Origin: a virus | Lineage: Duplodnaviria > Heunggongvirae > Uroviricota > Caudoviricetes | Strand: one strand, 5' to 3' | DNA length: 24,646 nucleotides | Virus record (IMG/VR): IMGVR_UViG_2663763286_000010 | Coordinates: 1-24,646 of that record | In this document: positions 1 through 24,646 of the stretch, in pieces | Layout of the letters: each line of letters opens with the position of its first letter | How positions within the stretch are numbered: the first letter of the stretch is position 1 | Translations under genes and position numbers: made by a program | Notes under the pieces: generated by a model | Told to the model about the DNA's origin: nothing | What the model saw: the letters and a program-made list of their open reading frames with translations, nothing else | The model's database searches: none

Positions 1-327
1 TCATTTTTTCCAGAGGCGGTCGAACTCCGCCTTCGCAAAATAAGCGGAAGCCTGGCGAAGGATATCGTTACTGCGGCGCAGTTCACGATTTTCACGTTCC
101 AGCTCTTTCAGACGCTGACGTTCAGCGGTGGTGAGTCCACCATCACCACTCCCGGTATCCCGCTCATGCTGACGAACCCACACACGCAGAGTCTCTGGTG
201 TACAGCCAATCTTTGGGGCAATGGAACAAATTGCCGCCCATTGTGAGTCATATTCGCCCTGACTTTCCAGAACCATACGAACTGCCCGTTGACGGACCTC
301 GGGGGAAAAACGAGTATTTTTAGTCAT
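1..327 (-). CDS. IS3-family transposase OrfA (helix-turn-helix plus leucine-zipper N-terminal protein), 108 aa
   Basis: [60 protein letters not shown]...[36 protein letters not shown] is a typical IS3/IS629-group OrfA; it sits directly inside the terminal repeat. Confidence 0.9.
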
Positions 328-381
328 CCTGTTTACCTCTTTCTCAGGGAGTTTAGTCTCCAGGATTTCCGGGGCGGTTCA
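1..381 (-). mobile_element. Partial IS3-family insertion sequence (IS629-like), terminal inverted repeat ending at 381; the rest of the element lies beyond the window start
   Basis: Reverse complement of 342-381 reads TGAACCGCCCCGGAAATCCTGGAGACTAAACTCCCTGAGAAAGAGG, an IS3-family terminal repeat (TGAACCGCC...) followed inward by orfA. A matching end occurs at 24486. Confidence 0.85.
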
Positions 382-933
382 CTTTCTGAGAATTTCTTCT
401 GTAATTGCGGACTGATCTATCGTGCCAGTAATACCCATTGTCCGGGCCAGGTCGTTTATGGGAATACTGATCATCCCTCTGGAAGTCAGAAACATCTCGC
501 CGAATGTGCCGCCGGTAGTCTCCAATGTGCTTTCTGGTATTAGAACTGTGCCATAGGGATGACGCTCAAGGTCCACCGGTGCATATATCGGATCCCATAA
601 AACAGAAATACCGTTAAATTCGCGGTAAATTGTCTGGTTTATAGGACGTTCAGTTCCCTTAAAGTGGATCTCATCAAGCCGCTGTTGTAACAACATCGGA
701 ACGGAAGATGAGTCCGAGGTTCTGATAGTAAAGAACTGGCCAAGTTCATTTGTCCTGGTCTCCAGATCCTCCTTGCTCATGGAGAAAATAGACTTCCGGT
801 TGGTAATTCGCTCCAACCATGGGTCAACAAAGGTGTCCATCATTGACTGAACCAAATCAGCCAATGATTTATAGAGCAATGACTTTTGCTTAGCTGATGT
901 AAGCCGGTTATTAAACCAGGAACGCTGCATCAC
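379..933 (-). CDS. Phage tail/baseplate morphogenesis protein, probably truncated at its 3' end by the IS insertion (position of P1 gene 16)
   Basis: 184-aa ORF whose stop codon TGA (379-381 on the minus strand) is the first three bases of the IS terminal repeat TGAACC; 4-bp start/stop overlap with the upstream gene (930-933). Product assignment is by position in the P1-like tail block only. Confidence 0.5.
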   Translation of the reverse strand: MMQRSWFNNRLTSAKQKSLLYKSLADLVQSMMDTFVDPWLERITNRKSIFSMSKEDLETRTNELGQFFTIRTSDSSSVPMLLQQRLDEIHFKGTERPINQTIYREFNGISVLWDPIYAPVDLERHPYGTVLIPESTLETTGGTFGEMFLTSRGMISIPINDLARTMGITGTIDQSAITEEILRK

Positions 934-2363
934 TCCTCCTCATACGAAATATTAAAGGTGGAGTTTTCTGTATCCAGATAAACGAAATCGTAAAAGCCGT
1001 TGGACTCATTCCACTCGACAAATTCCAGATAAAAGTCGCGGAAATAACCCAGCGTTTCGATAAACGCCCAAACGTCTTTTTTCTTAATCAGGATGTACTT
1101 CCCGACGCGGTTCGGATCAAAGAAAGTTGAGTCGCGCCCAAATTTTGTTTCCAGTGCCGACTTCAGCTCATCGGTCACATTCTCAATGGTCAGGCTTGCC
1201 GATATCCGTCCGGTGATGGTTATCTTAAATGGTAGTTTTCTGACCTCCTTATACGAGAATTTCTTGTTCAACTCATTCGGCACCTTCTTAAAGGCAGCCA
1301 GGATCATTTCTTCAAGCTCTGACTGGCTTTTATTTGGATGCCACCCTGAAATAAATATCTTATTGATATTCCGAACATTATAAGCACCATCTAATTTCTC
1401 TTGCTGGCCTTCGCCCCATGCCTTTACCCATGACAGTCCCGGGATGTTACGCACCAGAAAATACGTATAGTCCCCGCCCCATACGACCTGATCATCATAG
1501 GCAAGGTAATATTGTGCACGGTTACGTGTGATCTCCGTTGTTTCGGCATCGGTACCTGCGGTTATAGGTGTCGTTGTCTTAACTGAAATCAAATTAGCTA
1601 AATTAGCCGCAGAATCGACAGGCGTCAGGTTTTGGCCAGCAACCAGGGTTATATCGCCGTTGGTGCACCATACCTTAAGCGTAATGGTCGAGCCTTCTGG
1701 CGGTATTTGCCCAATTAGCCCATCACCGAATCGAACCCCCAACTGCTCGGATGGTTTATAAAACTCAACGTAGACCTGGCTTTTACTACCGGCTAACCGG
1801 AACATAGTGCTGGAAGACCACTGCGTGGTCTTACCATCGGTCGTCACGAATACTTCCAGCTTATAGCAGACAGCAGTGAGAGCCTTTGATAACACGACTT
1901 CCAGAAATTCTTTGGCTACCGTAACGGTATATGTCACCTCCTGGATTTCCAACTGTGCCACTTCTACCGTACCGGTGCCGTCAACCAACCTGCATACATC
2001 CATAGTCATGTAAGGGTACTGGTCGTCAGATATTAAAGGCATGTTTTTGGGGATTACCGCTGGGGCATCTTCACTTGTGGCGGTGATCTCAATCATCCCC
2101 GATGACGGTGTTGGCTTGGTACCAACGTAACTATTCGTTTCTGCCGCTGCCAGGATAGAGGAACGCCGCGTCGCGGTCGATATAAAGCCTTCAGCCAGCG
2201 CCGCATCGGCATACTGAAAGCACCTGTAGACAATCTGGGTAATAAACAATGTCAGCATCGAGACAAATTGAGAGCCGACAAACTTCGACCAGAATGAATC
2301 TTTCTCGACAAGCTCTTCGAACTCTGCACGAATACTGTCTTTAGTCGGTGTTGTTTTACTCAT
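930..2363 (-). CDS. Putative baseplate protein (position of P1 BplA)
   Basis: 477-aa ORF in the minus-strand tail block immediately downstream of sit and the 119-aa gene; overlapping stop/start junctions (ATGA at 2360-2363) typical of a phage morphogenesis operon. The name is by synteny with P1, not confirmed. Confidence 0.5.
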   Translation of the reverse strand: MSKTTPTKDSIRAEFEELVEKDSFWSKFVGSQFVSMLTLFITQIVYRCFQYADAALAEGFISTATRRSSILAAAETNSYVGTKPTPSSGMIEITATSEDAPAVIPKNMPLISDDQYPYMTMDVCRLVDGTGTVEVAQLEIQEVTYTVTVAKEFLEVVLSKALTAVCYKLEVFVTTDGKTTQWSSSTMFRLAGSKSQVYVEFYKPSEQLGVRFGDGLIGQIPPEGSTITLKVWCTNGDITLVAGQNLTPVDSAANLANLISVKTTTPITAGTDAETTEITRNRAQYYLAYDDQVVWGGDYTYFLVRNIPGLSWVKAWGEGQQEKLDGAYNVRNINKIFISGWHPNKSQSELEEMILAAFKKVPNELNKKFSYKEVRKLPFKITITGRISASLTIENVTDELKSALETKFGRDSTFFDPNRVGKYILIKKKDVWAFIETLGYFRDFYLEFVEWNESNGFYDFVYLDTENSTFNISYEEE

Positions 2364-2719
2364 AGCACCACGTCCTGTGTGATAGTTATATCCCTGATAC
2401 GAATGGATATTTTCAACTTATCAAAAGCATCTCCCTCGGCTACTGACAAGCCAGAAATCGGTATGTCAGGTAAATCTACCGTCAGTTTTTGCAACAGCAT
2501 TGCCTCAACCGCAATTTGAACATGCGACAAGTTGGTCGGTTCGTGTTTAAACTGCGGTAAAACATTGCCCCATGACGGATCTCCGTATACCTCACCCTGA
2601 TAAGTGTTTAGCCACTCATATAAACGAGCGCCCCAGGCCTCCTCCTGGGACTCATACGTTTTTACGCCGGATAACTCCAGCGTCAGCAAAGGATCAATTT
2701 CGTTATTGTTGGCCATCAA
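2360..2719 (-). CDS. Small tail morphogenesis protein (position of P1 PmgA)
   Basis: 119-aa ORF translationally coupled to sit upstream and the 477-aa gene downstream; no recognisable motif. Confidence 0.45.
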   Translation of the reverse strand: MMANNNEIDPLLTLELSGVKTYESQEEAWGARLYEWLNTYQGEVYGDPSWGNVLPQFKHEPTNLSHVQIAVEAMLLQKLTVDLPDIPISGLSVAEGDAFDKLKISIRIRDITITQDVVL

Positions 2720-5136
2720 TCAACTCTCGCGTAGTCATTCATCAACGGATCATCAATTGACAGTGGCACCGTGCGCATAACGCCCGGTTGAGGCGTGCTG
2801 ACCTTTACGACAGTTCCCTGGCCTTTCGCCGAGTCTTTAGTGTGCTCTTCAATCCTGGCGAGCAATGAGGTCATCTGCGCAAACAGCCGCTTCGTTTCAC
2901 CATCAAGTGAAACGGTATTATCAGCCAACTGCATTGTCGGCTTGGCACCGGAGCCGCCAAGGTCACTAATAACCTGTCCGTCTATCTGCATACGACCGGT
3001 TGGTTGCTGCAAATCGTTGGCGGCAGTCGTCACCAGGGACGTGGAGGCTGGTTCAGGCGCATTATTTTTCCGCATCCCCGGCGAGTTGCGGAGTTTATCG
3101 AATAGTCCATCAATCCCCATTTGTGCGCCGAGTTGGTCAAAGTAACTTGAGTTGCTGGCCACCGGACGCGCCTCTTCAACTGGCATCGGAGTATCAACAT
3201 ACACATTGCCAGCTGCTGTTGCGGTCCCCTTCCCTCGTGCACGTTCTTCGAGCGTTCCCTGAACGACTTCCCGACGCATACCCCGGCCATTCATGAATTT
3301 GTTGACCAGATCGTTAACACCAACAGCATTGCCAATTTTGTCTACCAGACCGCCTTTCTCAAACGGGCTATCACCAGGGGTAAACGCCAGGCCAGTAGAC
3401 TGATCGATAACAGCGTTATCAGGTATCTTTTCGTGAATTGCTGGTGCGCTATGATCTACCTTAGAGCCATAAACGGCACCATTATTGAGCATCTGCTGAT
3501 ACCCTCTGACACGAGTAACATATTCGCCGGTACCGGCGACTACTCTCCCCTTATCAACATGCCCCATACCAGCATGATAGGCAGCTATTGCACGACCCTG
3601 ATCACCGTTATAACGGTTCATCAGCATACTTAGGTATCTGGCGGCACCATCAGCTGCTTTTCGTGTATCCATGGCATCAGCATCGCTGAGTCCAAGATCC
3701 TCCCTTGTACCTTTAGTGATCTGAAAAGCCCCAAGGGCAGATGAAAGTTTGTTCCCGTTTTTGTCTACTGGATTTCCAGTTCTCTGGCCTGCACTAGACT
3801 CTGCGGATGCAACTGCTGACAGAATCCCTTTTTCAAGCCCATACTTACGTTCAAGCTCATCAAAATAATCGGCATTGTCAGAAATCCATTGGTATCCGGC
3901 AGCATTTAATTTTGGCAAAGAAACATCCTTGCCATTGTTAAATCGACGTTTATCTATCTCATATGCACTTAATGCTTCCTCCTTACCTGTAGCAGACTGG
4001 CCCAAGGCAGCATCAATTGTTTGTGCTGCTTTATTTCCTGTTTCTACGGCATTTGCATTGATAATCTGATTAGCAGTTTCTTTAACTGTTTTATTGCTAT
4101 CTTTCGCCATATCCAGGGCCGCATTTATCACGCGGGCAGCAATATTAGTCTGTTTGGCATCGGATTCAGCTTTAGAATCAGATGTCCCCTGCTGGCTATT
4201 AACCGGAGCTTTTAACTCTGGAGTGATTTCTTTCGCATTAGCCTCGCCGATCGGATTGGGTATTTTTGATACAATCATTGCCGCAGGGGTATTTTTAACG
4301 GCATCAACCGCTGCATCTAATGCTTTACCTGGTAAATTTTTAACCCCATCCCAAATATTACTAGCTGCCTCTTTAATGTGTTTCCCTGGGTTCTTAATGA
4401 AATCAATTGCACTATCAATTGCATCACTGAAAACCTGTTTCAGGTTATCGACAGTAAAGAAGTCTTTGATGGCATCCAGCTTTTCAAGCAGCTTATTAGA
4501 TGTATCGCTAAACCATGCTGAAACAGCATCACCAATCTTTGCTGTGTAATCATCGAACTTGGTAGAAATGGTGTCGCCAAGGTTAGAAATATATGTTTCT
4601 AAGTTGGTAATCCCACTATCAATGGCCTGGGCAATACTTTCCGTCGAAAATGATTGCAACATATTGCCGATATCCTCAAATCCAAGTGATTTGAGAACAT
4701 CACCAATAGCACTGCTAATACCAGATACCAGCCCCCCCAAATCAAGAACATTGGCTAACGTATAAGCGGCTTTTTGCTGGAATGATGGATCTTGTCCTGA
4801 TTTAAGCCCAAACGCTCGACGTTGCGCTTCTGTATCATTCCAACCGGTTACCGCATCATAAATACCTCCAGCCACTGTGCCGACTAGGGGAATTGCGCGT
4901 AACGCCCCTTTACCAACTGCCTTTAATCCAAGTTTACCTGCTGCCCGGGCAGCCAAATCTCCGCCTTCATGGGCGAGAGTCTTCTTGCCACCACCGCGTA
5001 GCATTCCTACAAGTTTCTTTGCCCCCAGAGCGCCAAAAGCGAGTGCTCCAGCTTTTTTCAGCATGCCACGCCCCATTAACAACGACGCGACGCCACCGGC
5101 CCCCTTCCCTAACAGGCTAAATAATTTGGACAGCAA
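2716..5136 (-). CDS. sit: Sit-like tail tape-measure / structural injection transglycosylase, C-terminal segment with lytic transglycosylase (SLT) domain; same reading frame as 5284-6081
   Basis: 806-aa ORF with Gly/Ala/Lys-rich N-terminus and an SLT-like segment (ILSAVASAESSAGQ...GAFQITKGTREDLG...AAYHAGMGHV). The listed start at 5136 is TTG; the frame is open up to a TAA at 5284-5286. Confidence 0.85.
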   Translation of the reverse strand: MLSKLFSLLGKGAGGVASLLMGRGMLKKAGALAFGALGAKKLVGMLRGGGKKTLAHEGGDLAARAAGKLGLKAVGKGALRAIPLVGTVAGGIYDAVTGWNDTEAQRRAFGLKSGQDPSFQQKAAYTLANVLDLGGLVSGISSAIGDVLKSLGFEDIGNMLQSFSTESIAQAIDSGITNLETYISNLGDTISTKFDDYTAKIGDAVSAWFSDTSNKLLEKLDAIKDFFTVDNLKQVFSDAIDSAIDFIKNPGKHIKEAASNIWDGVKNLPGKALDAAVDAVKNTPAAMIVSKIPNPIGEANAKEITPELKAPVNSQQGTSDSKAESDAKQTNIAARVINAALDMAKDSNKTVKETANQIINANAVETGNKAAQTIDAALGQSATGKEEALSAYEIDKRRFNNGKDVSLPKLNAAGYQWISDNADYFDELERKYGLEKGILSAVASAESSAGQRTGNPVDKNGNKLSSALGAFQITKGTREDLGLSDADAMDTRKAADGAARYLSMLMNRYNGDQGRAIAAYHAGMGHVDKGRVVAGTGEYVTRVRGYQQMLNNGAVYGSKVDHSAPAIHEKIPDNAVIDQSTGLAFTPGDSPFEKGGLVDKIGNAVGVNDLVNKFMNGRGMRREVVQGTLEERARGKGTATAAGNVYVDTPMPVEEARPVASNSSYFDQLGAQMGIDGLFDKLRNSPGMRKNNAPEPASTSLVTTAANDLQQPTGRMQIDGQVISDLGGSGAKPTMQLADNTVSLDGETKRLFAQMTSLLARIEEHTKDSAKGQGTVVKVSTPQPGVMRTVPLSIDDPLMNDYARVD

Positions 5137-5283
5137 GCCGCCCTTCTTTTTCCCGGTGTTTTTGGCTATCTGATCAAGGGCGCTGAGAATCTTGTCATTG
5201 CCCTCTTTAATTTCGCTGGTCTGATCCTGAAGTTCCTGAACCGTCCGTTTTTGGGTGTTAACCTGAACGACATCGGCACTATT

Positions 5284-6081
5284 TTACGATTTACGCCTAA
5301 AAAAACCTTTTCTACGGCTGTTATCGTCATTGCCACGAATCACATCGGCAATAGACTTTCTGGCACCATTAAGCGATCCACCAACTTCTTTTGATATCCC
5401 GCCAAGCTCCTTCCCTGCGGCCCACAATGGACCAGCAACGGCATAACCTAACGCATCGACGGCACGAGTCTCTGAAGGGTTACCTATGCCTTCAGCTACT
5501 TTTGACAGTTTTTTTAATAAACCTGATTCAGCATTTAGACGCTCATCATCCTCTTTGCGCCTGGCCTTTTCAGCACGGGCATCTTCCGCTGCGGCCTTAC
5601 TCCCTGACTTTCCAATAAAACGACCACGCGCATCGCGTTGGTTTTGGCTTTTTTGCGCACCGCCTTTTTGACCGAACATTTCGCGAGCGTGTTCGGCTGC
5701 TTCGGTCCGTTGCGCCTTTACATCTTCTGTTATAGCCTTCTTGCGTCGTTTTTTACCCTTTCGCGTAGTTGATTTGGCCTGCGGTTCCTGTAGAGCAACA
5801 TCCTCCTGAACTACACGAGAAACGTCCCCTAAATTAAGCCGTTTCATTGCCTCAACAATAGGGTCCACTGATGGCGCATTGGCCACAAAGTCTGGCCGGG
5901 AATTTTCGATTGTGCGATTTAATGCCGACACACTGCGAGAGACAGGATCAACTGTAGCAACTCGCCCCCCTTTCAAATCTTCAACGGCTTCCCGAATACC
6001 TGCAAGCTCTTCCAGCTCTTTTGCGCTGGCGGTTTCAACCGTCCTTATCACATCGTCAATGTTGGCGTTTTTTCTTTCCAT
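5284..6081 (-). CDS. sit: Sit-like protein, N-terminal segment (265 aa), terminated by an in-frame TAA that separates it from the 2716-5136 segment
   Basis: Same frame as 2716-5136 ((5284-2716) is divisible by 3); translating 5137-5283 by hand gives 49 sense codons and no stop. The stop lies next to an A7 run (5299-5305). Confidence 0.7.
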   Translation of the reverse strand: MERKNANIDDVIRTVETASAKELEELAGIREAVEDLKGGRVATVDPVSRSVSALNRTIENSRPDFVANAPSVDPIVEAMKRLNLGDVSRVVQEDVALQEPQAKSTTRKGKKRRKKAITEDVKAQRTEAAEHAREMFGQKGGAQKSQNQRDARGRFIGKSGSKAAAEDARAEKARRKEDDERLNAESGLLKKLSKVAEGIGNPSETRAVDALGYAVAGPLWAAGKELGGISKEVGGSLNGARKSIADVIRGNDDNSRRKGFFRRKS

Positions 6082-6162
6082 GATCTTATCGCCTACCGCT
6101 TCGGTTTAAGTTTTTCTTCCAGTTTCTCCAACAGGAAAAACGCATAGGATTCAGTGAGCCTT

Positions 6163-7044
6163 TCAGCGTCCTGAATCGGTATACCCCCATACAAAACCAG
6201 GTTGGACACTAAGGTCTGATAGCTTTTCAATCCCCACCTGTGGAATGAAGTCGGTAGCCCGAAAGGGCACCCACAGACGGGTATACGCACCCTCTGTGGA
6301 CTCCTTTGTATCCTGGTTTGGGCATTTGTGCGGCGGGAGACGAAGACGCATTTCGCCTTTATCGATGTAGCACGGTAAACCATGTTCGAGCTTTTCATGA
6401 GCCAGCCGGATGTGTGCCGCCAGCTTCATAAATTCAGTATCAATGGCCATCCGTTTAATCGTTTCATAACGACGCTCAGCCTGATCTTCACGAGTACCGC
6501 TAACATCGTTATAAAGCTCACACTGATAAGCGAATTCCCAAAAACGCAAATCAACGATCGCTTCTTTGAATTCCGCGTCGTCTTCAGGTGGCAATGCTGC
6601 ACGGCGCATCTCCAGCATTTCCATTGCCCAACCATCAAGCGGCACGATACGCCATTGATAAGGTACTCCCTCTACAGACACCTCAATATCGTCAATGAAA
6701 GGTTCCACTTCCAGGACCTGGATATCTTCAGCCAGAGCATTCATATCACAATCGTAATAATGCTCTTTACCGCAATGTTTACAGGTGTAGGTGAATGTCT
6801 CGACCGGTGTTTCACGGGAGCCAGTAAATATCCACCATAACGCGGTAATCCGGTCCTGCGCCGTCCATGTCAGGGGATCATATTTCGCGGGTTCAGCCAG
6901 CAAGGCTTTTAAATACGCCGTTGTCTGTTGTTCTTGTTCCTCCGGTGTTATCGAGTTGAAACGCATCGCATCAGCAATATTTGGCTGACGGAACTGGATC
7001 AATTCGGTTGGCCGCGATGGTAGCGGGAAAAGAGGTAAAAGCAT
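6163..7044 (-). CDS. Tail morphogenesis protein (position of P1 PmgB)
   Basis: 293-aa ORF just upstream of sit on the same strand; contains a CxxC pair (CKHCGKEH). Name by synteny only. Confidence 0.45.
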   Translation of the reverse strand: MLLPLFPLPSRPTELIQFRQPNIADAMRFNSITPEEQEQQTTAYLKALLAEPAKYDPLTWTAQDRITALWWIFTGSRETPVETFTYTCKHCGKEHYYDCDMNALAEDIQVLEVEPFIDDIEVSVEGVPYQWRIVPLDGWAMEMLEMRRAALPPEDDAEFKEAIVDLRFWEFAYQCELYNDVSGTREDQAERRYETIKRMAIDTEFMKLAAHIRLAHEKLEHGLPCYIDKGEMRLRLPPHKCPNQDTKESTEGAYTRLWVPFRATDFIPQVGIEKLSDLSVQPGFVWGYTDSGR

Positions 7045-7058
7045 CCTTGCTCCTTAAT

Positions 7059-7670
7059 TCAAAGAGAAAAGCTAAAGCCCAGAAGGGAAGCCAAAGAACT
7101 TGAGGATTGGTTAAACGTGCTGTGCAATGCGAAGGTCATTGGGAATGACTTAAATTCCGTAACCTGATCCCGCGCATAGGTGACATCGCCGGTAGTGACC
7201 GGGAATACCGTCATCTCATTTTCCAGTTTGGTTAAGCCGGAAGACAGCAACCGATAAATACGCACATTGAGCAAATATTTAGATGGTATGTTCCCGGTAC
7301 CGTCAGGATTGATCACCCGACTTTTTGCCGTCTTAAACCAGTCCAAAACGAGGCCATCAACAGTGTCCCTGACCATCATTGTTATCTGCCCAGGCGAACG
7401 CTCCGTTGGCTGAAGGATATTCCCCCCGCCGATTTTAATCGTTTCATATTCGATGCTGTAATCGTGGTAGGTAATGTCTTTGGCAAAGAAGTCTGCCCCC
7501 TCCAGTCCATCAACTTCGACAGAGAACTGCCATCCTTGCGCGAACAGCATTTTGTTCATGATGATTGACGTCAGCTTACCAACTTCCCGCTCACCAACGC
7601 CGGAGCCAAATAATGTCGTCGTTAATGCCGAAGATACATAAGACTTTACTGAAGCAACATTAAGCCCCAT
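7059..7670 (-). CDS. Putative tail tube protein (position of P1 Tub)
   Basis: 203-aa ORF in the tail block, 14 bp after the previous gene; size and position fit a tube-type protein in P1-like phages. Not confirmed by motif. Confidence 0.4.
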   Translation of the reverse strand: MGLNVASVKSYVSSALTTTLFGSGVGEREVGKLTSIIMNKMLFAQGWQFSVEVDGLEGADFFAKDITYHDYSIEYETIKIGGGNILQPTERSPGQITMMVRDTVDGLVLDWFKTAKSRVINPDGTGNIPSKYLLNVRIYRLLSSGLTKLENEMTVFPVTTGDVTYARDQVTEFKSFPMTFALHSTFNQSSSSLASLLGFSFSL

Positions 7671-7680
7671 ATCAGCCCCC

Positions 7681-8288
<608 letters not shown>

Positions 8289-8401
8289 TTGTCATTTGTT
8301 ACCGGTCAGTCTACACATTTCAGATACTACGTTAAAACAACTCAAGTGCTTCAAGTAGCAAATCGCCATCAACACCCAGCCCAAAGATGCGGAGATAAAA
8401 T

Positions 8402-9586
8402 TCAAGCCTTAAGAGGCTTTGTGTATGTTCGAGGAATCCATCCAGTAATAAACTCATCCCCTGATTTAACCTGCACGTAAAGCCATTGACGATCTTTCTT
8501 ATCTAAAATAGCAACAATTGTGTTTTTGCCAATGCATTCAATCACTTCACTATTTAAAGAAGGACTGACATGTAATCTTACGTTATCACCAGTTATAAAC
8601 CTAAAGCCATTGAGATCTTCCCACTTAATTTCTGTATTTTCTTTAATTAATTTTTGTTTTGATATTGGTGCATCCTCATATAGGGATACAGAATATGATT
8701 CTGTCTTGTGTATTTGCGATAAGATTTGTTCTTTTGCATAATCAGCAATAGCGCCAAGCACCACTTCTGTCAAAAGCCACATAATAATAAACTGAAGCGG
8801 GTGAGGGAGCGACTTAAATGAATCAATGAACGTCGAACTGGATTTATTTAATTCTTTGTCTTGAACATCACTTTCGTTGTGAGATGTTTCAATAGCACCT
8901 TCGACATAAGCCTGTGCAATTGATGAAAGACTTTGCTCCATTATTTGATGTAATGAAGCCTTTTGCGCAAGGGTATATTGTTTTAATGATTCTGTTATTT
9001 CATTATTTAAATCTATCTTATGACTTACATTTTGTCGCAATTCATTAAGCATTGCTTGCATGTTATTTAAACCAGCTTGCTTAGTAAGCATCTCGAACTG
9101 GTTTCGTGACGGCATAGCAATTTCTGCCTGTTTCCTTAGCATTTGAATGTATTTATTGGCATCACGCGGGAAAAAAGCCAGAGCCTGTTTCTGTAAAATA
9201 TCAATATGTTTACGATACTCGTTGCCTATTTCTGCCAAATTCGGTCTATGCGAAAACTGTTTTAGAATAGAATCACTAATTAAGGCTTGTGTACTCAACT
9301 TTGCAAGTTGTTCTTGAGCATGGCGCGATATTCTTAACTGTTTTTGCAAGATTGCCATATGTTCTTTATACGATGGAATGATTGCGTTTTTTTGCAGTTC
9401 TGCCAACTGTCTAACCAAATTATTAGAAGCATATTCTGATTTTAATAAATCACTTGCCGATGTATATCCTGGCATTTTGATTTTACTTAAATTATCTCGC
9501 CAAGTAATATTTGAATCTCTATTATAGAGATCGCTTACTGAGCCAAGTGCAAGTTTTTTAATATCCTTCACTTTATTCACCGTCAT
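8402..9586 (-). CDS. Accessory membrane protein: N-terminal coiled-coil region with internal LxKQ repeats, one predicted transmembrane helix, C-terminal SH3b-like domain
   Basis: 394-aa ORF in a markedly AT-rich stretch; repeated motifs (HMAILQKQLRIS, HIDILQKQALAF, YIQMLRKQAEIA, FEMLTKQAGL); hydrophobic segment FIIMWLLTEVVLGAIADYA; C-terminus LNGFRFITGDNVRLHVSPSLNSEVIECIGKNTIVAILDKKDRQWLYVQVKSGDEFITGWIP resembles bacterial SH3 domains. The true start may lie downstream of 9586. Confidence 0.6.
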   Translation of the reverse strand: MTVNKVKDIKKLALGSVSDLYNRDSNITWRDNLSKIKMPGYTSASDLLKSEYASNNLVRQLAELQKNAIIPSYKEHMAILQKQLRISRHAQEQLAKLSTQALISDSILKQFSHRPNLAEIGNEYRKHIDILQKQALAFFPRDANKYIQMLRKQAEIAMPSRNQFEMLTKQAGLNNMQAMLNELRQNVSHKIDLNNEITESLKQYTLAQKASLHQIMEQSLSSIAQAYVEGAIETSHNESDVQDKELNKSSSTFIDSFKSLPHPLQFIIMWLLTEVVLGAIADYAKEQILSQIHKTESYSVSLYEDAPISKQKLIKENTEIKWEDLNGFRFITGDNVRLHVSPSLNSEVIECIGKNTIVAILDKKDRQWLYVQVKSGDEFITGWIPRTYTKPLKA

Positions 9587-10079
9587 CTTGCTTTAAACAC
9601 CCATCATTTTTAGCTTCCTTGTAAATACTTGAAATTCCATCAAGAGAGAATGATGTAATTCGACGCGATCCGATATATACATCCATGTTTTTTTCTTTTG
9701 TGGCTGACGCTGACTTCCAAAAAGAATACCATTCCCTACGATTTGGAGCAGTGTTTTGCGTGCCAATATTAAAGCTATCCGGACCAACAATTAAGGTAAT
9801 TACATCAGCTTTACGAGAAATTGTGTCGCGTGTAGAAAAATCAGCATTCTCTTTCCCTCCGCTTACATACAAATTTCTTCCGGCGATATGATCTTCGGAA
9901 CCTTCCCTTGCTCCAGCATCACAAGAAAAGTTAATTGTATAACCATCGTCATTGGTTGCAGAGATTTCTCTCCATCCTTGCTCACCTCCTACCGTCCAAG
10001 CGGTAGAACCTGCCATTGCTGATAATGGCAGAAAAGAGGATATTAATAAAAAGCTATACAATGACTTATACAATTTCAT
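9573..10079 (-). CDS. Accessory secreted protein with N-terminal signal peptide (168 aa)
   Basis: N-terminus MKLYKSLYSFLLISSFLPLSAMA fits a Sec signal peptide with an AxA cleavage site; overlaps the start of the downstream 394-aa ORF by 14 nt (translational coupling); AT-rich codon usage. Confidence 0.6.
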   Translation of the reverse strand: MKLYKSLYSFLLISSFLPLSAMAGSTAWTVGGEQGWREISATNDDGYTINFSCDAGAREGSEDHIAGRNLYVSGGKENADFSTRDTISRKADVITLIVGPDSFNIGTQNTAPNRREWYSFWKSASATKEKNMDVYIGSRRITSFSLDGISSIYKEAKNDGCLKQDDGE

Positions 10080-10167
10080 ATTTTTATCCTTTTGGTTTTA
10101 GATATTATAGGCATAGTCCATATTGTTAGGTCCACTATGCCCAGAGAATTTAATATTATTCATTAAA

Positions 10168-10659
10168 TTATGGAGCTACACCCGGCCCCCTGGCCCGCTC
10201 TTCAAGCGTACCCTGCACGTTTTGATGGCGCATTCCTGGGGCATTTCTGATTGAGTCAATGCCATTTCTTCCAACATCTTCTTTATTAACGGTATTGCTC
10301 GCCACCAGCACCCCCCAGCTAGGGATAGCAAAATCAGGAGCGGTTTCGCATGCCTTTACCATATAATCGAAAGAGCTTCGATTGATCTCGTTTGCGTCGG
10401 GATTTAATAGGCGAGAATATTGATATTTAGCATTTTCGTTGGTTGCGACTTTATACAGTTCTTGCTGCACCATCGCTTCAGAAAGTTTAAGGCGTTTCAT
10501 ATCTGACAGTAACTTCTTGCGCATGGATTCGTCTTGACTGACAGCAAAGCCGTAAACGTGCCCAAGGTATTTCGTATAATCGGTACAAATCTCCTTTACG
10601 CTTGATGCTGCATTAACAGTCCCAGCCATAAATAATAACGGTAGTAATAGTTTTCTCAT
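10168..10659 (-). CDS. Accessory secreted protein with signal peptide and C-terminal Sit-like motif; candidate superinfection-exclusion protein
   Basis: The ORF track gives 10168-10686, but the likely start is the internal ATG at 10659 (MRKLLLPLLFMAGTVNA signal peptide), preceded by AGGTGAGG. The C-terminus RNAPGMRHQNVQGTLEERARGPG matches Sit GRGMRREVVQGTLEERARGKG and RNSPGMRKNNAPE. Confidence 0.6.
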   Translation of the reverse strand: MRKLLLPLLFMAGTVNAASSVKEICTDYTKYLGHVYGFAVSQDESMRKKLLSDMKRLKLSEAMVQQELYKVATNENAKYQYSRLLNPDANEINRSSFDYMVKACETAPDFAIPSWGVLVASNTVNKEDVGRNGIDSIRNAPGMRHQNVQGTLEERARGPGVAP

Positions 10660-10755
10660 TATAACCTCACCTGCCTTATAACTCATTTAGGGTACATATT
10701 TTCGCCTTTAAAAAAAAGAGGTTATTAGATCTACTTGTGTATTTATTAAGCAAAC

Positions 10756-10772
10756 AATGCTCTAATAAATTT
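10756..10772 (+). promoter_or_regulatory. C1 repressor operator-like site (AATGCTCTAATAAATTT) in the divergent promoter region between the accessory cluster and c4-icd-ant
   Basis: 16 of 17 matches to the asymmetric P1 C1 operator consensus ATTGCTCTAATAAATTT as I recall it; a second copy with similar flanking sequence is at 12426-12442. Confidence 0.65.
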
Positions 10773-10959
10773 GTATTTTTAAGTCACGAATGCTATCTTT
10801 TCGCATCATATTGACCTTTTAATCGTTCAGGCTTATAGTTCCTACGTCGTAGCAAATTCTGCGACCAGGTTTGACAGCCTGAATACTTACGCGGACAACC
10901 GCACATTTCCGATATTGCGGTATTTTTGTGTCCGTAAAACCACGTTACGCCCGAATTAT

Positions 10960-11075
10960 GGTGGGGCGTGATGGGGAGGCTTCGGCCTGCTGGTTTCGTA
11001 AGTGCCAGTCTGTCAACCCTGTCACGTCCTGCCACCTGTTTGACAGCGGGTCGCAGGTTGTTTATCAACTTACGA
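10960..11075 (+). ncRNA. c4: Region expected to encode the c4 antisense repressor RNA of the immI operon (boundaries not resolved); includes a candidate sigma70 promoter TTGACA (11040-11045), 17-nt spacer, TATCAA (11063-11068)
   Basis: Position immediately upstream of icd/ant as in P1 immI; stem-forming repeats (CTGTCAA ... TTGACAG). I cannot reproduce the exact c4 sequence from memory, so the coordinates are approximate. Confidence 0.3.
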
Positions 11076-11085
11076 GGCCGTAACT

Positions 11086-11307
11086 ATGGTTAATGCCAAT
11101 CCTTGCGCACGCCCAGAATTCATCTGGCGTTTCTATTCCTGTAAAAAACACCACTATCACTTCGTTATCGCAGCAACAGAAGACGAAGAACGCTCTCAAT
11201 TGCCTGACGGCCCCTGCATTTTTACTGCCCGTTTTTCAACTAACTCGCGCAATTCACTTAGTTACTGGAACCTCCCCTTCTCTGCCGACGTTCAGGGGGG
11301 TTTATGA
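11086..11307 (+). CDS. icd: Icd-like small protein (interference with cell division), 73 aa, translationally coupled to ant
   Basis: 73-aa ORF whose stop overlaps the ant start (ATGA at 11304-11307); size and position match P1 icd. Confidence 0.7.
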   Translation: MVNANPCARPEFIWRFYSCKKHHYHFVIAATEDEERSQLPDGPCIFTARFSTNSRNSLSYWNLPFSADVQGGL

Positions 11308-12347
11308 AAAAACCTCTCGTCACCCGTAATGACATAGCCGAAGCGATCGCCCTGCATACTGCCTGTATGCCGACACGGGAGATCCCCGGCGCAATTGCCA
11401 ACTATTTCATGATAACCAGACGTTTTTATACCCGAACAGATAAGGCTGTGATCAACAAGCTACTGATAGCCGAGATCAGGGATTATTTGATTGAACAAGG
11501 ACGTCTACGTTACGCAACAGTGGCAGCAGAAATGAGAAAGGAGGCACATAGAATGACCGGTAATAATTTGAATGTTGAAAAACCAGCACCTGTTGCTTCA
11601 GCTACGCCATCACCAGCAGTGAATGTTATCTCCAACACTGGAGACACAATCGACAGCCAGACACTGTTAAAGATGGTCAATGAAGCGCGTAAGTTATGTG
11701 GGGAACCAGAGGTTCGGAACAACAAATTCATCGAAAAAATACTCGACGAATTAGAAGGTGAGGACGGTTACACAAAAAGTGCAACCGTGCCGCCAGGTGG
11801 CGGTACGCCTATGGTTGTCATAACCATGACCTACAAACAAGCCCTGCGAGTCGCCGCGCGCGAATCAAAAGCTGTCCGCCGTTCGCTGATCGACAAACTG
11901 GAAGAATTGCAGCAGGCAAACTCCCCTACCCCATCGATCCCCCAAACATTACCAGAAGCTCTACGCCTGGCTGCCGAGTTGGCAGAACAAAAAATGCAAC
12001 TGGAACAACAGCTGGTGGCCGCAGCCCCTAAAGTCGATTTTGCCGACCGGGTATCAGTGGCCAATGGAATCCTGATCGGGAACTTTGCAAAGGTCGTTGG
12101 ACTTAAGCAAAACGCCCTTTTCTCATGGTTGCGCCAGAACGGCATTCTCATGGCTTTTGGAGCGCGCAAAAACGTACCGCGCCAGCAGTACATTAACGCC
12201 GGGTATTTCACGGTGAAAGAAGTGGTGCTGGATGATGAAAATGGCTACCAGATACGGCTGACGCCCCAATTAACGGGTAAAGGCCAGCAGTGGTTAACTC
12301 GCAAGCTACTTGATGCTGGTTTGTTAAAACCAGTAGCAATAGGTTAA
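11304..12347 (+). CDS. ant: Antirepressor Ant (immI); the C-terminal domain is paralogous to the C-terminal domain of KilA
   Basis: 347-aa ORF after icd; C-terminal about 130 aa (QTLPEALRLAAELAEQK...GKGQQWLTRKLLDAGLL) is shared with the 12512-13312 product; followed by an intrinsic terminator. Confidence 0.8.
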   Translation: MKKPLVTRNDIAEAIALHTACMPTREIPGAIANYFMITRRFYTRTDKAVINKLLIAEIRDYLIEQGRLRYATVAAEMRKEAHRMTGNNLNVEKPAPVASATPSPAVNVISNTGDTIDSQTLLKMVNEARKLCGEPEVRNNKFIEKILDELEGEDGYTKSATVPPGGGTPMVVITMTYKQALRVAARESKAVRRSLIDKLEELQQANSPTPSIPQTLPEALRLAAELAEQKMQLEQQLVAAAPKVDFADRVSVANGILIGNFAKVVGLKQNALFSWLRQNGILMAFGARKNVPRQQYINAGYFTVKEVVLDDENGYQIRLTPQLTGKGQQWLTRKLLDAGLLKPVAIG

Positions 12348-12353
12348 CAAAAG

Positions 12354-12384
12354 AAAAAAACCTGCCAGCAAACTGGCAGGTTTC
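12354..12384 (+). terminator. Rho-independent terminator after ant (hairpin CCTGCCAG-CAAA-CTGGCAGG followed by TTTCTG)
   Basis: Perfect 8-bp stem with a 4-nt loop at 12361-12380, flanked by an A-run upstream and T-rich sequence downstream. Confidence 0.75.
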
Positions 12385-12425
12385 TGAGCAGATCGTCCAA
12401 CCCGATCTGGATCGGGTCAGAAAAA

Positions 12426-12442
12426 TTTGCTCTAATAAATTT
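12426..12442 (+). promoter_or_regulatory. C1 repressor operator-like site (TTTGCTCTAATAAATTT) upstream of kilA-repL (Op53-like)
   Basis: 16 of 17 matches to the C1 operator consensus; located about 70 bp upstream of the kilA start, as expected for the C1-controlled lytic-replicon promoter in P1. Confidence 0.65.
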
Positions 12443-12511
12443 CGTTTTCTAAGTGCAAAGAATCACCATTTCGAGCTGGTGATTGAAGGTTGATGCAAAT
12501 TTGGAGAAAAA

Positions 12512-13312
12512 ATGCAACAAACATTCAATGCGGATATGAATATATCAAACCTTCATCAAAATGTCGATCCTTCAACCACTCTGCCCGTTATTTGTGGTGT
12601 TGAAATTACGACCGACCGCGCTGGCCGTTACAACCTTAATGCTCTACACAGAGCGAGCGGACTCGGTGCCCATAAAGCGCCAGCTCAATGGCTAAGAACG
12701 TTGTCAGCCAAACAGCTCATCGAAGAGCTTGAAAAAGAAACTATGCAGAATTGCATAGTTTCGTTCGAAGGCCGTGGCGGCGGCACTTTTGCCCATGAAT
12801 TGCTCGCTGTGGAGTACGCAGGCTGGATTTCTCCCGCGTTTCGGCTGAAGGTAAACCAGACATTTATCGACTATCGAGCTGGAAGATTACAACCTGCTAT
12901 TCCGCAGAGTCTCCCTGAAGCTCTCCGTTTGGCTGCCGACCTGGCAGAGCAAAAGCAACGGCTGGAGCAAAAAATGCTTATGGATGCACCTAAAGTCGAA
13001 TTCGCCGAACGCGTTGCTACCGCCAGCGGGGTTCTAATCGGCAACTATGCCAAAGTGCTCGGCCTGGGCCAAAACTATCTCTTCACTTGGTTGCGTGATA
13101 ACGGAATTCTGATCGCAACCGGTGAACGCAGGAACGTCCCCAAACAAGAATACATATCCCGTGGGTACTTCACCCTCAAAGAAACCGTGATCGATACAAG
13201 CAATGGAAGCAGGATTTCTTTCACGACTCGTATAACCGGCAAAGGTCAGCAGTGGCTTATGAAGCGATTGCTTGATGCTGGTGTGCTGGTACCTGTCGCG
13301 GCAACGCGCTAA
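12512..13312 (+). CDS. kilA: KilA: N-terminal KilA-N (APSES-like) DNA-binding domain fused to an Ant-type C-terminal domain
   Basis: 266-aa ORF; N-terminal region VICGVEITTDRAGRYNLNALHRASG...WLRTLSAKQLIEEL is KilA-N-like; C-terminal domain paralogous to Ant; immediately upstream of repL as in P1. Confidence 0.8.
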   Translation: MQQTFNADMNISNLHQNVDPSTTLPVICGVEITTDRAGRYNLNALHRASGLGAHKAPAQWLRTLSAKQLIEELEKETMQNCIVSFEGRGGGTFAHELLAVEYAGWISPAFRLKVNQTFIDYRAGRLQPAIPQSLPEALRLAADLAEQKQRLEQKMLMDAPKVEFAERVATASGVLIGNYAKVLGLGQNYLFTWLRDNGILIATGERRNVPKQEYISRGYFTLKETVIDTSNGSRISFTTRITGKGQQWLMKRLLDAGVLVPVAATR

Positions 13313-13341
13313 CAAACGTAGTAAGAACCACCAGCATTGTA

Positions 13342-14187
13342 ATGCTGGCTAAAGTCACTTTCCTGAGCTGTATAACGATGAGCGATTTTACTTTTTCTGG
13401 CTATGAATTGGCCTGCTTTGTAACACACTCCGGTCTATCCCGTAGCGCCGGGCATATCCTGTCGCAATGTGCAAATCTCGCGGCAACAACCAGTGAATAC
13501 TTCATTCACAAGCCTCACCGCCTGATCGCGGCAGAAACTGGTTATAGCCAATCAACCGTCGTTCGTGCATTCCGTGAAGCTGTAAACAAAGGAATTCTGT
13601 CTGTAGAGATTGTTATCGGCGATCACCGTGAACGTCGCGCTAACCTGTACCGGTTTACACCATCATTTTTGGCCTTCGCACAACAAGCCAAAAATGCGCT
13701 GATTGAAAGCAAATTAAAGATCTCTTCAGCGGCAACCAAGGTTAAAGCTGTTCTCGCTAAGACATTGGCTTTATTTAATTTTTTATCCACACCCCCATGT
13801 CAAAATGATACCCCCTCCCCCTGTCAGGATGACGTGGCAATAAAGAATAAGAAGTCACAAGTTAAAAAAACAGAAAGATCAGTTTCCGGCGGTGCCGGAA
13901 CGACCAGGCTCAAAAATTTGACTTCCTGGATCGCTGAGGCAAAAGCAAAGGCTGACAATCTGCGGTTATCCAAAAAACGCGCTCAAAAACATGAGTTCAA
14001 GCAGAAAGTAGAGGCGGCAGCGCGGAAATATGCTTACCTGAAGAACAAGCGTTCTCCTGATATTGGCGGGGTATCAAACTTCGATAATCTGCCGCATTGC
14101 ATGACGGTAAACGAAGCTCTTAATGCGGTTTTAGCCAAAAATAAAGATAACGAACAATGGGGTATACCGGCAGGATTCAGAGGGTGA
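13342..14187 (+). CDS. repL: RepL, lytic replicon initiator (the oriL origin is expected within this gene)
   Basis: 281-aa ORF directly downstream of kilA under the C1 operator; size and position match P1 repL. Confidence 0.75.
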   Translation: MLAKVTFLSCITMSDFTFSGYELACFVTHSGLSRSAGHILSQCANLAATTSEYFIHKPHRLIAAETGYSQSTVVRAFREAVNKGILSVEIVIGDHRERRANLYRFTPSFLAFAQQAKNALIESKLKISSAATKVKAVLAKTLALFNFLSTPPCQNDTPSPCQDDVAIKNKKSQVKKTERSVSGGAGTTRLKNLTSWIAEAKAKADNLRLSKKRAQKHEFKQKVEAAARKYAYLKNKRSPDIGGVSNFDNLPHCMTVNEALNAVLAKNKDNEQWGIPAGFRG

Positions 14188-14237
14188 TAGATTGCTCTAA
14201 TCTGGAGTCACCTGGCGTTTTCAGTTTGAGGTCGGAG

Positions 14238-14483
14238 ATGCAATCTGATTTTTTACAGTTAGCGATCGCTTTTGCAGGATATGTTTGTATTGGCTTCTGT
14301 GTATACATGATCAGCCGAAAAATGCTTGTCGATATCGACCGCAAAGAACAAGCAGAGGAGATCTTAGAATGGATTTTCTTTGGCGCGGTCTGGCCATTAG
14401 GGATCATGTTTGCTGCAACATTTCTTCTGATGTGGATATTCACCCTTCCAGGTGATTTCTATAGAAAAAAAGCCAGACATTGA
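14238..14483 (+). CDS. Small membrane protein with two predicted transmembrane helices (81 aa)
   Basis: The ORF track gives 14157-14483; the likely start is the ATG at 14238, preceded by GAGGTCGGAG. Hydrophobic segments LAIAFAGYVCIGFCVYMI and AVWPLGIMFAATFLLMWIF. Confidence 0.4.
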   Translation: MQSDFLQLAIAFAGYVCIGFCVYMISRKMLVDIDRKEQAEEILEWIFFGAVWPLGIMFAATFLLMWIFTLPGDFYRKKARH

Positions 14484-14569
14484 TACAATCGTTGCGGGTG
14501 CTTGAGGCTATCTGCTTCAGGCATTACCCGAAAAGCAGATAGAAGAAAGCCCCAGATAACATTATGTGT

Positions 14570-14640
14570 CCTGCAAGACGCTTAACATTAATCTGAGGCA
14601 ATATCTATGCTTAGCATACGTAGATTAGCCTCTTACCGAC
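14570..14640 (-). ncRNA. sok: Expected position of a Sok-type antisense RNA covering the mok translation-initiation region (boundaries approximate)
   Basis: Inferred from hok/sok locus architecture; a candidate minus-strand -35 (TTGACC) lies inside early mok. No clean terminator identified. Confidence 0.25.
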
Positions 14641-14813
14641 CAAAAGGTCAAGGAGAAGCAGGCTATGAAGCAGCAAAGAGCGATATTAATCGCTCTGATC
14701 GTCATCTGTTTAACCGTCATTGTGACGGCACTGGTAACGAAGAAAGACCTCTGCGAGGTACGAATCCGAACCGGCCAGACGGAGGTCACTGTCTTCACAG
14801 CCTACGAATCTGA
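14607..14813 (+). CDS. mok: Mok-like overlapping reading frame (modulator of killing) of the hok locus
   Basis: 68-aa ORF in a different frame that starts 58 nt upstream of hok and overlaps nearly all of it, as in hok/mok/sok loci. Confidence 0.6.
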   Translation: MLSIRRLASYRPKGQGEAGYEAAKSDINRSDRHLFNRHCDGTGNEERPLRGTNPNRPDGGHCLHSLRI

Positions 14814-14820
14814 AAGGTAA
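14665..14820 (+). CDS. hok: Hok/Gef-family type I toxin, 51 aa (MKQQRAILIALIVICLTVIVTALVTKKDLCEVRIRTGQTEVTVFTAYESER)
   Basis: Translated by hand (below the ORF-track size cutoff); near-identical in pattern to E. coli Gef/HokC (MKQHKAMIVALIVICITAVVAALVTRKDLCEVHIRTGQTEVAVFTAYESE). RBS AGGAGA 8 nt upstream; 3' hairpin GGCGGGG-AGAGAT-CCCCGCC at 14828-14847. Confidence 0.9.
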   Translation: MKQQRAILIALIVICLTVIVTALVTKKDLCEVRIRTGQTEVTVFTAYESER

Positions 14821-14899
14821 GAGACCTGGCGGGGAGAGATCCCCGCCACTCTTCGTGTGTCAGGTATCCTCAATGTACCCTTTCCTCTCCAAATTAAAA

Positions 14900-14920
14900 A
14901 GCTCCCGAAGGAGCTTTAAA
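14900..14920. terminator. Bidirectional intrinsic terminator between the convergent hok locus and the minus-strand virion operon (GCTCC-CGAA-GGAGC flanked by A-run and T-run)
   Basis: Stem-loop at 14901-14914 with AAATTAAAAA upstream and TTTAAAA downstream. Confidence 0.65.
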
Positions 14921-14936
14921 ATACAAGGGATGACTC

Positions 14937-15446
14937 TTAATCCCACTCAATCCAGTTGTAGACGATACGAAGTGACGGGCGCACAGCGGCAGTCACATCT
15001 TCGGTACTAAAGTCGATTGCATCACTGTAGATTTTGCAGTCCAACATTTCAATTGTTGTAGCAGCTTTTGTCACAGCGTTAACCCCGGAAGATTTGGATT
15101 CAGGGGTAGCAGCCATCGTGATATCAACATAGTCCTTCGCCGCAATGCGATCCTTGATGAACTGAAGAATATCGCCTTCGATAGTCTCCACGCACTGGAC
15201 CTGGATTTCCCCAGAGTTTCGAATTGGTCCGTGCTGGTTGAACTTCACACCATTCGGACCATAGTCCTCCACATCCTCGCGGGTCATTTCAGGGATTTGC
15301 GACGTGCGAACCAGTACGCTGATATCTTCATGGCCTGCAAAAGTGAGCTGGAATTCAGAAGATACCAGTCGTTCGCCTTTGGCCGCGTTGGCAGTATAGC
15401 GGCCCTTAATAAATTTACGGTTTCCCTTAGTGTTATTGTGCCCCAT
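14937..15446 (-). CDS. Virion structural protein (tail/baseplate; position of P1 BplB)
   Basis: 169-aa ORF, last gene of the minus-strand operon running from parS; name by synteny only. Confidence 0.4.
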   Translation of the reverse strand: MGHNNTKGNRKFIKGRYTANAAKGERLVSSEFQLTFAGHEDISVLVRTSQIPEMTREDVEDYGPNGVKFNQHGPIRNSGEIQVQCVETIEGDILQFIKDRIAAKDYVDITMAATPESKSSGVNAVTKAATTIEMLDCKIYSDAIDFSTEDVTAAVRPSLRIVYNWIEWD

Positions 15447-15457
15447 ATAAAATCCTT

Positions 15458-16039
15458 TTACTGGAACGCCCGAACAATATCGGAGCTGTTATATATCGAA
15501 GAACCGGTCAACTGGAGGTTGACGGTGTTTTTCAGGAAATATCCATTACTGTCCCTTGGCGCATCGAGATCAAAACTTAAGTCCTGGATGGCGACATCGG
15601 TGATGTTGATCCGGCGACCAATGTTTAGCGTCACGCGCTCCGGGATTCGACCACCAACATTGGCCGCTTTTAGTTCCGGGCTAATCATGGCTGTCAACGC
15701 GGCGATAGCGCCTGAAACTTCAATGAATGGATTGTTCAAAGCAATGAAAGTTACAGGCAGCGTGAACGTCGGCGGAGTCCCCCCTTCCCAAACCATTAAG
15801 CTATTCCAACGGGCAACCGACGTTGTTTCAGTACCTACTTGCACAAAACCACCCAGAGCACCAGAAACAGATCCCATGGACATACCGGTAAACGGCGCTT
15901 CCCAATTCTGGGCCATGTTCATTGCCGCTCCCTGGCTGATATATCCGGTAACCTGGTACTGAGAGTTCGTTAAAGTAACTTTCAGAAATGGTGATACACC
16001 GTCAGCCTGGCTGTAAACCCCATAAGGTATAGGTGCCAT
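15458..16039 (-). CDS. Virion morphogenesis protein (position of P1 PmgG)
   Basis: 193-aa ORF with SD AAGGAGG upstream; no recognisable motif. Confidence 0.4.
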   Translation of the reverse strand: MAPIPYGVYSQADGVSPFLKVTLTNSQYQVTGYISQGAAMNMAQNWEAPFTGMSMGSVSGALGGFVQVGTETTSVARWNSLMVWEGGTPPTFTLPVTFIALNNPFIEVSGAIAALTAMISPELKAANVGGRIPERVTLNIGRRINITDVAIQDLSFDLDAPRDSNGYFLKNTVNLQLTGSSIYNSSDIVRAFQ

Positions 16040-16074
16040 TCAAGTTAAAGGCCGGAGTTCTCCGGCCTCCTCCT

Positions 16075-16890
16075 TTAGCCAAGGCGCTTACGGCGCAGTT
16101 TCATTGACTTTTTGCGGGCAAGTTTTGCCGCGCCGGTCTGGGCTTTTCGACGCGCTTTTTTCAGCGCCGATTTTTGAGCCGCAGTCAGACGTTTTTTACG
16201 CAGGCGTTTACGGATGAGTTTGATCTCACCGTTACGAACAACCTTCTTAAATGCTTCAGTCAGCATTTCATCAGAAGTGCCAGCAACAACAAACGCCGCT
16301 TCCAGTTCGTCACGGTCGTCGCTATCTAAACCAGCGATAGAGGCACCAACATCAGCAGCTGCGTCGTCGTCTTCATCGTCAGCCAGTGCTTCGATCAGGT
16401 CATCATCTACACCGCATGCTGCGAGGAAGTCAGCAACATTTGCCCATGCTTCGTTATAGGCATCGTCCTGTTCTTCTGTAACTTCGGAGTCGTCGTCATC
16501 AGAGATACCAGCGATAGCCTGAACGAAACCATCAAGGGAGTCGAAAGTCAGATCACCGCTATCAGCCCAGGCGAAAACGGCGTCGGCCGCATCACTCAAC
16601 GCATTCTGCATAGCACTTCGATTTGCAGCTTCCAGAATCATCTGGTGCGCCTGTTCGACGGTCCATTCTTTACCGTCTTTCCCTTCCAGGATTTGCTCAG
16701 GATCCGGGGCAGATGGAACGTTATCGTTAGTCTGTGCCGCCGGTTCCGGATTATTATTAATAACCGGATCTGTTGGCGGTTCGGCGCTTGCTCGGGCAGA
16801 CTCCATCAGCTGCACAGGATCAGAGTTCAAAGCGAAACGAGACAGTCCATTCCCCAAAAATGCCCCGGATTGAAAAAAGTTTTTGCTCAT
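16075..16890 (-). CDS. Hypothetical virion-associated protein with a strongly acidic central region and a highly basic Lys/Arg-rich C-terminal tail (position of P1 gene 21)
   Basis: 271-aa ORF; central stretch rich in D/E (DDDDSEVTEEQDD, ADDEDDDAAAD) and C-terminus KLIRKRLRKKRLTAAQKSALKKARRKAQTGAAKLARKKSMKLRRKRLG. Confidence 0.5.
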   Translation of the reverse strand: MSKNFFQSGAFLGNGLSRFALNSDPVQLMESARASAEPPTDPVINNNPEPAAQTNDNVPSAPDPEQILEGKDGKEWTVEQAHQMILEAANRSAMQNALSDAADAVFAWADSGDLTFDSLDGFVQAIAGISDDDDSEVTEEQDDAYNEAWANVADFLAACGVDDDLIEALADDEDDDAAADVGASIAGLDSDDRDELEAAFVVAGTSDEMLTEAFKKVVRNGEIKLIRKRLRKKRLTAAQKSALKKARRKAQTGAAKLARKKSMKLRRKRLG

Positions 16891-16899
16891 TGTATTCCC

Positions 16900-18489
16900 T
16901 TACTTAATAAGCAGCGGTACGCCCTGGATACGACGGGCTACGCCAGTCGGGCAGCAGGCCCAGACTACTTCCCATTTATCGAATTCCGCCTGCGTAACTT
17001 TCAGCACATACGGTTCTGTACCGTCAGCATCAGGATCACGAGGAGCCACCAGAGCGCCGGAGGCGACAAAGCGATCTAAAAGTTTGGTCATCCCTTTAGT
17101 CAGGCCAGCCGCAGTAATACCGTCCGGGCTATGCTTCATCTGTCGGGCTAACTGGACAAAGAAACGGCTGATTGCATTCATCAGGGATGGGACGTGCTGG
17201 AAGTGCAGATAGTTATCCTGCGTGCAGCAAGTTAAAGCATCGTCGATGATCATCTGGCCAGAGGTGCCAACAGATACTTTATTGAGACGGCCCTTGACCA
17301 TTGCTTCTTCGTCCGGGGTATCTTCCGGATACAGCGGTTGAATTGACGCACGAGCAATGACGGCACGTTCTTCACCAGCCGGTGAGTAATGCCAACCGCC
17401 GACATCAGAGTTTTTCTTGACGCCACGAGCTTTCGCCGCATACGCCGCGCCAGACAGACCGAAGACCACACGGGATTGGGTCCATTTGTCTTTGCAGGAG
17501 AACGGGAAGTGATAGACAGCACAGCTTACATAATCGGTACCAAGTAAACCGGTATCTTCAACAGCAGAGAGCGCTTCCGTATACGTCAATGTCGGTTTGA
17601 CATCAAAGAAGCCATCAATCAGGCGATCAGAACAGATATTACCTAACGCGGTGATCGCCGCATTGTCATAGCAACCCAGGCCGAGAACAGCGGTGTACAT
17701 GTACGGCGCATTGTTCAGCACCTTAACCGCACGCAGGTACGCAGCGGTTGAGATTTTCGACTGATCACCGTTGGTACCACCAGTGAACGCCAGCGATTTT
17801 TTATTTGTTACTTTCGCCGTCGAAATCAGCTCTTCATTAACAACCGCGCGCAGATATTTAGAACGGGCTTCCAGAGCCGTAGGCAGATAACACAAGCGGC
17901 CCATGTCATCTTTCGCTTCTTCCGCCAAAGACACAGTGTGTGTCTCCAGGGTCGTTACCACGCCGAGCGAAGTCGTCTGGGTCAGTTTTAAGAGGAAGCG
18001 TTCATTACCCGCGCTGTCCGCTGTTGCCGTTTCGATGGTTAACTCACGGGTAGGTGAAATACACGGATCACCATCATCAACGTAGATAGCAAAGGCTTCG
18101 CCACTATCAAGTTCAATTTCAGAACCGTATGGCAACGCACTGTAAGCCGGTTCGCCTGATTCATCGAACATAATAATCGGGAACTTCGCATCATCCGGAA
18201 CAGCACGAACAACATAACCTGACGTTTGCTGAATAGCTTCGTATACATGGCGAATTGGTTCGAACTGTGAGCCGGAAGACGGCTTCAGCGGTTCGCCGAG
18301 AACATCTTCGTAATTGGACTCAGTAACCGCAAGAACAGTAAACGGCTTGCCACGCGCAAATACGCCAATACCAGCCCACAAGCTGCTATTTAATGCAACA
18401 CCGGTAGATAACGTCGCATCGGCATTGATCGGGCTAACCGCGACGCCGGATGCATTACCTAATGACTGTTGAATTGAATATTGAGACAT
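16900..18489 (-). CDS. Contractile tail sheath protein (position of P1 gene 22)
   Basis: 529-aa ORF; C-terminal region FGLSGAAYAAKARG...GGWHYSPAGEERAVIARA resembles the conserved sheath-family W-x-A/S-P-A-G motif region. Confidence 0.65.
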   Translation of the reverse strand: MSQYSIQQSLGNASGVAVSPINADATLSTGVALNSSLWAGIGVFARGKPFTVLAVTESNYEDVLGEPLKPSSGSQFEPIRHVYEAIQQTSGYVVRAVPDDAKFPIIMFDESGEPAYSALPYGSEIELDSGEAFAIYVDDGDPCISPTRELTIETATADSAGNERFLLKLTQTTSLGVVTTLETHTVSLAEEAKDDMGRLCYLPTALEARSKYLRAVVNEELISTAKVTNKKSLAFTGGTNGDQSKISTAAYLRAVKVLNNAPYMYTAVLGLGCYDNAAITALGNICSDRLIDGFFDVKPTLTYTEALSAVEDTGLLGTDYVSCAVYHFPFSCKDKWTQSRVVFGLSGAAYAAKARGVKKNSDVGGWHYSPAGEERAVIARASIQPLYPEDTPDEEAMVKGRLNKVSVGTSGQMIIDDALTCCTQDNYLHFQHVPSLMNAISRFFVQLARQMKHSPDGITAAGLTKGMTKLLDRFVASGALVAPRDPDADGTEPYVLKVTQAEFDKWEVVWACCPTGVARRIQGVPLLIK

Positions 18490-18549
18490 AACTTTCCCTG
18501 TTATGCGCCCCGCACGGGGGCGCTATGTTAAACGGAGAACTTCCCCTGA

Positions 18550-20277
18550 TTACTCAGAGTCACCGGCATCAATCGTGTCGCCGCTTATGAAGTTAAGCCC
18601 GCCTTTTTTGGCCATTGTCAGCGTTACACGAGTGAAGTAATCAGCGCCGTTGCGTGGGTGCATATCGTTGATAGCAGAACCCCACAGCGTGGTACGGTTG
18701 ACCAGCGCCGGAGTGGTCGGATGCTGGAACGGGATGGCCGGGACAGCATCACCAGTCACGAAGCCTGCTTTACCCGGATTTTCATCACGGACGTAGCACA
18801 GCACATCCATCGAGCTGAACTGAATGTTCTCTGTCGTTAAGTTCTTACAAATACCAGCAGGTACTTCGTACACTTTCACGTTACCGAACAGGGTACCGAT
18901 GTAGTGAACATACGGAGTCTGGATATAGTCTTCGGCTGGCTGGAAGAAATCCTTCGGCAACTGTTTGAAGAAAGATGCTGCATCAGCACCAGCAAACATC
19001 CCCATCGCACCAGAAGATTTAACCCGCTCAATAATGTCGCGATATACAGTCTGGAATTTGCCACGAATGATGGTTGCCCATACATCAAAGGACTGGTTAA
19101 CCGGCAGAGCGATGTCAAAGGTGTCGGTCGCAAGAGTGCGCCAGATCATGATGCGAAGACGCAGCATATCCTGTTCATGAGACAGGTATTCCTTCAGGGT
19201 GCGGAACTGTAGGGAACCCAGGTCCAGACCAAATTCACGCTGTGCTTCATACGCCGCCTGTACCGTGTGCTCAGCCGCGATAACGAACTGACTTGGGAAC
19301 AGGGTGTATTTCTTCATTTCGTGGTTGATCAGCGGGATCAGCTCAGGAGCGGCTTCAATATTGATTTCCGTCTCAATTGCGATCTCAGTGCCTTTATCCG
19401 GCGCTTTGGAGAACGACAGGGCAATCTGACCAATGTTGTAGTTCAGAGAGCAGGTAACAGTGATTTGCTCACCAGCAGCATTAGTAAACGAGTGAAGTAG
19501 GCTGCCGGAACCGTTATCAACAACAGACTTAATACGGTTAACGTAGATGTTAGTGCGACCTTTTCGGATTGGTACATTCTGGCCTTCGAAGTCTTCCATC
19601 TTGAAGGTTGCGGTTTTGCTGGTGCCATCGGAGCTTGCCACCAGCACATAGCGGCGACGTAACTGGCTGTACACACCGACGGATTGCATGTCCAGAACAT
19701 CACCAGCAGCATAAGAACCAAAAGAGGAACCTGCCACGTTAAAGACTTCATAGATGTCGGACTGGTCACGCGTAACCGGAATGAAGGTACACGCATCAGC
19801 GGTAGCTGCCCCCAACTGAACAGGCAGGATCATCGCGAGGAATAAAGGCAGACGCATAACACCGTCAGAAACGCTCATCATCTCTGCTGCGACGGATTCC
19901 AACATCGCTTTATTAGTGGCATCCATGCTATTGCGGGTGGACTCAATCAGGCAGTTTTCCAGCGTCTGGTGGCAGGAGGCCAGAATTTCCGGACGCGGCA
20001 TAGATTTATGTGCTGCGGCGTAGTCAGCCAGTGCACTTGCCCACGCTGTAGCGATTTGAGCGGTGGCATTATCAGAGATACCCGCAAAAACCGGGTCTTT
20101 ACGTGCAGCTTCAAGGATAGATGCGGCACGCGCGGCATCATCTTTAATGAATTGGTTATCAGTACCGAACTGCGCAGTGCTTGCCCAGCCAAGCACAGCT
20201 TTAGAGCGTTTTGCGATATCTGCAATACGATTCTGGTATTCGCGTAAGTTACTCAATTTACTCTTCCTTAAACACAA
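18550..20277 (-). CDS. Large virion structural protein, candidate major head protein (position of P1 gene 23); start codon uncertain
   Basis: 575-aa ORF from a TTG at 20277; a second in-frame TTG seven codons downstream has an AGGAAG Shine-Dalgarno; the first ATG is about 90 codons in. Assignment by size and position next to parS as in P1. Confidence 0.45.
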   Translation of the reverse strand: MCLRKSKLSNLREYQNRIADIAKRSKAVLGWASTAQFGTDNQFIKDDAARAASILEAARKDPVFAGISDNATAQIATAWASALADYAAAHKSMPRPEILASCHQTLENCLIESTRNSMDATNKAMLESVAAEMMSVSDGVMRLPLFLAMILPVQLGAATADACTFIPVTRDQSDIYEVFNVAGSSFGSYAAGDVLDMQSVGVYSQLRRRYVLVASSDGTSKTATFKMEDFEGQNVPIRKGRTNIYVNRIKSVVDNGSGSLLHSFTNAAGEQITVTCSLNYNIGQIALSFSKAPDKGTEIAIETEINIEAAPELIPLINHEMKKYTLFPSQFVIAAEHTVQAAYEAQREFGLDLGSLQFRTLKEYLSHEQDMLRLRIMIWRTLATDTFDIALPVNQSFDVWATIIRGKFQTVYRDIIERVKSSGAMGMFAGADAASFFKQLPKDFFQPAEDYIQTPYVHYIGTLFGNVKVYEVPAGICKNLTTENIQFSSMDVLCYVRDENPGKAGFVTGDAVPAIPFQHPTTPALVNRTTLWGSAINDMHPRNGADYFTRVTLTMAKKGGLNFISGDTIDAGDSE

Positions 20278-20395
20278 GGCACTTGTGTGAATCCCTTTTC
20301 GGAAGAGATTTTATTGAAAGTCACTTGTTGACTTTCTCGTGACAAGTAATTTTTTTATTTTTTTCGGGAGTAGGGGAGGAAGGTAAAATCCAAGG

Positions 20396-20480
20396 TGAAA
20401 TCGTGGCGATTTCACCTTGAAATTTTAGAGGCATTTACTTTAAAAACAGTAGGTTAATAGTGAAATTTGAATGGCGAAAG
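20396..20480. promoter_or_regulatory. parS: parS partition site (heptamer box A ATTTCAC/ATTTCAA and hexamer box B TCGCCA motifs flanking an AT-rich IHF-type spacer)
   Basis: Sequence GTGAAATCGTGGCGATTTCACCTTGAAATTTTAGAGGCATTTACTTTAAAAACAGTAGGTTAATAGTGAAATTTGAATGGCGAAA directly after the parB stop; matches the P1 parS organisation. Confidence 0.85.
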
Positions 20481-20481
20481 T

Positions 20482-21483
20482 TTAAGGCTTCGGCTTTTTA
20501 TCGAGGCTCTTTCTAAGGATATGCCCAATCATCCTGTCGAGTTCTTCCTGTAGCTCTTTTGAAAGTCGATTAAACTCATAAGAAAATGCACGGCCTTTCA
20601 CGCGCTTCCTTGCAAAGCGATCCTTGTCCTCAAATTTCCATAATTCAGTAACTACGGACTTATCTTTAGAACCTTTATCCGTGAGTAGTGAGGCTTCCTT
20701 TGTTATCAAGCGCAGGATTTTATTTTTAACTTCATCTTCGGCCATTTCTTCAATGGATAAGATGTCGTTTATTTCCGGGGATATGTTTTGAATAAGCTGA
20801 TCAAACTCTAAATTCTTGTTCCCCATTTCGTCGCCAACAGCACAAAGCGTTTTGTAGTCCGAAAAGGTTAATTCCGACTGCACAGGGAAAAGGGCGACTA
20901 ATTCTTCCGGAGCACTCGCTGCCTGGAGAGCACGCGTGACCTTCGCCTGAGACAGCCCTTCTTTGGCTGCAATATCCTTCTGACTCATCCCATCATTTTT
21001 CATTCGCATCAAACGCAGACCTATTTCTCGAATGCTGTGCTGCAATGCTGTCTGAACGTCTTTCGCTAAATTTTGCGCTTCCTGAACGCTGATCTCCTGG
21101 TCCGTGACTAAAACCCGCAACCCTACGTTCTCTAAGATGGCAGAAGCTCGACGCCGGGAACCATCCAAAATTTCAATTTTCCCTGTAGCCCGTCTAACAC
21201 CTATTGCAGGGTAAAATTGCTGATGCTTAATAGTGCTTCGGATACTTTTTAATGATTTTGGCGTAAGAGATGCCTGATCACGCCCGTTGTTATGCTGATC
21301 AACAAAGGTATCGCTTTCTACCTGGTTCGGAGGAATTATCTCCTCGATAAATGTGGCCTGGCGACCAGTTGATAACTTGAATACCTGCTCGACTCGATCG
21401 CCAGAGGCTGAAGAACTATCAAATCCGCTTAATATTGAAGGATTAAGGGTTCGCCCAATTGTTGGTCTGTTTTTCTTTGACAT
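20482..21483 (-). CDS. parB: ParB partition protein (centromere-binding), P1 type, 333 aa
   Basis: ORF MSKKNRPTIGRTLNPSILSGFDSS...; ParB-fold motif GRRRASAILENVGLRVLV; immediately downstream of parA and upstream of parS. Confidence 0.95.
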   Translation of the reverse strand: MSKKNRPTIGRTLNPSILSGFDSSSASGDRVEQVFKLSTGRQATFIEEIIPPNQVESDTFVDQHNNGRDQASLTPKSLKSIRSTIKHQQFYPAIGVRRATGKIEILDGSRRRASAILENVGLRVLVTDQEISVQEAQNLAKDVQTALQHSIREIGLRLMRMKNDGMSQKDIAAKEGLSQAKVTRALQAASAPEELVALFPVQSELTFSDYKTLCAVGDEMGNKNLEFDQLIQNISPEINDILSIEEMAEDEVKNKILRLITKEASLLTDKGSKDKSVVTELWKFEDKDRFARKRVKGRAFSYEFNRLSKELQEELDRMIGHILRKSLDKKPKP

Positions 21484-21499
21484 GGGGGTTTCTTACTCC

Positions 21500-22696
21500 T
21501 CAGTTAGATCTGATAAATTCAATACGGTCAAAAACTGCTTTAGCAAAATCTTCCGCGGCAATTCGCGCGTTCTTCAATGCATCAGCACTACCAACATACG
21601 TTGCCGGGTTAGCTGAAATAACAGTGTCAAAAGACTCGCCGCAACGTTCAAAACCGTCAAGGCGTGGGAGGACGACATCTAGCATATCCCCACCGAACAC
21701 TTCTTTAGCCAGGCTATGGCAATACTTATGATCTGCCTTGTTACTCAACTTGGACATAAAACCAATGTTAGTCGCAAGCTGGCACTCGCAGCCTTCATCC
21801 GAAATGAGTTTCACCAACTCAGGAAGGCGGGCAACGTATTTAAGCGATGAGTGGAAATCGACAGTTGCTGGCGGCAGAGGTGTAAACAGTATATTGGCCG
21901 AGGCCAAAGCATTTTTCAGGAAGGCGTCAAGGTGAGGACCACTATCAACGAGGATAAAGTCATAATCGCTCTTCAGCTTATCAATCACATTTTCTTTCAG
22001 GACAGCATGGATGTTCTGACCCGGTAGATGCTCATTGCACAGCTCTCTCCAATCGGATGCAATAAAGGCATCGTCAATCGACGCAGGCATAACGTCAACC
22101 CCAGGTACAACAGAAGGAACAATAAACTCCTCTAACAGCTCTTCACGGCTTACATTCTGCAACATAGCCTGTGCAGATGTTGCGTTTACGATACCAATAG
22201 AGTGTTTATGGCTTAAAAACATCGTTGCTGAAGATTGCGGATCAAGGTCAATAACCAGAATCCTTAAATCTTCCATCAGAAGATGAGGGTGGGCACGCAT
22301 TGCATGCGCCAGAGAAACCGTCGATACAGTTTTTGACACACCGCCTTTAAGATTGGAGATGAAAATCACATACGCTTCGCTGTAGCGATCCCGGTATTTT
22401 GGCACTCCGCGATGTTCATATATGTCAATGATGTTCTGAATTGACATCGCATATTTCATTGAAGAGCCAGCAGGGCGTTTATCGAAAACATAACCCTTTT
22501 CTTCCATTTCACTTACGGCATAGTCAACGTTCGCTCGAGTCAGTAGAGGCAATTTTGCCAGTGCCGCTTTCGCATAGACCTGGTAAAACTCGTTCGCGTG
22601 TAGCTCATCCTTTTGCAACTGTACTTGTTCAGTCAGAACATTGAGCATTCTGTTTGCTCTTTGAGCAACCTTGTGAAGCTGGCTGGAATCACTCAT
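21500..22696 (-). CDS. parA: ParA partition ATPase (type Ia, with N-terminal DNA-binding extension), P1 type, 398 aa
   Basis: Deviant Walker A motif SNLKGGVSKTVSTVSLA; long N-terminal extension typical of type Ia ParA; operon with parB. Confidence 0.95.
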   Translation of the reverse strand: MSDSSQLHKVAQRANRMLNVLTEQVQLQKDELHANEFYQVYAKAALAKLPLLTRANVDYAVSEMEEKGYVFDKRPAGSSMKYAMSIQNIIDIYEHRGVPKYRDRYSEAYVIFISNLKGGVSKTVSTVSLAHAMRAHPHLLMEDLRILVIDLDPQSSATMFLSHKHSIGIVNATSAQAMLQNVSREELLEEFIVPSVVPGVDVMPASIDDAFIASDWRELCNEHLPGQNIHAVLKENVIDKLKSDYDFILVDSGPHLDAFLKNALASANILFTPLPPATVDFHSSLKYVARLPELVKLISDEGCECQLATNIGFMSKLSNKADHKYCHSLAKEVFGGDMLDVVLPRLDGFERCGESFDTVISANPATYVGSADALKNARIAAEDFAKAVFDRIEFIRSN

Positions 22697-22699
22697 CGA

Positions 22700-22770
22700 A
22701 AGTCATCCTTTATGCTGTATTTTTGAATTTAATTAAAAATGCTGCATAAAATAATAATGTATGCGTAGAT
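22700..22770 (-). promoter_or_regulatory. parAB promoter/operator region (AT-rich palindrome TTTAATTAAA)
   Basis: AT-rich region immediately upstream of the parA start containing a palindromic element; position matches the ParA-autoregulated parOP of P1. Exact -35/-10 not assigned. Confidence 0.45.
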
Positions 22771-22969
22771 GCTTGTACATAGCATTCTCTGCATGTTTAC
22801 TCCTTTGCCAAGTGTGTCACAACATGCTTTGGCATCCTCCACGCATAAAGGACGCGGATTTCTTCTATGTTCAGGTTGTAGCCTGAATCATTTTGGTGAT
22901 TTCCTGCTTCAACGAGCAGCCAGGCTTCACTCTCTATCAACTGGTGAGAACGGCTTGCCCGGCAGCTTC

Positions 22970-23254
22970 GATGTGTGCTGGAGGGAGAATAAAAGTCTAA
23001 GATGTGCGATAGAGGGAAGTCGCATTGAATTATGTGCTGTGGAGGGATCGCTGGTATCAAATATGTGTGCTGGAGGGAAAGACAGAGAATTACATGTGCA
23101 CTGGAGGGAAAAGCGGATGGACAGATGTGTGCTGGAGGGAAAGACTGGGCAAACTGAGGGGCGTCCCCCTCCAGCGCACATCAAAAACAGGAAATTGGAC
23201 AAGCCTTCCCGGCAGCACACATCTTTTTAATGCGGTTTCCCTCCAGCACACACT
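22970..23254. repeat. incA: incA: nine 19-bp RepA-binding iterons (six in one orientation, three inverted) downstream of repA
   Basis: Repeats of GATGTGTGCTGGAGGGAAA-like sequence at about 22970, 23001, 23031, 23063, 23094, 23125 and inverted copies (TTTCCCTCCAGCACACATC-like) at about 23164, 23206, 23237. Confidence 0.9.
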
Positions 23255-24114
23255 TATTCGGGGAGTTTCAGCTTTGGATTGCGAGAATGGACGATTACAA
23301 AACTTTCCCGGCCTTTCTTCTCAATTGAACAGTCGAGATAGCCGATTGTTTTAAGCTGTTCTATCGCTTTCTTAATGATACGGTTTTGCTCGCCAACAGC
23401 TGACTGCAAAGCCAGGCGCTCACGGATTCGCGCGAACGATAGTGGCAACGGGTTCTGCGGAAGGCTTTCGATGAAGGTGTAAATGGCTTGTGCAGCTTCT
23501 TTCTTGGGAAGGGCACGCAAGGCGTGGTGTTGCAACAGAACGCGATAATCAAGCTGGAACAGCTCCCACAGCTTCGAATCAGCCTCCAGCTCTATCAGAT
23601 CAAGGTCAGCATCAAAACGCCCGACCTTCAGCAGACCAGTCTGATAGCCGCCTTTAGCATCTTTTCCGCGCTTAAAAGCGATACCCTTGTTACGCAAGCG
23701 TCCAAGTGATTCATGAATGGTTAAACGCAGTTTCGCATCCAGACGTTTTGAGGGGAAACCACAGGCTTTAGCGAATTCCTGAAACGATAACTGGATGGTG
23801 TTTGAGGACAAGCCGTATTTGCTGAACGCGTAGATGACACCGATCCACGTTTTGAAATCAGTATCCATATCGAGTCGAGGACCGGTGATTTTAATATCAT
23901 CGTAACCCTCGGCTTTAGCTATCTCCAGCTGGGAAAACGCTTTGGTAGCATCAATCTCTTTACTTTCTCCTTTGCTCTTTGATGGCTTCGGCACGAATAC
24001 CCCCAAGCGCATCAACGCTACAGGCTGCACAGTGTTGTTTGAATTAACTGTTAGTTCTTTTGCCTTACTTTCAATGTCTGCGTAAAGAATATCGGAGATA
24101 AATGATTGATTCAT
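23254..24114 (-). CDS. repA: RepA plasmid replication initiator (iteron-binding), P1 type, 286 aa
   Basis: ORF MNQSFISDILYADIESKAKELTVNSNN... flanked by incC iterons upstream and incA iterons downstream, exactly the P1 R-replicon layout. Confidence 0.95.
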   Translation of the reverse strand: MNQSFISDILYADIESKAKELTVNSNNTVQPVALMRLGVFVPKPSKSKGESKEIDATKAFSQLEIAKAEGYDDIKITGPRLDMDTDFKTWIGVIYAFSKYGLSSNTIQLSFQEFAKACGFPSKRLDAKLRLTIHESLGRLRNKGIAFKRGKDAKGGYQTGLLKVGRFDADLDLIELEADSKLWELFQLDYRVLLQHHALRALPKKEAAQAIYTFIESLPQNPLPLSFARIRERLALQSAVGEQNRIIKKAIEQLKTIGYLDCSIEKKGRESFVIVHSRNPKLKLPE

Positions 24115-24123
24115 ATTACTTTT

Positions 24124-24395
24124 TCCGAATTATGTGGATAGTTTTTATAAGCGGTGATAACTACCCAGGCTTTCCCGTCAGCACACATCCTATATCCCGC
24201 CAGCACACATTAGCAACCCGTCAGCACACATTTTTTTCCCTCCAGCGCACATCATTTTCCCTCCAGCACACATCGCGAAAGGCTTCTAAGCCAGACGGGG
24301 CGCGGCCTACGACGATCAGGGATCTATATGGATCTAATTGGGATCTGTATGGACCTGATTATTGGATCTATCCAGTGGATAATGTGGATAAGTGA
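24124..24395. promoter_or_regulatory. oriR plasmid origin of replication: DnaA boxes at both ends (TGTGGATAG at 24133-24141 (8/9 match); GTGGATAAT/TGTGGATAA at 24375-24391), five GATC Dam sites in 7-bp repeats (about 24314-24370), and the incC iterons
   Basis: Five GATC sites in GGATCTA/GGATCTG heptamers; DnaA box consensus TTATCCACA present as reverse complement; arrangement matches the P1 oriR. Confidence 0.85.
24170..24274. repeat. incC: incC: five 19-bp iterons overlapping the repA promoter (part of oriR)
   Basis: Five tandem copies of TTTCCC(G/T)(T/C)CAGCACACAT-like sequence at about 24170, 24192, 24214, 24235, 24256. Confidence 0.9.
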
Positions 24396-24485
24396 AAAAC
24401 CGGCCACTGAGGACCGATTTCTGTGAAGGGTTGAAGCGAATTAGTTGTCGTTTTCCGTACCTACTTCTTCGATCAACAAACTACT

Positions 24486-24646
24486 TGAACCGCCCCGGGT
24501 TTCCTGGAGAGTATTTTATCTGTGAACTCAGGCTGCCAGATCATTATTTCCGATGGAAGCATAATAAGCTTTTTCTGCTTCTGCCGGAGGAATATGGCCC
24601 AGCCTTTCCAGCAATCGTCGATTGTTATACCAGTCCACCCACGTTA
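24486..24646 (-). mobile_element. Partial IS3-family insertion sequence (IS629-like), terminal inverted repeat starting at 24486 and extending beyond the window end; same orientation as the copy at 1-381
   Basis: TGAACCGCCCCGGGTTTCCTGGAGAGTATTTTATCTGTGAACTC at 24486 onward is the opposite-end repeat to the one at 342-381 (imperfect inverted repeats). Confidence 0.85.
24528..24646 (-). CDS. IS3-family transposase OrfB, C-terminal 38 codons only (gene continues beyond the window)
   Basis: Minus-strand translation ...TWVDWYNNRRLLERLGHIPPAEAEKAYYASIGNNDLAA* ends 41 bp inside the terminal repeat, as expected for an IS3-family orfB. Confidence 0.7.
   Translation of the reverse strand, partial: TWVDWYNNRRLLERLGHIPPAEAEKAYYASIGNNDLAA

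Follow-up and report, generated by a model that had tools for sequence, protein, structure and literature searches.

A probable simple IS629 insertion in baseplate gene 16 of a decaying P1-like plasmid prophage

Introduction

P1-like phage-plasmids such as RCS47, JL22, SJ46 and pO111_2 carry an IncY-type repA/par replicon, and insertion sequences (IS) are common passengers in them; in pEcoUTI1e, for instance, an IS1203 follows closely on gene R. Gene 16 of P1 comprises 278 codons (P1 38366-39202). Its product, gp16, is a baseplate wedge protein like T4 gp7 that forms a triplex with two copies of BplA in the cryo-EM of the P1 tail and baseplate; Asp199 of gp16 touches BplA+ Tyr328, and the unmodelled gp16 residues 240-278 together with a gpR dimer are the proposed site of tail-fibre attachment (10.1101/2025.07.21.665459). 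Two structure entries (PDB 9ay5 and 9vzk) carry the molecule Gp16. Knocking down 16, sit, R or S by CRISPRi lowered P1 plating below about 5e-5 in each case, and the four genes are scored as essential in P1, 16 also by earlier genetics (PMC10695390).

IS629/IS1203 is familiar from STEC genomes and prophages, where the element has TGAACCGCCCC termini, makes a 3-bp duplication and interrupts prophage genes, just as in the case described here. It is a main driver of small structural polymorphism in both O157 and non-O157 STEC. A report on Stx prophages contains the statement that the position of IS629 alters phenotype (PMC10810198).

Here we describe a P1-like element in which gene 16 is cut by IS629. 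It agrees with P1 in residues 1-183 of gp16 (99% identical) and in the context bplA-16-LPs-R-S, and its backbone is 98-99.5% identical to those of the P1-like phage-plasmids over the compared region, with the same type of replicon; gene 16, however, is intact (278 amino acids [aa]) in those elements, whereas here the tail module is broken at three places. Unlike P1 gene 16 mutants, this gene was cut by an IS and not by laboratory mutation or knockdown, and the N-terminal two-thirds of its product may still be made. The kind of event and the element are already known, and the case is one of ordinary prophage decay. It is unlike the described IS629/IS1203 insertions of STEC in its target only, codon 183 of P1 gene 16, a site of insertion that is absent from 5,426 complete Escherichia coli genomes and from PLSDB.

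Sequence source and analysis

The window (the whole stretch of DNA that was analysed, 24,646 nucleotides [nt]) was identified by exact-sequence look-up as the whole draft contig JXWD01000056.1 of assembly GCA_000948825.1, and both of its ends are therefore assembly breaks. Homology to P1 was located with megablast, and open reading frame (ORF) lengths were compared with P1 for the other window genes having P1 counterparts. ORFs on the far side of the insertion were predicted from internal starts (MFDGLTLY... and MITLNEISD...) and then subjected to exact protein look-up.

Results and discussion

P1 homology begins at window position 381, corresponding to P1 38653, and past the IS the window is collinear with P1 38.6-62.9 kb, in the order 16, bplA, pmgA, sit, pmgB, tub, pmgC ... 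21, 22, 23, parB, parA, repA, oriR. Reading frames of P1 length were found for bplA, pmgA, pmgB, tub, pmgC, ant1, kilA, repL, bplB and pmgG and also for 21, 22, 23, parB, parA and repA; they include repL, sheath/capsid genes and repA/par. The oriR iterons, GATC sites and one DnaA box are recognisable.

The first 381 nt of the window are the left (IRL-proximal) part of an IS629/IS1203 element of the IS3 family (1-381, minus strand). The contig breaks inside this IS; the left end of the window is an assembly break within a repeated IS and no biological terminus. The stretch is at least 99% identical to many E. coli copies of IS629/IS1203 (964 E. coli records match the IS at that level or better, under the RefSeq label "IS3-like element IS1203 family transposase"), and at 366 of 381 positions (96%) it is identical to the annotated complete 1310-bp IS1203 of plasmid pEcoUTI1e. 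An IS3-family element had been named in a preliminary description made from the sequence, and the family is borne out. Its orfA (1-327, minus strand), encoding a 108-aa HTH transposase N-terminal protein, is complete (PF01527 HTH_Tnp_1, E=1.4e-12). In this family orfA is followed by an overlapping orfB (DDE/rve transposase) that is made by a -1 frameshift. From orfB, the last 38 codons are seen at the IRR-proximal contig ends (window 24528-24646; JXWD01000133.1 3-119), the N-terminus (HTH_21) is visible in a sister contig (L008), and the middle ~770 nt are in no contig of the locus. The IRL, TGAACCGCCCCGGAAATCCTGGAGA (357-381, minus strand), matches the IRR at 24486-24510 in 22 of 25 positions; reverse-complemented, the IRR reads TGAACCGCCCCGGGTTTCCTGGAGA, and it is found at window 24486-24510 and at JXWD01000133.1 137-161. 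Imperfect terminal inverted repeats (5'-TG ... CA-3'), as the IS3 family requires, are thus present, and so is the target duplication of 3 bp (sometimes 4 bp) that is a trait of the family (AAG, window 384-382 and JXWD01000133.1 162-164). On these features, we assign the element to an IS629/IS1203 isoform of the IS3 family, with a predicted length of ~1.3 kb.

Read on the minus strand, the junction of IS and host gene is ...ATT CTC AGA AAG|TGAACCGCCCCGGAAATCCTGGAGAC..., which in the window stands as ...CTCAGAAAG|TGAACCGCC. The AAG before the junction (382-384, minus strand), the codon of Lys183, is the left copy of a 3-bp target-site duplication, a second AAG following the IRR on contig JXWD01000133.1 where P1 has only one. 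Next comes the TGA that stops the cut gene 16 (379-381, minus strand); from the junction sequence and the ORF, these bases are the first three of the IRL, and the earlier proposal that the terminal repeat supplies the stop of the 379-933 ORF is confirmed. Because the IS repeat starts with TGA, an element placed in this orientation and frame will stop translation of the host gene right at the junction, and the identity of the stop codon is no coincidence.

The host gene, previously called only as a tail/baseplate gene, is P1 gene 16: codons 1-183 of 278 occupy 382-930 (minus strand), with 99% identity to residues 1-183 of P1 gp16. It starts with the ATG at window 930, which is the P1-annotated start and overlaps the bplA stop as ATGA, as in P1; the solved gp16 structure begins MQRSW, in line with this start. 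The product accordingly has 183 aa, and not the 184 aa first counted from a GTG at 933, which is not a start. The gene immediately upstream in the same late operon, bplA (930-2363, minus strand), is intact, with 477 aa and Gp6-like_1st and Baseplate_J domains.

Aligned with full-length homologues, as the preliminary description had advised, the product lacks 95 of 278 residues, all at the C-terminus, and its frame ends after Lys183. The homologues do not end at that residue: P1 gp16 and the protein of pEcoUTI1e both run to 278 aa, continuing ...EEILRK-FNQFVKPLLPLHIVFDG... (...ILRK-FNQFVKPLL...). Identity and location directly downstream of bplA fit the Gp16 family (PF26903) and the full ~278-aa length is absent; gene 16 of the window is a pseudogene fragment of this family. 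The PF26903 label was taken from precomputed annotation of the exact protein; in the Pfam profile search no model matched the gp16 fragment, and the PF26903 model is presumably newer than the Pfam copy searched.

Gene 16 is called elsewhere as two ORFs of ~184 aa and 82 aa, which prompted residue 184 to be considered as a natural domain boundary; this was rejected. Such two-ORF calls (~180-187 aa plus 82 aa) in unrelated assemblies (L023, L025-L031) go with frameshifts or N runs at varying positions, and are probably sequencing or scaffolding errors with no common break point. The 82-aa ORF is the one given by the default internal GTG start of gene 16.

Both predicted far-side ORFs were found in the protein collection. 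The 82-aa ORF maps to JXWD01000133.1 (2,663 bp) of the same assembly, GCA_000948825.1, and the 64-aa ORF, which is WP_044861179.1, to a single 2,663-bp contig. JXWD01000133.1 carries, in order, 161 nt of the IS629 right end, AAG, TTTAATCAGTTCG... (gene 16 codons 184-278), the 16-R intergenic region, R and S. Its 161 nt of IS629 are the exact reverse complement of window 24486-24646, and its junction reads ...GGGGCGGTTCA|AAG|TTTAATCAG, leading into codons 184-278; TGAACC follows AAG in the window, and GGTTCA precedes AAG and TTTAAT in JXWD01000133.1. At this site P1 has ...CTCAGAAAGTTTAAT, with one AAG only (codon 183). A trinucleotide that is single in P1 and stands on both sides of the IS argues for simple transposition with a 3-bp target duplication, the very duplication that had been suggested as a check. 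The flanks, joined without the IS and with one AAG, add up to 278 uninterrupted codons, and the encoded protein departs from that of P1 in 5 amino acids.

The preliminary description had left the native 3' end of the gene and the tail-fibre genes after it as displaced or lost. Inspection beyond the window, also recommended there, found the rest of the locus on JXWD01000133.1 (IS629 right end, the gene 16 C-terminus, R and S'), and of the two outcomes displacement stands and loss falls: codons 184-278 follow the IRR and AAG, R is intact, and S is present but cut by IS600. The 3' end of gene 16 thus appears to be still there, moved away by one IS length. The AAG duplication and synteny suggest the link between JXWD01000056.1 and JXWD01000133.1, the IS interior lying neither in the window nor in any sister contig. 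Two database proteins, WP_044861094.1 (183 aa, "phage tail protein, partial") and WP_044861179.1 (64 aa, "hypothetical protein"), look like halves of one IS-split gene. Hypothetical read-through partial proteins (...QETRGGSKFNQ...) had no match by exact protein look-up, nor had the reciprocal junction (IRR, 0-8 nt, TTAATCAG...) by exact pattern scan of metagenome, genome and viral contigs.

Gene R encodes 144 aa and differs from P1 at one position. Between 16 and R, the late promoter LPs retains its -22 and -10 boxes, so the fibre operon is not necessarily silenced by the IS629 insertion. S matches the 949-aa S of a relative up to codon 521 only, after which TGAGGTGTACTGGCAATAGCGGACAC... is the end of IS600, also of the IS3 family (JXWD01000133.1 2537-2663). 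The S::IS600 insertion is found in L010, L017 and several sister assemblies as well, and its junction is covered by no complete E. coli genome. Tail-fibre gene S is present, then, but broken independently of IS629 in 16.

The stop codon in sit, to which the preliminary description had referred, is confirmed. This tape-measure/transglycosylase gene has 1121 codons, and one C->T substitution, at window 5286, makes codon 266 a stop (Q266*; 5284-5286, minus strand), leaving ORFs of 265 and 806 aa. Across the gene, sister contigs L004 and L014 differ from the window at this position alone, and Q266* is private to this strain.

The 183-aa fragment of gp16 retains the N-terminal contacts Arg9, Asp53, Asn73/Asp73 and Trp112, and is without Asp199 and the proposed fibre-binding end. 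Judged from the DNA, three P1-essential genes are broken in this strain (16::IS629, sit Q266* and S::IS600). Since 16 is essential, the prophage should fail to build working baseplates, and by P1 genetics an element with 16, sit and S disrupted should form no infectious particles; the earlier suggestion to that effect is reasonable, all three genes being essential in P1 (PMC10695390). Most probably this P1-like plasmid is non-infectious; the best description is that of a decaying P1-like prophage kept as a plasmid.

The finding matters little past annotation. In phage-plasmid counts or judgements of transduction risk, the P1-like plasmid here should be scored as a defective prophage; the case shows that a contig ending in an IS is not to be taken as a sign of deletion, since the missing half was present in the same assembly; and the lineage would be a small dated example of the stepwise decay of a phage-plasmid into a plain plasmid.

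Other draft genomes and read sets have the 16::IS629 junction too, in ~20 contigs. At least 10 contigs (10 in one look-up, 14 in another) encode precisely the 183-aa product; in 9 further contigs the contig edge comes 3-4 nt short of the junction and the gene gives a 182-aa partial. An identical AAG|TGAACCGCC junction is present in L004, L005, L006 and L008 (other read sets and assemblies); it was seen in Logan contigs of three sequencing runs and in GCA_000617785.1 (JHMZ), which is STEC O177:NM strain 2010C-4558 (PMC4125765). C-terminal contigs start exactly at codon 184 or 185 in several assemblies, and the accession numbers of C-terminal proteins adjoin those of N-terminal partials, which suggests that the two kinds of partial come from the same genomes. 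No record among 5,426 complete E. coli genomes or PLSDB plasmids spans the left junction (window 230-530), which also had no match by exact pattern scan of genome contigs; likewise, no record in the complete E. coli genomes or PLSDB spans the right junction (24250-24646).

Two contigs of GCA_036669735.1 break at the site, which is the end of one (40.5 kb) and the beginning of the other (56.5 kb); the sum (~97 kb) is a full P1-size genome. S is intact there (949 aa), no IS lies beside oriR, and no IS sequence is visible in the two contigs; from the common position we infer that the break is due to IS629. The likely order of the lesions is 16::IS629 first, because GCA_036669735.1 breaks there with S intact and no IS at oriR, then S::IS600 and the IS629 beside oriR, and sit Q266* latest, because it is absent from sister contigs.

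A further protein (P0012, on 2 contigs) is a 182-aa partial gp16 with the same end residue as the junction contigs and Asn73 for Asp73; it stems from this insertion in a backbone that differs slightly, or else the site was hit a second time.

The window contig ends at 24646 because a second IS629 end lies there, beside oriR. It consists of the right (IRR-proximal) 161 nt of the element (24486-24646, minus strand), is in the same orientation as the left copy and equals the first 161 nt of JXWD01000133.1. It stands ~80 bp past the oriR DnaA box, in the 3' end of an upfA-like gene, and its flank is AGT, with no duplication in common with the left copy (AAG). Two direct IS629 copies thus flank a potentially self-replicating 24.1-kb segment and are a substrate for recombination.

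We consider it very probable that the locus arose by simple transposition of IS629 into gene 16, which displaced the 3' part of the gene and disabled the prophage while the plasmid persisted. IS629/IS1203 (~1.3 kb) would have entered gene 16 of a P1-like plasmid prophage directly after codon 183, duplicating the 3-bp target AAG, with its transposase genes co-directional with gene 16. Translation of the late operon pmgC-tub-pmgB-sit-pmgA-bplA-16 would now end at the TGA of the IRL and yield a 183-aa wedge-protein fragment; codons 184-278, LPs, R and the 5' half of S would lie beyond the IS, moved by its length. The sit nonsense mutation and the IS600 in S would be further damage in this strain, and with full-length replication and partition reading frames the element could persist as a plasmid.

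A variant of this history, which we think unlikely, adds a later recombination between the direct IS629 copies to a single simple insertion, so that the 24.1-kb segment would now be a separate mini-replicon of ~25.4 kb or lie elsewhere. The mini-replicon would hold 16'-sit-tub-...-23-par-repA-oriR, closed by one IS copy, apart from the 16 C-terminus, R and S'. It would account for IS629 at both window ends in the same orientation (IRL at 381, IRR at 24486) and for contigs of the same extent in sister assemblies (24,096 and 24,521 bp), and the segment, with oriR, repA, parA, parB and parS, could replicate alone. IS-bounded contigs, however, are the usual outcome of short-read assembly and uninformative on linkage, and several assemblies retain small IS-bounded contigs with the 16 C-terminus, R and S', as would be expected if one unbroken plasmid had a number of IS copies. 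All IS629 copies are collapsed in the assembly, and in this strain later recombination between them, with an inversion or the excision of a 24-kb segment, carries a small probability.

More speculative, and of low probability, is the proposal that 16::IS629 marks an STEC lineage (including the O177:NM isolate) in which a P1-like phage-plasmid has become fixed as non-infectious and is decaying stepwise, or that the gp16 fragment acts as an exclusion factor. The exclusion variant is less likely still; in it the 183-aa fragment, whose N-terminus with the contacts to BplA and gp26 is preserved, could poison baseplate assembly in incoming P1-like phages.

An IS-mediated deletion, with the IS as its end point and the 3' end of 16 and the tail-fibre genes gone, would be in keeping with a window that stops inside the IS and with two window IS ends whose flanks differ (AAG and AGT), as such deletions leave. 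It is already refuted by JXWD01000133.1 and retains hardly any probability: the same assembly has the IS629 right end, AAG, codons 184-278, R and the 5' part of S, the AAG is duplicated just as in a simple insertion, and a relative has ~97 kb over two contigs flanking the site. Least credible of all is a chimeric join of IS and gene 16 made in assembly, to which the place of the junction, 381 nt from the contig end and in repeat sequence, might point, since the same junction is in independent assemblies and in Logan contigs of separate runs (L004-L006, L008) and the reciprocal junction has a matching 3-bp duplication.

Two other parts of the window depart from P1. At 8402-10686, different ORFs stand in place of P1 simC, simB and simA, encoding a 394-aa SH3_3 protein, a 168-aa YfjT-like protein and a 172-aa protein with a weak PTP-like phytase match; this is an accessory-region swap versus P1. 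The stretch from oriR to the right-hand IS (24407-24485) has no match to P1 itself and 100% identity with other P1-like plasmids, e.g., NZ_CP055201.1, and is a case of backbone mosaicism beside oriR.

Follow-up and report, generated by a model that had tools for sequence, protein, structure and literature searches.

Results

Gene content of the contig

The stretch of DNA analyzed here (the window) is the entire contig JXWD01000056.1 (24,646 bp) of the short-read draft E. coli assembly GCA_000948825.1. Partial IS629 sequences occupy both of its ends, and between them lie 24,104 bp (positions 382–24485) of colinear P1-like (IncY) DNA, in agreement with the roughly 24.1 kb of P1-like DNA that the original prediction had placed between the IS ends. 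The segment aligns with plasmid pUSDA5905_1 (NZ_CP039843.1) in a single, virtually ungapped alignment at 98.0% identity and with positions 38653–62923 of P1 (NC_005856) in four blocks. The features of the window are collected in Table 1.

Table 1. Features of the 24,646-bp window, from left to right
Feature	Position	Strand	Remarks
Left IS629 copy, IRL-proximal 381 bp	1–381	-	100% identical to the last 381 nt of the 1310-bp O157:H7 IS
Gene 16 (baseplate/tail-tube protein), first 183 of 278 codons	379–930	-	PF26903 Phage_P1_Gp16; P1 annotation
bplA	930–2363	-	P1 tail/baseplate operon (930–8247)
pmgA	2360–2716	-	P1 tail/baseplate operon
sit	2716–6090	-	P1 tail/baseplate operon; nonsense codon 5284–5286
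pmgB	6163–7044	-	P1 tail/baseplate operon
tub	7059–7670	-	P1 tail/baseplate operon
pmgC	7681–8247	-	P1 tail/baseplate operon
Three non-P1 ORFs replacing simABC	8402–10686	-	394 aa (weak SH3_3 match), 168 aa (YfjT-like), 163–172 aa
C1 operator Op51	10756–10772	+	immI/lytic replicon region (10756–14187)
c4 a1b1 targets	10833–10885	+	immI
C4 RNA	10954–11039	+	immI
icd	11086–11307	+	immI
ant1	11304–12347	+	immI
C1 operator Op53	12426–12442	+	Lytic replicon
kilA	12512–13312	+	Lytic replicon
repL/oriL	13342–14187	+	Lytic replicon
hok/sok post-segregational killing locus	14496–14820	+	hok ORF 14665–14820; in place of P1 rlfA/rlfB/pmgF
bplB	14937–15446	-	P1 virion genes
pmgG	15458–16039	-	P1 virion genes
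21	16075–16890	-	P1 virion genes
22 (sheath)	16900–18489	-	P1 virion genes
23 (major head protein)	18550–20256	-	P1 virion genes
parS	20395–20477	-	P1 annotation transfer
parB, 333 aa	20482–21483	-	P1 annotation transfer
parA, 398 aa	21500–22696	-	P1 annotation transfer
incA iterons	22970–23254	-	P1 annotation transfer
repA, 286 aa	23254–24114	-	Product identical to P1 RepA
oriR	24171–24412	-	incC iterons 24171–24274, five GATC sites, DnaA boxes 24374–24391
upfA, last 14 codons and stop	24441–24485	-	133-aa pUSDA5905_1 type; first 119 codons missing from the contig
Right IS629 copy, IRR-proximal 161 bp	24486–24646	-	Matches nt 1–161 of that 1310-bp IS at 100%

P1 and P1-like IncY phage-plasmids (e.g., pUSDA5905_1) have the same gene order as the window, both on the left (16-bplA-pmgA-sit-pmgB-tub-pmgC ... 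c4-icd-ant-kilA-repL) and on the right (bplB-pmgG-21-22-23-parS-parB-parA-incA-repA-oriR-upfA). Unlike in those elements, gene 16 and upfA are broken by IS629 in the window, and sit has a premature TAA in place of the CAA of relatives, which stops the reading frame at codon 269 of 1124 in this isolate. The window also differs from P1 in that three unrelated ORFs take the place of simABC (in the alignment to P1, positions 8301–10519 have no P1 match) and in that hok/sok stands where P1 has rlfA/rlfB/pmgF; pUSDA5905_1 has hok/sok too, hokD is annotated at the same position in relatives, and the sok RNA is matched by Rfam with 115 bits. The gene c1 is not in the window, even though kilA/repL and c4-icd-ant carry C1 operators; in P1, c1 lies more than 30 kb away.

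Everything that defines a P1-type (IncY) replicon (repA beside an origin that has five 19-bp incC iterons, clustered GATC sites, and DnaA boxes, with incA downstream of repA) and a P1 partition locus (parA, parB, and then parS, which in P1 comprises an IHF site and ParB boxes A and B) is present, with coordinates transferred from the P1 annotation (offset −2018). A scan for iterons returned 11 matches against 0 expected by chance; seven of the iterons in the incA interval are found at three or fewer mismatches, and the full interval is colinear with P1 incA, a nine-iteron locus. The origin is nearly identical to P1 oriR, with iterons, GATC sites, and DnaA boxes conserved; parS is identical to P1 at 102 of 106 positions, with no differences inside the annotated ParB boxes; and the parA and parB ORFs have the P1 size and position. 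The claim that the stretch includes repA, oriR, incA, parAB, and parS is thus borne out, all of them being intact, and its description as a complete replicon and partition module is right as far as the replication and partition set goes; however, DNA for the virion, immunity, and lytic replication makes up ∼85% of the segment. By analogy with the standard P1 machinery, RepA would bind the incC iterons in oriR, acting together with the DnaA boxes and Dam sites, while the incA iterons would limit copy number; ParA, ParB, and parS would segregate the plasmid, and hok/sok would kill plasmid-free cells.

The two contig ends derive from IS629

The left IS copy carries a complete orfA (108 aa, minus strand, positions 1–327), the product of which matches PF01527 (HTH_Tnp_1), and its terminal ...GGGGCGGTTCA stops at position 381. 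The right copy opens with TGAACCGCCCCGGG, the IRR, at position 24486 and covers the 3' end of minus-strand orfB, namely its final 38 codons; the stop codon lies at 24528–24530. Read inward, both termini start with TGAACCGCCCCGG..., the IRL and IRR agreeing at all of the first 13 positions and at 22 of the first 25, and both ends show the imperfect terminal inverted repeats (5'-TG ... CA-3') of the IS3 family. When the two ends are joined, 542 of 542 nt are identical to single 1310-bp copies such as the one at 2129386–2130695 of NZ_AP018488.1 (E. coli O157:H7), and the middle 768 bp of the IS is what the contig lacks; for complete copies having the same ends, the annotation gives a programmed −1 frameshift and an AL1L pseudoknot. 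In the IS3 family, such a frameshift joins the consecutive ORFs orfA (HTH) and orfB (DDE rve). Judged by this identity, both ends can be one isoform in the same orientation, and the proposal that they are opposite terminal repeats of the same IS3-family type, with the transposase on the minus strand on both sides, holds. No IS is more abundant in E. coli O157:H7 than IS629 (IS3 family; isoforms IS1203 and IS3411), and its 1310-bp chromosomal copies there are the ones that match the window ends; unlike the known copies, those in the window are represented by only 381 and 161 nt, and their sites in gene 16 and upfA are absent from the complete genomes and plasmids searched.

Of 5426 complete E. 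coli genomes, 4244 contain the IS, which occupies a median of 4 and as many as 52 places per genome. Both contig ends lie in IS629 because a multi-copy repeat cannot be bridged by short reads, and, with an IS this common, a contig that has it at both ends is therefore routine assembler output. Since each copy is only partly inside the window, the bracketing refers to the ends of a contig and does not demonstrate a structure. For the most part, then, it reflects assembly break points and gives no evidence for a mobile replicon cassette, and we regard the window mostly as an ordinary draft contig of an E. coli P1-like phage-plasmid, of which (at a size of roughly 95 kb for such an IncY element) it would make up about a quarter.

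The gene 16 junction recurs in other isolates

At the left junction, the first three bases of the IS supply the TGA stop codon of the cut gene 16. The same junction recurs in seven or more further assemblies or read sets, one of them from a 2010 STEC O177:NM isolate, the identified carrier JHMZ (2010C-4558), and all 14 contigs that encode the truncated gp16, some of them from recent read sets, stop at the IS. These contigs differ from the window by just 1–3 substitutions across 3.7–10.5 kb, which points to stable vertical inheritance. A protein look-up for the predicted far-side C-terminal fragments of gene 16 with IS-derived leader residues found none. Four partial gene 16 products that begin at codons 183–185 (P0030, P0031, P0034, and P0036) were considered as the far side and rejected: their contigs are without IS bases, the longest-reaching of these contigs show the native upstream sequence, and none comes from the samples listed with the near-side junction.

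At the right junction, the IS cuts upfA 45 nt before the end of the gene and 74 bp outside oriR, or 94 bp from the DnaA boxes (∼90 bp in the original prediction). The predicted remnant on the far side would be UpfA(1–120), ending at the TGA of the IS, or UpfA(1–119) followed by 10 residues if the duplication is 4 bp long. Twelve upfA-IS fusion variants are absent from a 15-billion-protein collection that does contain the truncated gp16, a weak negative given that the lineage may carry another upfA allele. RepA, ParB, gp22, and PmgG were tried as baits for right-junction contigs of sister samples and discarded; their alleles are too widespread (466 to 33,548 index blocks), and none of the loci fetched with them is closer to the window than ∼99.3%.

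In wider searches, 300-bp junction queries against the 5,426 complete E. coli genomes returned no place covering at least 80% of either junction, and the whole window, compared with PLSDB (72,556 plasmids) and a phage collection, returned no record with either junction. An apparent full-length match, pEcoUTI1e, proved to carry IS1203 at another site, adjoining R; this copy differs from the 1310-bp IS629 at 62 of 1310 positions. Exact near-side junction patterns gave no matches in IMG/VR, JGI metagenomes, or GTDB representative genomes, and the predicted far-side pattern of upfA, scanned for in IMG/VR only, gave none there.

Discussion

Two probable insertions into a resident P1-like plasmid

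We lean toward a reading in which IS629 inserted twice, independently, into a resident P1-like plasmid, once in tail gene 16 and once in upfA just outside oriR, and in which the remainder of P1, with c1, lies on other contigs. This reading is supported because bases 382–24485 are colinear with an uninterrupted P1-like plasmid that is itself P1 backbone on both sides and because both boundaries fall within genes. IS629 is found chiefly in prophages (62%; PMC3271280), which also fits. By the same comparison with P1-like plasmids, the IS copies mark insertion points and not module edges, and the notion of the IS-bounded unit as a module is not supported. P1 probably continues past both IS copies. 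The presence of c1 elsewhere in the cell is expected because the C1 operators and intact icd/ant, kilA, and repL are in the window and c1 is absent from it. IS629 typically has a target-site duplication of 3–4 bp around each copy, and the contig includes one flank per copy. The triplets next to the IS differ (ctt at 382–384, act at 24483–24485), which is compatible with two insertions and also with one recombinant IS.

It is also possible, though less likely, that at least one junction is not a simple insertion but the product of an IS629-mediated rearrangement, such that the DNA beyond that IS is not the neighboring P1 DNA; the joint could stem from an adjacent deletion, from recombination with a third IS629 copy, or from fusion with another replicon or the chromosome, and the contig would still be a piece of a P1-derived element maintained as a plasmid. 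In O157 genomes, matching target duplications accompany only 21 of 47 IS629 copies (PMC3271280). With more than half of the copies lacking them, IS629-linked rearrangements are evidently common, and either or both junctions could be rearrangement joints. The failure to find the predicted upfA and gene 16 far-side products is in line with such an event, as are the high mosaicism of P1-like plasmids and their many defective derivatives; against this, the far-side look-ups are weak negatives because the alleles may differ, the requirement for c1 suggests that the cell still contains most of P1, and no foreign junction was observed.

That the contig is instead a whole unit, either an IS629-closed mini-P1 of 25.4 kb or an IS629 composite of 26.7 kb with both P1 replicons, par, and hok/sok, kept without a c1 of its own and able to carry its full plasmid replicon from one replicon to another, appears improbable. 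In the first form, which we regard as highly improbable, there is a single IS629, and the contig is a closed circle of 25,414 bp (P1 DNA, 24,104 bp; IS, 1310 bp) that would have arisen by recombination between two direct IS copies or by an IS-adjacent deletion. The geometry is exact, in that the IRR at 24486 and the IRL at 381 can be joined by the missing 768 bp; the differing triplets are those expected of a recombinant IS; the segment has all that is needed for replication, partition, and post-segregational killing; and the far-side junction products were not found. Such a circle would, however, lack c1 while keeping kilA, repL, and icd-ant intact and under C1 operators. When unrepressed, these P1 functions are lethal or cause runaway replication, and the stable inheritance of the gene 16 junction in many isolates is difficult to reconcile with a load of this kind, unless the cell provides c1 in trans.

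The second form, a composite transposon in which the 24.1 kb and the direct IS629 copies on either side move, or have moved, as one piece with a whole plasmid replicon, is the least credible of all: one IS isoform lies at both ends in direct orientation and the outer ends would make a proper IRR/IRL pair, but neither the junctions nor the unit in a new context turned up in 72,556 plasmids, 5,426 complete E. coli genomes, phages, IMG/VR, JGI metagenomes, or GTDB representatives, all homologous segments found run on into P1 backbone, the inner boundaries interrupt genes of P1, as would be expected of insertions into P1 and not of imported cargo, and the outer ends and a common target duplication are not within the contig. 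Mobilization as a composite, or deletion by recombination between the direct repeats, both raised in the original prediction, are accordingly formal possibilities for which no evidence was found. By itself, an excised circle or a transposed copy would probably do harm, as it would carry the C1-operator-controlled kilA/repL and c4-icd-ant without c1. Tn9 (IS1-cat-IS1), first found on P1Cm, is a composite transposon with direct IS repeats, and here too, a stretch of DNA lies between two ends of one IS type that share an orientation; unlike in Tn9, the flanked 24 kb is the backbone of the element that received the IS copies, not imported cargo, and there is no sign of its movement as a unit. A closed mini-plasmid or a transposable replicon would, if true, make a tidy natural case of IS-driven replicon capture; nothing found points there.

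A phage-plasmid probably losing its phage functions

Under the two-insertion reading, the element is most likely a P1-like plasmid that carries IS629 insertions, is defective, and is passed on vertically. A functional P1-like phage (Punavirus) has intact essential virion genes, whereas here gene 16 is cut and sit has a premature stop, and we infer a defective phage. The gene 16 insertion, together with the sit nonsense codon in this isolate, should block tail assembly; the element would then have stopped spreading as a phage and be transmitted from mother to daughter cells as a plasmid.

P1-like phage-plasmids with transposases, as well as defective plasmid derivatives, are documented (PMC10879196). 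The defective P1-like plasmids described by Pfeifer and Rocha (2024; PMC10879196) are likewise P1-related, retain replication and partition, have lost phage structural function, and frequently carry transposases; in contrast to them, the present element, of which this contig is one part, shows recent IS insertion and point mutation with most virion genes intact and no large-scale gene loss. The case is of little importance beyond housekeeping; it illustrates how a contig of a draft assembly can pass for an IS-bracketed cassette when a multi-copy IS lies at its ends. Its biological content is modest, and it suggests that an E. coli lineage that includes STEC O177:NM has inherited a P1-like plasmid with an IS629-disrupted tail gene 16 for more than 10 years, which would be one further example of a phage-plasmid drifting toward a mere plasmid.

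Both Ends of the Contig Carry the Same IS629 Element

An IS3-family element, read on the minus strand, supplies the left-hand 381 bases as its transposase-proximal end; its terminal repeat (...GGGGCGGTTCA) closes at position 381, and the right-hand IS contributes 161 bases, starting with TGAACCGCCCCGGG at position 24486. When the two ends were joined into a 542-nt query, the query matched, end to end and at 100%, individual elements of 1310 bp carried by many E. coli O157:H7 chromosomes; the element at both ends is therefore O157-type IS629, and the original prediction of one IS type, in one orientation and represented by opposite ends, was correct. In the copy that we fetched (NZ_AP018488.1, 2129386-2130695; annotation: IS3-family transposase, programmed frameshift), both ends are identical to those of the window, whereas the IS1203 isoform on plasmid pEcoUTI1e differs from the IS629 copy at 62 of 1310 positions. 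The contig starts exactly on the orfA stop codon of IS629 (positions 1-3), beside the A-rich frameshift window, and this may be a site where genomic IS copies differ and the assembler branched.

Of 5426 complete E. coli genomes, 4244 contain IS629-type sequence, with a median of 4 such places in a genome and a maximum of 52, and 62% of IS629 copies sit in prophages (PMC3271280). A look-up of the truncated gp16 product identified the window as the complete contig JXWD01000056.1 (24,646 bp) of draft assembly GCA_000948825.1. Short-read assemblers halt at repeats such as IS629; because the element is multi-copy, a contig with IS sequence at both ends is the expected assembly artefact whenever one replicon holds two copies, and being bracketed by IS says nothing yet about the existence of a unit.

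The IS Copies Interrupt P1 Backbone Genes

The left IS splits the 278-codon gene 16 behind codon 183, the first three bases of the IS providing the TGA stop codon of the truncated gene, and the right IS splits upfA (the 133-aa type of the P1-like plasmid pUSDA5905_1) 45 nt before the gene end, such that only the last 14 upfA codons lie in the window. The triplets next to the two IS ends are not the same: ctt at 382-384 and act at 24483-24485. With the IS copies inside gene 16 and upfA, both boundaries of the segment are insertion points within P1 backbone genes and not functional-module edges, which speaks against the IS-bracketed module originally proposed.

The same truncated gp16 is encoded by 14 contigs in the collection, all 14 of which stop at the IS, and over 3.7-10.5 kb of plasmid DNA only 1-3 substitutions separate them from the window. 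Several assemblies and read sets are represented among them, including that of Shiga toxin-producing (STEC) O177:NM strain 2010C-4558 (JHMZ; PMC4125765). Such recurrence indicates that the gene 16 insertion is real, is shared within a lineage, and is passed on stably.

Contigs of unrelated isolates and of metagenomes, more than 20 in all (loci L011-L023 and L062-L070, taken at position 1 of each), start within -3 to +5 nt of the gene 16 position of the left IS629 (381/382). They are free of IS bases, and native sequence precedes this position in those that extend furthest; a hot spot for insertion, a mosaic boundary at the tail-fibre module, or duplication of a 16'-R-S segment could account for them. 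Partial gene 16 products starting at codons 183-185 exist, and we rejected them as the missing far side of the insertion: their contigs carry no IS bases, gene 16 sequence is native in those extending furthest upstream, and the samples shown to hold the near-side junction yielded none of them. In another P1-like lineage (L011, L064, and L069; ∼2418-3574 of L011), a different IS3-family element truncates tail-fibre gene S to 535 aa; blastn gives no match between that element and IS629.

Neither junction was found in complete E. coli genomes, PLSDB plasmids, or phage records, and near-side junction patterns gave no matches in IMG/VR, JGI metagenomes, or GTDB representatives; the upfA far-side pattern, the sole far-side pattern scanned, gave none in IMG/VR. 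A simple insertion is predicted to leave a displaced upfA 5' product of UpfA residues 1-120 ending at the IS TGA, and an insertion with a 4-bp duplication a product of residues 1-119 plus 10 further residues. None of 12 allele variants of this product was present in a collection of 15 billion proteins, nor were gene 16 C-terminal fragments with IS-derived leader residues found; these negatives are weak, as P1-like backbones differ by ∼2%.

Colinear P1-like DNA with an Intact Maintenance Module

The original prediction of ∼24.1 kb of P1-like DNA between the IS ends is borne out: positions 382-24485 (24,104 bp) align in one piece to the IncY plasmid pUSDA5905_1 at 98.0% identity, and to phage P1 in four blocks (P1 coordinates 38653-62923).

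Features of the window, with gene content assigned from the detailed P1 annotation
Feature	Position	Strand	Remarks
orfA (left IS)	1-327	-	complete, 108 aa
Gene 16, bplA, pmgA, sit, pmgB, tub, pmgC			tail genes; gene 16 truncated
ORF, 394 aa	region of 8301-10519	-	non-P1, at P1 simABC position; weak SH3_3 match
ORF, 168 aa	region of 8301-10519	-	non-P1, at P1 simABC position; YfjT-like, signal-peptide-like N-terminus
ORF, 163-172 aa	region of 8301-10519	-	non-P1, at P1 simABC position
Op51, C4 RNA, icd, ant1			immI region
Op53, kilA, repL/oriL
Putative membrane ORF, 108 aa	14157-14483
sok	14496-14670		Rfam match; hok/sok at P1 rlfA/rlfB/pmgF position
hok ORF	14665-14820
bplB, pmgG, genes 21, 22, 23
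parS, parB, parA, incA, repA, oriR
orfB (right IS)		-	last 38 codons; stop codon 24528-24530

Compared with P1, the superimmunity genes simABC are swapped at 8301-10519 for three unrelated ORFs, and a putative membrane ORF plus hok/sok replaces rlfA/rlfB/pmgF at 14202-14895. Cargo at the simABC spot varies among P1-like plasmids, and at the rlfA/rlfB/pmgF spot other such plasmids carry an IS605-type TnpB, a ParA-like gene, or an Ail/Lom protein. Two independent Logan assemblies of sister isolates (L004 and L005) both break at ∼10854, inside the c4 a1b1 target element, which suggests a second, diverged c4/immI copy in those genomes.

As predicted, the P1-type replication and partition set is complete. 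RepA is identical to that of P1; 11 iteron matches were obtained, with none expected by chance; the oriR iterons, five GATC sites, and DnaA boxes are conserved; and parS matches P1 at 102 of 106 positions, with none of the four differences inside an annotated ParB box. The right IS starts 74 bp past the annotated oriR end, leaving the origin undisturbed; its distance from the DnaA boxes is 94 bp, close to the ∼90 bp first estimated. The maintenance module is intact. By analogy with P1, RepA, in concert with DnaA and Dam methylation, would act at oriR by binding the incC iterons; copy number would be held down by the incA iterons; ParA, ParB, and parS would partition the plasmid; and hok/sok would contribute post-segregational killing.

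The exact P1 RepA protein is also encoded on contigs of 4.4-8.6 Mb (L024, L026, L027, L030, and L032), where several of the loci have IS elements and ordinary genes of the chromosome as neighbours. Integration of P1-type replicons into chromosomes, or vector sequence of P1 origin in the assemblies, could account for them.

Two Simple Insertions Are the Favored Structure

On balance, we favor by somewhat better than even chances two simple IS629 insertions, with P1 continuing past each. That at least one junction is instead a rearrangement joint is possible and clearly less probable; matching target duplications flank only 21 of the 47 IS629 copies in O157 genomes (PMC3271280), so IS629-associated rearrangements are frequent.

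The icd-ant genes, kilA, and repL are intact behind the conserved C1 operators Op51 and Op53, and c1, which lies at 93.2-94.1 kb in P1, is absent, with nothing similar to C1 in the window. In established P1 biology, kilA and repL that escape repression kill the cell or drive runaway replication. A 25.4-kb circle with one IS, or a transposed unit in a P1-free cell, should therefore be harmful, an argument for the presence of the remaining P1 genome in the cell. By the same argument, recombination between the two direct IS copies would be self-limiting: one product would have both replicons without the repressor and the other the repressor without a replicon. A self-contained replicon bounded or closed by IS629 is very unlikely, and its single-IS circular form, given the harm expected of it, slightly more so. 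The composite transposon originally envisaged is the least probable: the unit was found in no other context in the collections searched, the one feature of such an element open to test, and a transposed copy should be harmful in a cell without P1.

Predicted Tail Defects and Probable Drift toward a Plasmid

The P1 annotation describes the gene 16 product as a structural protein of the baseplate or tail tube. In this isolate only, codon 269 of sit (5284-5286, minus strand) is changed from CAA to TAA, so that the 1124-codon gene falls into two ORFs, one of 265 aa and one of 806 aa. In sister contigs that share the gene 16 junction (L004-L006), the codon is CAA (G at 5286) and the 1121-aa Sit is intact, and the nonsense change is therefore either isolate-specific or a sequencing error. 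Together, the truncated gene 16 and the sit stop should abolish tail assembly.

All components, namely the P1/IncY replicon with par, the P1 virion and immunity genes, hok/sok, and IS629, are known, and the finding is already known in kind: the insertion sites are absent from finished genomes, yet they are new instances of a very common event. P1-like phage-plasmids drift toward plasmids, and transposases are abundant in them (PMC10879196). The element described here fits this documented drift, as what would be a defective phage-plasmid retained through its plasmid functions.

Follow-up and report, generated by a model that had tools for sequence, protein, structure and literature searches.

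A premature ochre codon in sit, the tail tape-measure gene of a P1-like phage-plasmid

Does a single in-frame stop codon within a tail gene of a P1-like element mark a genuine inactivation, an error in the record, or a gene that is expressed in spite of the stop? The question is raised by a 24,646-nt stretch of DNA (hereafter the window, meaning the whole stretch analyzed), which corresponds to the entire contig JXWD01000056.1 of GCA_000948825.1, a draft assembly made up of short contigs. On its minus strand, a check of the ORFs recovered one of 265 codons, which is opened by an ATG at 6081, spans 6081 to 5287 and is closed by a TAA at 5286-5284 (5284-6081 with its stop), and another of 806 codons, which begins with a TTG at 5136 and ends at 2716. 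The two share a frame with each other and with the 49 sense codons that lie stranded between the stop and the next in-frame start (5283-5137, minus strand). Read through the TAA, this frame comprises 1121 sense codons, with that one codon, at position 266, as its sole interruption and with the 856 codons 3' of it still open. The layout confirms the earlier note, in which two co-framed ORFs were described as being split by one TAA and a 49-codon linker, and its estimate of about 1120 aa for the joined protein, close to the P1 protein Sit, agrees with the 1121 codons found here as against the 1140 aa of P1 Sit.

Identity and architecture of the interrupted gene

In a megablast search of phage records, 21 Punavirus (P1-like) and related records were recovered, and in each of them the match corresponded to the sit gene. 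Sit is the tape-measure protein of the P1 virion (PMC9024508), and its gene in P1 (NC_005856) is 3423 nt long, encoding 1140 aa, and is situated between pmgB and pmgA-bplA; the order pmgB-sit-pmgA-bplA-16 is the same in the window. Both ORFs and the 49-codon linker are collinear, over the full length, with the single uninterrupted Sit proteins of P1, P7, MH422554 and the plasmid pUSDA5905_1, and hence chance does not explain their shared frame. In protein alignments, the translation of the linker is identical to the corresponding stretch of the MH422554 Sit. Likewise, in matches to the 1130-position profile phrog_2533, the 265-aa ORF accounts for positions 1-268 and the 806-codon ORF for positions 319-1130. 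The latter ORF (2716-5136, minus strand) contains the rest of the helical ruler, an SLT lytic transglycosylase domain and the C-terminal region. The SLT domain (Pfam PF01464; 3550-3867, minus strand) occupies residues 424-529 of the 806-aa ORF and was detected with E = 1.3e-14 and a score of 54.2 bits (cut-off, 21.3); the alignment further shows that its motifs AESS (with the catalytic Glu-Ser), GAFQ and AYHAG are kept. Collinear homology, synteny and the SLT domain thus show that the locus had been rightly recognized as a P1-family sit gene coding for a tape measure with a transglycosylase. Still, where the family has one uninterrupted ORF of about 1100-1250 codons, the gene in the window (2716-6081, minus strand) has a TAA at codon 266, and we therefore classify it as a sit pseudogene. 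With normal translation, the 265-aa N-terminal fragment is the only product expected from it, and the 806-codon ORF is probably either untranslated or weakly re-initiated.

The closest parallels define what is shared and what is peculiar to the window. It resembles the Sit proteins of P1 (YP_006507.1, P1_gp037) and P7 (AAQ07509.1) in its collinearity over the full length, in its neighbors (pmgB upstream, pmgA and bplA downstream), in a DNA identity of 96-98% outside an SLT cassette, and in the succession of a long helical ruler and an SLT domain. It departs from them in the TAA at the equivalent of Gln269, in having one RAE unit fewer and in a diverged SLT module. The latter is a cassette common to pUSDA5905_1 and the proteins P0005, P0007 and P0014. 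Even closer are the E. coli O55:H7 plasmid pUSDA5905_1 itself (NZ_CP039843.1; Sit WP_000440156.1), which is 98.0% identical to the window over 98% of the latter's length, and the viral contig IMGVR_UViG_2529292729_000026 (L042), whose sit differs at only 16 aligned positions. Both have the SLT cassette and the gene order of the window; however, unlike the window, they possess an intact sit ORF of 1124 aa with CAA at the codon in question, an intact gene 16 and no insertion sequence (IS) at either of the junctions described below.

A side observation concerns the cassette itself. The divergence extends around the SLT domain over approximately 3200-3950 of the window (minus strand; sit codons ~710-960), where dS relative to P1 and P7 is about 0.5-0.65, as opposed to 0.04-0.08 in the N-terminal part of the gene, and the same cassette is identical or nearly so in pUSDA5905_1 and several IMG/VR contigs. 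On the strength of these comparisons, a module seems to have been exchanged within the tape-measure gene, with the catalytic motifs retained.

The interrupting codon in homologues and the age of the lesion

The codon equivalent to the premature ochre codon (TAA, 5284-5286, minus strand) is CAA, encoding glutamine, in P1, P7, MH422554 and pUSDA5905_1, and the window differs from these by a single change at position 5286 (C>T on the coding strand, G>A on the plus strand), which corresponds to Gln269 of P1 Sit. An alignment of 53 sit sequences generalizes this observation: CAA is present in all 52 homologues, and the T is private to the window. A single base thus separates the codon of the window from the sense codon invariably found in the relatives, and the flanks are otherwise conserved. 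A 57-mer centered on 5286 found no identical copy in either the 423 matching PLSDB plasmid records or the 435 matching records from 5,426 complete E. coli genomes, the nearest matches in both sets being one mismatch off. When the first base of the codon was left free in a pattern search, 76 IMG/VR loci and two genome loci were retrieved, and 78 of 78 read TCG CAA. Further, among approximately 15 billion proteins, the exact 265-aa product comes only from this sample, that is, from the NCBI contig and its Logan re-assembly.

Since the stop is absent from all the homologues, there is neither a conserved recoding signal nor a natural split at this codon. The eventuality that intact relatives might likewise encode two proteins divided at this point, which could have overturned the reading as a lesion, is met by an alignment with CAA throughout and with none split. 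Programmed readthrough or recoding was considered as a candidate and rejected on the same grounds, given a stop that is not conserved, CAA in 52/52 aligned and 78/78 pattern-matched sequences, and no identical 57-mer in 858 records. We also considered a natural division of sit in the phages vB_EcoM-813R1 (ON470617.2; L007) and vB_EcoM-673R5 (ON470615.2; L008), in which the gene is annotated as 4-5 small ORFs; the breaks are situated elsewhere and have the look of multiple frameshifts, so that these records, which probably represent error-rich assemblies or decayed elements, lend no support to a split here.

Among the 48 IMG/VR and genome homologues fetched with both gene ends in the locus, 45 are intact, at 3303-3750 nt, and three (L026, L066 and L079) are frameshifted, their length being no multiple of three. 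In two other loci (L045 and L051), the sit reading frame closes early, and the unrelated Logan protein P0003 is also frameshifted. The five loci may represent further independent inactivations of sit or sequencing errors; in any case, broken sit genes occur beyond this element. As an observation in its own right, the 45 intact homologues range from 1100 to 1249 aa, a marked variation in size for a protein considered to determine how long the tail is.

In comparison with the 52 homologues, the sit gene of the window displays only three private changes, namely, the C>T at 5286, a synonymous G at 4732 (GGG versus GGA), and a 9-bp in-frame deletion at 5572-5573 (minus strand), absent from 52/52 homologues, by which one of two tandem CGTGCTGAA units and thereby three residues (RAE) were lost. 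Apart from the stop and the deletion, no private amino-acid change was found in this comparison. The deletion is typical of a slippage event; separately, the short form with one RAE unit is also seen in the frameshifted protein P0003, which suggests that such slippage is recurrent. Pairwise dN/dS values in four segments of sit are about 0.05-0.57, staying under 1 before and after the stop alike, which indicates that the whole gene was under purifying selection until very recently; the N-terminal 265 codons, with values of 0.11-0.27 in the relatives, are accordingly needed. Taken together, the CAA in all homologues, the base-identical re-assembly, the few private changes and the dN/dS values below 1 on either side of the stop argue that the lesion is recent and not programmed, and that an assembly error is unlikely.

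Error, bypass or loss of function

The most direct challenge to the stop is that it arose in sequencing or assembly, the true base being C and sit being intact. Such an error would be in keeping with the draft, short-contig character of the assembly behind JXWD01000056.1, with a difference amounting to just one base, and with the presence among deposited P1-like records of sit genes fragmented in an error-like manner. However, the Logan assembly of run SRR1783861 contains a 10,501-nt contig that is base-identical to window positions 354-10854, the TAA included, with the proviso that it and the NCBI assembly may share reads and are then independent possibly in software only. Moreover, 22 of the 25 genes annotated on pUSDA5905_1 match the window in tblastn searches over their full length and without interruption, the other three being sit, gene 16 and a gene located past the IS junction on the right. 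The lack of any frameshift or stop in these 22 genes, in comparison with a relative of 98% identity, points to a high consensus quality, and base 5286 lies outside homopolymers and repeats. The option of a sequencing error, which had been entertained earlier, is weakened by the identical Logan contig and the frameshift-free genes, and we consider a consensus error, or a mixed population at this base, improbable.

If the stop is real, it might still be bypassed, with an ochre-suppressor tRNA of the host or natural readthrough furnishing enough full-length Sit to make this a conditional allele. The 856 codons past the stop are open and have no private amino-acid change, as such a bypass would lead one to expect, but the same is equally expected of a very young pseudogene. 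Against it stand the absence of the stop from all relatives, and hence of any conserved recoding site, and the absence of a tRNA gene, as a candidate suppressor, from the 24,646-nt window. Both release factors recognize UAA, and among the stop codons of E. coli it is the one least prone to leak. Further, gene 16 is broken by an IS, so that a return of Sit by itself would leave the phage defective. Readthrough or suppression, which the earlier note had also listed, thus finds no support in an unconserved UAA without an accompanying tRNA gene, and we regard it as very improbable. Alternatively, sit could now be expressed in two pieces, with re-initiation at the TTG at 5136 or later yielding an 806-aa SLT fragment that functions by itself or in concert with the 265-aa one, perhaps resulting in shorter tails or a domesticated muralytic function. 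The first in-frame start does lie 50 codons past the stop, and the Shine-Dalgarno pairing ahead of this TTG (-5.2 kcal/mol) is near that of the native start (-5.7), though pairing before the in-frame starts past the stop is modest overall. However, TTG makes a poor start codon, re-initiation would have to bridge a long gap of 147 nt, and no promoter-like site was found on the coding strand of sit. Additionally, 315 N-terminal residues that purifying selection maintains in the relatives would be missing from the product, and none of the homologues is naturally split at this codon. For these reasons, we give expression in two pieces almost no credence.

In contrast to these readings, we consider it highly probable that a recent spontaneous C>T change turned codon 266 of sit from CAA (Gln) into the ochre codon TAA, rendering the gene a pseudogene and the element a defective P1-like phage-plasmid. 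Of the options raised in the earlier note, the best supported is therefore the first, according to which a defective phage has lost an essential tail gene to a nonsense codon, as the CAA of the homologues indicates. Under this reading, translation of sit would halt after 265 residues, providing neither a full-length ruler nor the transglycosylase. The approximately 2.5 kb left untranslated may additionally affect pmgA, bplA and 16, which lie downstream, through Rho-dependent polarity. Given the structural roles and essentiality of sit and gene 16, tails would be predicted to fail in assembly and induction to yield no infectious particles. CRISPRi knock-down of sit ends plaque formation, and both sit and gene 16 score as essential in P1, in a screen that is open to polar effects as a cause of such scores (PMC10695390).

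A second lesion and an intact replicon

The sit stop is accompanied by another lesion close by, in a baseplate gene. The contig begins with the left end of an IS3-family element (1-381, minus strand), comprising its terminal repeat, IRL (TGAACCGCCCCGG, 381-369), and orfA, whose product has an HTH_Tnp_1 domain (PF01527). Judged by the terminal repeat, the OrfA domain and its near-identity (99-100%) to annotated transposase copies, the element at the contig ends is of the IS629/IS1203 type. It cuts gene 16 (379-933, minus strand) at residue 183 of 278: tblastn covers residues 1-183, and the remaining fragment retains PF26903 (Phage_P1_Gp16) and positions 1-180 of the 275 in phrog_2015. The truncated gene takes its stop codon, a terminal TGA, from the repeat at the end of the inserted IS. 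The structure of the P1 virion shows gp16 as a wedge protein of the baseplate (PMC12810830), and the insertion would be predicted to block tail assembly independently of the stop in sit.

The contig closes, just past oriR, with the other terminus of this IS type (IRR, read inward; 24486-24646, plus strand). The two IS ends are in the same orientation, and the contig terminates within the IS on both sides. Neither the junction of gene 16 with the IS nor the right-hand IS junction near oriR was found in the PLSDB plasmids and 5,426 complete E. coli genomes. If each end stems from an IS copy of its own, the element would be a P1-like one of full size (about 95 kb); if both stem from a single copy, that copy would close a mini-plasmid of about 25.4 kb. 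From what is known of P1, the kilA/repL operon, which is intact here, would be harmful without the C1 repressor, and this would argue for the full-size element. That one IS closes a circle of about 25.4 kb, making the element a deletion-derived mini-P1, or else that the split sit functions through re-initiation or ochre suppression, is improbable. On the one-IS reading, the mini-P1 would retain nothing but repA/parAB, the immunity I region, kilA-repL and a set of tail genes no longer of use. If either were true, the element would offer a snapshot of a phage-plasmid becoming a plasmid, with no new mechanism involved.

The functions of plasmid maintenance are, by comparison with relatives, intact. 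The module in 20482-24275 (minus strand) consists of parB, parA, the incA iterons, repA and the oriR/incC iterons, with the iteron families flanking repA at 22953-23255 and 24174-24275; relative to pUSDA5905_1, RepA and ParA are 100% and ParB 99.7% identical. Because repA, parA, parB and the iterons are intact, it is plausible that the element is kept as a plasmid. With the phage route presumably blocked by the sit and gene 16 lesions, it would then persist solely by vertical inheritance, which remains available because the repA/parAB replicon is intact.

Some further features of the window are recorded here for their own sake. A 51-codon match (14665-14817, plus strand), 94% identical to the type I toxin HokD gene of pUSDA5905_1, is located between the repL/rlf region and the tail genes. 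Two genes on the minus strand show only about 90% amino-acid identity to their pUSDA5905_1 counterparts, versus 97-100% for their neighbors: one at 8402-9586 encodes an SH3-domain protein (394 aa here versus 389 aa), and the other, at 15458-16039, is a 193-codon ORF here as against an annotated product of 139 aa. From this pattern of identity, we interpret the two genes as local mosaic patches. Finally, window position 10854, where the Logan contig of SRR1783861 stops, falls in seemingly unique P1 sequence close to c4/immunity I; the genome may contain this stretch twice, with the other copy in another prophage, for example.

Among known systems, laboratory amber and ochre mutants of P1 tail genes carry single-base nonsense lesions in essential morphogenetic genes. 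The window has a lesion of the same kind, but one of natural origin in a wild isolate, with no sign of a suppressor host or of deliberate selection. The decay of P1-like phage-plasmids into plain plasmids is also documented (Pfeifer and Rocha 2024, PMC10879196). The defective P1-like plasmids in that study keep the P1-type replicon and partition functions, as in the present case, and have lost tail functions, as is predicted here; however, they are defined by the absence of whole genes, whereas here the damage consists of one nonsense codon and one IS, with the other genes of the window intact (PMC10879196). Thus, we see the element as an ordinary, recently broken P1-like prophage at an early stage of decay, and the passage of phage-plasmids to plasmids has been reported before in terms of gene content (PMC10879196).

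Beyond annotation, the weight of the finding is small. As for annotation itself, sit on this contig should be marked as a pseudogene and gene 16 as disrupted by an IS, and the element should be recorded as a P1-like phage-plasmid that is defective and not inducible. In terms of biology, it is a small but clean example of a phage lifestyle being lost and a plasmid lifestyle kept, in which a nonsense point mutation and an IS insertion precede any loss of genes.

What the first reader, a model, noticed from the sequence alone, without database searches (positions are those of the whole stretch)
8402..10686. AT-rich three-gene accessory cluster (two secreted proteins plus a membrane-anchored coiled-coil/SH3b-like protein) between the tail genes and the immI region
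These three co-oriented genes are visibly more AT-rich than the flanking backbone, suggesting horizontal acquisition. Two products have Sec-type signal peptides (MRKLLLPLLFMAGTVNA; MKLYKSLYSFLLISSFLPLSAMA) and the third has a single transmembrane helix, a cytoplasmic repeat-rich coiled-coil region and a C-terminal SH3b-like domain. The 168-aa and 394-aa genes overlap by 14 nt. The cluster sits where P1 carries its superimmunity (sim) locus, next to a C1 operator-like site. I cannot tell from memory whether these are P1 sim homologues or a replacement module, so this is the best candidate for an undescribed envelope-acting exclusion or defence system.
Basis: partly seen in the sequence, partly recalled or inferred. 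Interest (0 to 1): 0.8.

Follow-up and report, generated by a model that had tools for sequence, protein, structure and literature searches.

The report
Swapped envelope-protein cassette at P1 sim locus
A P1-like plasmid-prophage carries, where phage P1 has its superinfection-exclusion genes, three untested envelope-protein genes already present in public databases, and one secreted product copies a short peptide of the phage's own DNA-injection protein, hinting that it blocks infection by related phages.

Summary
Three co-oriented minus-strand genes (163/172, 168 and 389/394 aa) lie at 8402-10686. The cassette has 37.6% GC against 47.9% for the rest of the window. It sits between the late promoter LPsit/pmgC and the C1 operator Oc4 of immI, exactly where P1 has simC-simB-simA.

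It is not SimB or SimC. The first gene is the full-length "SimA-domain" family; P1 simA is only its 50-codon stump. The second belongs to the YfjT/YkfB family. These two form the usual pair at this locus in divergent P1-like elements. The third encodes an inner-membrane protein with a periplasmic SH3b domain. It is an extra, more AT-rich gene that stands alone in other phage-plasmids, so this is a mosaic rather than one inherited three-gene system.

The locus is a published variable region, and about 35 PLSDB plasmids carry this cassette as hypothetical proteins. No function is known and no defence-database model matches.

New lead: the secreted SimA-family protein ends in a ~30-35-residue peptide shared with Sit, the tape-measure/injection transglycosylase, in several lineages. 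I infer superinfection exclusion at the periplasmic injection step; this is untested. Interest is moderate.

The parts
10756..10772 (+). C1 operator Oc4 (former Op51) of the divergent immI operon (c4-icd-ant). It marks the right-hand limit of the exchangeable segment, because P7-type homology resumes at 10758.
   Evidence: The sequence AATGCTCTAATAAATTT was read. It is identical to the P1 operator stretch in alignment A4. P1 annotation is and the breakpoint.
10687..10755 (-). Conserved promoter/leader region of the sim operon. It is the equivalent of the predicted sigma-70 promoter PsimA of P1, at about 10724-10753. The region is backbone, not cassette.
   Evidence: It is almost identical in P1, Ro157c2YLVW, pLR-21-1_3 and the window. 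PsimA is only a predicted promoter in the P1 record. The consensus scan did not pick it up.
10168..10659 (-). w172/w163, a SimA-domain family protein (phrog_3933) of 163 aa from ATG 10659, or 172 aa from ATG 10686. It has a Sec signal peptide MRKLLLPLLFMAGTVNA. The core at aa about 20-125 is a compact all-helical bundle with two invariant Cys. A flexible C-terminal tail follows.
   Evidence: phrog_3933 E 6.5e-114. The family alignment A1 shows invariant C25 and C104. AF2 gives pLDDT above 92 for the core and below 65 for the tail. dN/dS is 0.03-0.14. Only 11 clusters match among 1.84e9 proteins.
10174..10260 (-). Sit-like peptide at the C-terminal end of w172: IDSIRNAPGMRHQNVQGTLEERARGPGVA.
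   Evidence: It matches Sit aa 926-954 at 17/29 residues. The Smith-Waterman score is 88 against 37.5 +/- 5.3 for shuffles, with 0 of 2000 reaching it and a Gumbel p of 4e-6. DNA identity is only 54/87, with synonymous differences. Profile hits are reciprocal. The peptide is conserved in Salmonella and Klebsiella elements.
9573..10079 (-). w168, a YfjT/YkfB-family secreted protein of 168 aa with signal peptide MKLYKSLYSFLLISSFLPLSAMA. It carries two conserved Cys (C53, C161) and the conserved motifs WYxFW and DGC(L/I)K.
   Evidence: phrog_3429 E 4e-70. Precomputed PF27224 sits on the 98%-identical P0040. It is 28% identical to Ro157c2YLVW gp34 (E 2e-24) and 27% identical to K-12 YfjT (E 5e-5). 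Alignment A3 is. dN/dS is 0.05-0.22.
8402..9586 (-). w394, a bitopic inner-membrane protein (phrog_7086) of 394 aa from ATG 9586, or 389 aa from GTG 9571. The N-terminal ~260 aa are variable, with short repeats, and are inferred to be cytoplasmic. One TM helix follows, then a conserved linker and an SH3b domain inferred to be periplasmic.
   Evidence: dN/dS is 0.5-0.7 in the N-part and 0.04-0.30 in the C-part.
8735..8800 (-). Single transmembrane helix of w394 (aa 263-284, PLQFIIMWLLTEVVLGAIADYA) with a polar E/Q position in mid-helix.
   Evidence: It is the only Kyte-Doolittle 19-residue window above 1.6. Conservation is shown in A2.
8423..8587 (-). SH3b (SH3_3) domain of w394, aa 334-388.
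   Evidence: Pfam PF08239 E 6.2e-6, 26.7 bits against a cut-off of 27. PF08239 is precomputed on most homologues. Foldseek matches SH3 domains only, at probability up to 1.0. Many columns are invariant.
8279..8308 (-). Left-hand limit of the exchangeable segment. The position of the late promoter LPsit was mapped from P1 by coordinate offset to 8279-8297. Homology to P1, P7 and Ro ends at 8300-8308.
   Evidence: blastn breakpoints. P1 and P7 annotation. An inverted repeat lies at 8248-8294.
3220..3306 (-). Sit (tape-measure / injection transglycosylase) motif copy 1, aa 926-954: VNKFMNGRGMRREVVQGTLEERARGKGTA. This is the sequence that the w172 tail resembles. It lies about 80 aa after the SLT domain (aa 739-844).
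3061..3117 (-). Sit motif copy 2, aa 989-1007: GIDGLFDKLRNSPGMRKNN. It resembles the first half of the w172 tail (GIDSIRNAPGMRHQN).
   Evidence: E 0.06 on its own.

Best explanation
This is a mosaic accessory cassette in the exchangeable 'sim' slot of a P1-like phage-plasmid. The sim promoter and leader it would be read from belong to the conserved backbone, next to the C1 operator Oc4.

Shown here:
- The slot runs from LPsit (about 8300) to Oc4 (10756). Different P1 relatives hold different sets of envelope-targeted proteins there.
- The window holds a SimA-family secreted helical protein, which is the long form of P1 simA.
- It also holds a YfjT-family secreted protein.
- It also holds an extra gene for an inner-membrane protein with an SH3b domain.
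- The first two genes are the common pair at this locus in divergent P1-like elements.
- All three are under purifying selection.
- The SimA-family protein ends in a flexible tail. The tail copies a conserved ~30-35-residue peptide of Sit, the phage's own tape-measure/injection transglycosylase.

Inferred, not shown:
- The cassette is expressed in the lysogen and works as a superinfection-exclusion module against P1-like phages. That is the role of the gene that replaces it in P1 (simC).
- The mature SimA-family protein sits in the periplasm, where only an incoming phage's Sit appears.
- There it either occupies the partner that the Sit peptide normally docks to (decoy), or binds and inhibits the Sit transglycosylase region (Spackle-like). 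Either way the tail tube and DNA cannot cross the wall and inner membrane.
- The YfjT-family protein is probably its periplasmic partner.
- The SH3b membrane protein is most likely a separate, wall-anchored add-on. Its fast-evolving cytoplasmic part may set specificity.
For: Position and replacement:
- The slot is the same as P1 simCBA, P7 upf50.0/50.5 and Ro157c2YLVW gp35/gp34. Breakpoints are nested at 8300-8308 on one side and 10180, 10520 or 10758 on the other.
- P1 Sim is reported to cause superinfection exclusion (refs 56-57 cited in PMC8546580).
- Every protein annotated in this slot in the P1, P7 and Ro157c2YLVW records begins with a signal-peptide-like or lipoprotein-type N-terminus.
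- The upstream operator, promoter, leader and SD are nearly identical to P1's.

SimA family:
- P1 SimA matches the first 50 aa at 94%.
- phrog_3933 E 6.5e-114.
- The family is confined to P1-like elements.
- The core is a helical bundle at pLDDT above 92 with two invariant Cys and a disordered tail.

Sit mimicry:
- Searches support it.
- One example is the P0073 tail against a Klebsiella Sit, with about 27 of 34 residues identical.
- Synonymous divergence shows conservation at the protein level rather than a recent DNA copy.

Pairing and selection:
- A SimA-family gene is followed by a YfjT-family gene in 4 of 4 divergent loci, in Ro and in the window.
- dN/dS is 0.03-0.22 for both genes.

SH3 gene:
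- Its TM, linker and SH3 part is conserved and its N-terminal part is fast-evolving.
- In P1-like loci it always follows a YfjT-like gene, in 13 of 13 loci that include upstream sequence.

Precedents:
- T4 Spackle is a secreted helical bundle with a disulfide that inhibits the tail lysozyme gp5 (PMC7677548).
- TP-J34 Ltp is a superinfection-exclusion lipoprotein reported to target the tape measure protein (reference cited in PMC3952083).
Against: - There is no experimental datum for any of the three families.
- The role of the Sit peptide is unknown, so 'decoy' is a guess. The shared peptide could simply record common descent.
- Some family members have lost the second half of the peptide (L033, L034, P0057).
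- Expression in lysogens was not shown. PsimA is only predicted, and the promoter scan found nothing above shuffled expectation.
- The classical sim phenotype of P1 was, as far as I recall, seen with multicopy clones. That recollection is not checked here.
- The resident sit gene carries a nonsense codon. The cassette is therefore kept here in a probably defective element, which fits any host-beneficial role and not exclusion specifically.
- The SH3 gene stands alone elsewhere, so a three-part mechanism is unsupported.
Confidence: 0.4

Rival explanations
1. These are lysogenic-conversion 'morons' that alter the host envelope for the host's benefit, for example stress tolerance, serum or bile resistance, adhesion or biofilm. 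On this reading they have no role against phages. The Sit-like peptide would be a relic of the gene's origin.
For: All three proteins are envelope-targeted and none matches a defence model. YfjT/YkfB relatives sit in cryptic islands of E. coli K-12 next to membrane and lipoprotein genes, and no phage function is known for them. The cassette is retained in an element whose tape-measure gene is broken. It has a low GC content typical of morons.
Against: The Sit-like peptide is conserved at the protein level across lineages despite synonymous change, which argues for a function tied to Sit. The slot holds the experimentally defined exclusion gene in P1. The SimA family is found only in P1-like elements, which would be odd for a general host-fitness factor.
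Confidence: 0.25
2. There is no system. The three are independent genes that happen to share a recombination hotspot, each with its own unrelated function. The SH3 membrane protein would be a self-contained unit, for example an exclusion or abortive-infection protein against other phages.
For: GC content differs (0.45, 0.39, 0.35) and so do the breakpoints. SH3 homologues stand alone in the opposite orientation in Citrobacter and Salmonella phage-plasmids of another type. SimA and YfjT pairs exist without the SH3 gene. SH3 alleles are swapped between otherwise near-identical cassettes (L023 is 52% identical against 94-97% for its neighbours).
Against: SimA-family and YfjT-family genes are syntenic in every divergent P1-like locus examined. 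Within P1-like elements the SH3 gene always follows a YfjT-like gene, and here it is translationally coupled to it.
Confidence: 0.25
3. The proteins serve the phage's own lytic cycle, for example by conditioning the wall or membrane for lysis timing or for release. The SimA-family protein might neutralise stray Sit transglycosylase activity.
For: The cassette lies directly upstream of the late tail operon. The P1 record predicts promoters reading from simC into pmgC. The SH3b domain is typical of wall-binding lysis enzymes, with a weak hit to the amidase family phrog_1794.
Against: CRISPRi mapping classed simA, simB and simC as non-essential for P1 growth (PMC10695390). The slot content is freely exchanged for unrelated proteins among otherwise near-identical phages. 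No catalytic domain was detected. A late promoter (LPsit) lies downstream of the cassette, not upstream.
Confidence: 0.07

Closest known systems
P1 sim operon (simA-simB-simC), the superimmunity / superinfection-exclusion locus
   Same: It occupies the same slot between LPsit/pmgC and Oc4/c4, with the same promoter, leader and first 50 codons. Its products also carry signal peptides.
   Different: w168 and w394 show no similarity to SimB or SimC (E > 0.5). In P1 the SimA-family gene is cut to a 52-aa stump that lacks the helical core and the Sit-like tail.
Escherichia phage vB_EcoM-Ro157c2YLVW gp35/gp34 and the SimA-family plus YfjT-family pairs of Salmonella and Klebsiella P1-like plasmids
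   Same: It is the same two families in the same order and slot. gp35 is 98% identical to w172 over 161 aa, and gp34 is 28% identical to w168.
   Different: Those cassettes have no SH3 gene. gp35 has a 54-aa longer tail. w168 is a divergent YfjT allele, closest (49%) to a Salmonella one.
T4 Spackle (Sp), a periplasmic inhibitor of the tail lysozyme gp5
   Same: Both are small secreted all-helical bundles with a pair of cysteines. Both are encoded by the phage and meet only an incoming phage's wall-degrading injection protein (PMC7677548).
TP-J34 Ltp and HK97 gp15 type exclusion proteins that act on the tape measure protein
   Same: They are prophage-encoded envelope proteins proposed to stop DNA entry through the tape measure protein. 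Ltp rests on the reference cited in PMC3952083. HK97 gp15 rests on my own knowledge.
   Different: They are unrelated in sequence. They are not known to mimic a tape-measure peptide, and they belong to siphoviruses rather than a P1-type myovirus.
E. coli K-12 YfjT / YkfB (CP4-57 and CP4-6 islands)
   Same: w168 belongs to the same family (PF27224; 27% identity, E 5e-5). In both settings a small membrane or lipoprotein gene lies just upstream.
   Different: The function is unknown in both. The K-12 copies are chromosomal and are not next to a SimA-family gene.

Membership tests
P1 Sim exclusion protein (SimC) | Sequence homology to SimC (or to SimB) | tested here: not met
   BLASTP of all three products against P1 SimC and SimB finds nothing below E 0.5. 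tblastn of SimC and SimB against the window finds nothing below E 0.3.
P1 Sim exclusion protein (SimC) | Location in the sim slot next to the C1 operator of immI | tested here: met
   The operator lies at 10756-10772. The C4 RNA lies at 10954-11039.
P1 Sim exclusion protein (SimC) | Blocks P1 infection after adsorption | not testable with these tools
   This needs plating, adsorption and DNA-entry assays.
SimA-domain protein family (phrog_3933) | Full-length match to the family profile and to named members | tested here: met
   phrog_3933 E 6.5e-114, covering profile positions 1-162 of 213. It is 98% identical to Ro gp35. RefSeq names the orthologue 'simA domain protein'. Compared with the 213-position profile, the C-terminal ~50 residues are missing.
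YfjT/YkfB family (PF27224, phrog_3429) | Match to the family model, signal peptide, and the conserved Cys pair with the WYxFW motif | tested here: met
   phrog_3429 E 4e-70. PF27224 is precomputed on the 98%-identical P0040. K-12 YfjT matches at E 5e-5. Alignment A3 shows the motifs. The local Pfam copy gave no hit, probably because it lacks this newer model.
Bacterial SH3 domain (SH3_3, PF08239) | Score above the Pfam gathering cut-off, and an SH3 fold | tested here: inconclusive
   The score is 26.7 bits against a cut-off of 27 (E 6e-6). PF08239 is recorded on most homologues. Foldseek gives SH3 domains only, at probability up to 1.0 but E at least 8e-3, on a model with pLDDT 55-82. It is very likely an SH3b domain. 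Peptidoglycan binding was not tested.
Known anti-phage defence systems (PADLOC-DB 2.0) | Match to any defence protein model | tested here: not met
   No family matches at E up to 1 for any of the three proteins.
PTP-like phytase (PF14566), suggested by a weak hit to w172 | Alpha/beta PTP fold with a catalytic HCX5R loop | tested here: not met
T4 Spackle-like tail-lysin inhibitors | Homology to Spackle, and binding or inhibition of the injection lysin | tested here: not met
   There is no fold match, so the resemblance is an analogy only. Binding to the Sit SLT domain cannot be tested here.

The most novel reading that the evidence does not exclude
SimA-family proteins could be a previously unrecognised class of periplasmic exclusion factors that work by molecular mimicry. 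They would display a copy of a conserved post-SLT peptide of the tape-measure/injection protein Sit. By doing so they would compete with, or poison, the step at which an incoming P1-type tail opens the wall and inner membrane. YfjT-family proteins, including the K-12 y-genes yfjT and ykfB, would act as partners. P1's own simA would then be the fossil of this system, displaced by simBC.
Probability: 0.2. Interest if true: 0.7.

Novelty: new variant of a known kind. Interest (0 to 1): 0.5.

Why it matters
The sim slot of P1-like phage-plasmids behaves like the defence and exclusion hotspots of other temperate phages. In PLSDB at least four unrelated cassettes of secreted or membrane proteins alternate there (P7 type 168, P1 type 137, this type 35, a sister type 52 records).

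If the Sit-mimic idea holds, three things follow:
- It would give a mechanism for homotypic exclusion in P1-type myoviruses.
- It would assign a first function to the SimA and YfjT/YkfB families.
- It would point to the Sit peptide as a docking element in P1 DNA injection, a step that is poorly understood.

P1-like elements spread resistance genes in Enterobacteriaceae, so exclusion cassettes may shape which of them can co-infect a strain. If the idea fails, this is one more set of prophage morons of unknown role.

Tried and rejected
- **Sim homology.** P1 SimB and SimC homology was rejected.
- **Known families.** No known defence system matches in PADLOC, and no NCBIfam model matches.
- **PTP-like phytase.** This reading of w172 was rejected on four grounds: a sub-threshold hit, an all-helical model, no CX5R loop and no reciprocal hits.
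- **PDB sequence searches.** All three families were searched and nothing meaningful came back.
- **AF2 of w394.** The N-terminal 250 aa were unusable (pLDDT 30-45), so nothing can be said about a coiled coil.
- **Mimicry by the other two proteins.** Searching w168, w394, SimC and SimB against the rest of the window found none.
- **Mobile-element signatures.** No flanking IS, direct or inverted repeats were found around the cassette, so exchange is by homologous recombination in the conserved flanks.
- **Promoters and terminators.** The scan found nothing above shuffled expectation.
- **Isolated phages.** tblastn of w394 against 50,697 phage records gave no match, so no isolated phage is yet known to carry the SH3 gene.
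- **Literature.** Searches for YfjT, for sim variants and for defence in phage-plasmids found no functional study of these proteins. The P1 genome paper (PMC523184) is not held.
Full report
**1. What is in the sequence**

Three minus-strand ORFs occupy 10168-10686, 9573-10079 and 8402-9586. The segment 8309-10757 has 37.6% GC against 47.9% for the rest of the window. No equal-sized stretch elsewhere falls below 43.8%. The dip is uneven: w394 is 35.0%, w168 39.1% and w172 44.9%.

The first ORF most likely starts at ATG 10659 (163 aa). That start has the Shine-Dalgarno AGGTGAGG upstream and puts the signal peptide MRKLLLPLLFMAGTVNA at the very N-terminus. RefSeq annotates the orthologue the same way. 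w168 begins with MKLYKSLYSFLLISSFLPLSAMA.

w394 has one hydrophobic helix (aa 263-284), four short [IM]L[QRT]KQ repeats upstream of it, and a C-terminal SH3_3 match. With the ATG start at 9586 it overlaps w168 by 14 nt. With the RefSeq GTG at 9571 it starts one base after the w168 stop. Only 'coiled coil' is untested.

**2. Where it sits**

The window is a P1-like (Punavirus) phage-plasmid. To the left lie pmgC, tub, pmgB and sit. To the right lie the C1 operator Oc4 (10756-10772), the a1/b1 targets (10833-10885), C4 RNA (10954-11039), then icd and ant.

blastn shows that backbone homology to P1, P7 and phage Ro157c2YLVW stops at 8300-8308, just past the mapped late promoter LPsit. It resumes at 10520 for P1, 10758 for P7 and 10180 for Ro. 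The slot contents differ by relative:
- P1 has simC-simB-simA.
- P7 has upf50.0/upf50.5, a DUF5384 protein and a lipoprotein.
- Ro157c2YLVW has gp35/gp34.

The operator, the predicted PsimA region, the leader and the first codons are almost identical in P1, Ro, a plasmid relative and the window. So different cassettes sit behind the same promoter and leader region. No IS ends or long repeats flank the cassette.

The sim region is already listed as one of eight variable, low-GC regions of P1-like phage-plasmids (PMC9603915).

**3. Identity of the three genes**

*w172.* P1 SimA (52 aa) is 94% identical to its first 50 residues. Ro gp35 (215 aa) is 98% identical over 161 residues and then continues where w172 stops. 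It belongs to phrog_3933, and RefSeq names the orthologue 'simA domain protein'. P1 simA is therefore the 5' stump left when simB-simC replaced the rest.

The family is tiny. A profile search of 1.84 billion representative proteins returned 11 clusters. The word-indexed search found members only in E. coli, Klebsiella and Salmonella, on contigs of about 90 kb.

*w168.* It matches phrog_3429. It is 28% identical to Ro gp34 and 27% to E. coli K-12 YfjT. Its 98%-identical cluster representative carries PF27224 (YfjT). Conserved features are a Cys pair, WYxFW and a C-terminal DGC(L/I)K.

*w394.* It matches phrog_7086. Homologues occur only in Enterobacteriaceae, mostly on phage-plasmid-sized contigs. 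The TM helix, linker and SH3 domain are nearly invariant. The N-terminal 250 residues vary in length and in repeat number. Foldseek sees only SH3 domains.

None of the three matches PADLOC or NCBIfam models.

**4. One system or a mosaic?**

I looked up four divergent P1-like loci: two from Salmonella, one from K. aerogenes and one from a metagenome. In all four a SimA-family gene is followed by a YfjT-family gene and then pmgC. One of them has a small polytopic membrane gene between the two. Ro has the same pair. This pair is therefore the common, probably ancestral, content of the slot.

The SH3 gene is an addition. In IMG/VR, every P1-like locus that includes upstream sequence has it directly after a YfjT-like gene (13 of 13, in two cassette types). 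In another phage-plasmid backbone (Citrobacter, Salmonella) it stands alone and in the opposite orientation.

Its alleles are shuffled independently. In L023 the neighbours are 94-97% identical to the window's, but the SH3 protein is only 52% identical.

dN/dS is 0.03-0.14 for w172 and 0.05-0.22 for w168. For w394 it is 0.04-0.30 in the TM/SH3 part and 0.5-0.7 in the N-terminal part. All three are real, selected genes. They do not share one history.

Census in PLSDB: P7-type 168 records, P1 simCB 137, window-type 35 and the sister SH3 type 52. The window-type cassette is in 32 of 5426 complete E. coli genomes, almost always on plasmids. No isolated phage record holds the SH3 gene.

**5. The Sit-like peptide**

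The PHROG scan gave a small hit of the w172 tail to phrog_2533, the Sit family. Direct comparison shows the following.
- w172 IDSIRNAPGMRHQNVQGTLEERARGPGVA matches Sit 926-954 VNKFMNGRGMRREVVQGTLEERARGKGTA at 17 of 29 residues.
- A second Sit copy (GIDGLFDKLRNSPGMRKNN) resembles the first half of the tail.
- The alignment score is 88 against 37.5 +/- 5.3 for 2000 shuffles. None reached it, and the Gumbel p is 4e-6.
- The reverse searches also hit. The Sit C-terminus finds phrog_3933 at E 2.7e-8, and Ro gp35 finds phrog_2533 at E 1.2e-7.
- At the DNA level only 54 of 87 bases agree, and the identical residues use different codons. The peptide is therefore kept by selection on the protein and is not a recent copy.

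The resemblance recurs in divergent elements, with z of 13.7 in Salmonella L031 and 11.1 in K. aerogenes L032. One family member's tail (P0073) matches a Klebsiella Sit at about 27 of 34 residues. Even the most distant member (P0075) keeps NAPGMRHQAVKGSMAERARG. Some members keep only the first half.

The peptide lies about 80 residues after the SLT transglycosylase domain of Sit (aa 739-844). w168, w394, SimB and SimC show nothing comparable.

**6. Most likely mechanism**

*Shown.* A secreted, disulfide-capable helical protein is encoded behind the conserved sim promoter and leader region. It carries on a flexible tail a peptide that otherwise occurs in the phage's injection protein.

*Inferred.* The resident phage's Sit is assembled in the cytoplasm, so in the periplasm this protein can only meet the Sit of an incoming phage or Sit's periplasmic partner. 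It could act as a decoy for that partner. It could also act as an inhibitor of the Sit wall-cutting region, by analogy with T4 Spackle. Spackle is a secreted helical bundle with a disulfide that inhibits the tail lysozyme gp5 (PMC7677548). Another analogy is Ltp, which is reported to target a tape measure protein (cited in PMC3952083).

That P1 replaced this gene pair with simBC fits a like-for-like swap, because SimC is the known exclusion protein (references cited in PMC8546580). The YfjT-family protein is the constant neighbour and a plausible partner.

The SH3b membrane protein is most simply a separate wall-anchored module. Its variable, probably cytoplasmic N-terminal part evolves fast, as specificity determinants often do. 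I have no evidence for what it binds.

I put about 0.4 on exclusion as the function and about 0.2 on the mimicry mechanism specifically.

**7. Rivals**

- Host-benefit morons with no phage role.
- Three unrelated genes sharing a hotspot.
- A role in the phage's own lytic cycle.

The first two are compatible with much of the evidence. The third is weakened by the reported non-essentiality of simABC in P1 (PMC10695390) and by the free exchange of slot contents.

**8. Verdict**

The cassette is real, selected and in the sim slot. It is a mosaic variant of a known exchangeable locus. It is already present in dozens of public plasmids as hypothetical proteins, and it is not a recognised defence system. 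What is new is twofold: P1 simA is recognised as a remnant of a conserved SimA/YfjT pair, and the SimA family is found to mimic a Sit peptide. Both are testable with simple plating and mutagenesis experiments.

Noticed in passing
window 5284-5286 (minus strand, sit codon 266): The tape-measure/injection transglycosylase gene sit carries an in-frame TAA where relatives have CAA (Gln), with identical sequence around it. Unless this is a sequencing error, the element probably cannot build tails and is a defective prophage-plasmid.
   Followed up: partly
window 14496-14670 (+): Rfam finds a sok antitoxin RNA (115 bits) just after repL. A hok/sok addiction module therefore sits where P1 has rlfA/rlfB, which is another listed variable region.
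   Followed up: no
L002 (P1 NC_005856) 3884-4042; window 10520-10686: P1 simA (52 aa) is only the signal peptide plus about 25 residues of the SimA-family protein. Homology between P1 and the window ends at window 10520, inside the gene.
   Followed up: yes
L005 5077-5427; L031 10768-11121: A 116/117-aa polytopic membrane protein precedes the YfjT-like gene in the sister E. coli cassette and in a Salmonella P1-like element. E. coli K-12 CP4-57 likewise has ypjK (membrane) and yfjS (lipoprotein) before yfjT. YfjT-family genes seem to travel with a small membrane partner.
   Followed up: partly
window 8402-9586 compared with L023 2798-3868: SH3-protein alleles differ by up to 48% between cassettes whose two upstream genes are 94-99% identical. 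dN/dS is 0.5-0.7 in the N-terminal part and 0.04-0.30 in the TM/SH3 part. This suggests allele swapping or diversifying change in the N-terminal repeats.
   Followed up: partly
L005 4361-5077: In the sister cassette type, homology to the window stops at 11113, so the c4/a1b1 part of immI is replaced by unrelated sequence. I did not examine this sequence.
   Followed up: no
window 8248-8294: A 17-nt inverted repeat (88% complementary, 13-nt spacer) spans the end of pmgC upstream sequence and the mapped late promoter LPsit. It may be the Lpa-box region or a terminator for the cassette.
   Followed up: no
window 10083-10167 (minus strand intergenic between w172 and w168): This 85-nt AT-rich spacer holds an 8-bp stem (GGCATAGT/ACTATGCC) followed by TATAAT. 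It could be an internal promoter or a processing site for w168-w394. It lies inside the segment that is absent from Ro157c2YLVW.
   Followed up: no

Follow-up and report, generated by a model that had tools for sequence, protein, structure and literature searches.

The DNA analyzed here (24,646 nt of a viral genome record from IMG/VR, hereafter the window) almost certainly carries a type I toxin-antitoxin cassette of the hok/mok/sok kind. Its features are probably best explained as those of a complete cassette of the prophage-type hokW/hokD subgroup, which a P1-like phage-plasmid carries as cargo in its variable region 5 and which would act in post-segregational killing; regulation at this locus would very likely follow the canonical hok/mok/sok scheme. 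A previous sequence-only reading of the same DNA had proposed a hok/mok/sok-type locus with a Gef-like toxin, and this assignment is upheld by a Pfam family match, a match to the Rfam model RF01794, a covarying long-range RNA fold and 85% DNA identity to the hokW cassette of phage 933W. The locus had been placed at 14500-14860; the location was right, but the extent is wider, starting with the candidate hok promoter (14462-14489) and continuing through fbi (14868-14880), with which the mRNA ends. The features of the locus and its surroundings are collected in Table 1.

Table 1. Coordinates of the hok locus, its predicted RNA elements and the neighboring features in the window
Feature	Position	Strand	Description
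repL	13342-14187		Flank of the hok locus
Replaced segment ("variable region 5")	14202-14895		694 bp, versus 1827 bp in NC_005856 51586-53412: Orlf(part)-rlfA-rlfB-pmgF
Small predicted membrane protein	14238-14483	+	81 aa; other ORF of the replaced segment; PHROG 3772
Candidate hok promoter	14462-14489	+	TAGAAA, 16-nt spacer, TG-extended TACAAT; predicted start at about 14496
hok cassette	14484-14880		With the 81-aa ORF, fills the replaced segment
Full-length hok mRNA, inferred	14496-14880	+	385 nt
tac element, mRNA 5' end	14496-14507	+	GGGUGCUUGAGG; pairs with fbi, alternatively with ucb
5' leader hairpin	14508-14542	+	Arms CTATCTGCTT (14508-14517) and AAGCAGATAG (14533-14542); in RF01794 consensus structure
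Candidate Sok RNA	14545-14615	-	About 71 nt; single-stranded 5' tail, long hairpin, U-rich tail; positional homologue of sokW
mok frame	14607-14813	+	68 aa; +1 frame relative to hok, ends 7 nt before the hok stop
Candidate Sok promoter	14622-14651	-	TTGACC (14651-14646), 18-nt spacer, TAATCT (14627-14622)
ucb element	14630-14637	+	CUCUUACC; pairs with dcb in the full-length fold
Shine-Dalgarno (SD) sequence of hok, AGGAG	14651-14655	+	
hok toxin gene	14665-14820	+	51 aa; Pfam PF01848, PHROG 251
Candidate TadA site CUACGAA (contains TACG)	14802-14808	+	Tyr47 codon UAC (14803-14805), to Cys if edited
dcb element	14816-14823	+	GGUAAGAG; overlaps the hok stop codon
Stable 3' hairpin	14827-14848	+	9-bp perfect stem, GC-rich; z = -6.3 versus shuffled controls
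fbi (fold-back inhibition) element, mRNA 3' end	14868-14880	+	CCUCAAUGUACCC; pairs with tac
Terminator-like hairpin	14898-14917		Shared with reference P1, downstream of bplB; right boundary, not in the hok cassette
bplB	14937-15446	-	Other flank of the hok locus; bplB-pmgG side

Toxin gene, candidate antisense RNA and predicted fold of the hok mRNA

The 51-aa Hok/Gef toxin that had been translated by hand agrees with the ORF list, which gives the identical peptide, and the family comparison proposed for it came out clearly: the product matched HOK_GEF (PF01848), a Pfam family of small single-pass membrane toxins, at 73 bits where 22 are required (E = 1.4e-20) and over profile positions 2-42 of 42, and the PHROG 251 family, "MokW-like host killing" (E = 9.5e-30). 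The gene had been described as missed by the ORF track, as indeed it was, because a 51-aa frame falls below the usual 60-aa listing threshold. Forty-nine of the 51 residues are the same in WP_001352007.1, a "HokD" protein. The NCBIfam Hok and HokA models matched the product only below their cutoffs (47 versus 73 bits), and therefore no narrower Hok subfamily is claimed; the assignment to a specific NCBIfam subfamily was dropped, "HokD" being in RefSeq a name given by similarity.

The overlapping 68-aa mok-like frame, likewise described beforehand, appears with the same limits in the ORF list, and its product matched PHROG 37205 (E = 1.9e-20). It starts ahead of hok and covers almost the whole gene, and is preceded at 8 nt by an SD sequence, GAGG (14595-14598); we infer that translation of hok would be coupled to that of mok. 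Toward the 3' end of hok, the TACGAA of the candidate TadA site is unchanged in all 11 aligned hok loci. The equivalent Tyr46 is edited to Cys in hokC, hokD and hokE (PMC5630033, PMC12214031), the editing of K-12 hokD reaching only 6% according to the literature, and full toxicity of the window's Hok may depend on host RNA editing of Tyr47 to Cys.

On the opposite strand lies a candidate Sok gene with a promoter, a hairpin and a U-tail, antisense to the mok start. The predicted RNA is complementary to the mok SD sequence and to the mok start codon (14607-14609), and its fold has a free energy of -22.8 kcal/mol (z = -3.2). The candidate promoter was found by a relaxed hexamer search and aligns with the TTGCCT-17-TAACCT of 933W and of chromosomal loci; an alternative reading has a 16-nt spacer and GCTAAT, and a stricter consensus promoter scan did not pick up the Sok promoter.

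The candidate hok promoter agreed with the consensus at 9 of 12 positions, in addition to the TG extension; its -10 hexamer aligns with the TAGAAT of other hok loci, and the transcription start predicted from it coincides with position 1 of the RF01794 model. This model, which contrary to its name covers the hok leader on the sense strand up to the AUG of hok, matched positions 14496-14670 of the plus strand over its entire length (model positions 1-157 of 157), with 115.2 bits, a gathering score of 59 and E = 3.7e-27. Other Rfam candidates, namely a minus-strand "sok" match (21 bits), ceN48 and Acido-1, were rejected for lying far under their gathering scores.

The inferred full-length mRNA folded with a minimum free energy (MFE) of -157.3 kcal/mol (z = -9.6), the centroid being the same as the MFE structure. 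Together with the Pfam and Rfam E-values, this z-score shows that the features do not arise by chance. Both contain a 12-bp helix between tac and fbi, and this fold-back of the 5' end onto the 3' end is the defining hallmark of hok mRNAs. The ucb and dcb elements form a perfect 8-nt inverted repeat. Of the two hairpins pointed out in the sequence-only reading, the 3' one, given as 14828-14847, was recovered as the perfect 9-bp stem of Table 1, and the palindrome at 14508-14542 is present as well (-13.9 kcal/mol, z = -5.7 versus shuffled controls), but it is not upstream of the locus, as it lies within the leader of the hok mRNA (nucleotides +13 to +47). Folding of the mRNA ends, which had been suggested as a check, thus disclosed the tac-fbi pairing, and covariation in related loci bears on the same structure.

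A search of genome contigs with the cassette returned 19 loci, mostly 84-97% identical, and the covariation set drawn up consisted of 11 loci, most of them close relatives: the window, 933W hokW, and loci from E. coli, Shigella, E. albertii, E. ruysiae, Kluyvera, Pantoea and a MAG. One locus (L021) and the 5' end of another (L009) were unaligned at the 5' end, and the former was excluded from the set. On this small and closely related alignment, and with a structure that derives from one of the aligned sequences, 92% of cells were paired, compared to 36-42% in controls with slid partners, and 23 pairs had changes on both sides, compared to 6-7 in the slid controls. The tac-fbi helix (helix 1) was paired in 96.9% of cases across the 11 loci, with one compensatory change, U-A to C-G, in Pantoea; in the leader hairpin (helix 2), four pairs were changed on both sides, whereas the ucb-dcb helix (helix 6) is invariant in the aligned loci and so provides no covariation evidence. 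Position 14880, where the tac-fbi helix has its 3' end, is also the exact point beyond which hokW and the chromosomal hok loci are no longer similar to the window.

Removal of about 30 nt from the 3' end of the mRNA led to a predicted refolding of its 5' end. The tac-ucb pairing, which is reportedly part of the published R1 model, was not the one chosen in the MFE structure of this 3'-truncated RNA. Duplex energies were -20.5 kcal/mol for tac with fbi and -15.9 kcal/mol for tac with ucb, the latter value standing for the existence of the duplex only, given that a single-sequence MFE cannot settle a kinetic refolding pathway.

Place in the phage-plasmid and closest known systems

The window corresponds to a P1-like phage-plasmid, displaying 98-99% identity to phage phi456, a "Punavirus P1" record from infant faeces, and to many IncY plasmids. 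Homology to the reference P1 genome (NC_005856) breaks at 14201/14202 and resumes at 14895/14896, the flanks being 98.4% identical up to 14201 and 98.9% identical from 14896. The comparison with reference P1 that had been called for therefore reveals a replacement of 1827 bp of the reference by the segment 14202-14895; the locus, placed beforehand between repL and the virion operon, lies between repL and bplB, and the view that reference P1 has no hok at this position was correct, this genome carrying Orlf-rlfA-rlfB-pmgF instead. Eight highly variable regions are listed for P1-like phage-plasmids, with rlfA-rlfB-pmgF among them (PMC9603915). The left junction falls inside the C1 operator Orlf, of which the first 11 of 17 nt (ATTGCTCTAAT) are retained, and the hok cassette is found directly downstream of the C1-controlled kilA-repL lytic operon.

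The other ORF of the replaced segment opens mechanically at 14157, inside repL, and the start assigned by PGAP is equivalent to 14238; the 81-aa protein so delimited is the PGAP CDS WP_001369095.1 in plasmid pXJW9B263-2. It matched PHROG 3772, a family of unknown function (E = 1.6e-53), and all homologues found belong to P1-like elements; one of them, from Salmonella phage SJ46, is 44% identical. Hits of the 81/108-aa ORF to B12D, DUF6338 and ElxI1 were rejected as sub-threshold Pfam/NCBIfam noise.

Concerning the relation to phd/doc, to which P1 addiction is attributed, the sequence-only reading had left it between an added and an alternative module. The first of these holds and the second does not: hokD (9297-9452) and phd/doc (62426-63027) are both present on the IncY plasmid pXJW9B263-2, and phd/doc is reported as conserved across P1-like phage-plasmids (PMC9603915), hence hok/sok is an addition to phd/doc. 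phd/doc kills or arrests cells that have been cured and so stabilizes this type of replicon, as hok/sok would do, and the two occur together on P1-like plasmids. They differ in that phd/doc is a type II system, with a protein antitoxin and the Doc toxin, in a distant and conserved position, whereas hok/sok comprises an RNA-controlled membrane toxin of type I in a variable region.

The closest known system is hokW/mokW/sokW of the Stx2 phages 933W and Sakai Sp5, also borne by temperate phages. The DNA identity mentioned above extends over the same 397 bp (14484-14880 in the window) with the same ends, 44 of the 51 residues of the window's Hok are identical in 933W HokW, and sokW is a 71-nt antisense RNA over the mok start, as the candidate Sok here would be. 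In 933W, mokW is in frame with hokW, of which it is an N-terminally extended form, whereas mok in the window is in the +1 frame; a 1-nt insertion near 14650 relative to 933W shifts the mok frame and changes the spacer of the Sok promoter from 17 to 18 nt. Furthermore, the Stx2 cassettes reside in integrated lambdoid prophages and that of the window in a plasmid prophage, for which, unlike 933W and Sp5, segregational loss is a real trigger.

Plasmid R1 has the family's founding member, hok/sok (parB), which resembles the window's locus in its toxin of about 50 aa, the overlapping mok, the Sok RNA over the mok start (a candidate in the window), the tac-fbi and ucb-dcb long-range pairings and the stable 3' hairpin, as well as in its carrier, a low-copy plasmid, where post-segregational killing makes sense. 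The mok gene of R1 is out of frame with hok. At the protein level R1 Hok is distant, being only about 44% identical to HokW and, by extension, to the window's Hok. The toxin of K-12 hokD (relF) is close in sequence and displays the same pattern of a hard-coded Cys and an editable TAC(G) Tyr codon; however, K-12 hokD is reported to have lost canonical components by rearrangement, and the window's locus has all of them, so that "HokD" is a label of similarity rather than of orthology. Chromosomal hok loci found with the cassette as query were 90% identical (up to 90% for a Rac-type copy).

Compared with the common allele of P1 plasmids, the window's copy has six private transitions; for the Kluyvera locus (L005), the left part was misaligned here and was disregarded. 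The changes at 14565 and 14567 retain mRNA pairing as G.U and introduce mismatches in the Sok hairpin, which is weakened to -22.8 from -29.1 kcal/mol; a C-to-T change at 14876, within fbi, converts a tac-fbi G-C pair into G.U; two more alter Hok conservatively (K5R and R26K), and the one at 14895 falls outside the cassette. None of them removes an element, and the copy belongs to the intact class. In about half of the related plasmids, IS186/IS421 interrupts the cassette at 14832-14843, i.e., in the loop and upper stem of the 3' hairpin, a site which is uninterrupted in the window. An IS421-family transposase is found at the split in p1108-IncY, and in pSvP1 the element is IS186B with the direct repeat GGATCTCTCC; the insertion separates fbi from the rest of the hok mRNA. 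According to the literature, hokA, hokC and hokE of K-12 were inactivated by insertion elements, a parallel to the splits in P1-like plasmids.

Proposed mechanism and rival roles

By homology to R1 and hokW/sokW, a stable hok mRNA of 385 nt would be transcribed from its own promoter and kept inert by the tac-fbi pairing; slow trimming at the 3' end would then take off fbi, the leader would refold, and mok would become translatable, along with the hok gene coupled to it. While the element stays in the cell and is transcribed, the short-lived Sok RNA of about 71 nt would pair over the ribosome-binding site and start codon of mok and block translation; were Sok not replenished, Hok would be made and inserted into the inner membrane, leading to cell death. 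On a low-copy plasmid prophage the main consequence would be the killing of plasmid-free cells, beside phd/doc, and the same trigger could fire at prophage induction or at superinfection by another phage. Studies on homologues are in line with this scheme: HokW is toxic and arrests growth, which the 71-nt sokW RNA prevents when its own promoter drives it (PMC8621323), and a recent survey recorded toxicity for 42 of the 45 Hok homologues assayed, HokD included (preprint 10.1101/2025.08.07.668861). In that survey, hok was over-represented in prophages and in large plasmids, and the prophage role is regarded as still to be studied.

Given the low-copy plasmid prophage that carries the cassette, we consider post-segregational killing the likeliest main role, with about even chances of being correct. 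Several observations count against it. The cassette groups by sequence with chromosomal and prophage loci, and not with the IncF plasmid group; in this respect, chromosomal hokA, hokB and hokC do not mediate post-segregational killing, as reported in summary form in 10.1101/2025.08.07.668861. With about half of the natural P1-plasmid copies split by IS186 at the 3' hairpin, an intact hok locus is evidently dispensable. The weaker Sok hairpin of the window, the G.U pair in its tac-fbi helix, the possible need for Tyr47 editing, the absence of tac-ucb pairing from the MFE structure of the 3'-truncated RNA and the sub-cutoff NCBIfam scores would weigh likewise against our best explanation.

Other roles concern the occasion on which Hok would be made. 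In phage lysis, Sok would vanish upon induction of the P1-like prophage and Hok would be made before holin and endolysin, its damage to the membrane advancing lysis and increasing the output of phage; the molecular mechanism is the same as in killing, and only the biologically relevant trigger differs. On Sp5 induction sokW does disappear, HokW builds up in the inner membrane, lysis comes about 40 min earlier and phage release doubles; when hokW-sokW is deleted, growth arrest sets in about 40 min later and only half as much phage is released (PMC8621323). The position of the cassette, directly 3' of the kilA-repL operon and with 11 of 17 nt of Orlf kept at its left junction, also fits. Nonetheless, the hokW effect is modest (2-fold), laboratory P1 and P7, which carry rlfA-rlfB-pmgF, lyse well without the cassette, and about half of the natural copies are IS-split. 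We regard this role as possible but unlikely. A role in abortive infection, in which a superinfecting lytic phage would shut off host transcription and deplete Sok, so that Hok would kill the cell before the invader finishes and spare sister lysogens, appears improbable. The location in a variable cargo region speaks for it, and a weak exclusion of T4 by R1 hok/sok is mentioned, by way of citation, in PMC8621323; yet that effect was weak and required high copy number, and the Hok survey found no enrichment of hok beside defence systems (10.1101/2025.08.07.668861). Moreover, the PADLOC models matched neither Hok nor the 81-aa ORF, and no defence-system assignment follows from them. The roles in killing, lysis and exclusion would share one mechanism and are compatible with each other.

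We strongly doubt that the cassette is an inert passenger, a hitch-hiking relic in decay, as most hok loci of the K-12 chromosome are, that affects neither the host nor the phage-plasmid. The K-12 loci offer precedents, hokA, hokC and hokE having been lost to insertion elements and hokD to rearrangement; the same type of IS186 insertion splits about half of the P1-plasmid copies, and both the Sok hairpin and the tac-fbi helix are weakened by mutations private to the window. Against this, the promoter, tac, fbi, ucb, dcb, mok, the hok ORF and the promoter and hairpin of Sok are all intact in the window, its private substitutions in stems all keep the mRNA pairing as G.U, and K5R and R26K are conservative. 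Repeated inactivation by insertion sequences is in itself a sign of cost, which implies that the intact locus is active. Least credible to us, and decidedly speculative, is a phase-variable killer coupled to induction, in which read-through from the C1 operon would give 5'-extended hok transcripts that escape the tac-fbi pairing and provide a hokW-like boost to lysis, the IS186 hot spot in the 3' hairpin serving as an on/off switch at the population level; such read-through could occur because the cassette lies directly behind the C1-repressed kilA-repL operon, next to the truncated C1 operator. Returning to post-segregational killing, natural P1-like plasmids, which are major carriers of resistance genes, usually hold two types of addiction system, hok/sok and phd/doc, and this bears on their persistence and on attempts at curing. 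The intact and the IS186-interrupted copies amount to a natural experiment on the benefit or cost of the cassette to the element.

Occurrence and earlier records

In PLSDB, the hok cassette was present at a coverage of at least 80% in 449 records, and its 3' junction was matched in 452, whereas the reference rlfA-rlfB-pmgF allele occurred in about 100, the hok allele being thus the commoner by about 4.5 to 1. Reference P1 is therefore unrepresentative at this locus, the laboratory reference being the minority form. A blastn search with the cassette matched only 632 records, nearly all P1-like, and IncF-type hok loci were not found among them.

The hok allele of P1-like plasmids is already known, as a textbook system in an annotated position, and its discovery value is small, hok/sok being among the best-studied toxin-antitoxin families and the allele being annotated in hundreds of records. 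A literature search for an explicit description of hok in P1-like elements retrieved only an indirect mention, "2 orfs including antibacterial toxin". The substitution in a P1-like element had already been remarked in a 2019 paper, Venturini et al. being cited on the allele, and an ETEC paper names only the "P1 addiction system" for a plasmid carrying the hok allele. As for annotation, RefSeq/PGAP entries read "hokD: type I toxin-antitoxin system toxin HokD" in hundreds of plasmids, and the GenBank record MH422554 names the gene MokW.

The mok reading frame and two cassette types

Comparison of the window with the hokW/mokW/sokW cassette of the Stx phage 933W revealed a 1-nt indel at about 14650, where the window reads GGTCAAGG and 933W reads GGCA-AGG; on the aligned sequences, two cassette types are told apart by this indel. 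One type, seen in 933W and in the majority of chromosomal loci, has mok in frame with hok (Mok being a Hok with an N-terminal extension) and a 17-nt spacer in the Sok promoter, whereas in the window, a Kluyvera locus (L005) and a MAG locus (L018), mok occupies the +1 frame and encodes a separate 68-aa product, with a spacer of 18 nt in the candidate Sok promoter. Furthermore, the window's copy differs from the allele common among P1-like plasmids by six private transitions (14565, 14567, 14678, 14741, 14876 and 14895), three of which are C-to-T changes located in RNA stems that keep their pairing as G.U in the hok mRNA. The C-to-T changes at 14565 and 14567 weaken the predicted Sok hairpin by approximately 6 kcal/mol.

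Predicted pairing and editing of the hok mRNA

Perfect complementarity over 8 nt (14512-14519 and 14666-14673; CUGCUUCA / UGAAGCAG) exists between the leader hairpin's 5' arm and the opening codons of hok (AUGAAGCAG), and could provide an alternative pairing in which the hok start is occluded. Near the end of the toxin gene, the mRNA carries a TadA editing motif (see table), with TACGAA unchanged in all 11 aligned hok loci. A-to-I editing at the Tyr47 codon would yield Cys47, the partner of the hard-coded Cys30; equivalent editing to Cys has been reported for hokC/D/E. Because of this motif, the toxicity of the phage-plasmid Hok may hinge on a host tRNA-editing enzyme.

Features of the hok region in the window
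Feature	Position	Strand	Description
81-aa predicted two-helix membrane protein	14238-14483	+	PHROG 3772, function unknown
TadA A-to-I editing motif CUACGAA	14802-14808		In hok mRNA; Tyr47 codon at 14803-14805
IS split point in hok cassette	14832-14843		In the hok 3' hairpin (loop and upper stem)

Interrupted and truncated cassettes in plasmids

The cassette is split within the 3' hairpin in about half of the hok-bearing P1-like plasmids: 225 of 452 records were unbroken over 14780-14900, the remainder being two-piece matches with a 12-nt overlap. In p1108-IncY (L026, NZ_MG825379), the insert at 1334-2446 corresponds to an IS4-like IS421 (IS186B) element, and an IS186B at the same hairpin site, with the direct repeat GGATCTCTCC, was described in pSvP1 (Venturini 2019). 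The fbi element, at the 3' end of the hok mRNA, is separated from it by this insertion; the window's own copy is uninterrupted at the split point. Additionally, PLSDB matches H145-H152 (E. albertii, Klebsiella and E. coli plasmids) covered only cassette positions 1-147 or 58-147, a part that holds the hok promoter and leader but lacks the toxin gene, which suggests that some plasmids have another, truncated allele at the hok locus or close to it.

The membrane-protein ORF and the left junction

The rest of the replaced segment, beside the hok cassette, is occupied by the 81-aa ORF. Homologues of its product were found in P1-like elements only, including a 44% identical version in Salmonella phage SJ46, and in lambdoid phages this ORF does not accompany hok. 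The left recombination junction falls inside the C1 operator Orlf (Op55; window 14191-14207, NC_005856 51575-51591), of which the first 11 nt (ATTGCTCTAAT) are kept in the window and the last 6 are substituted.
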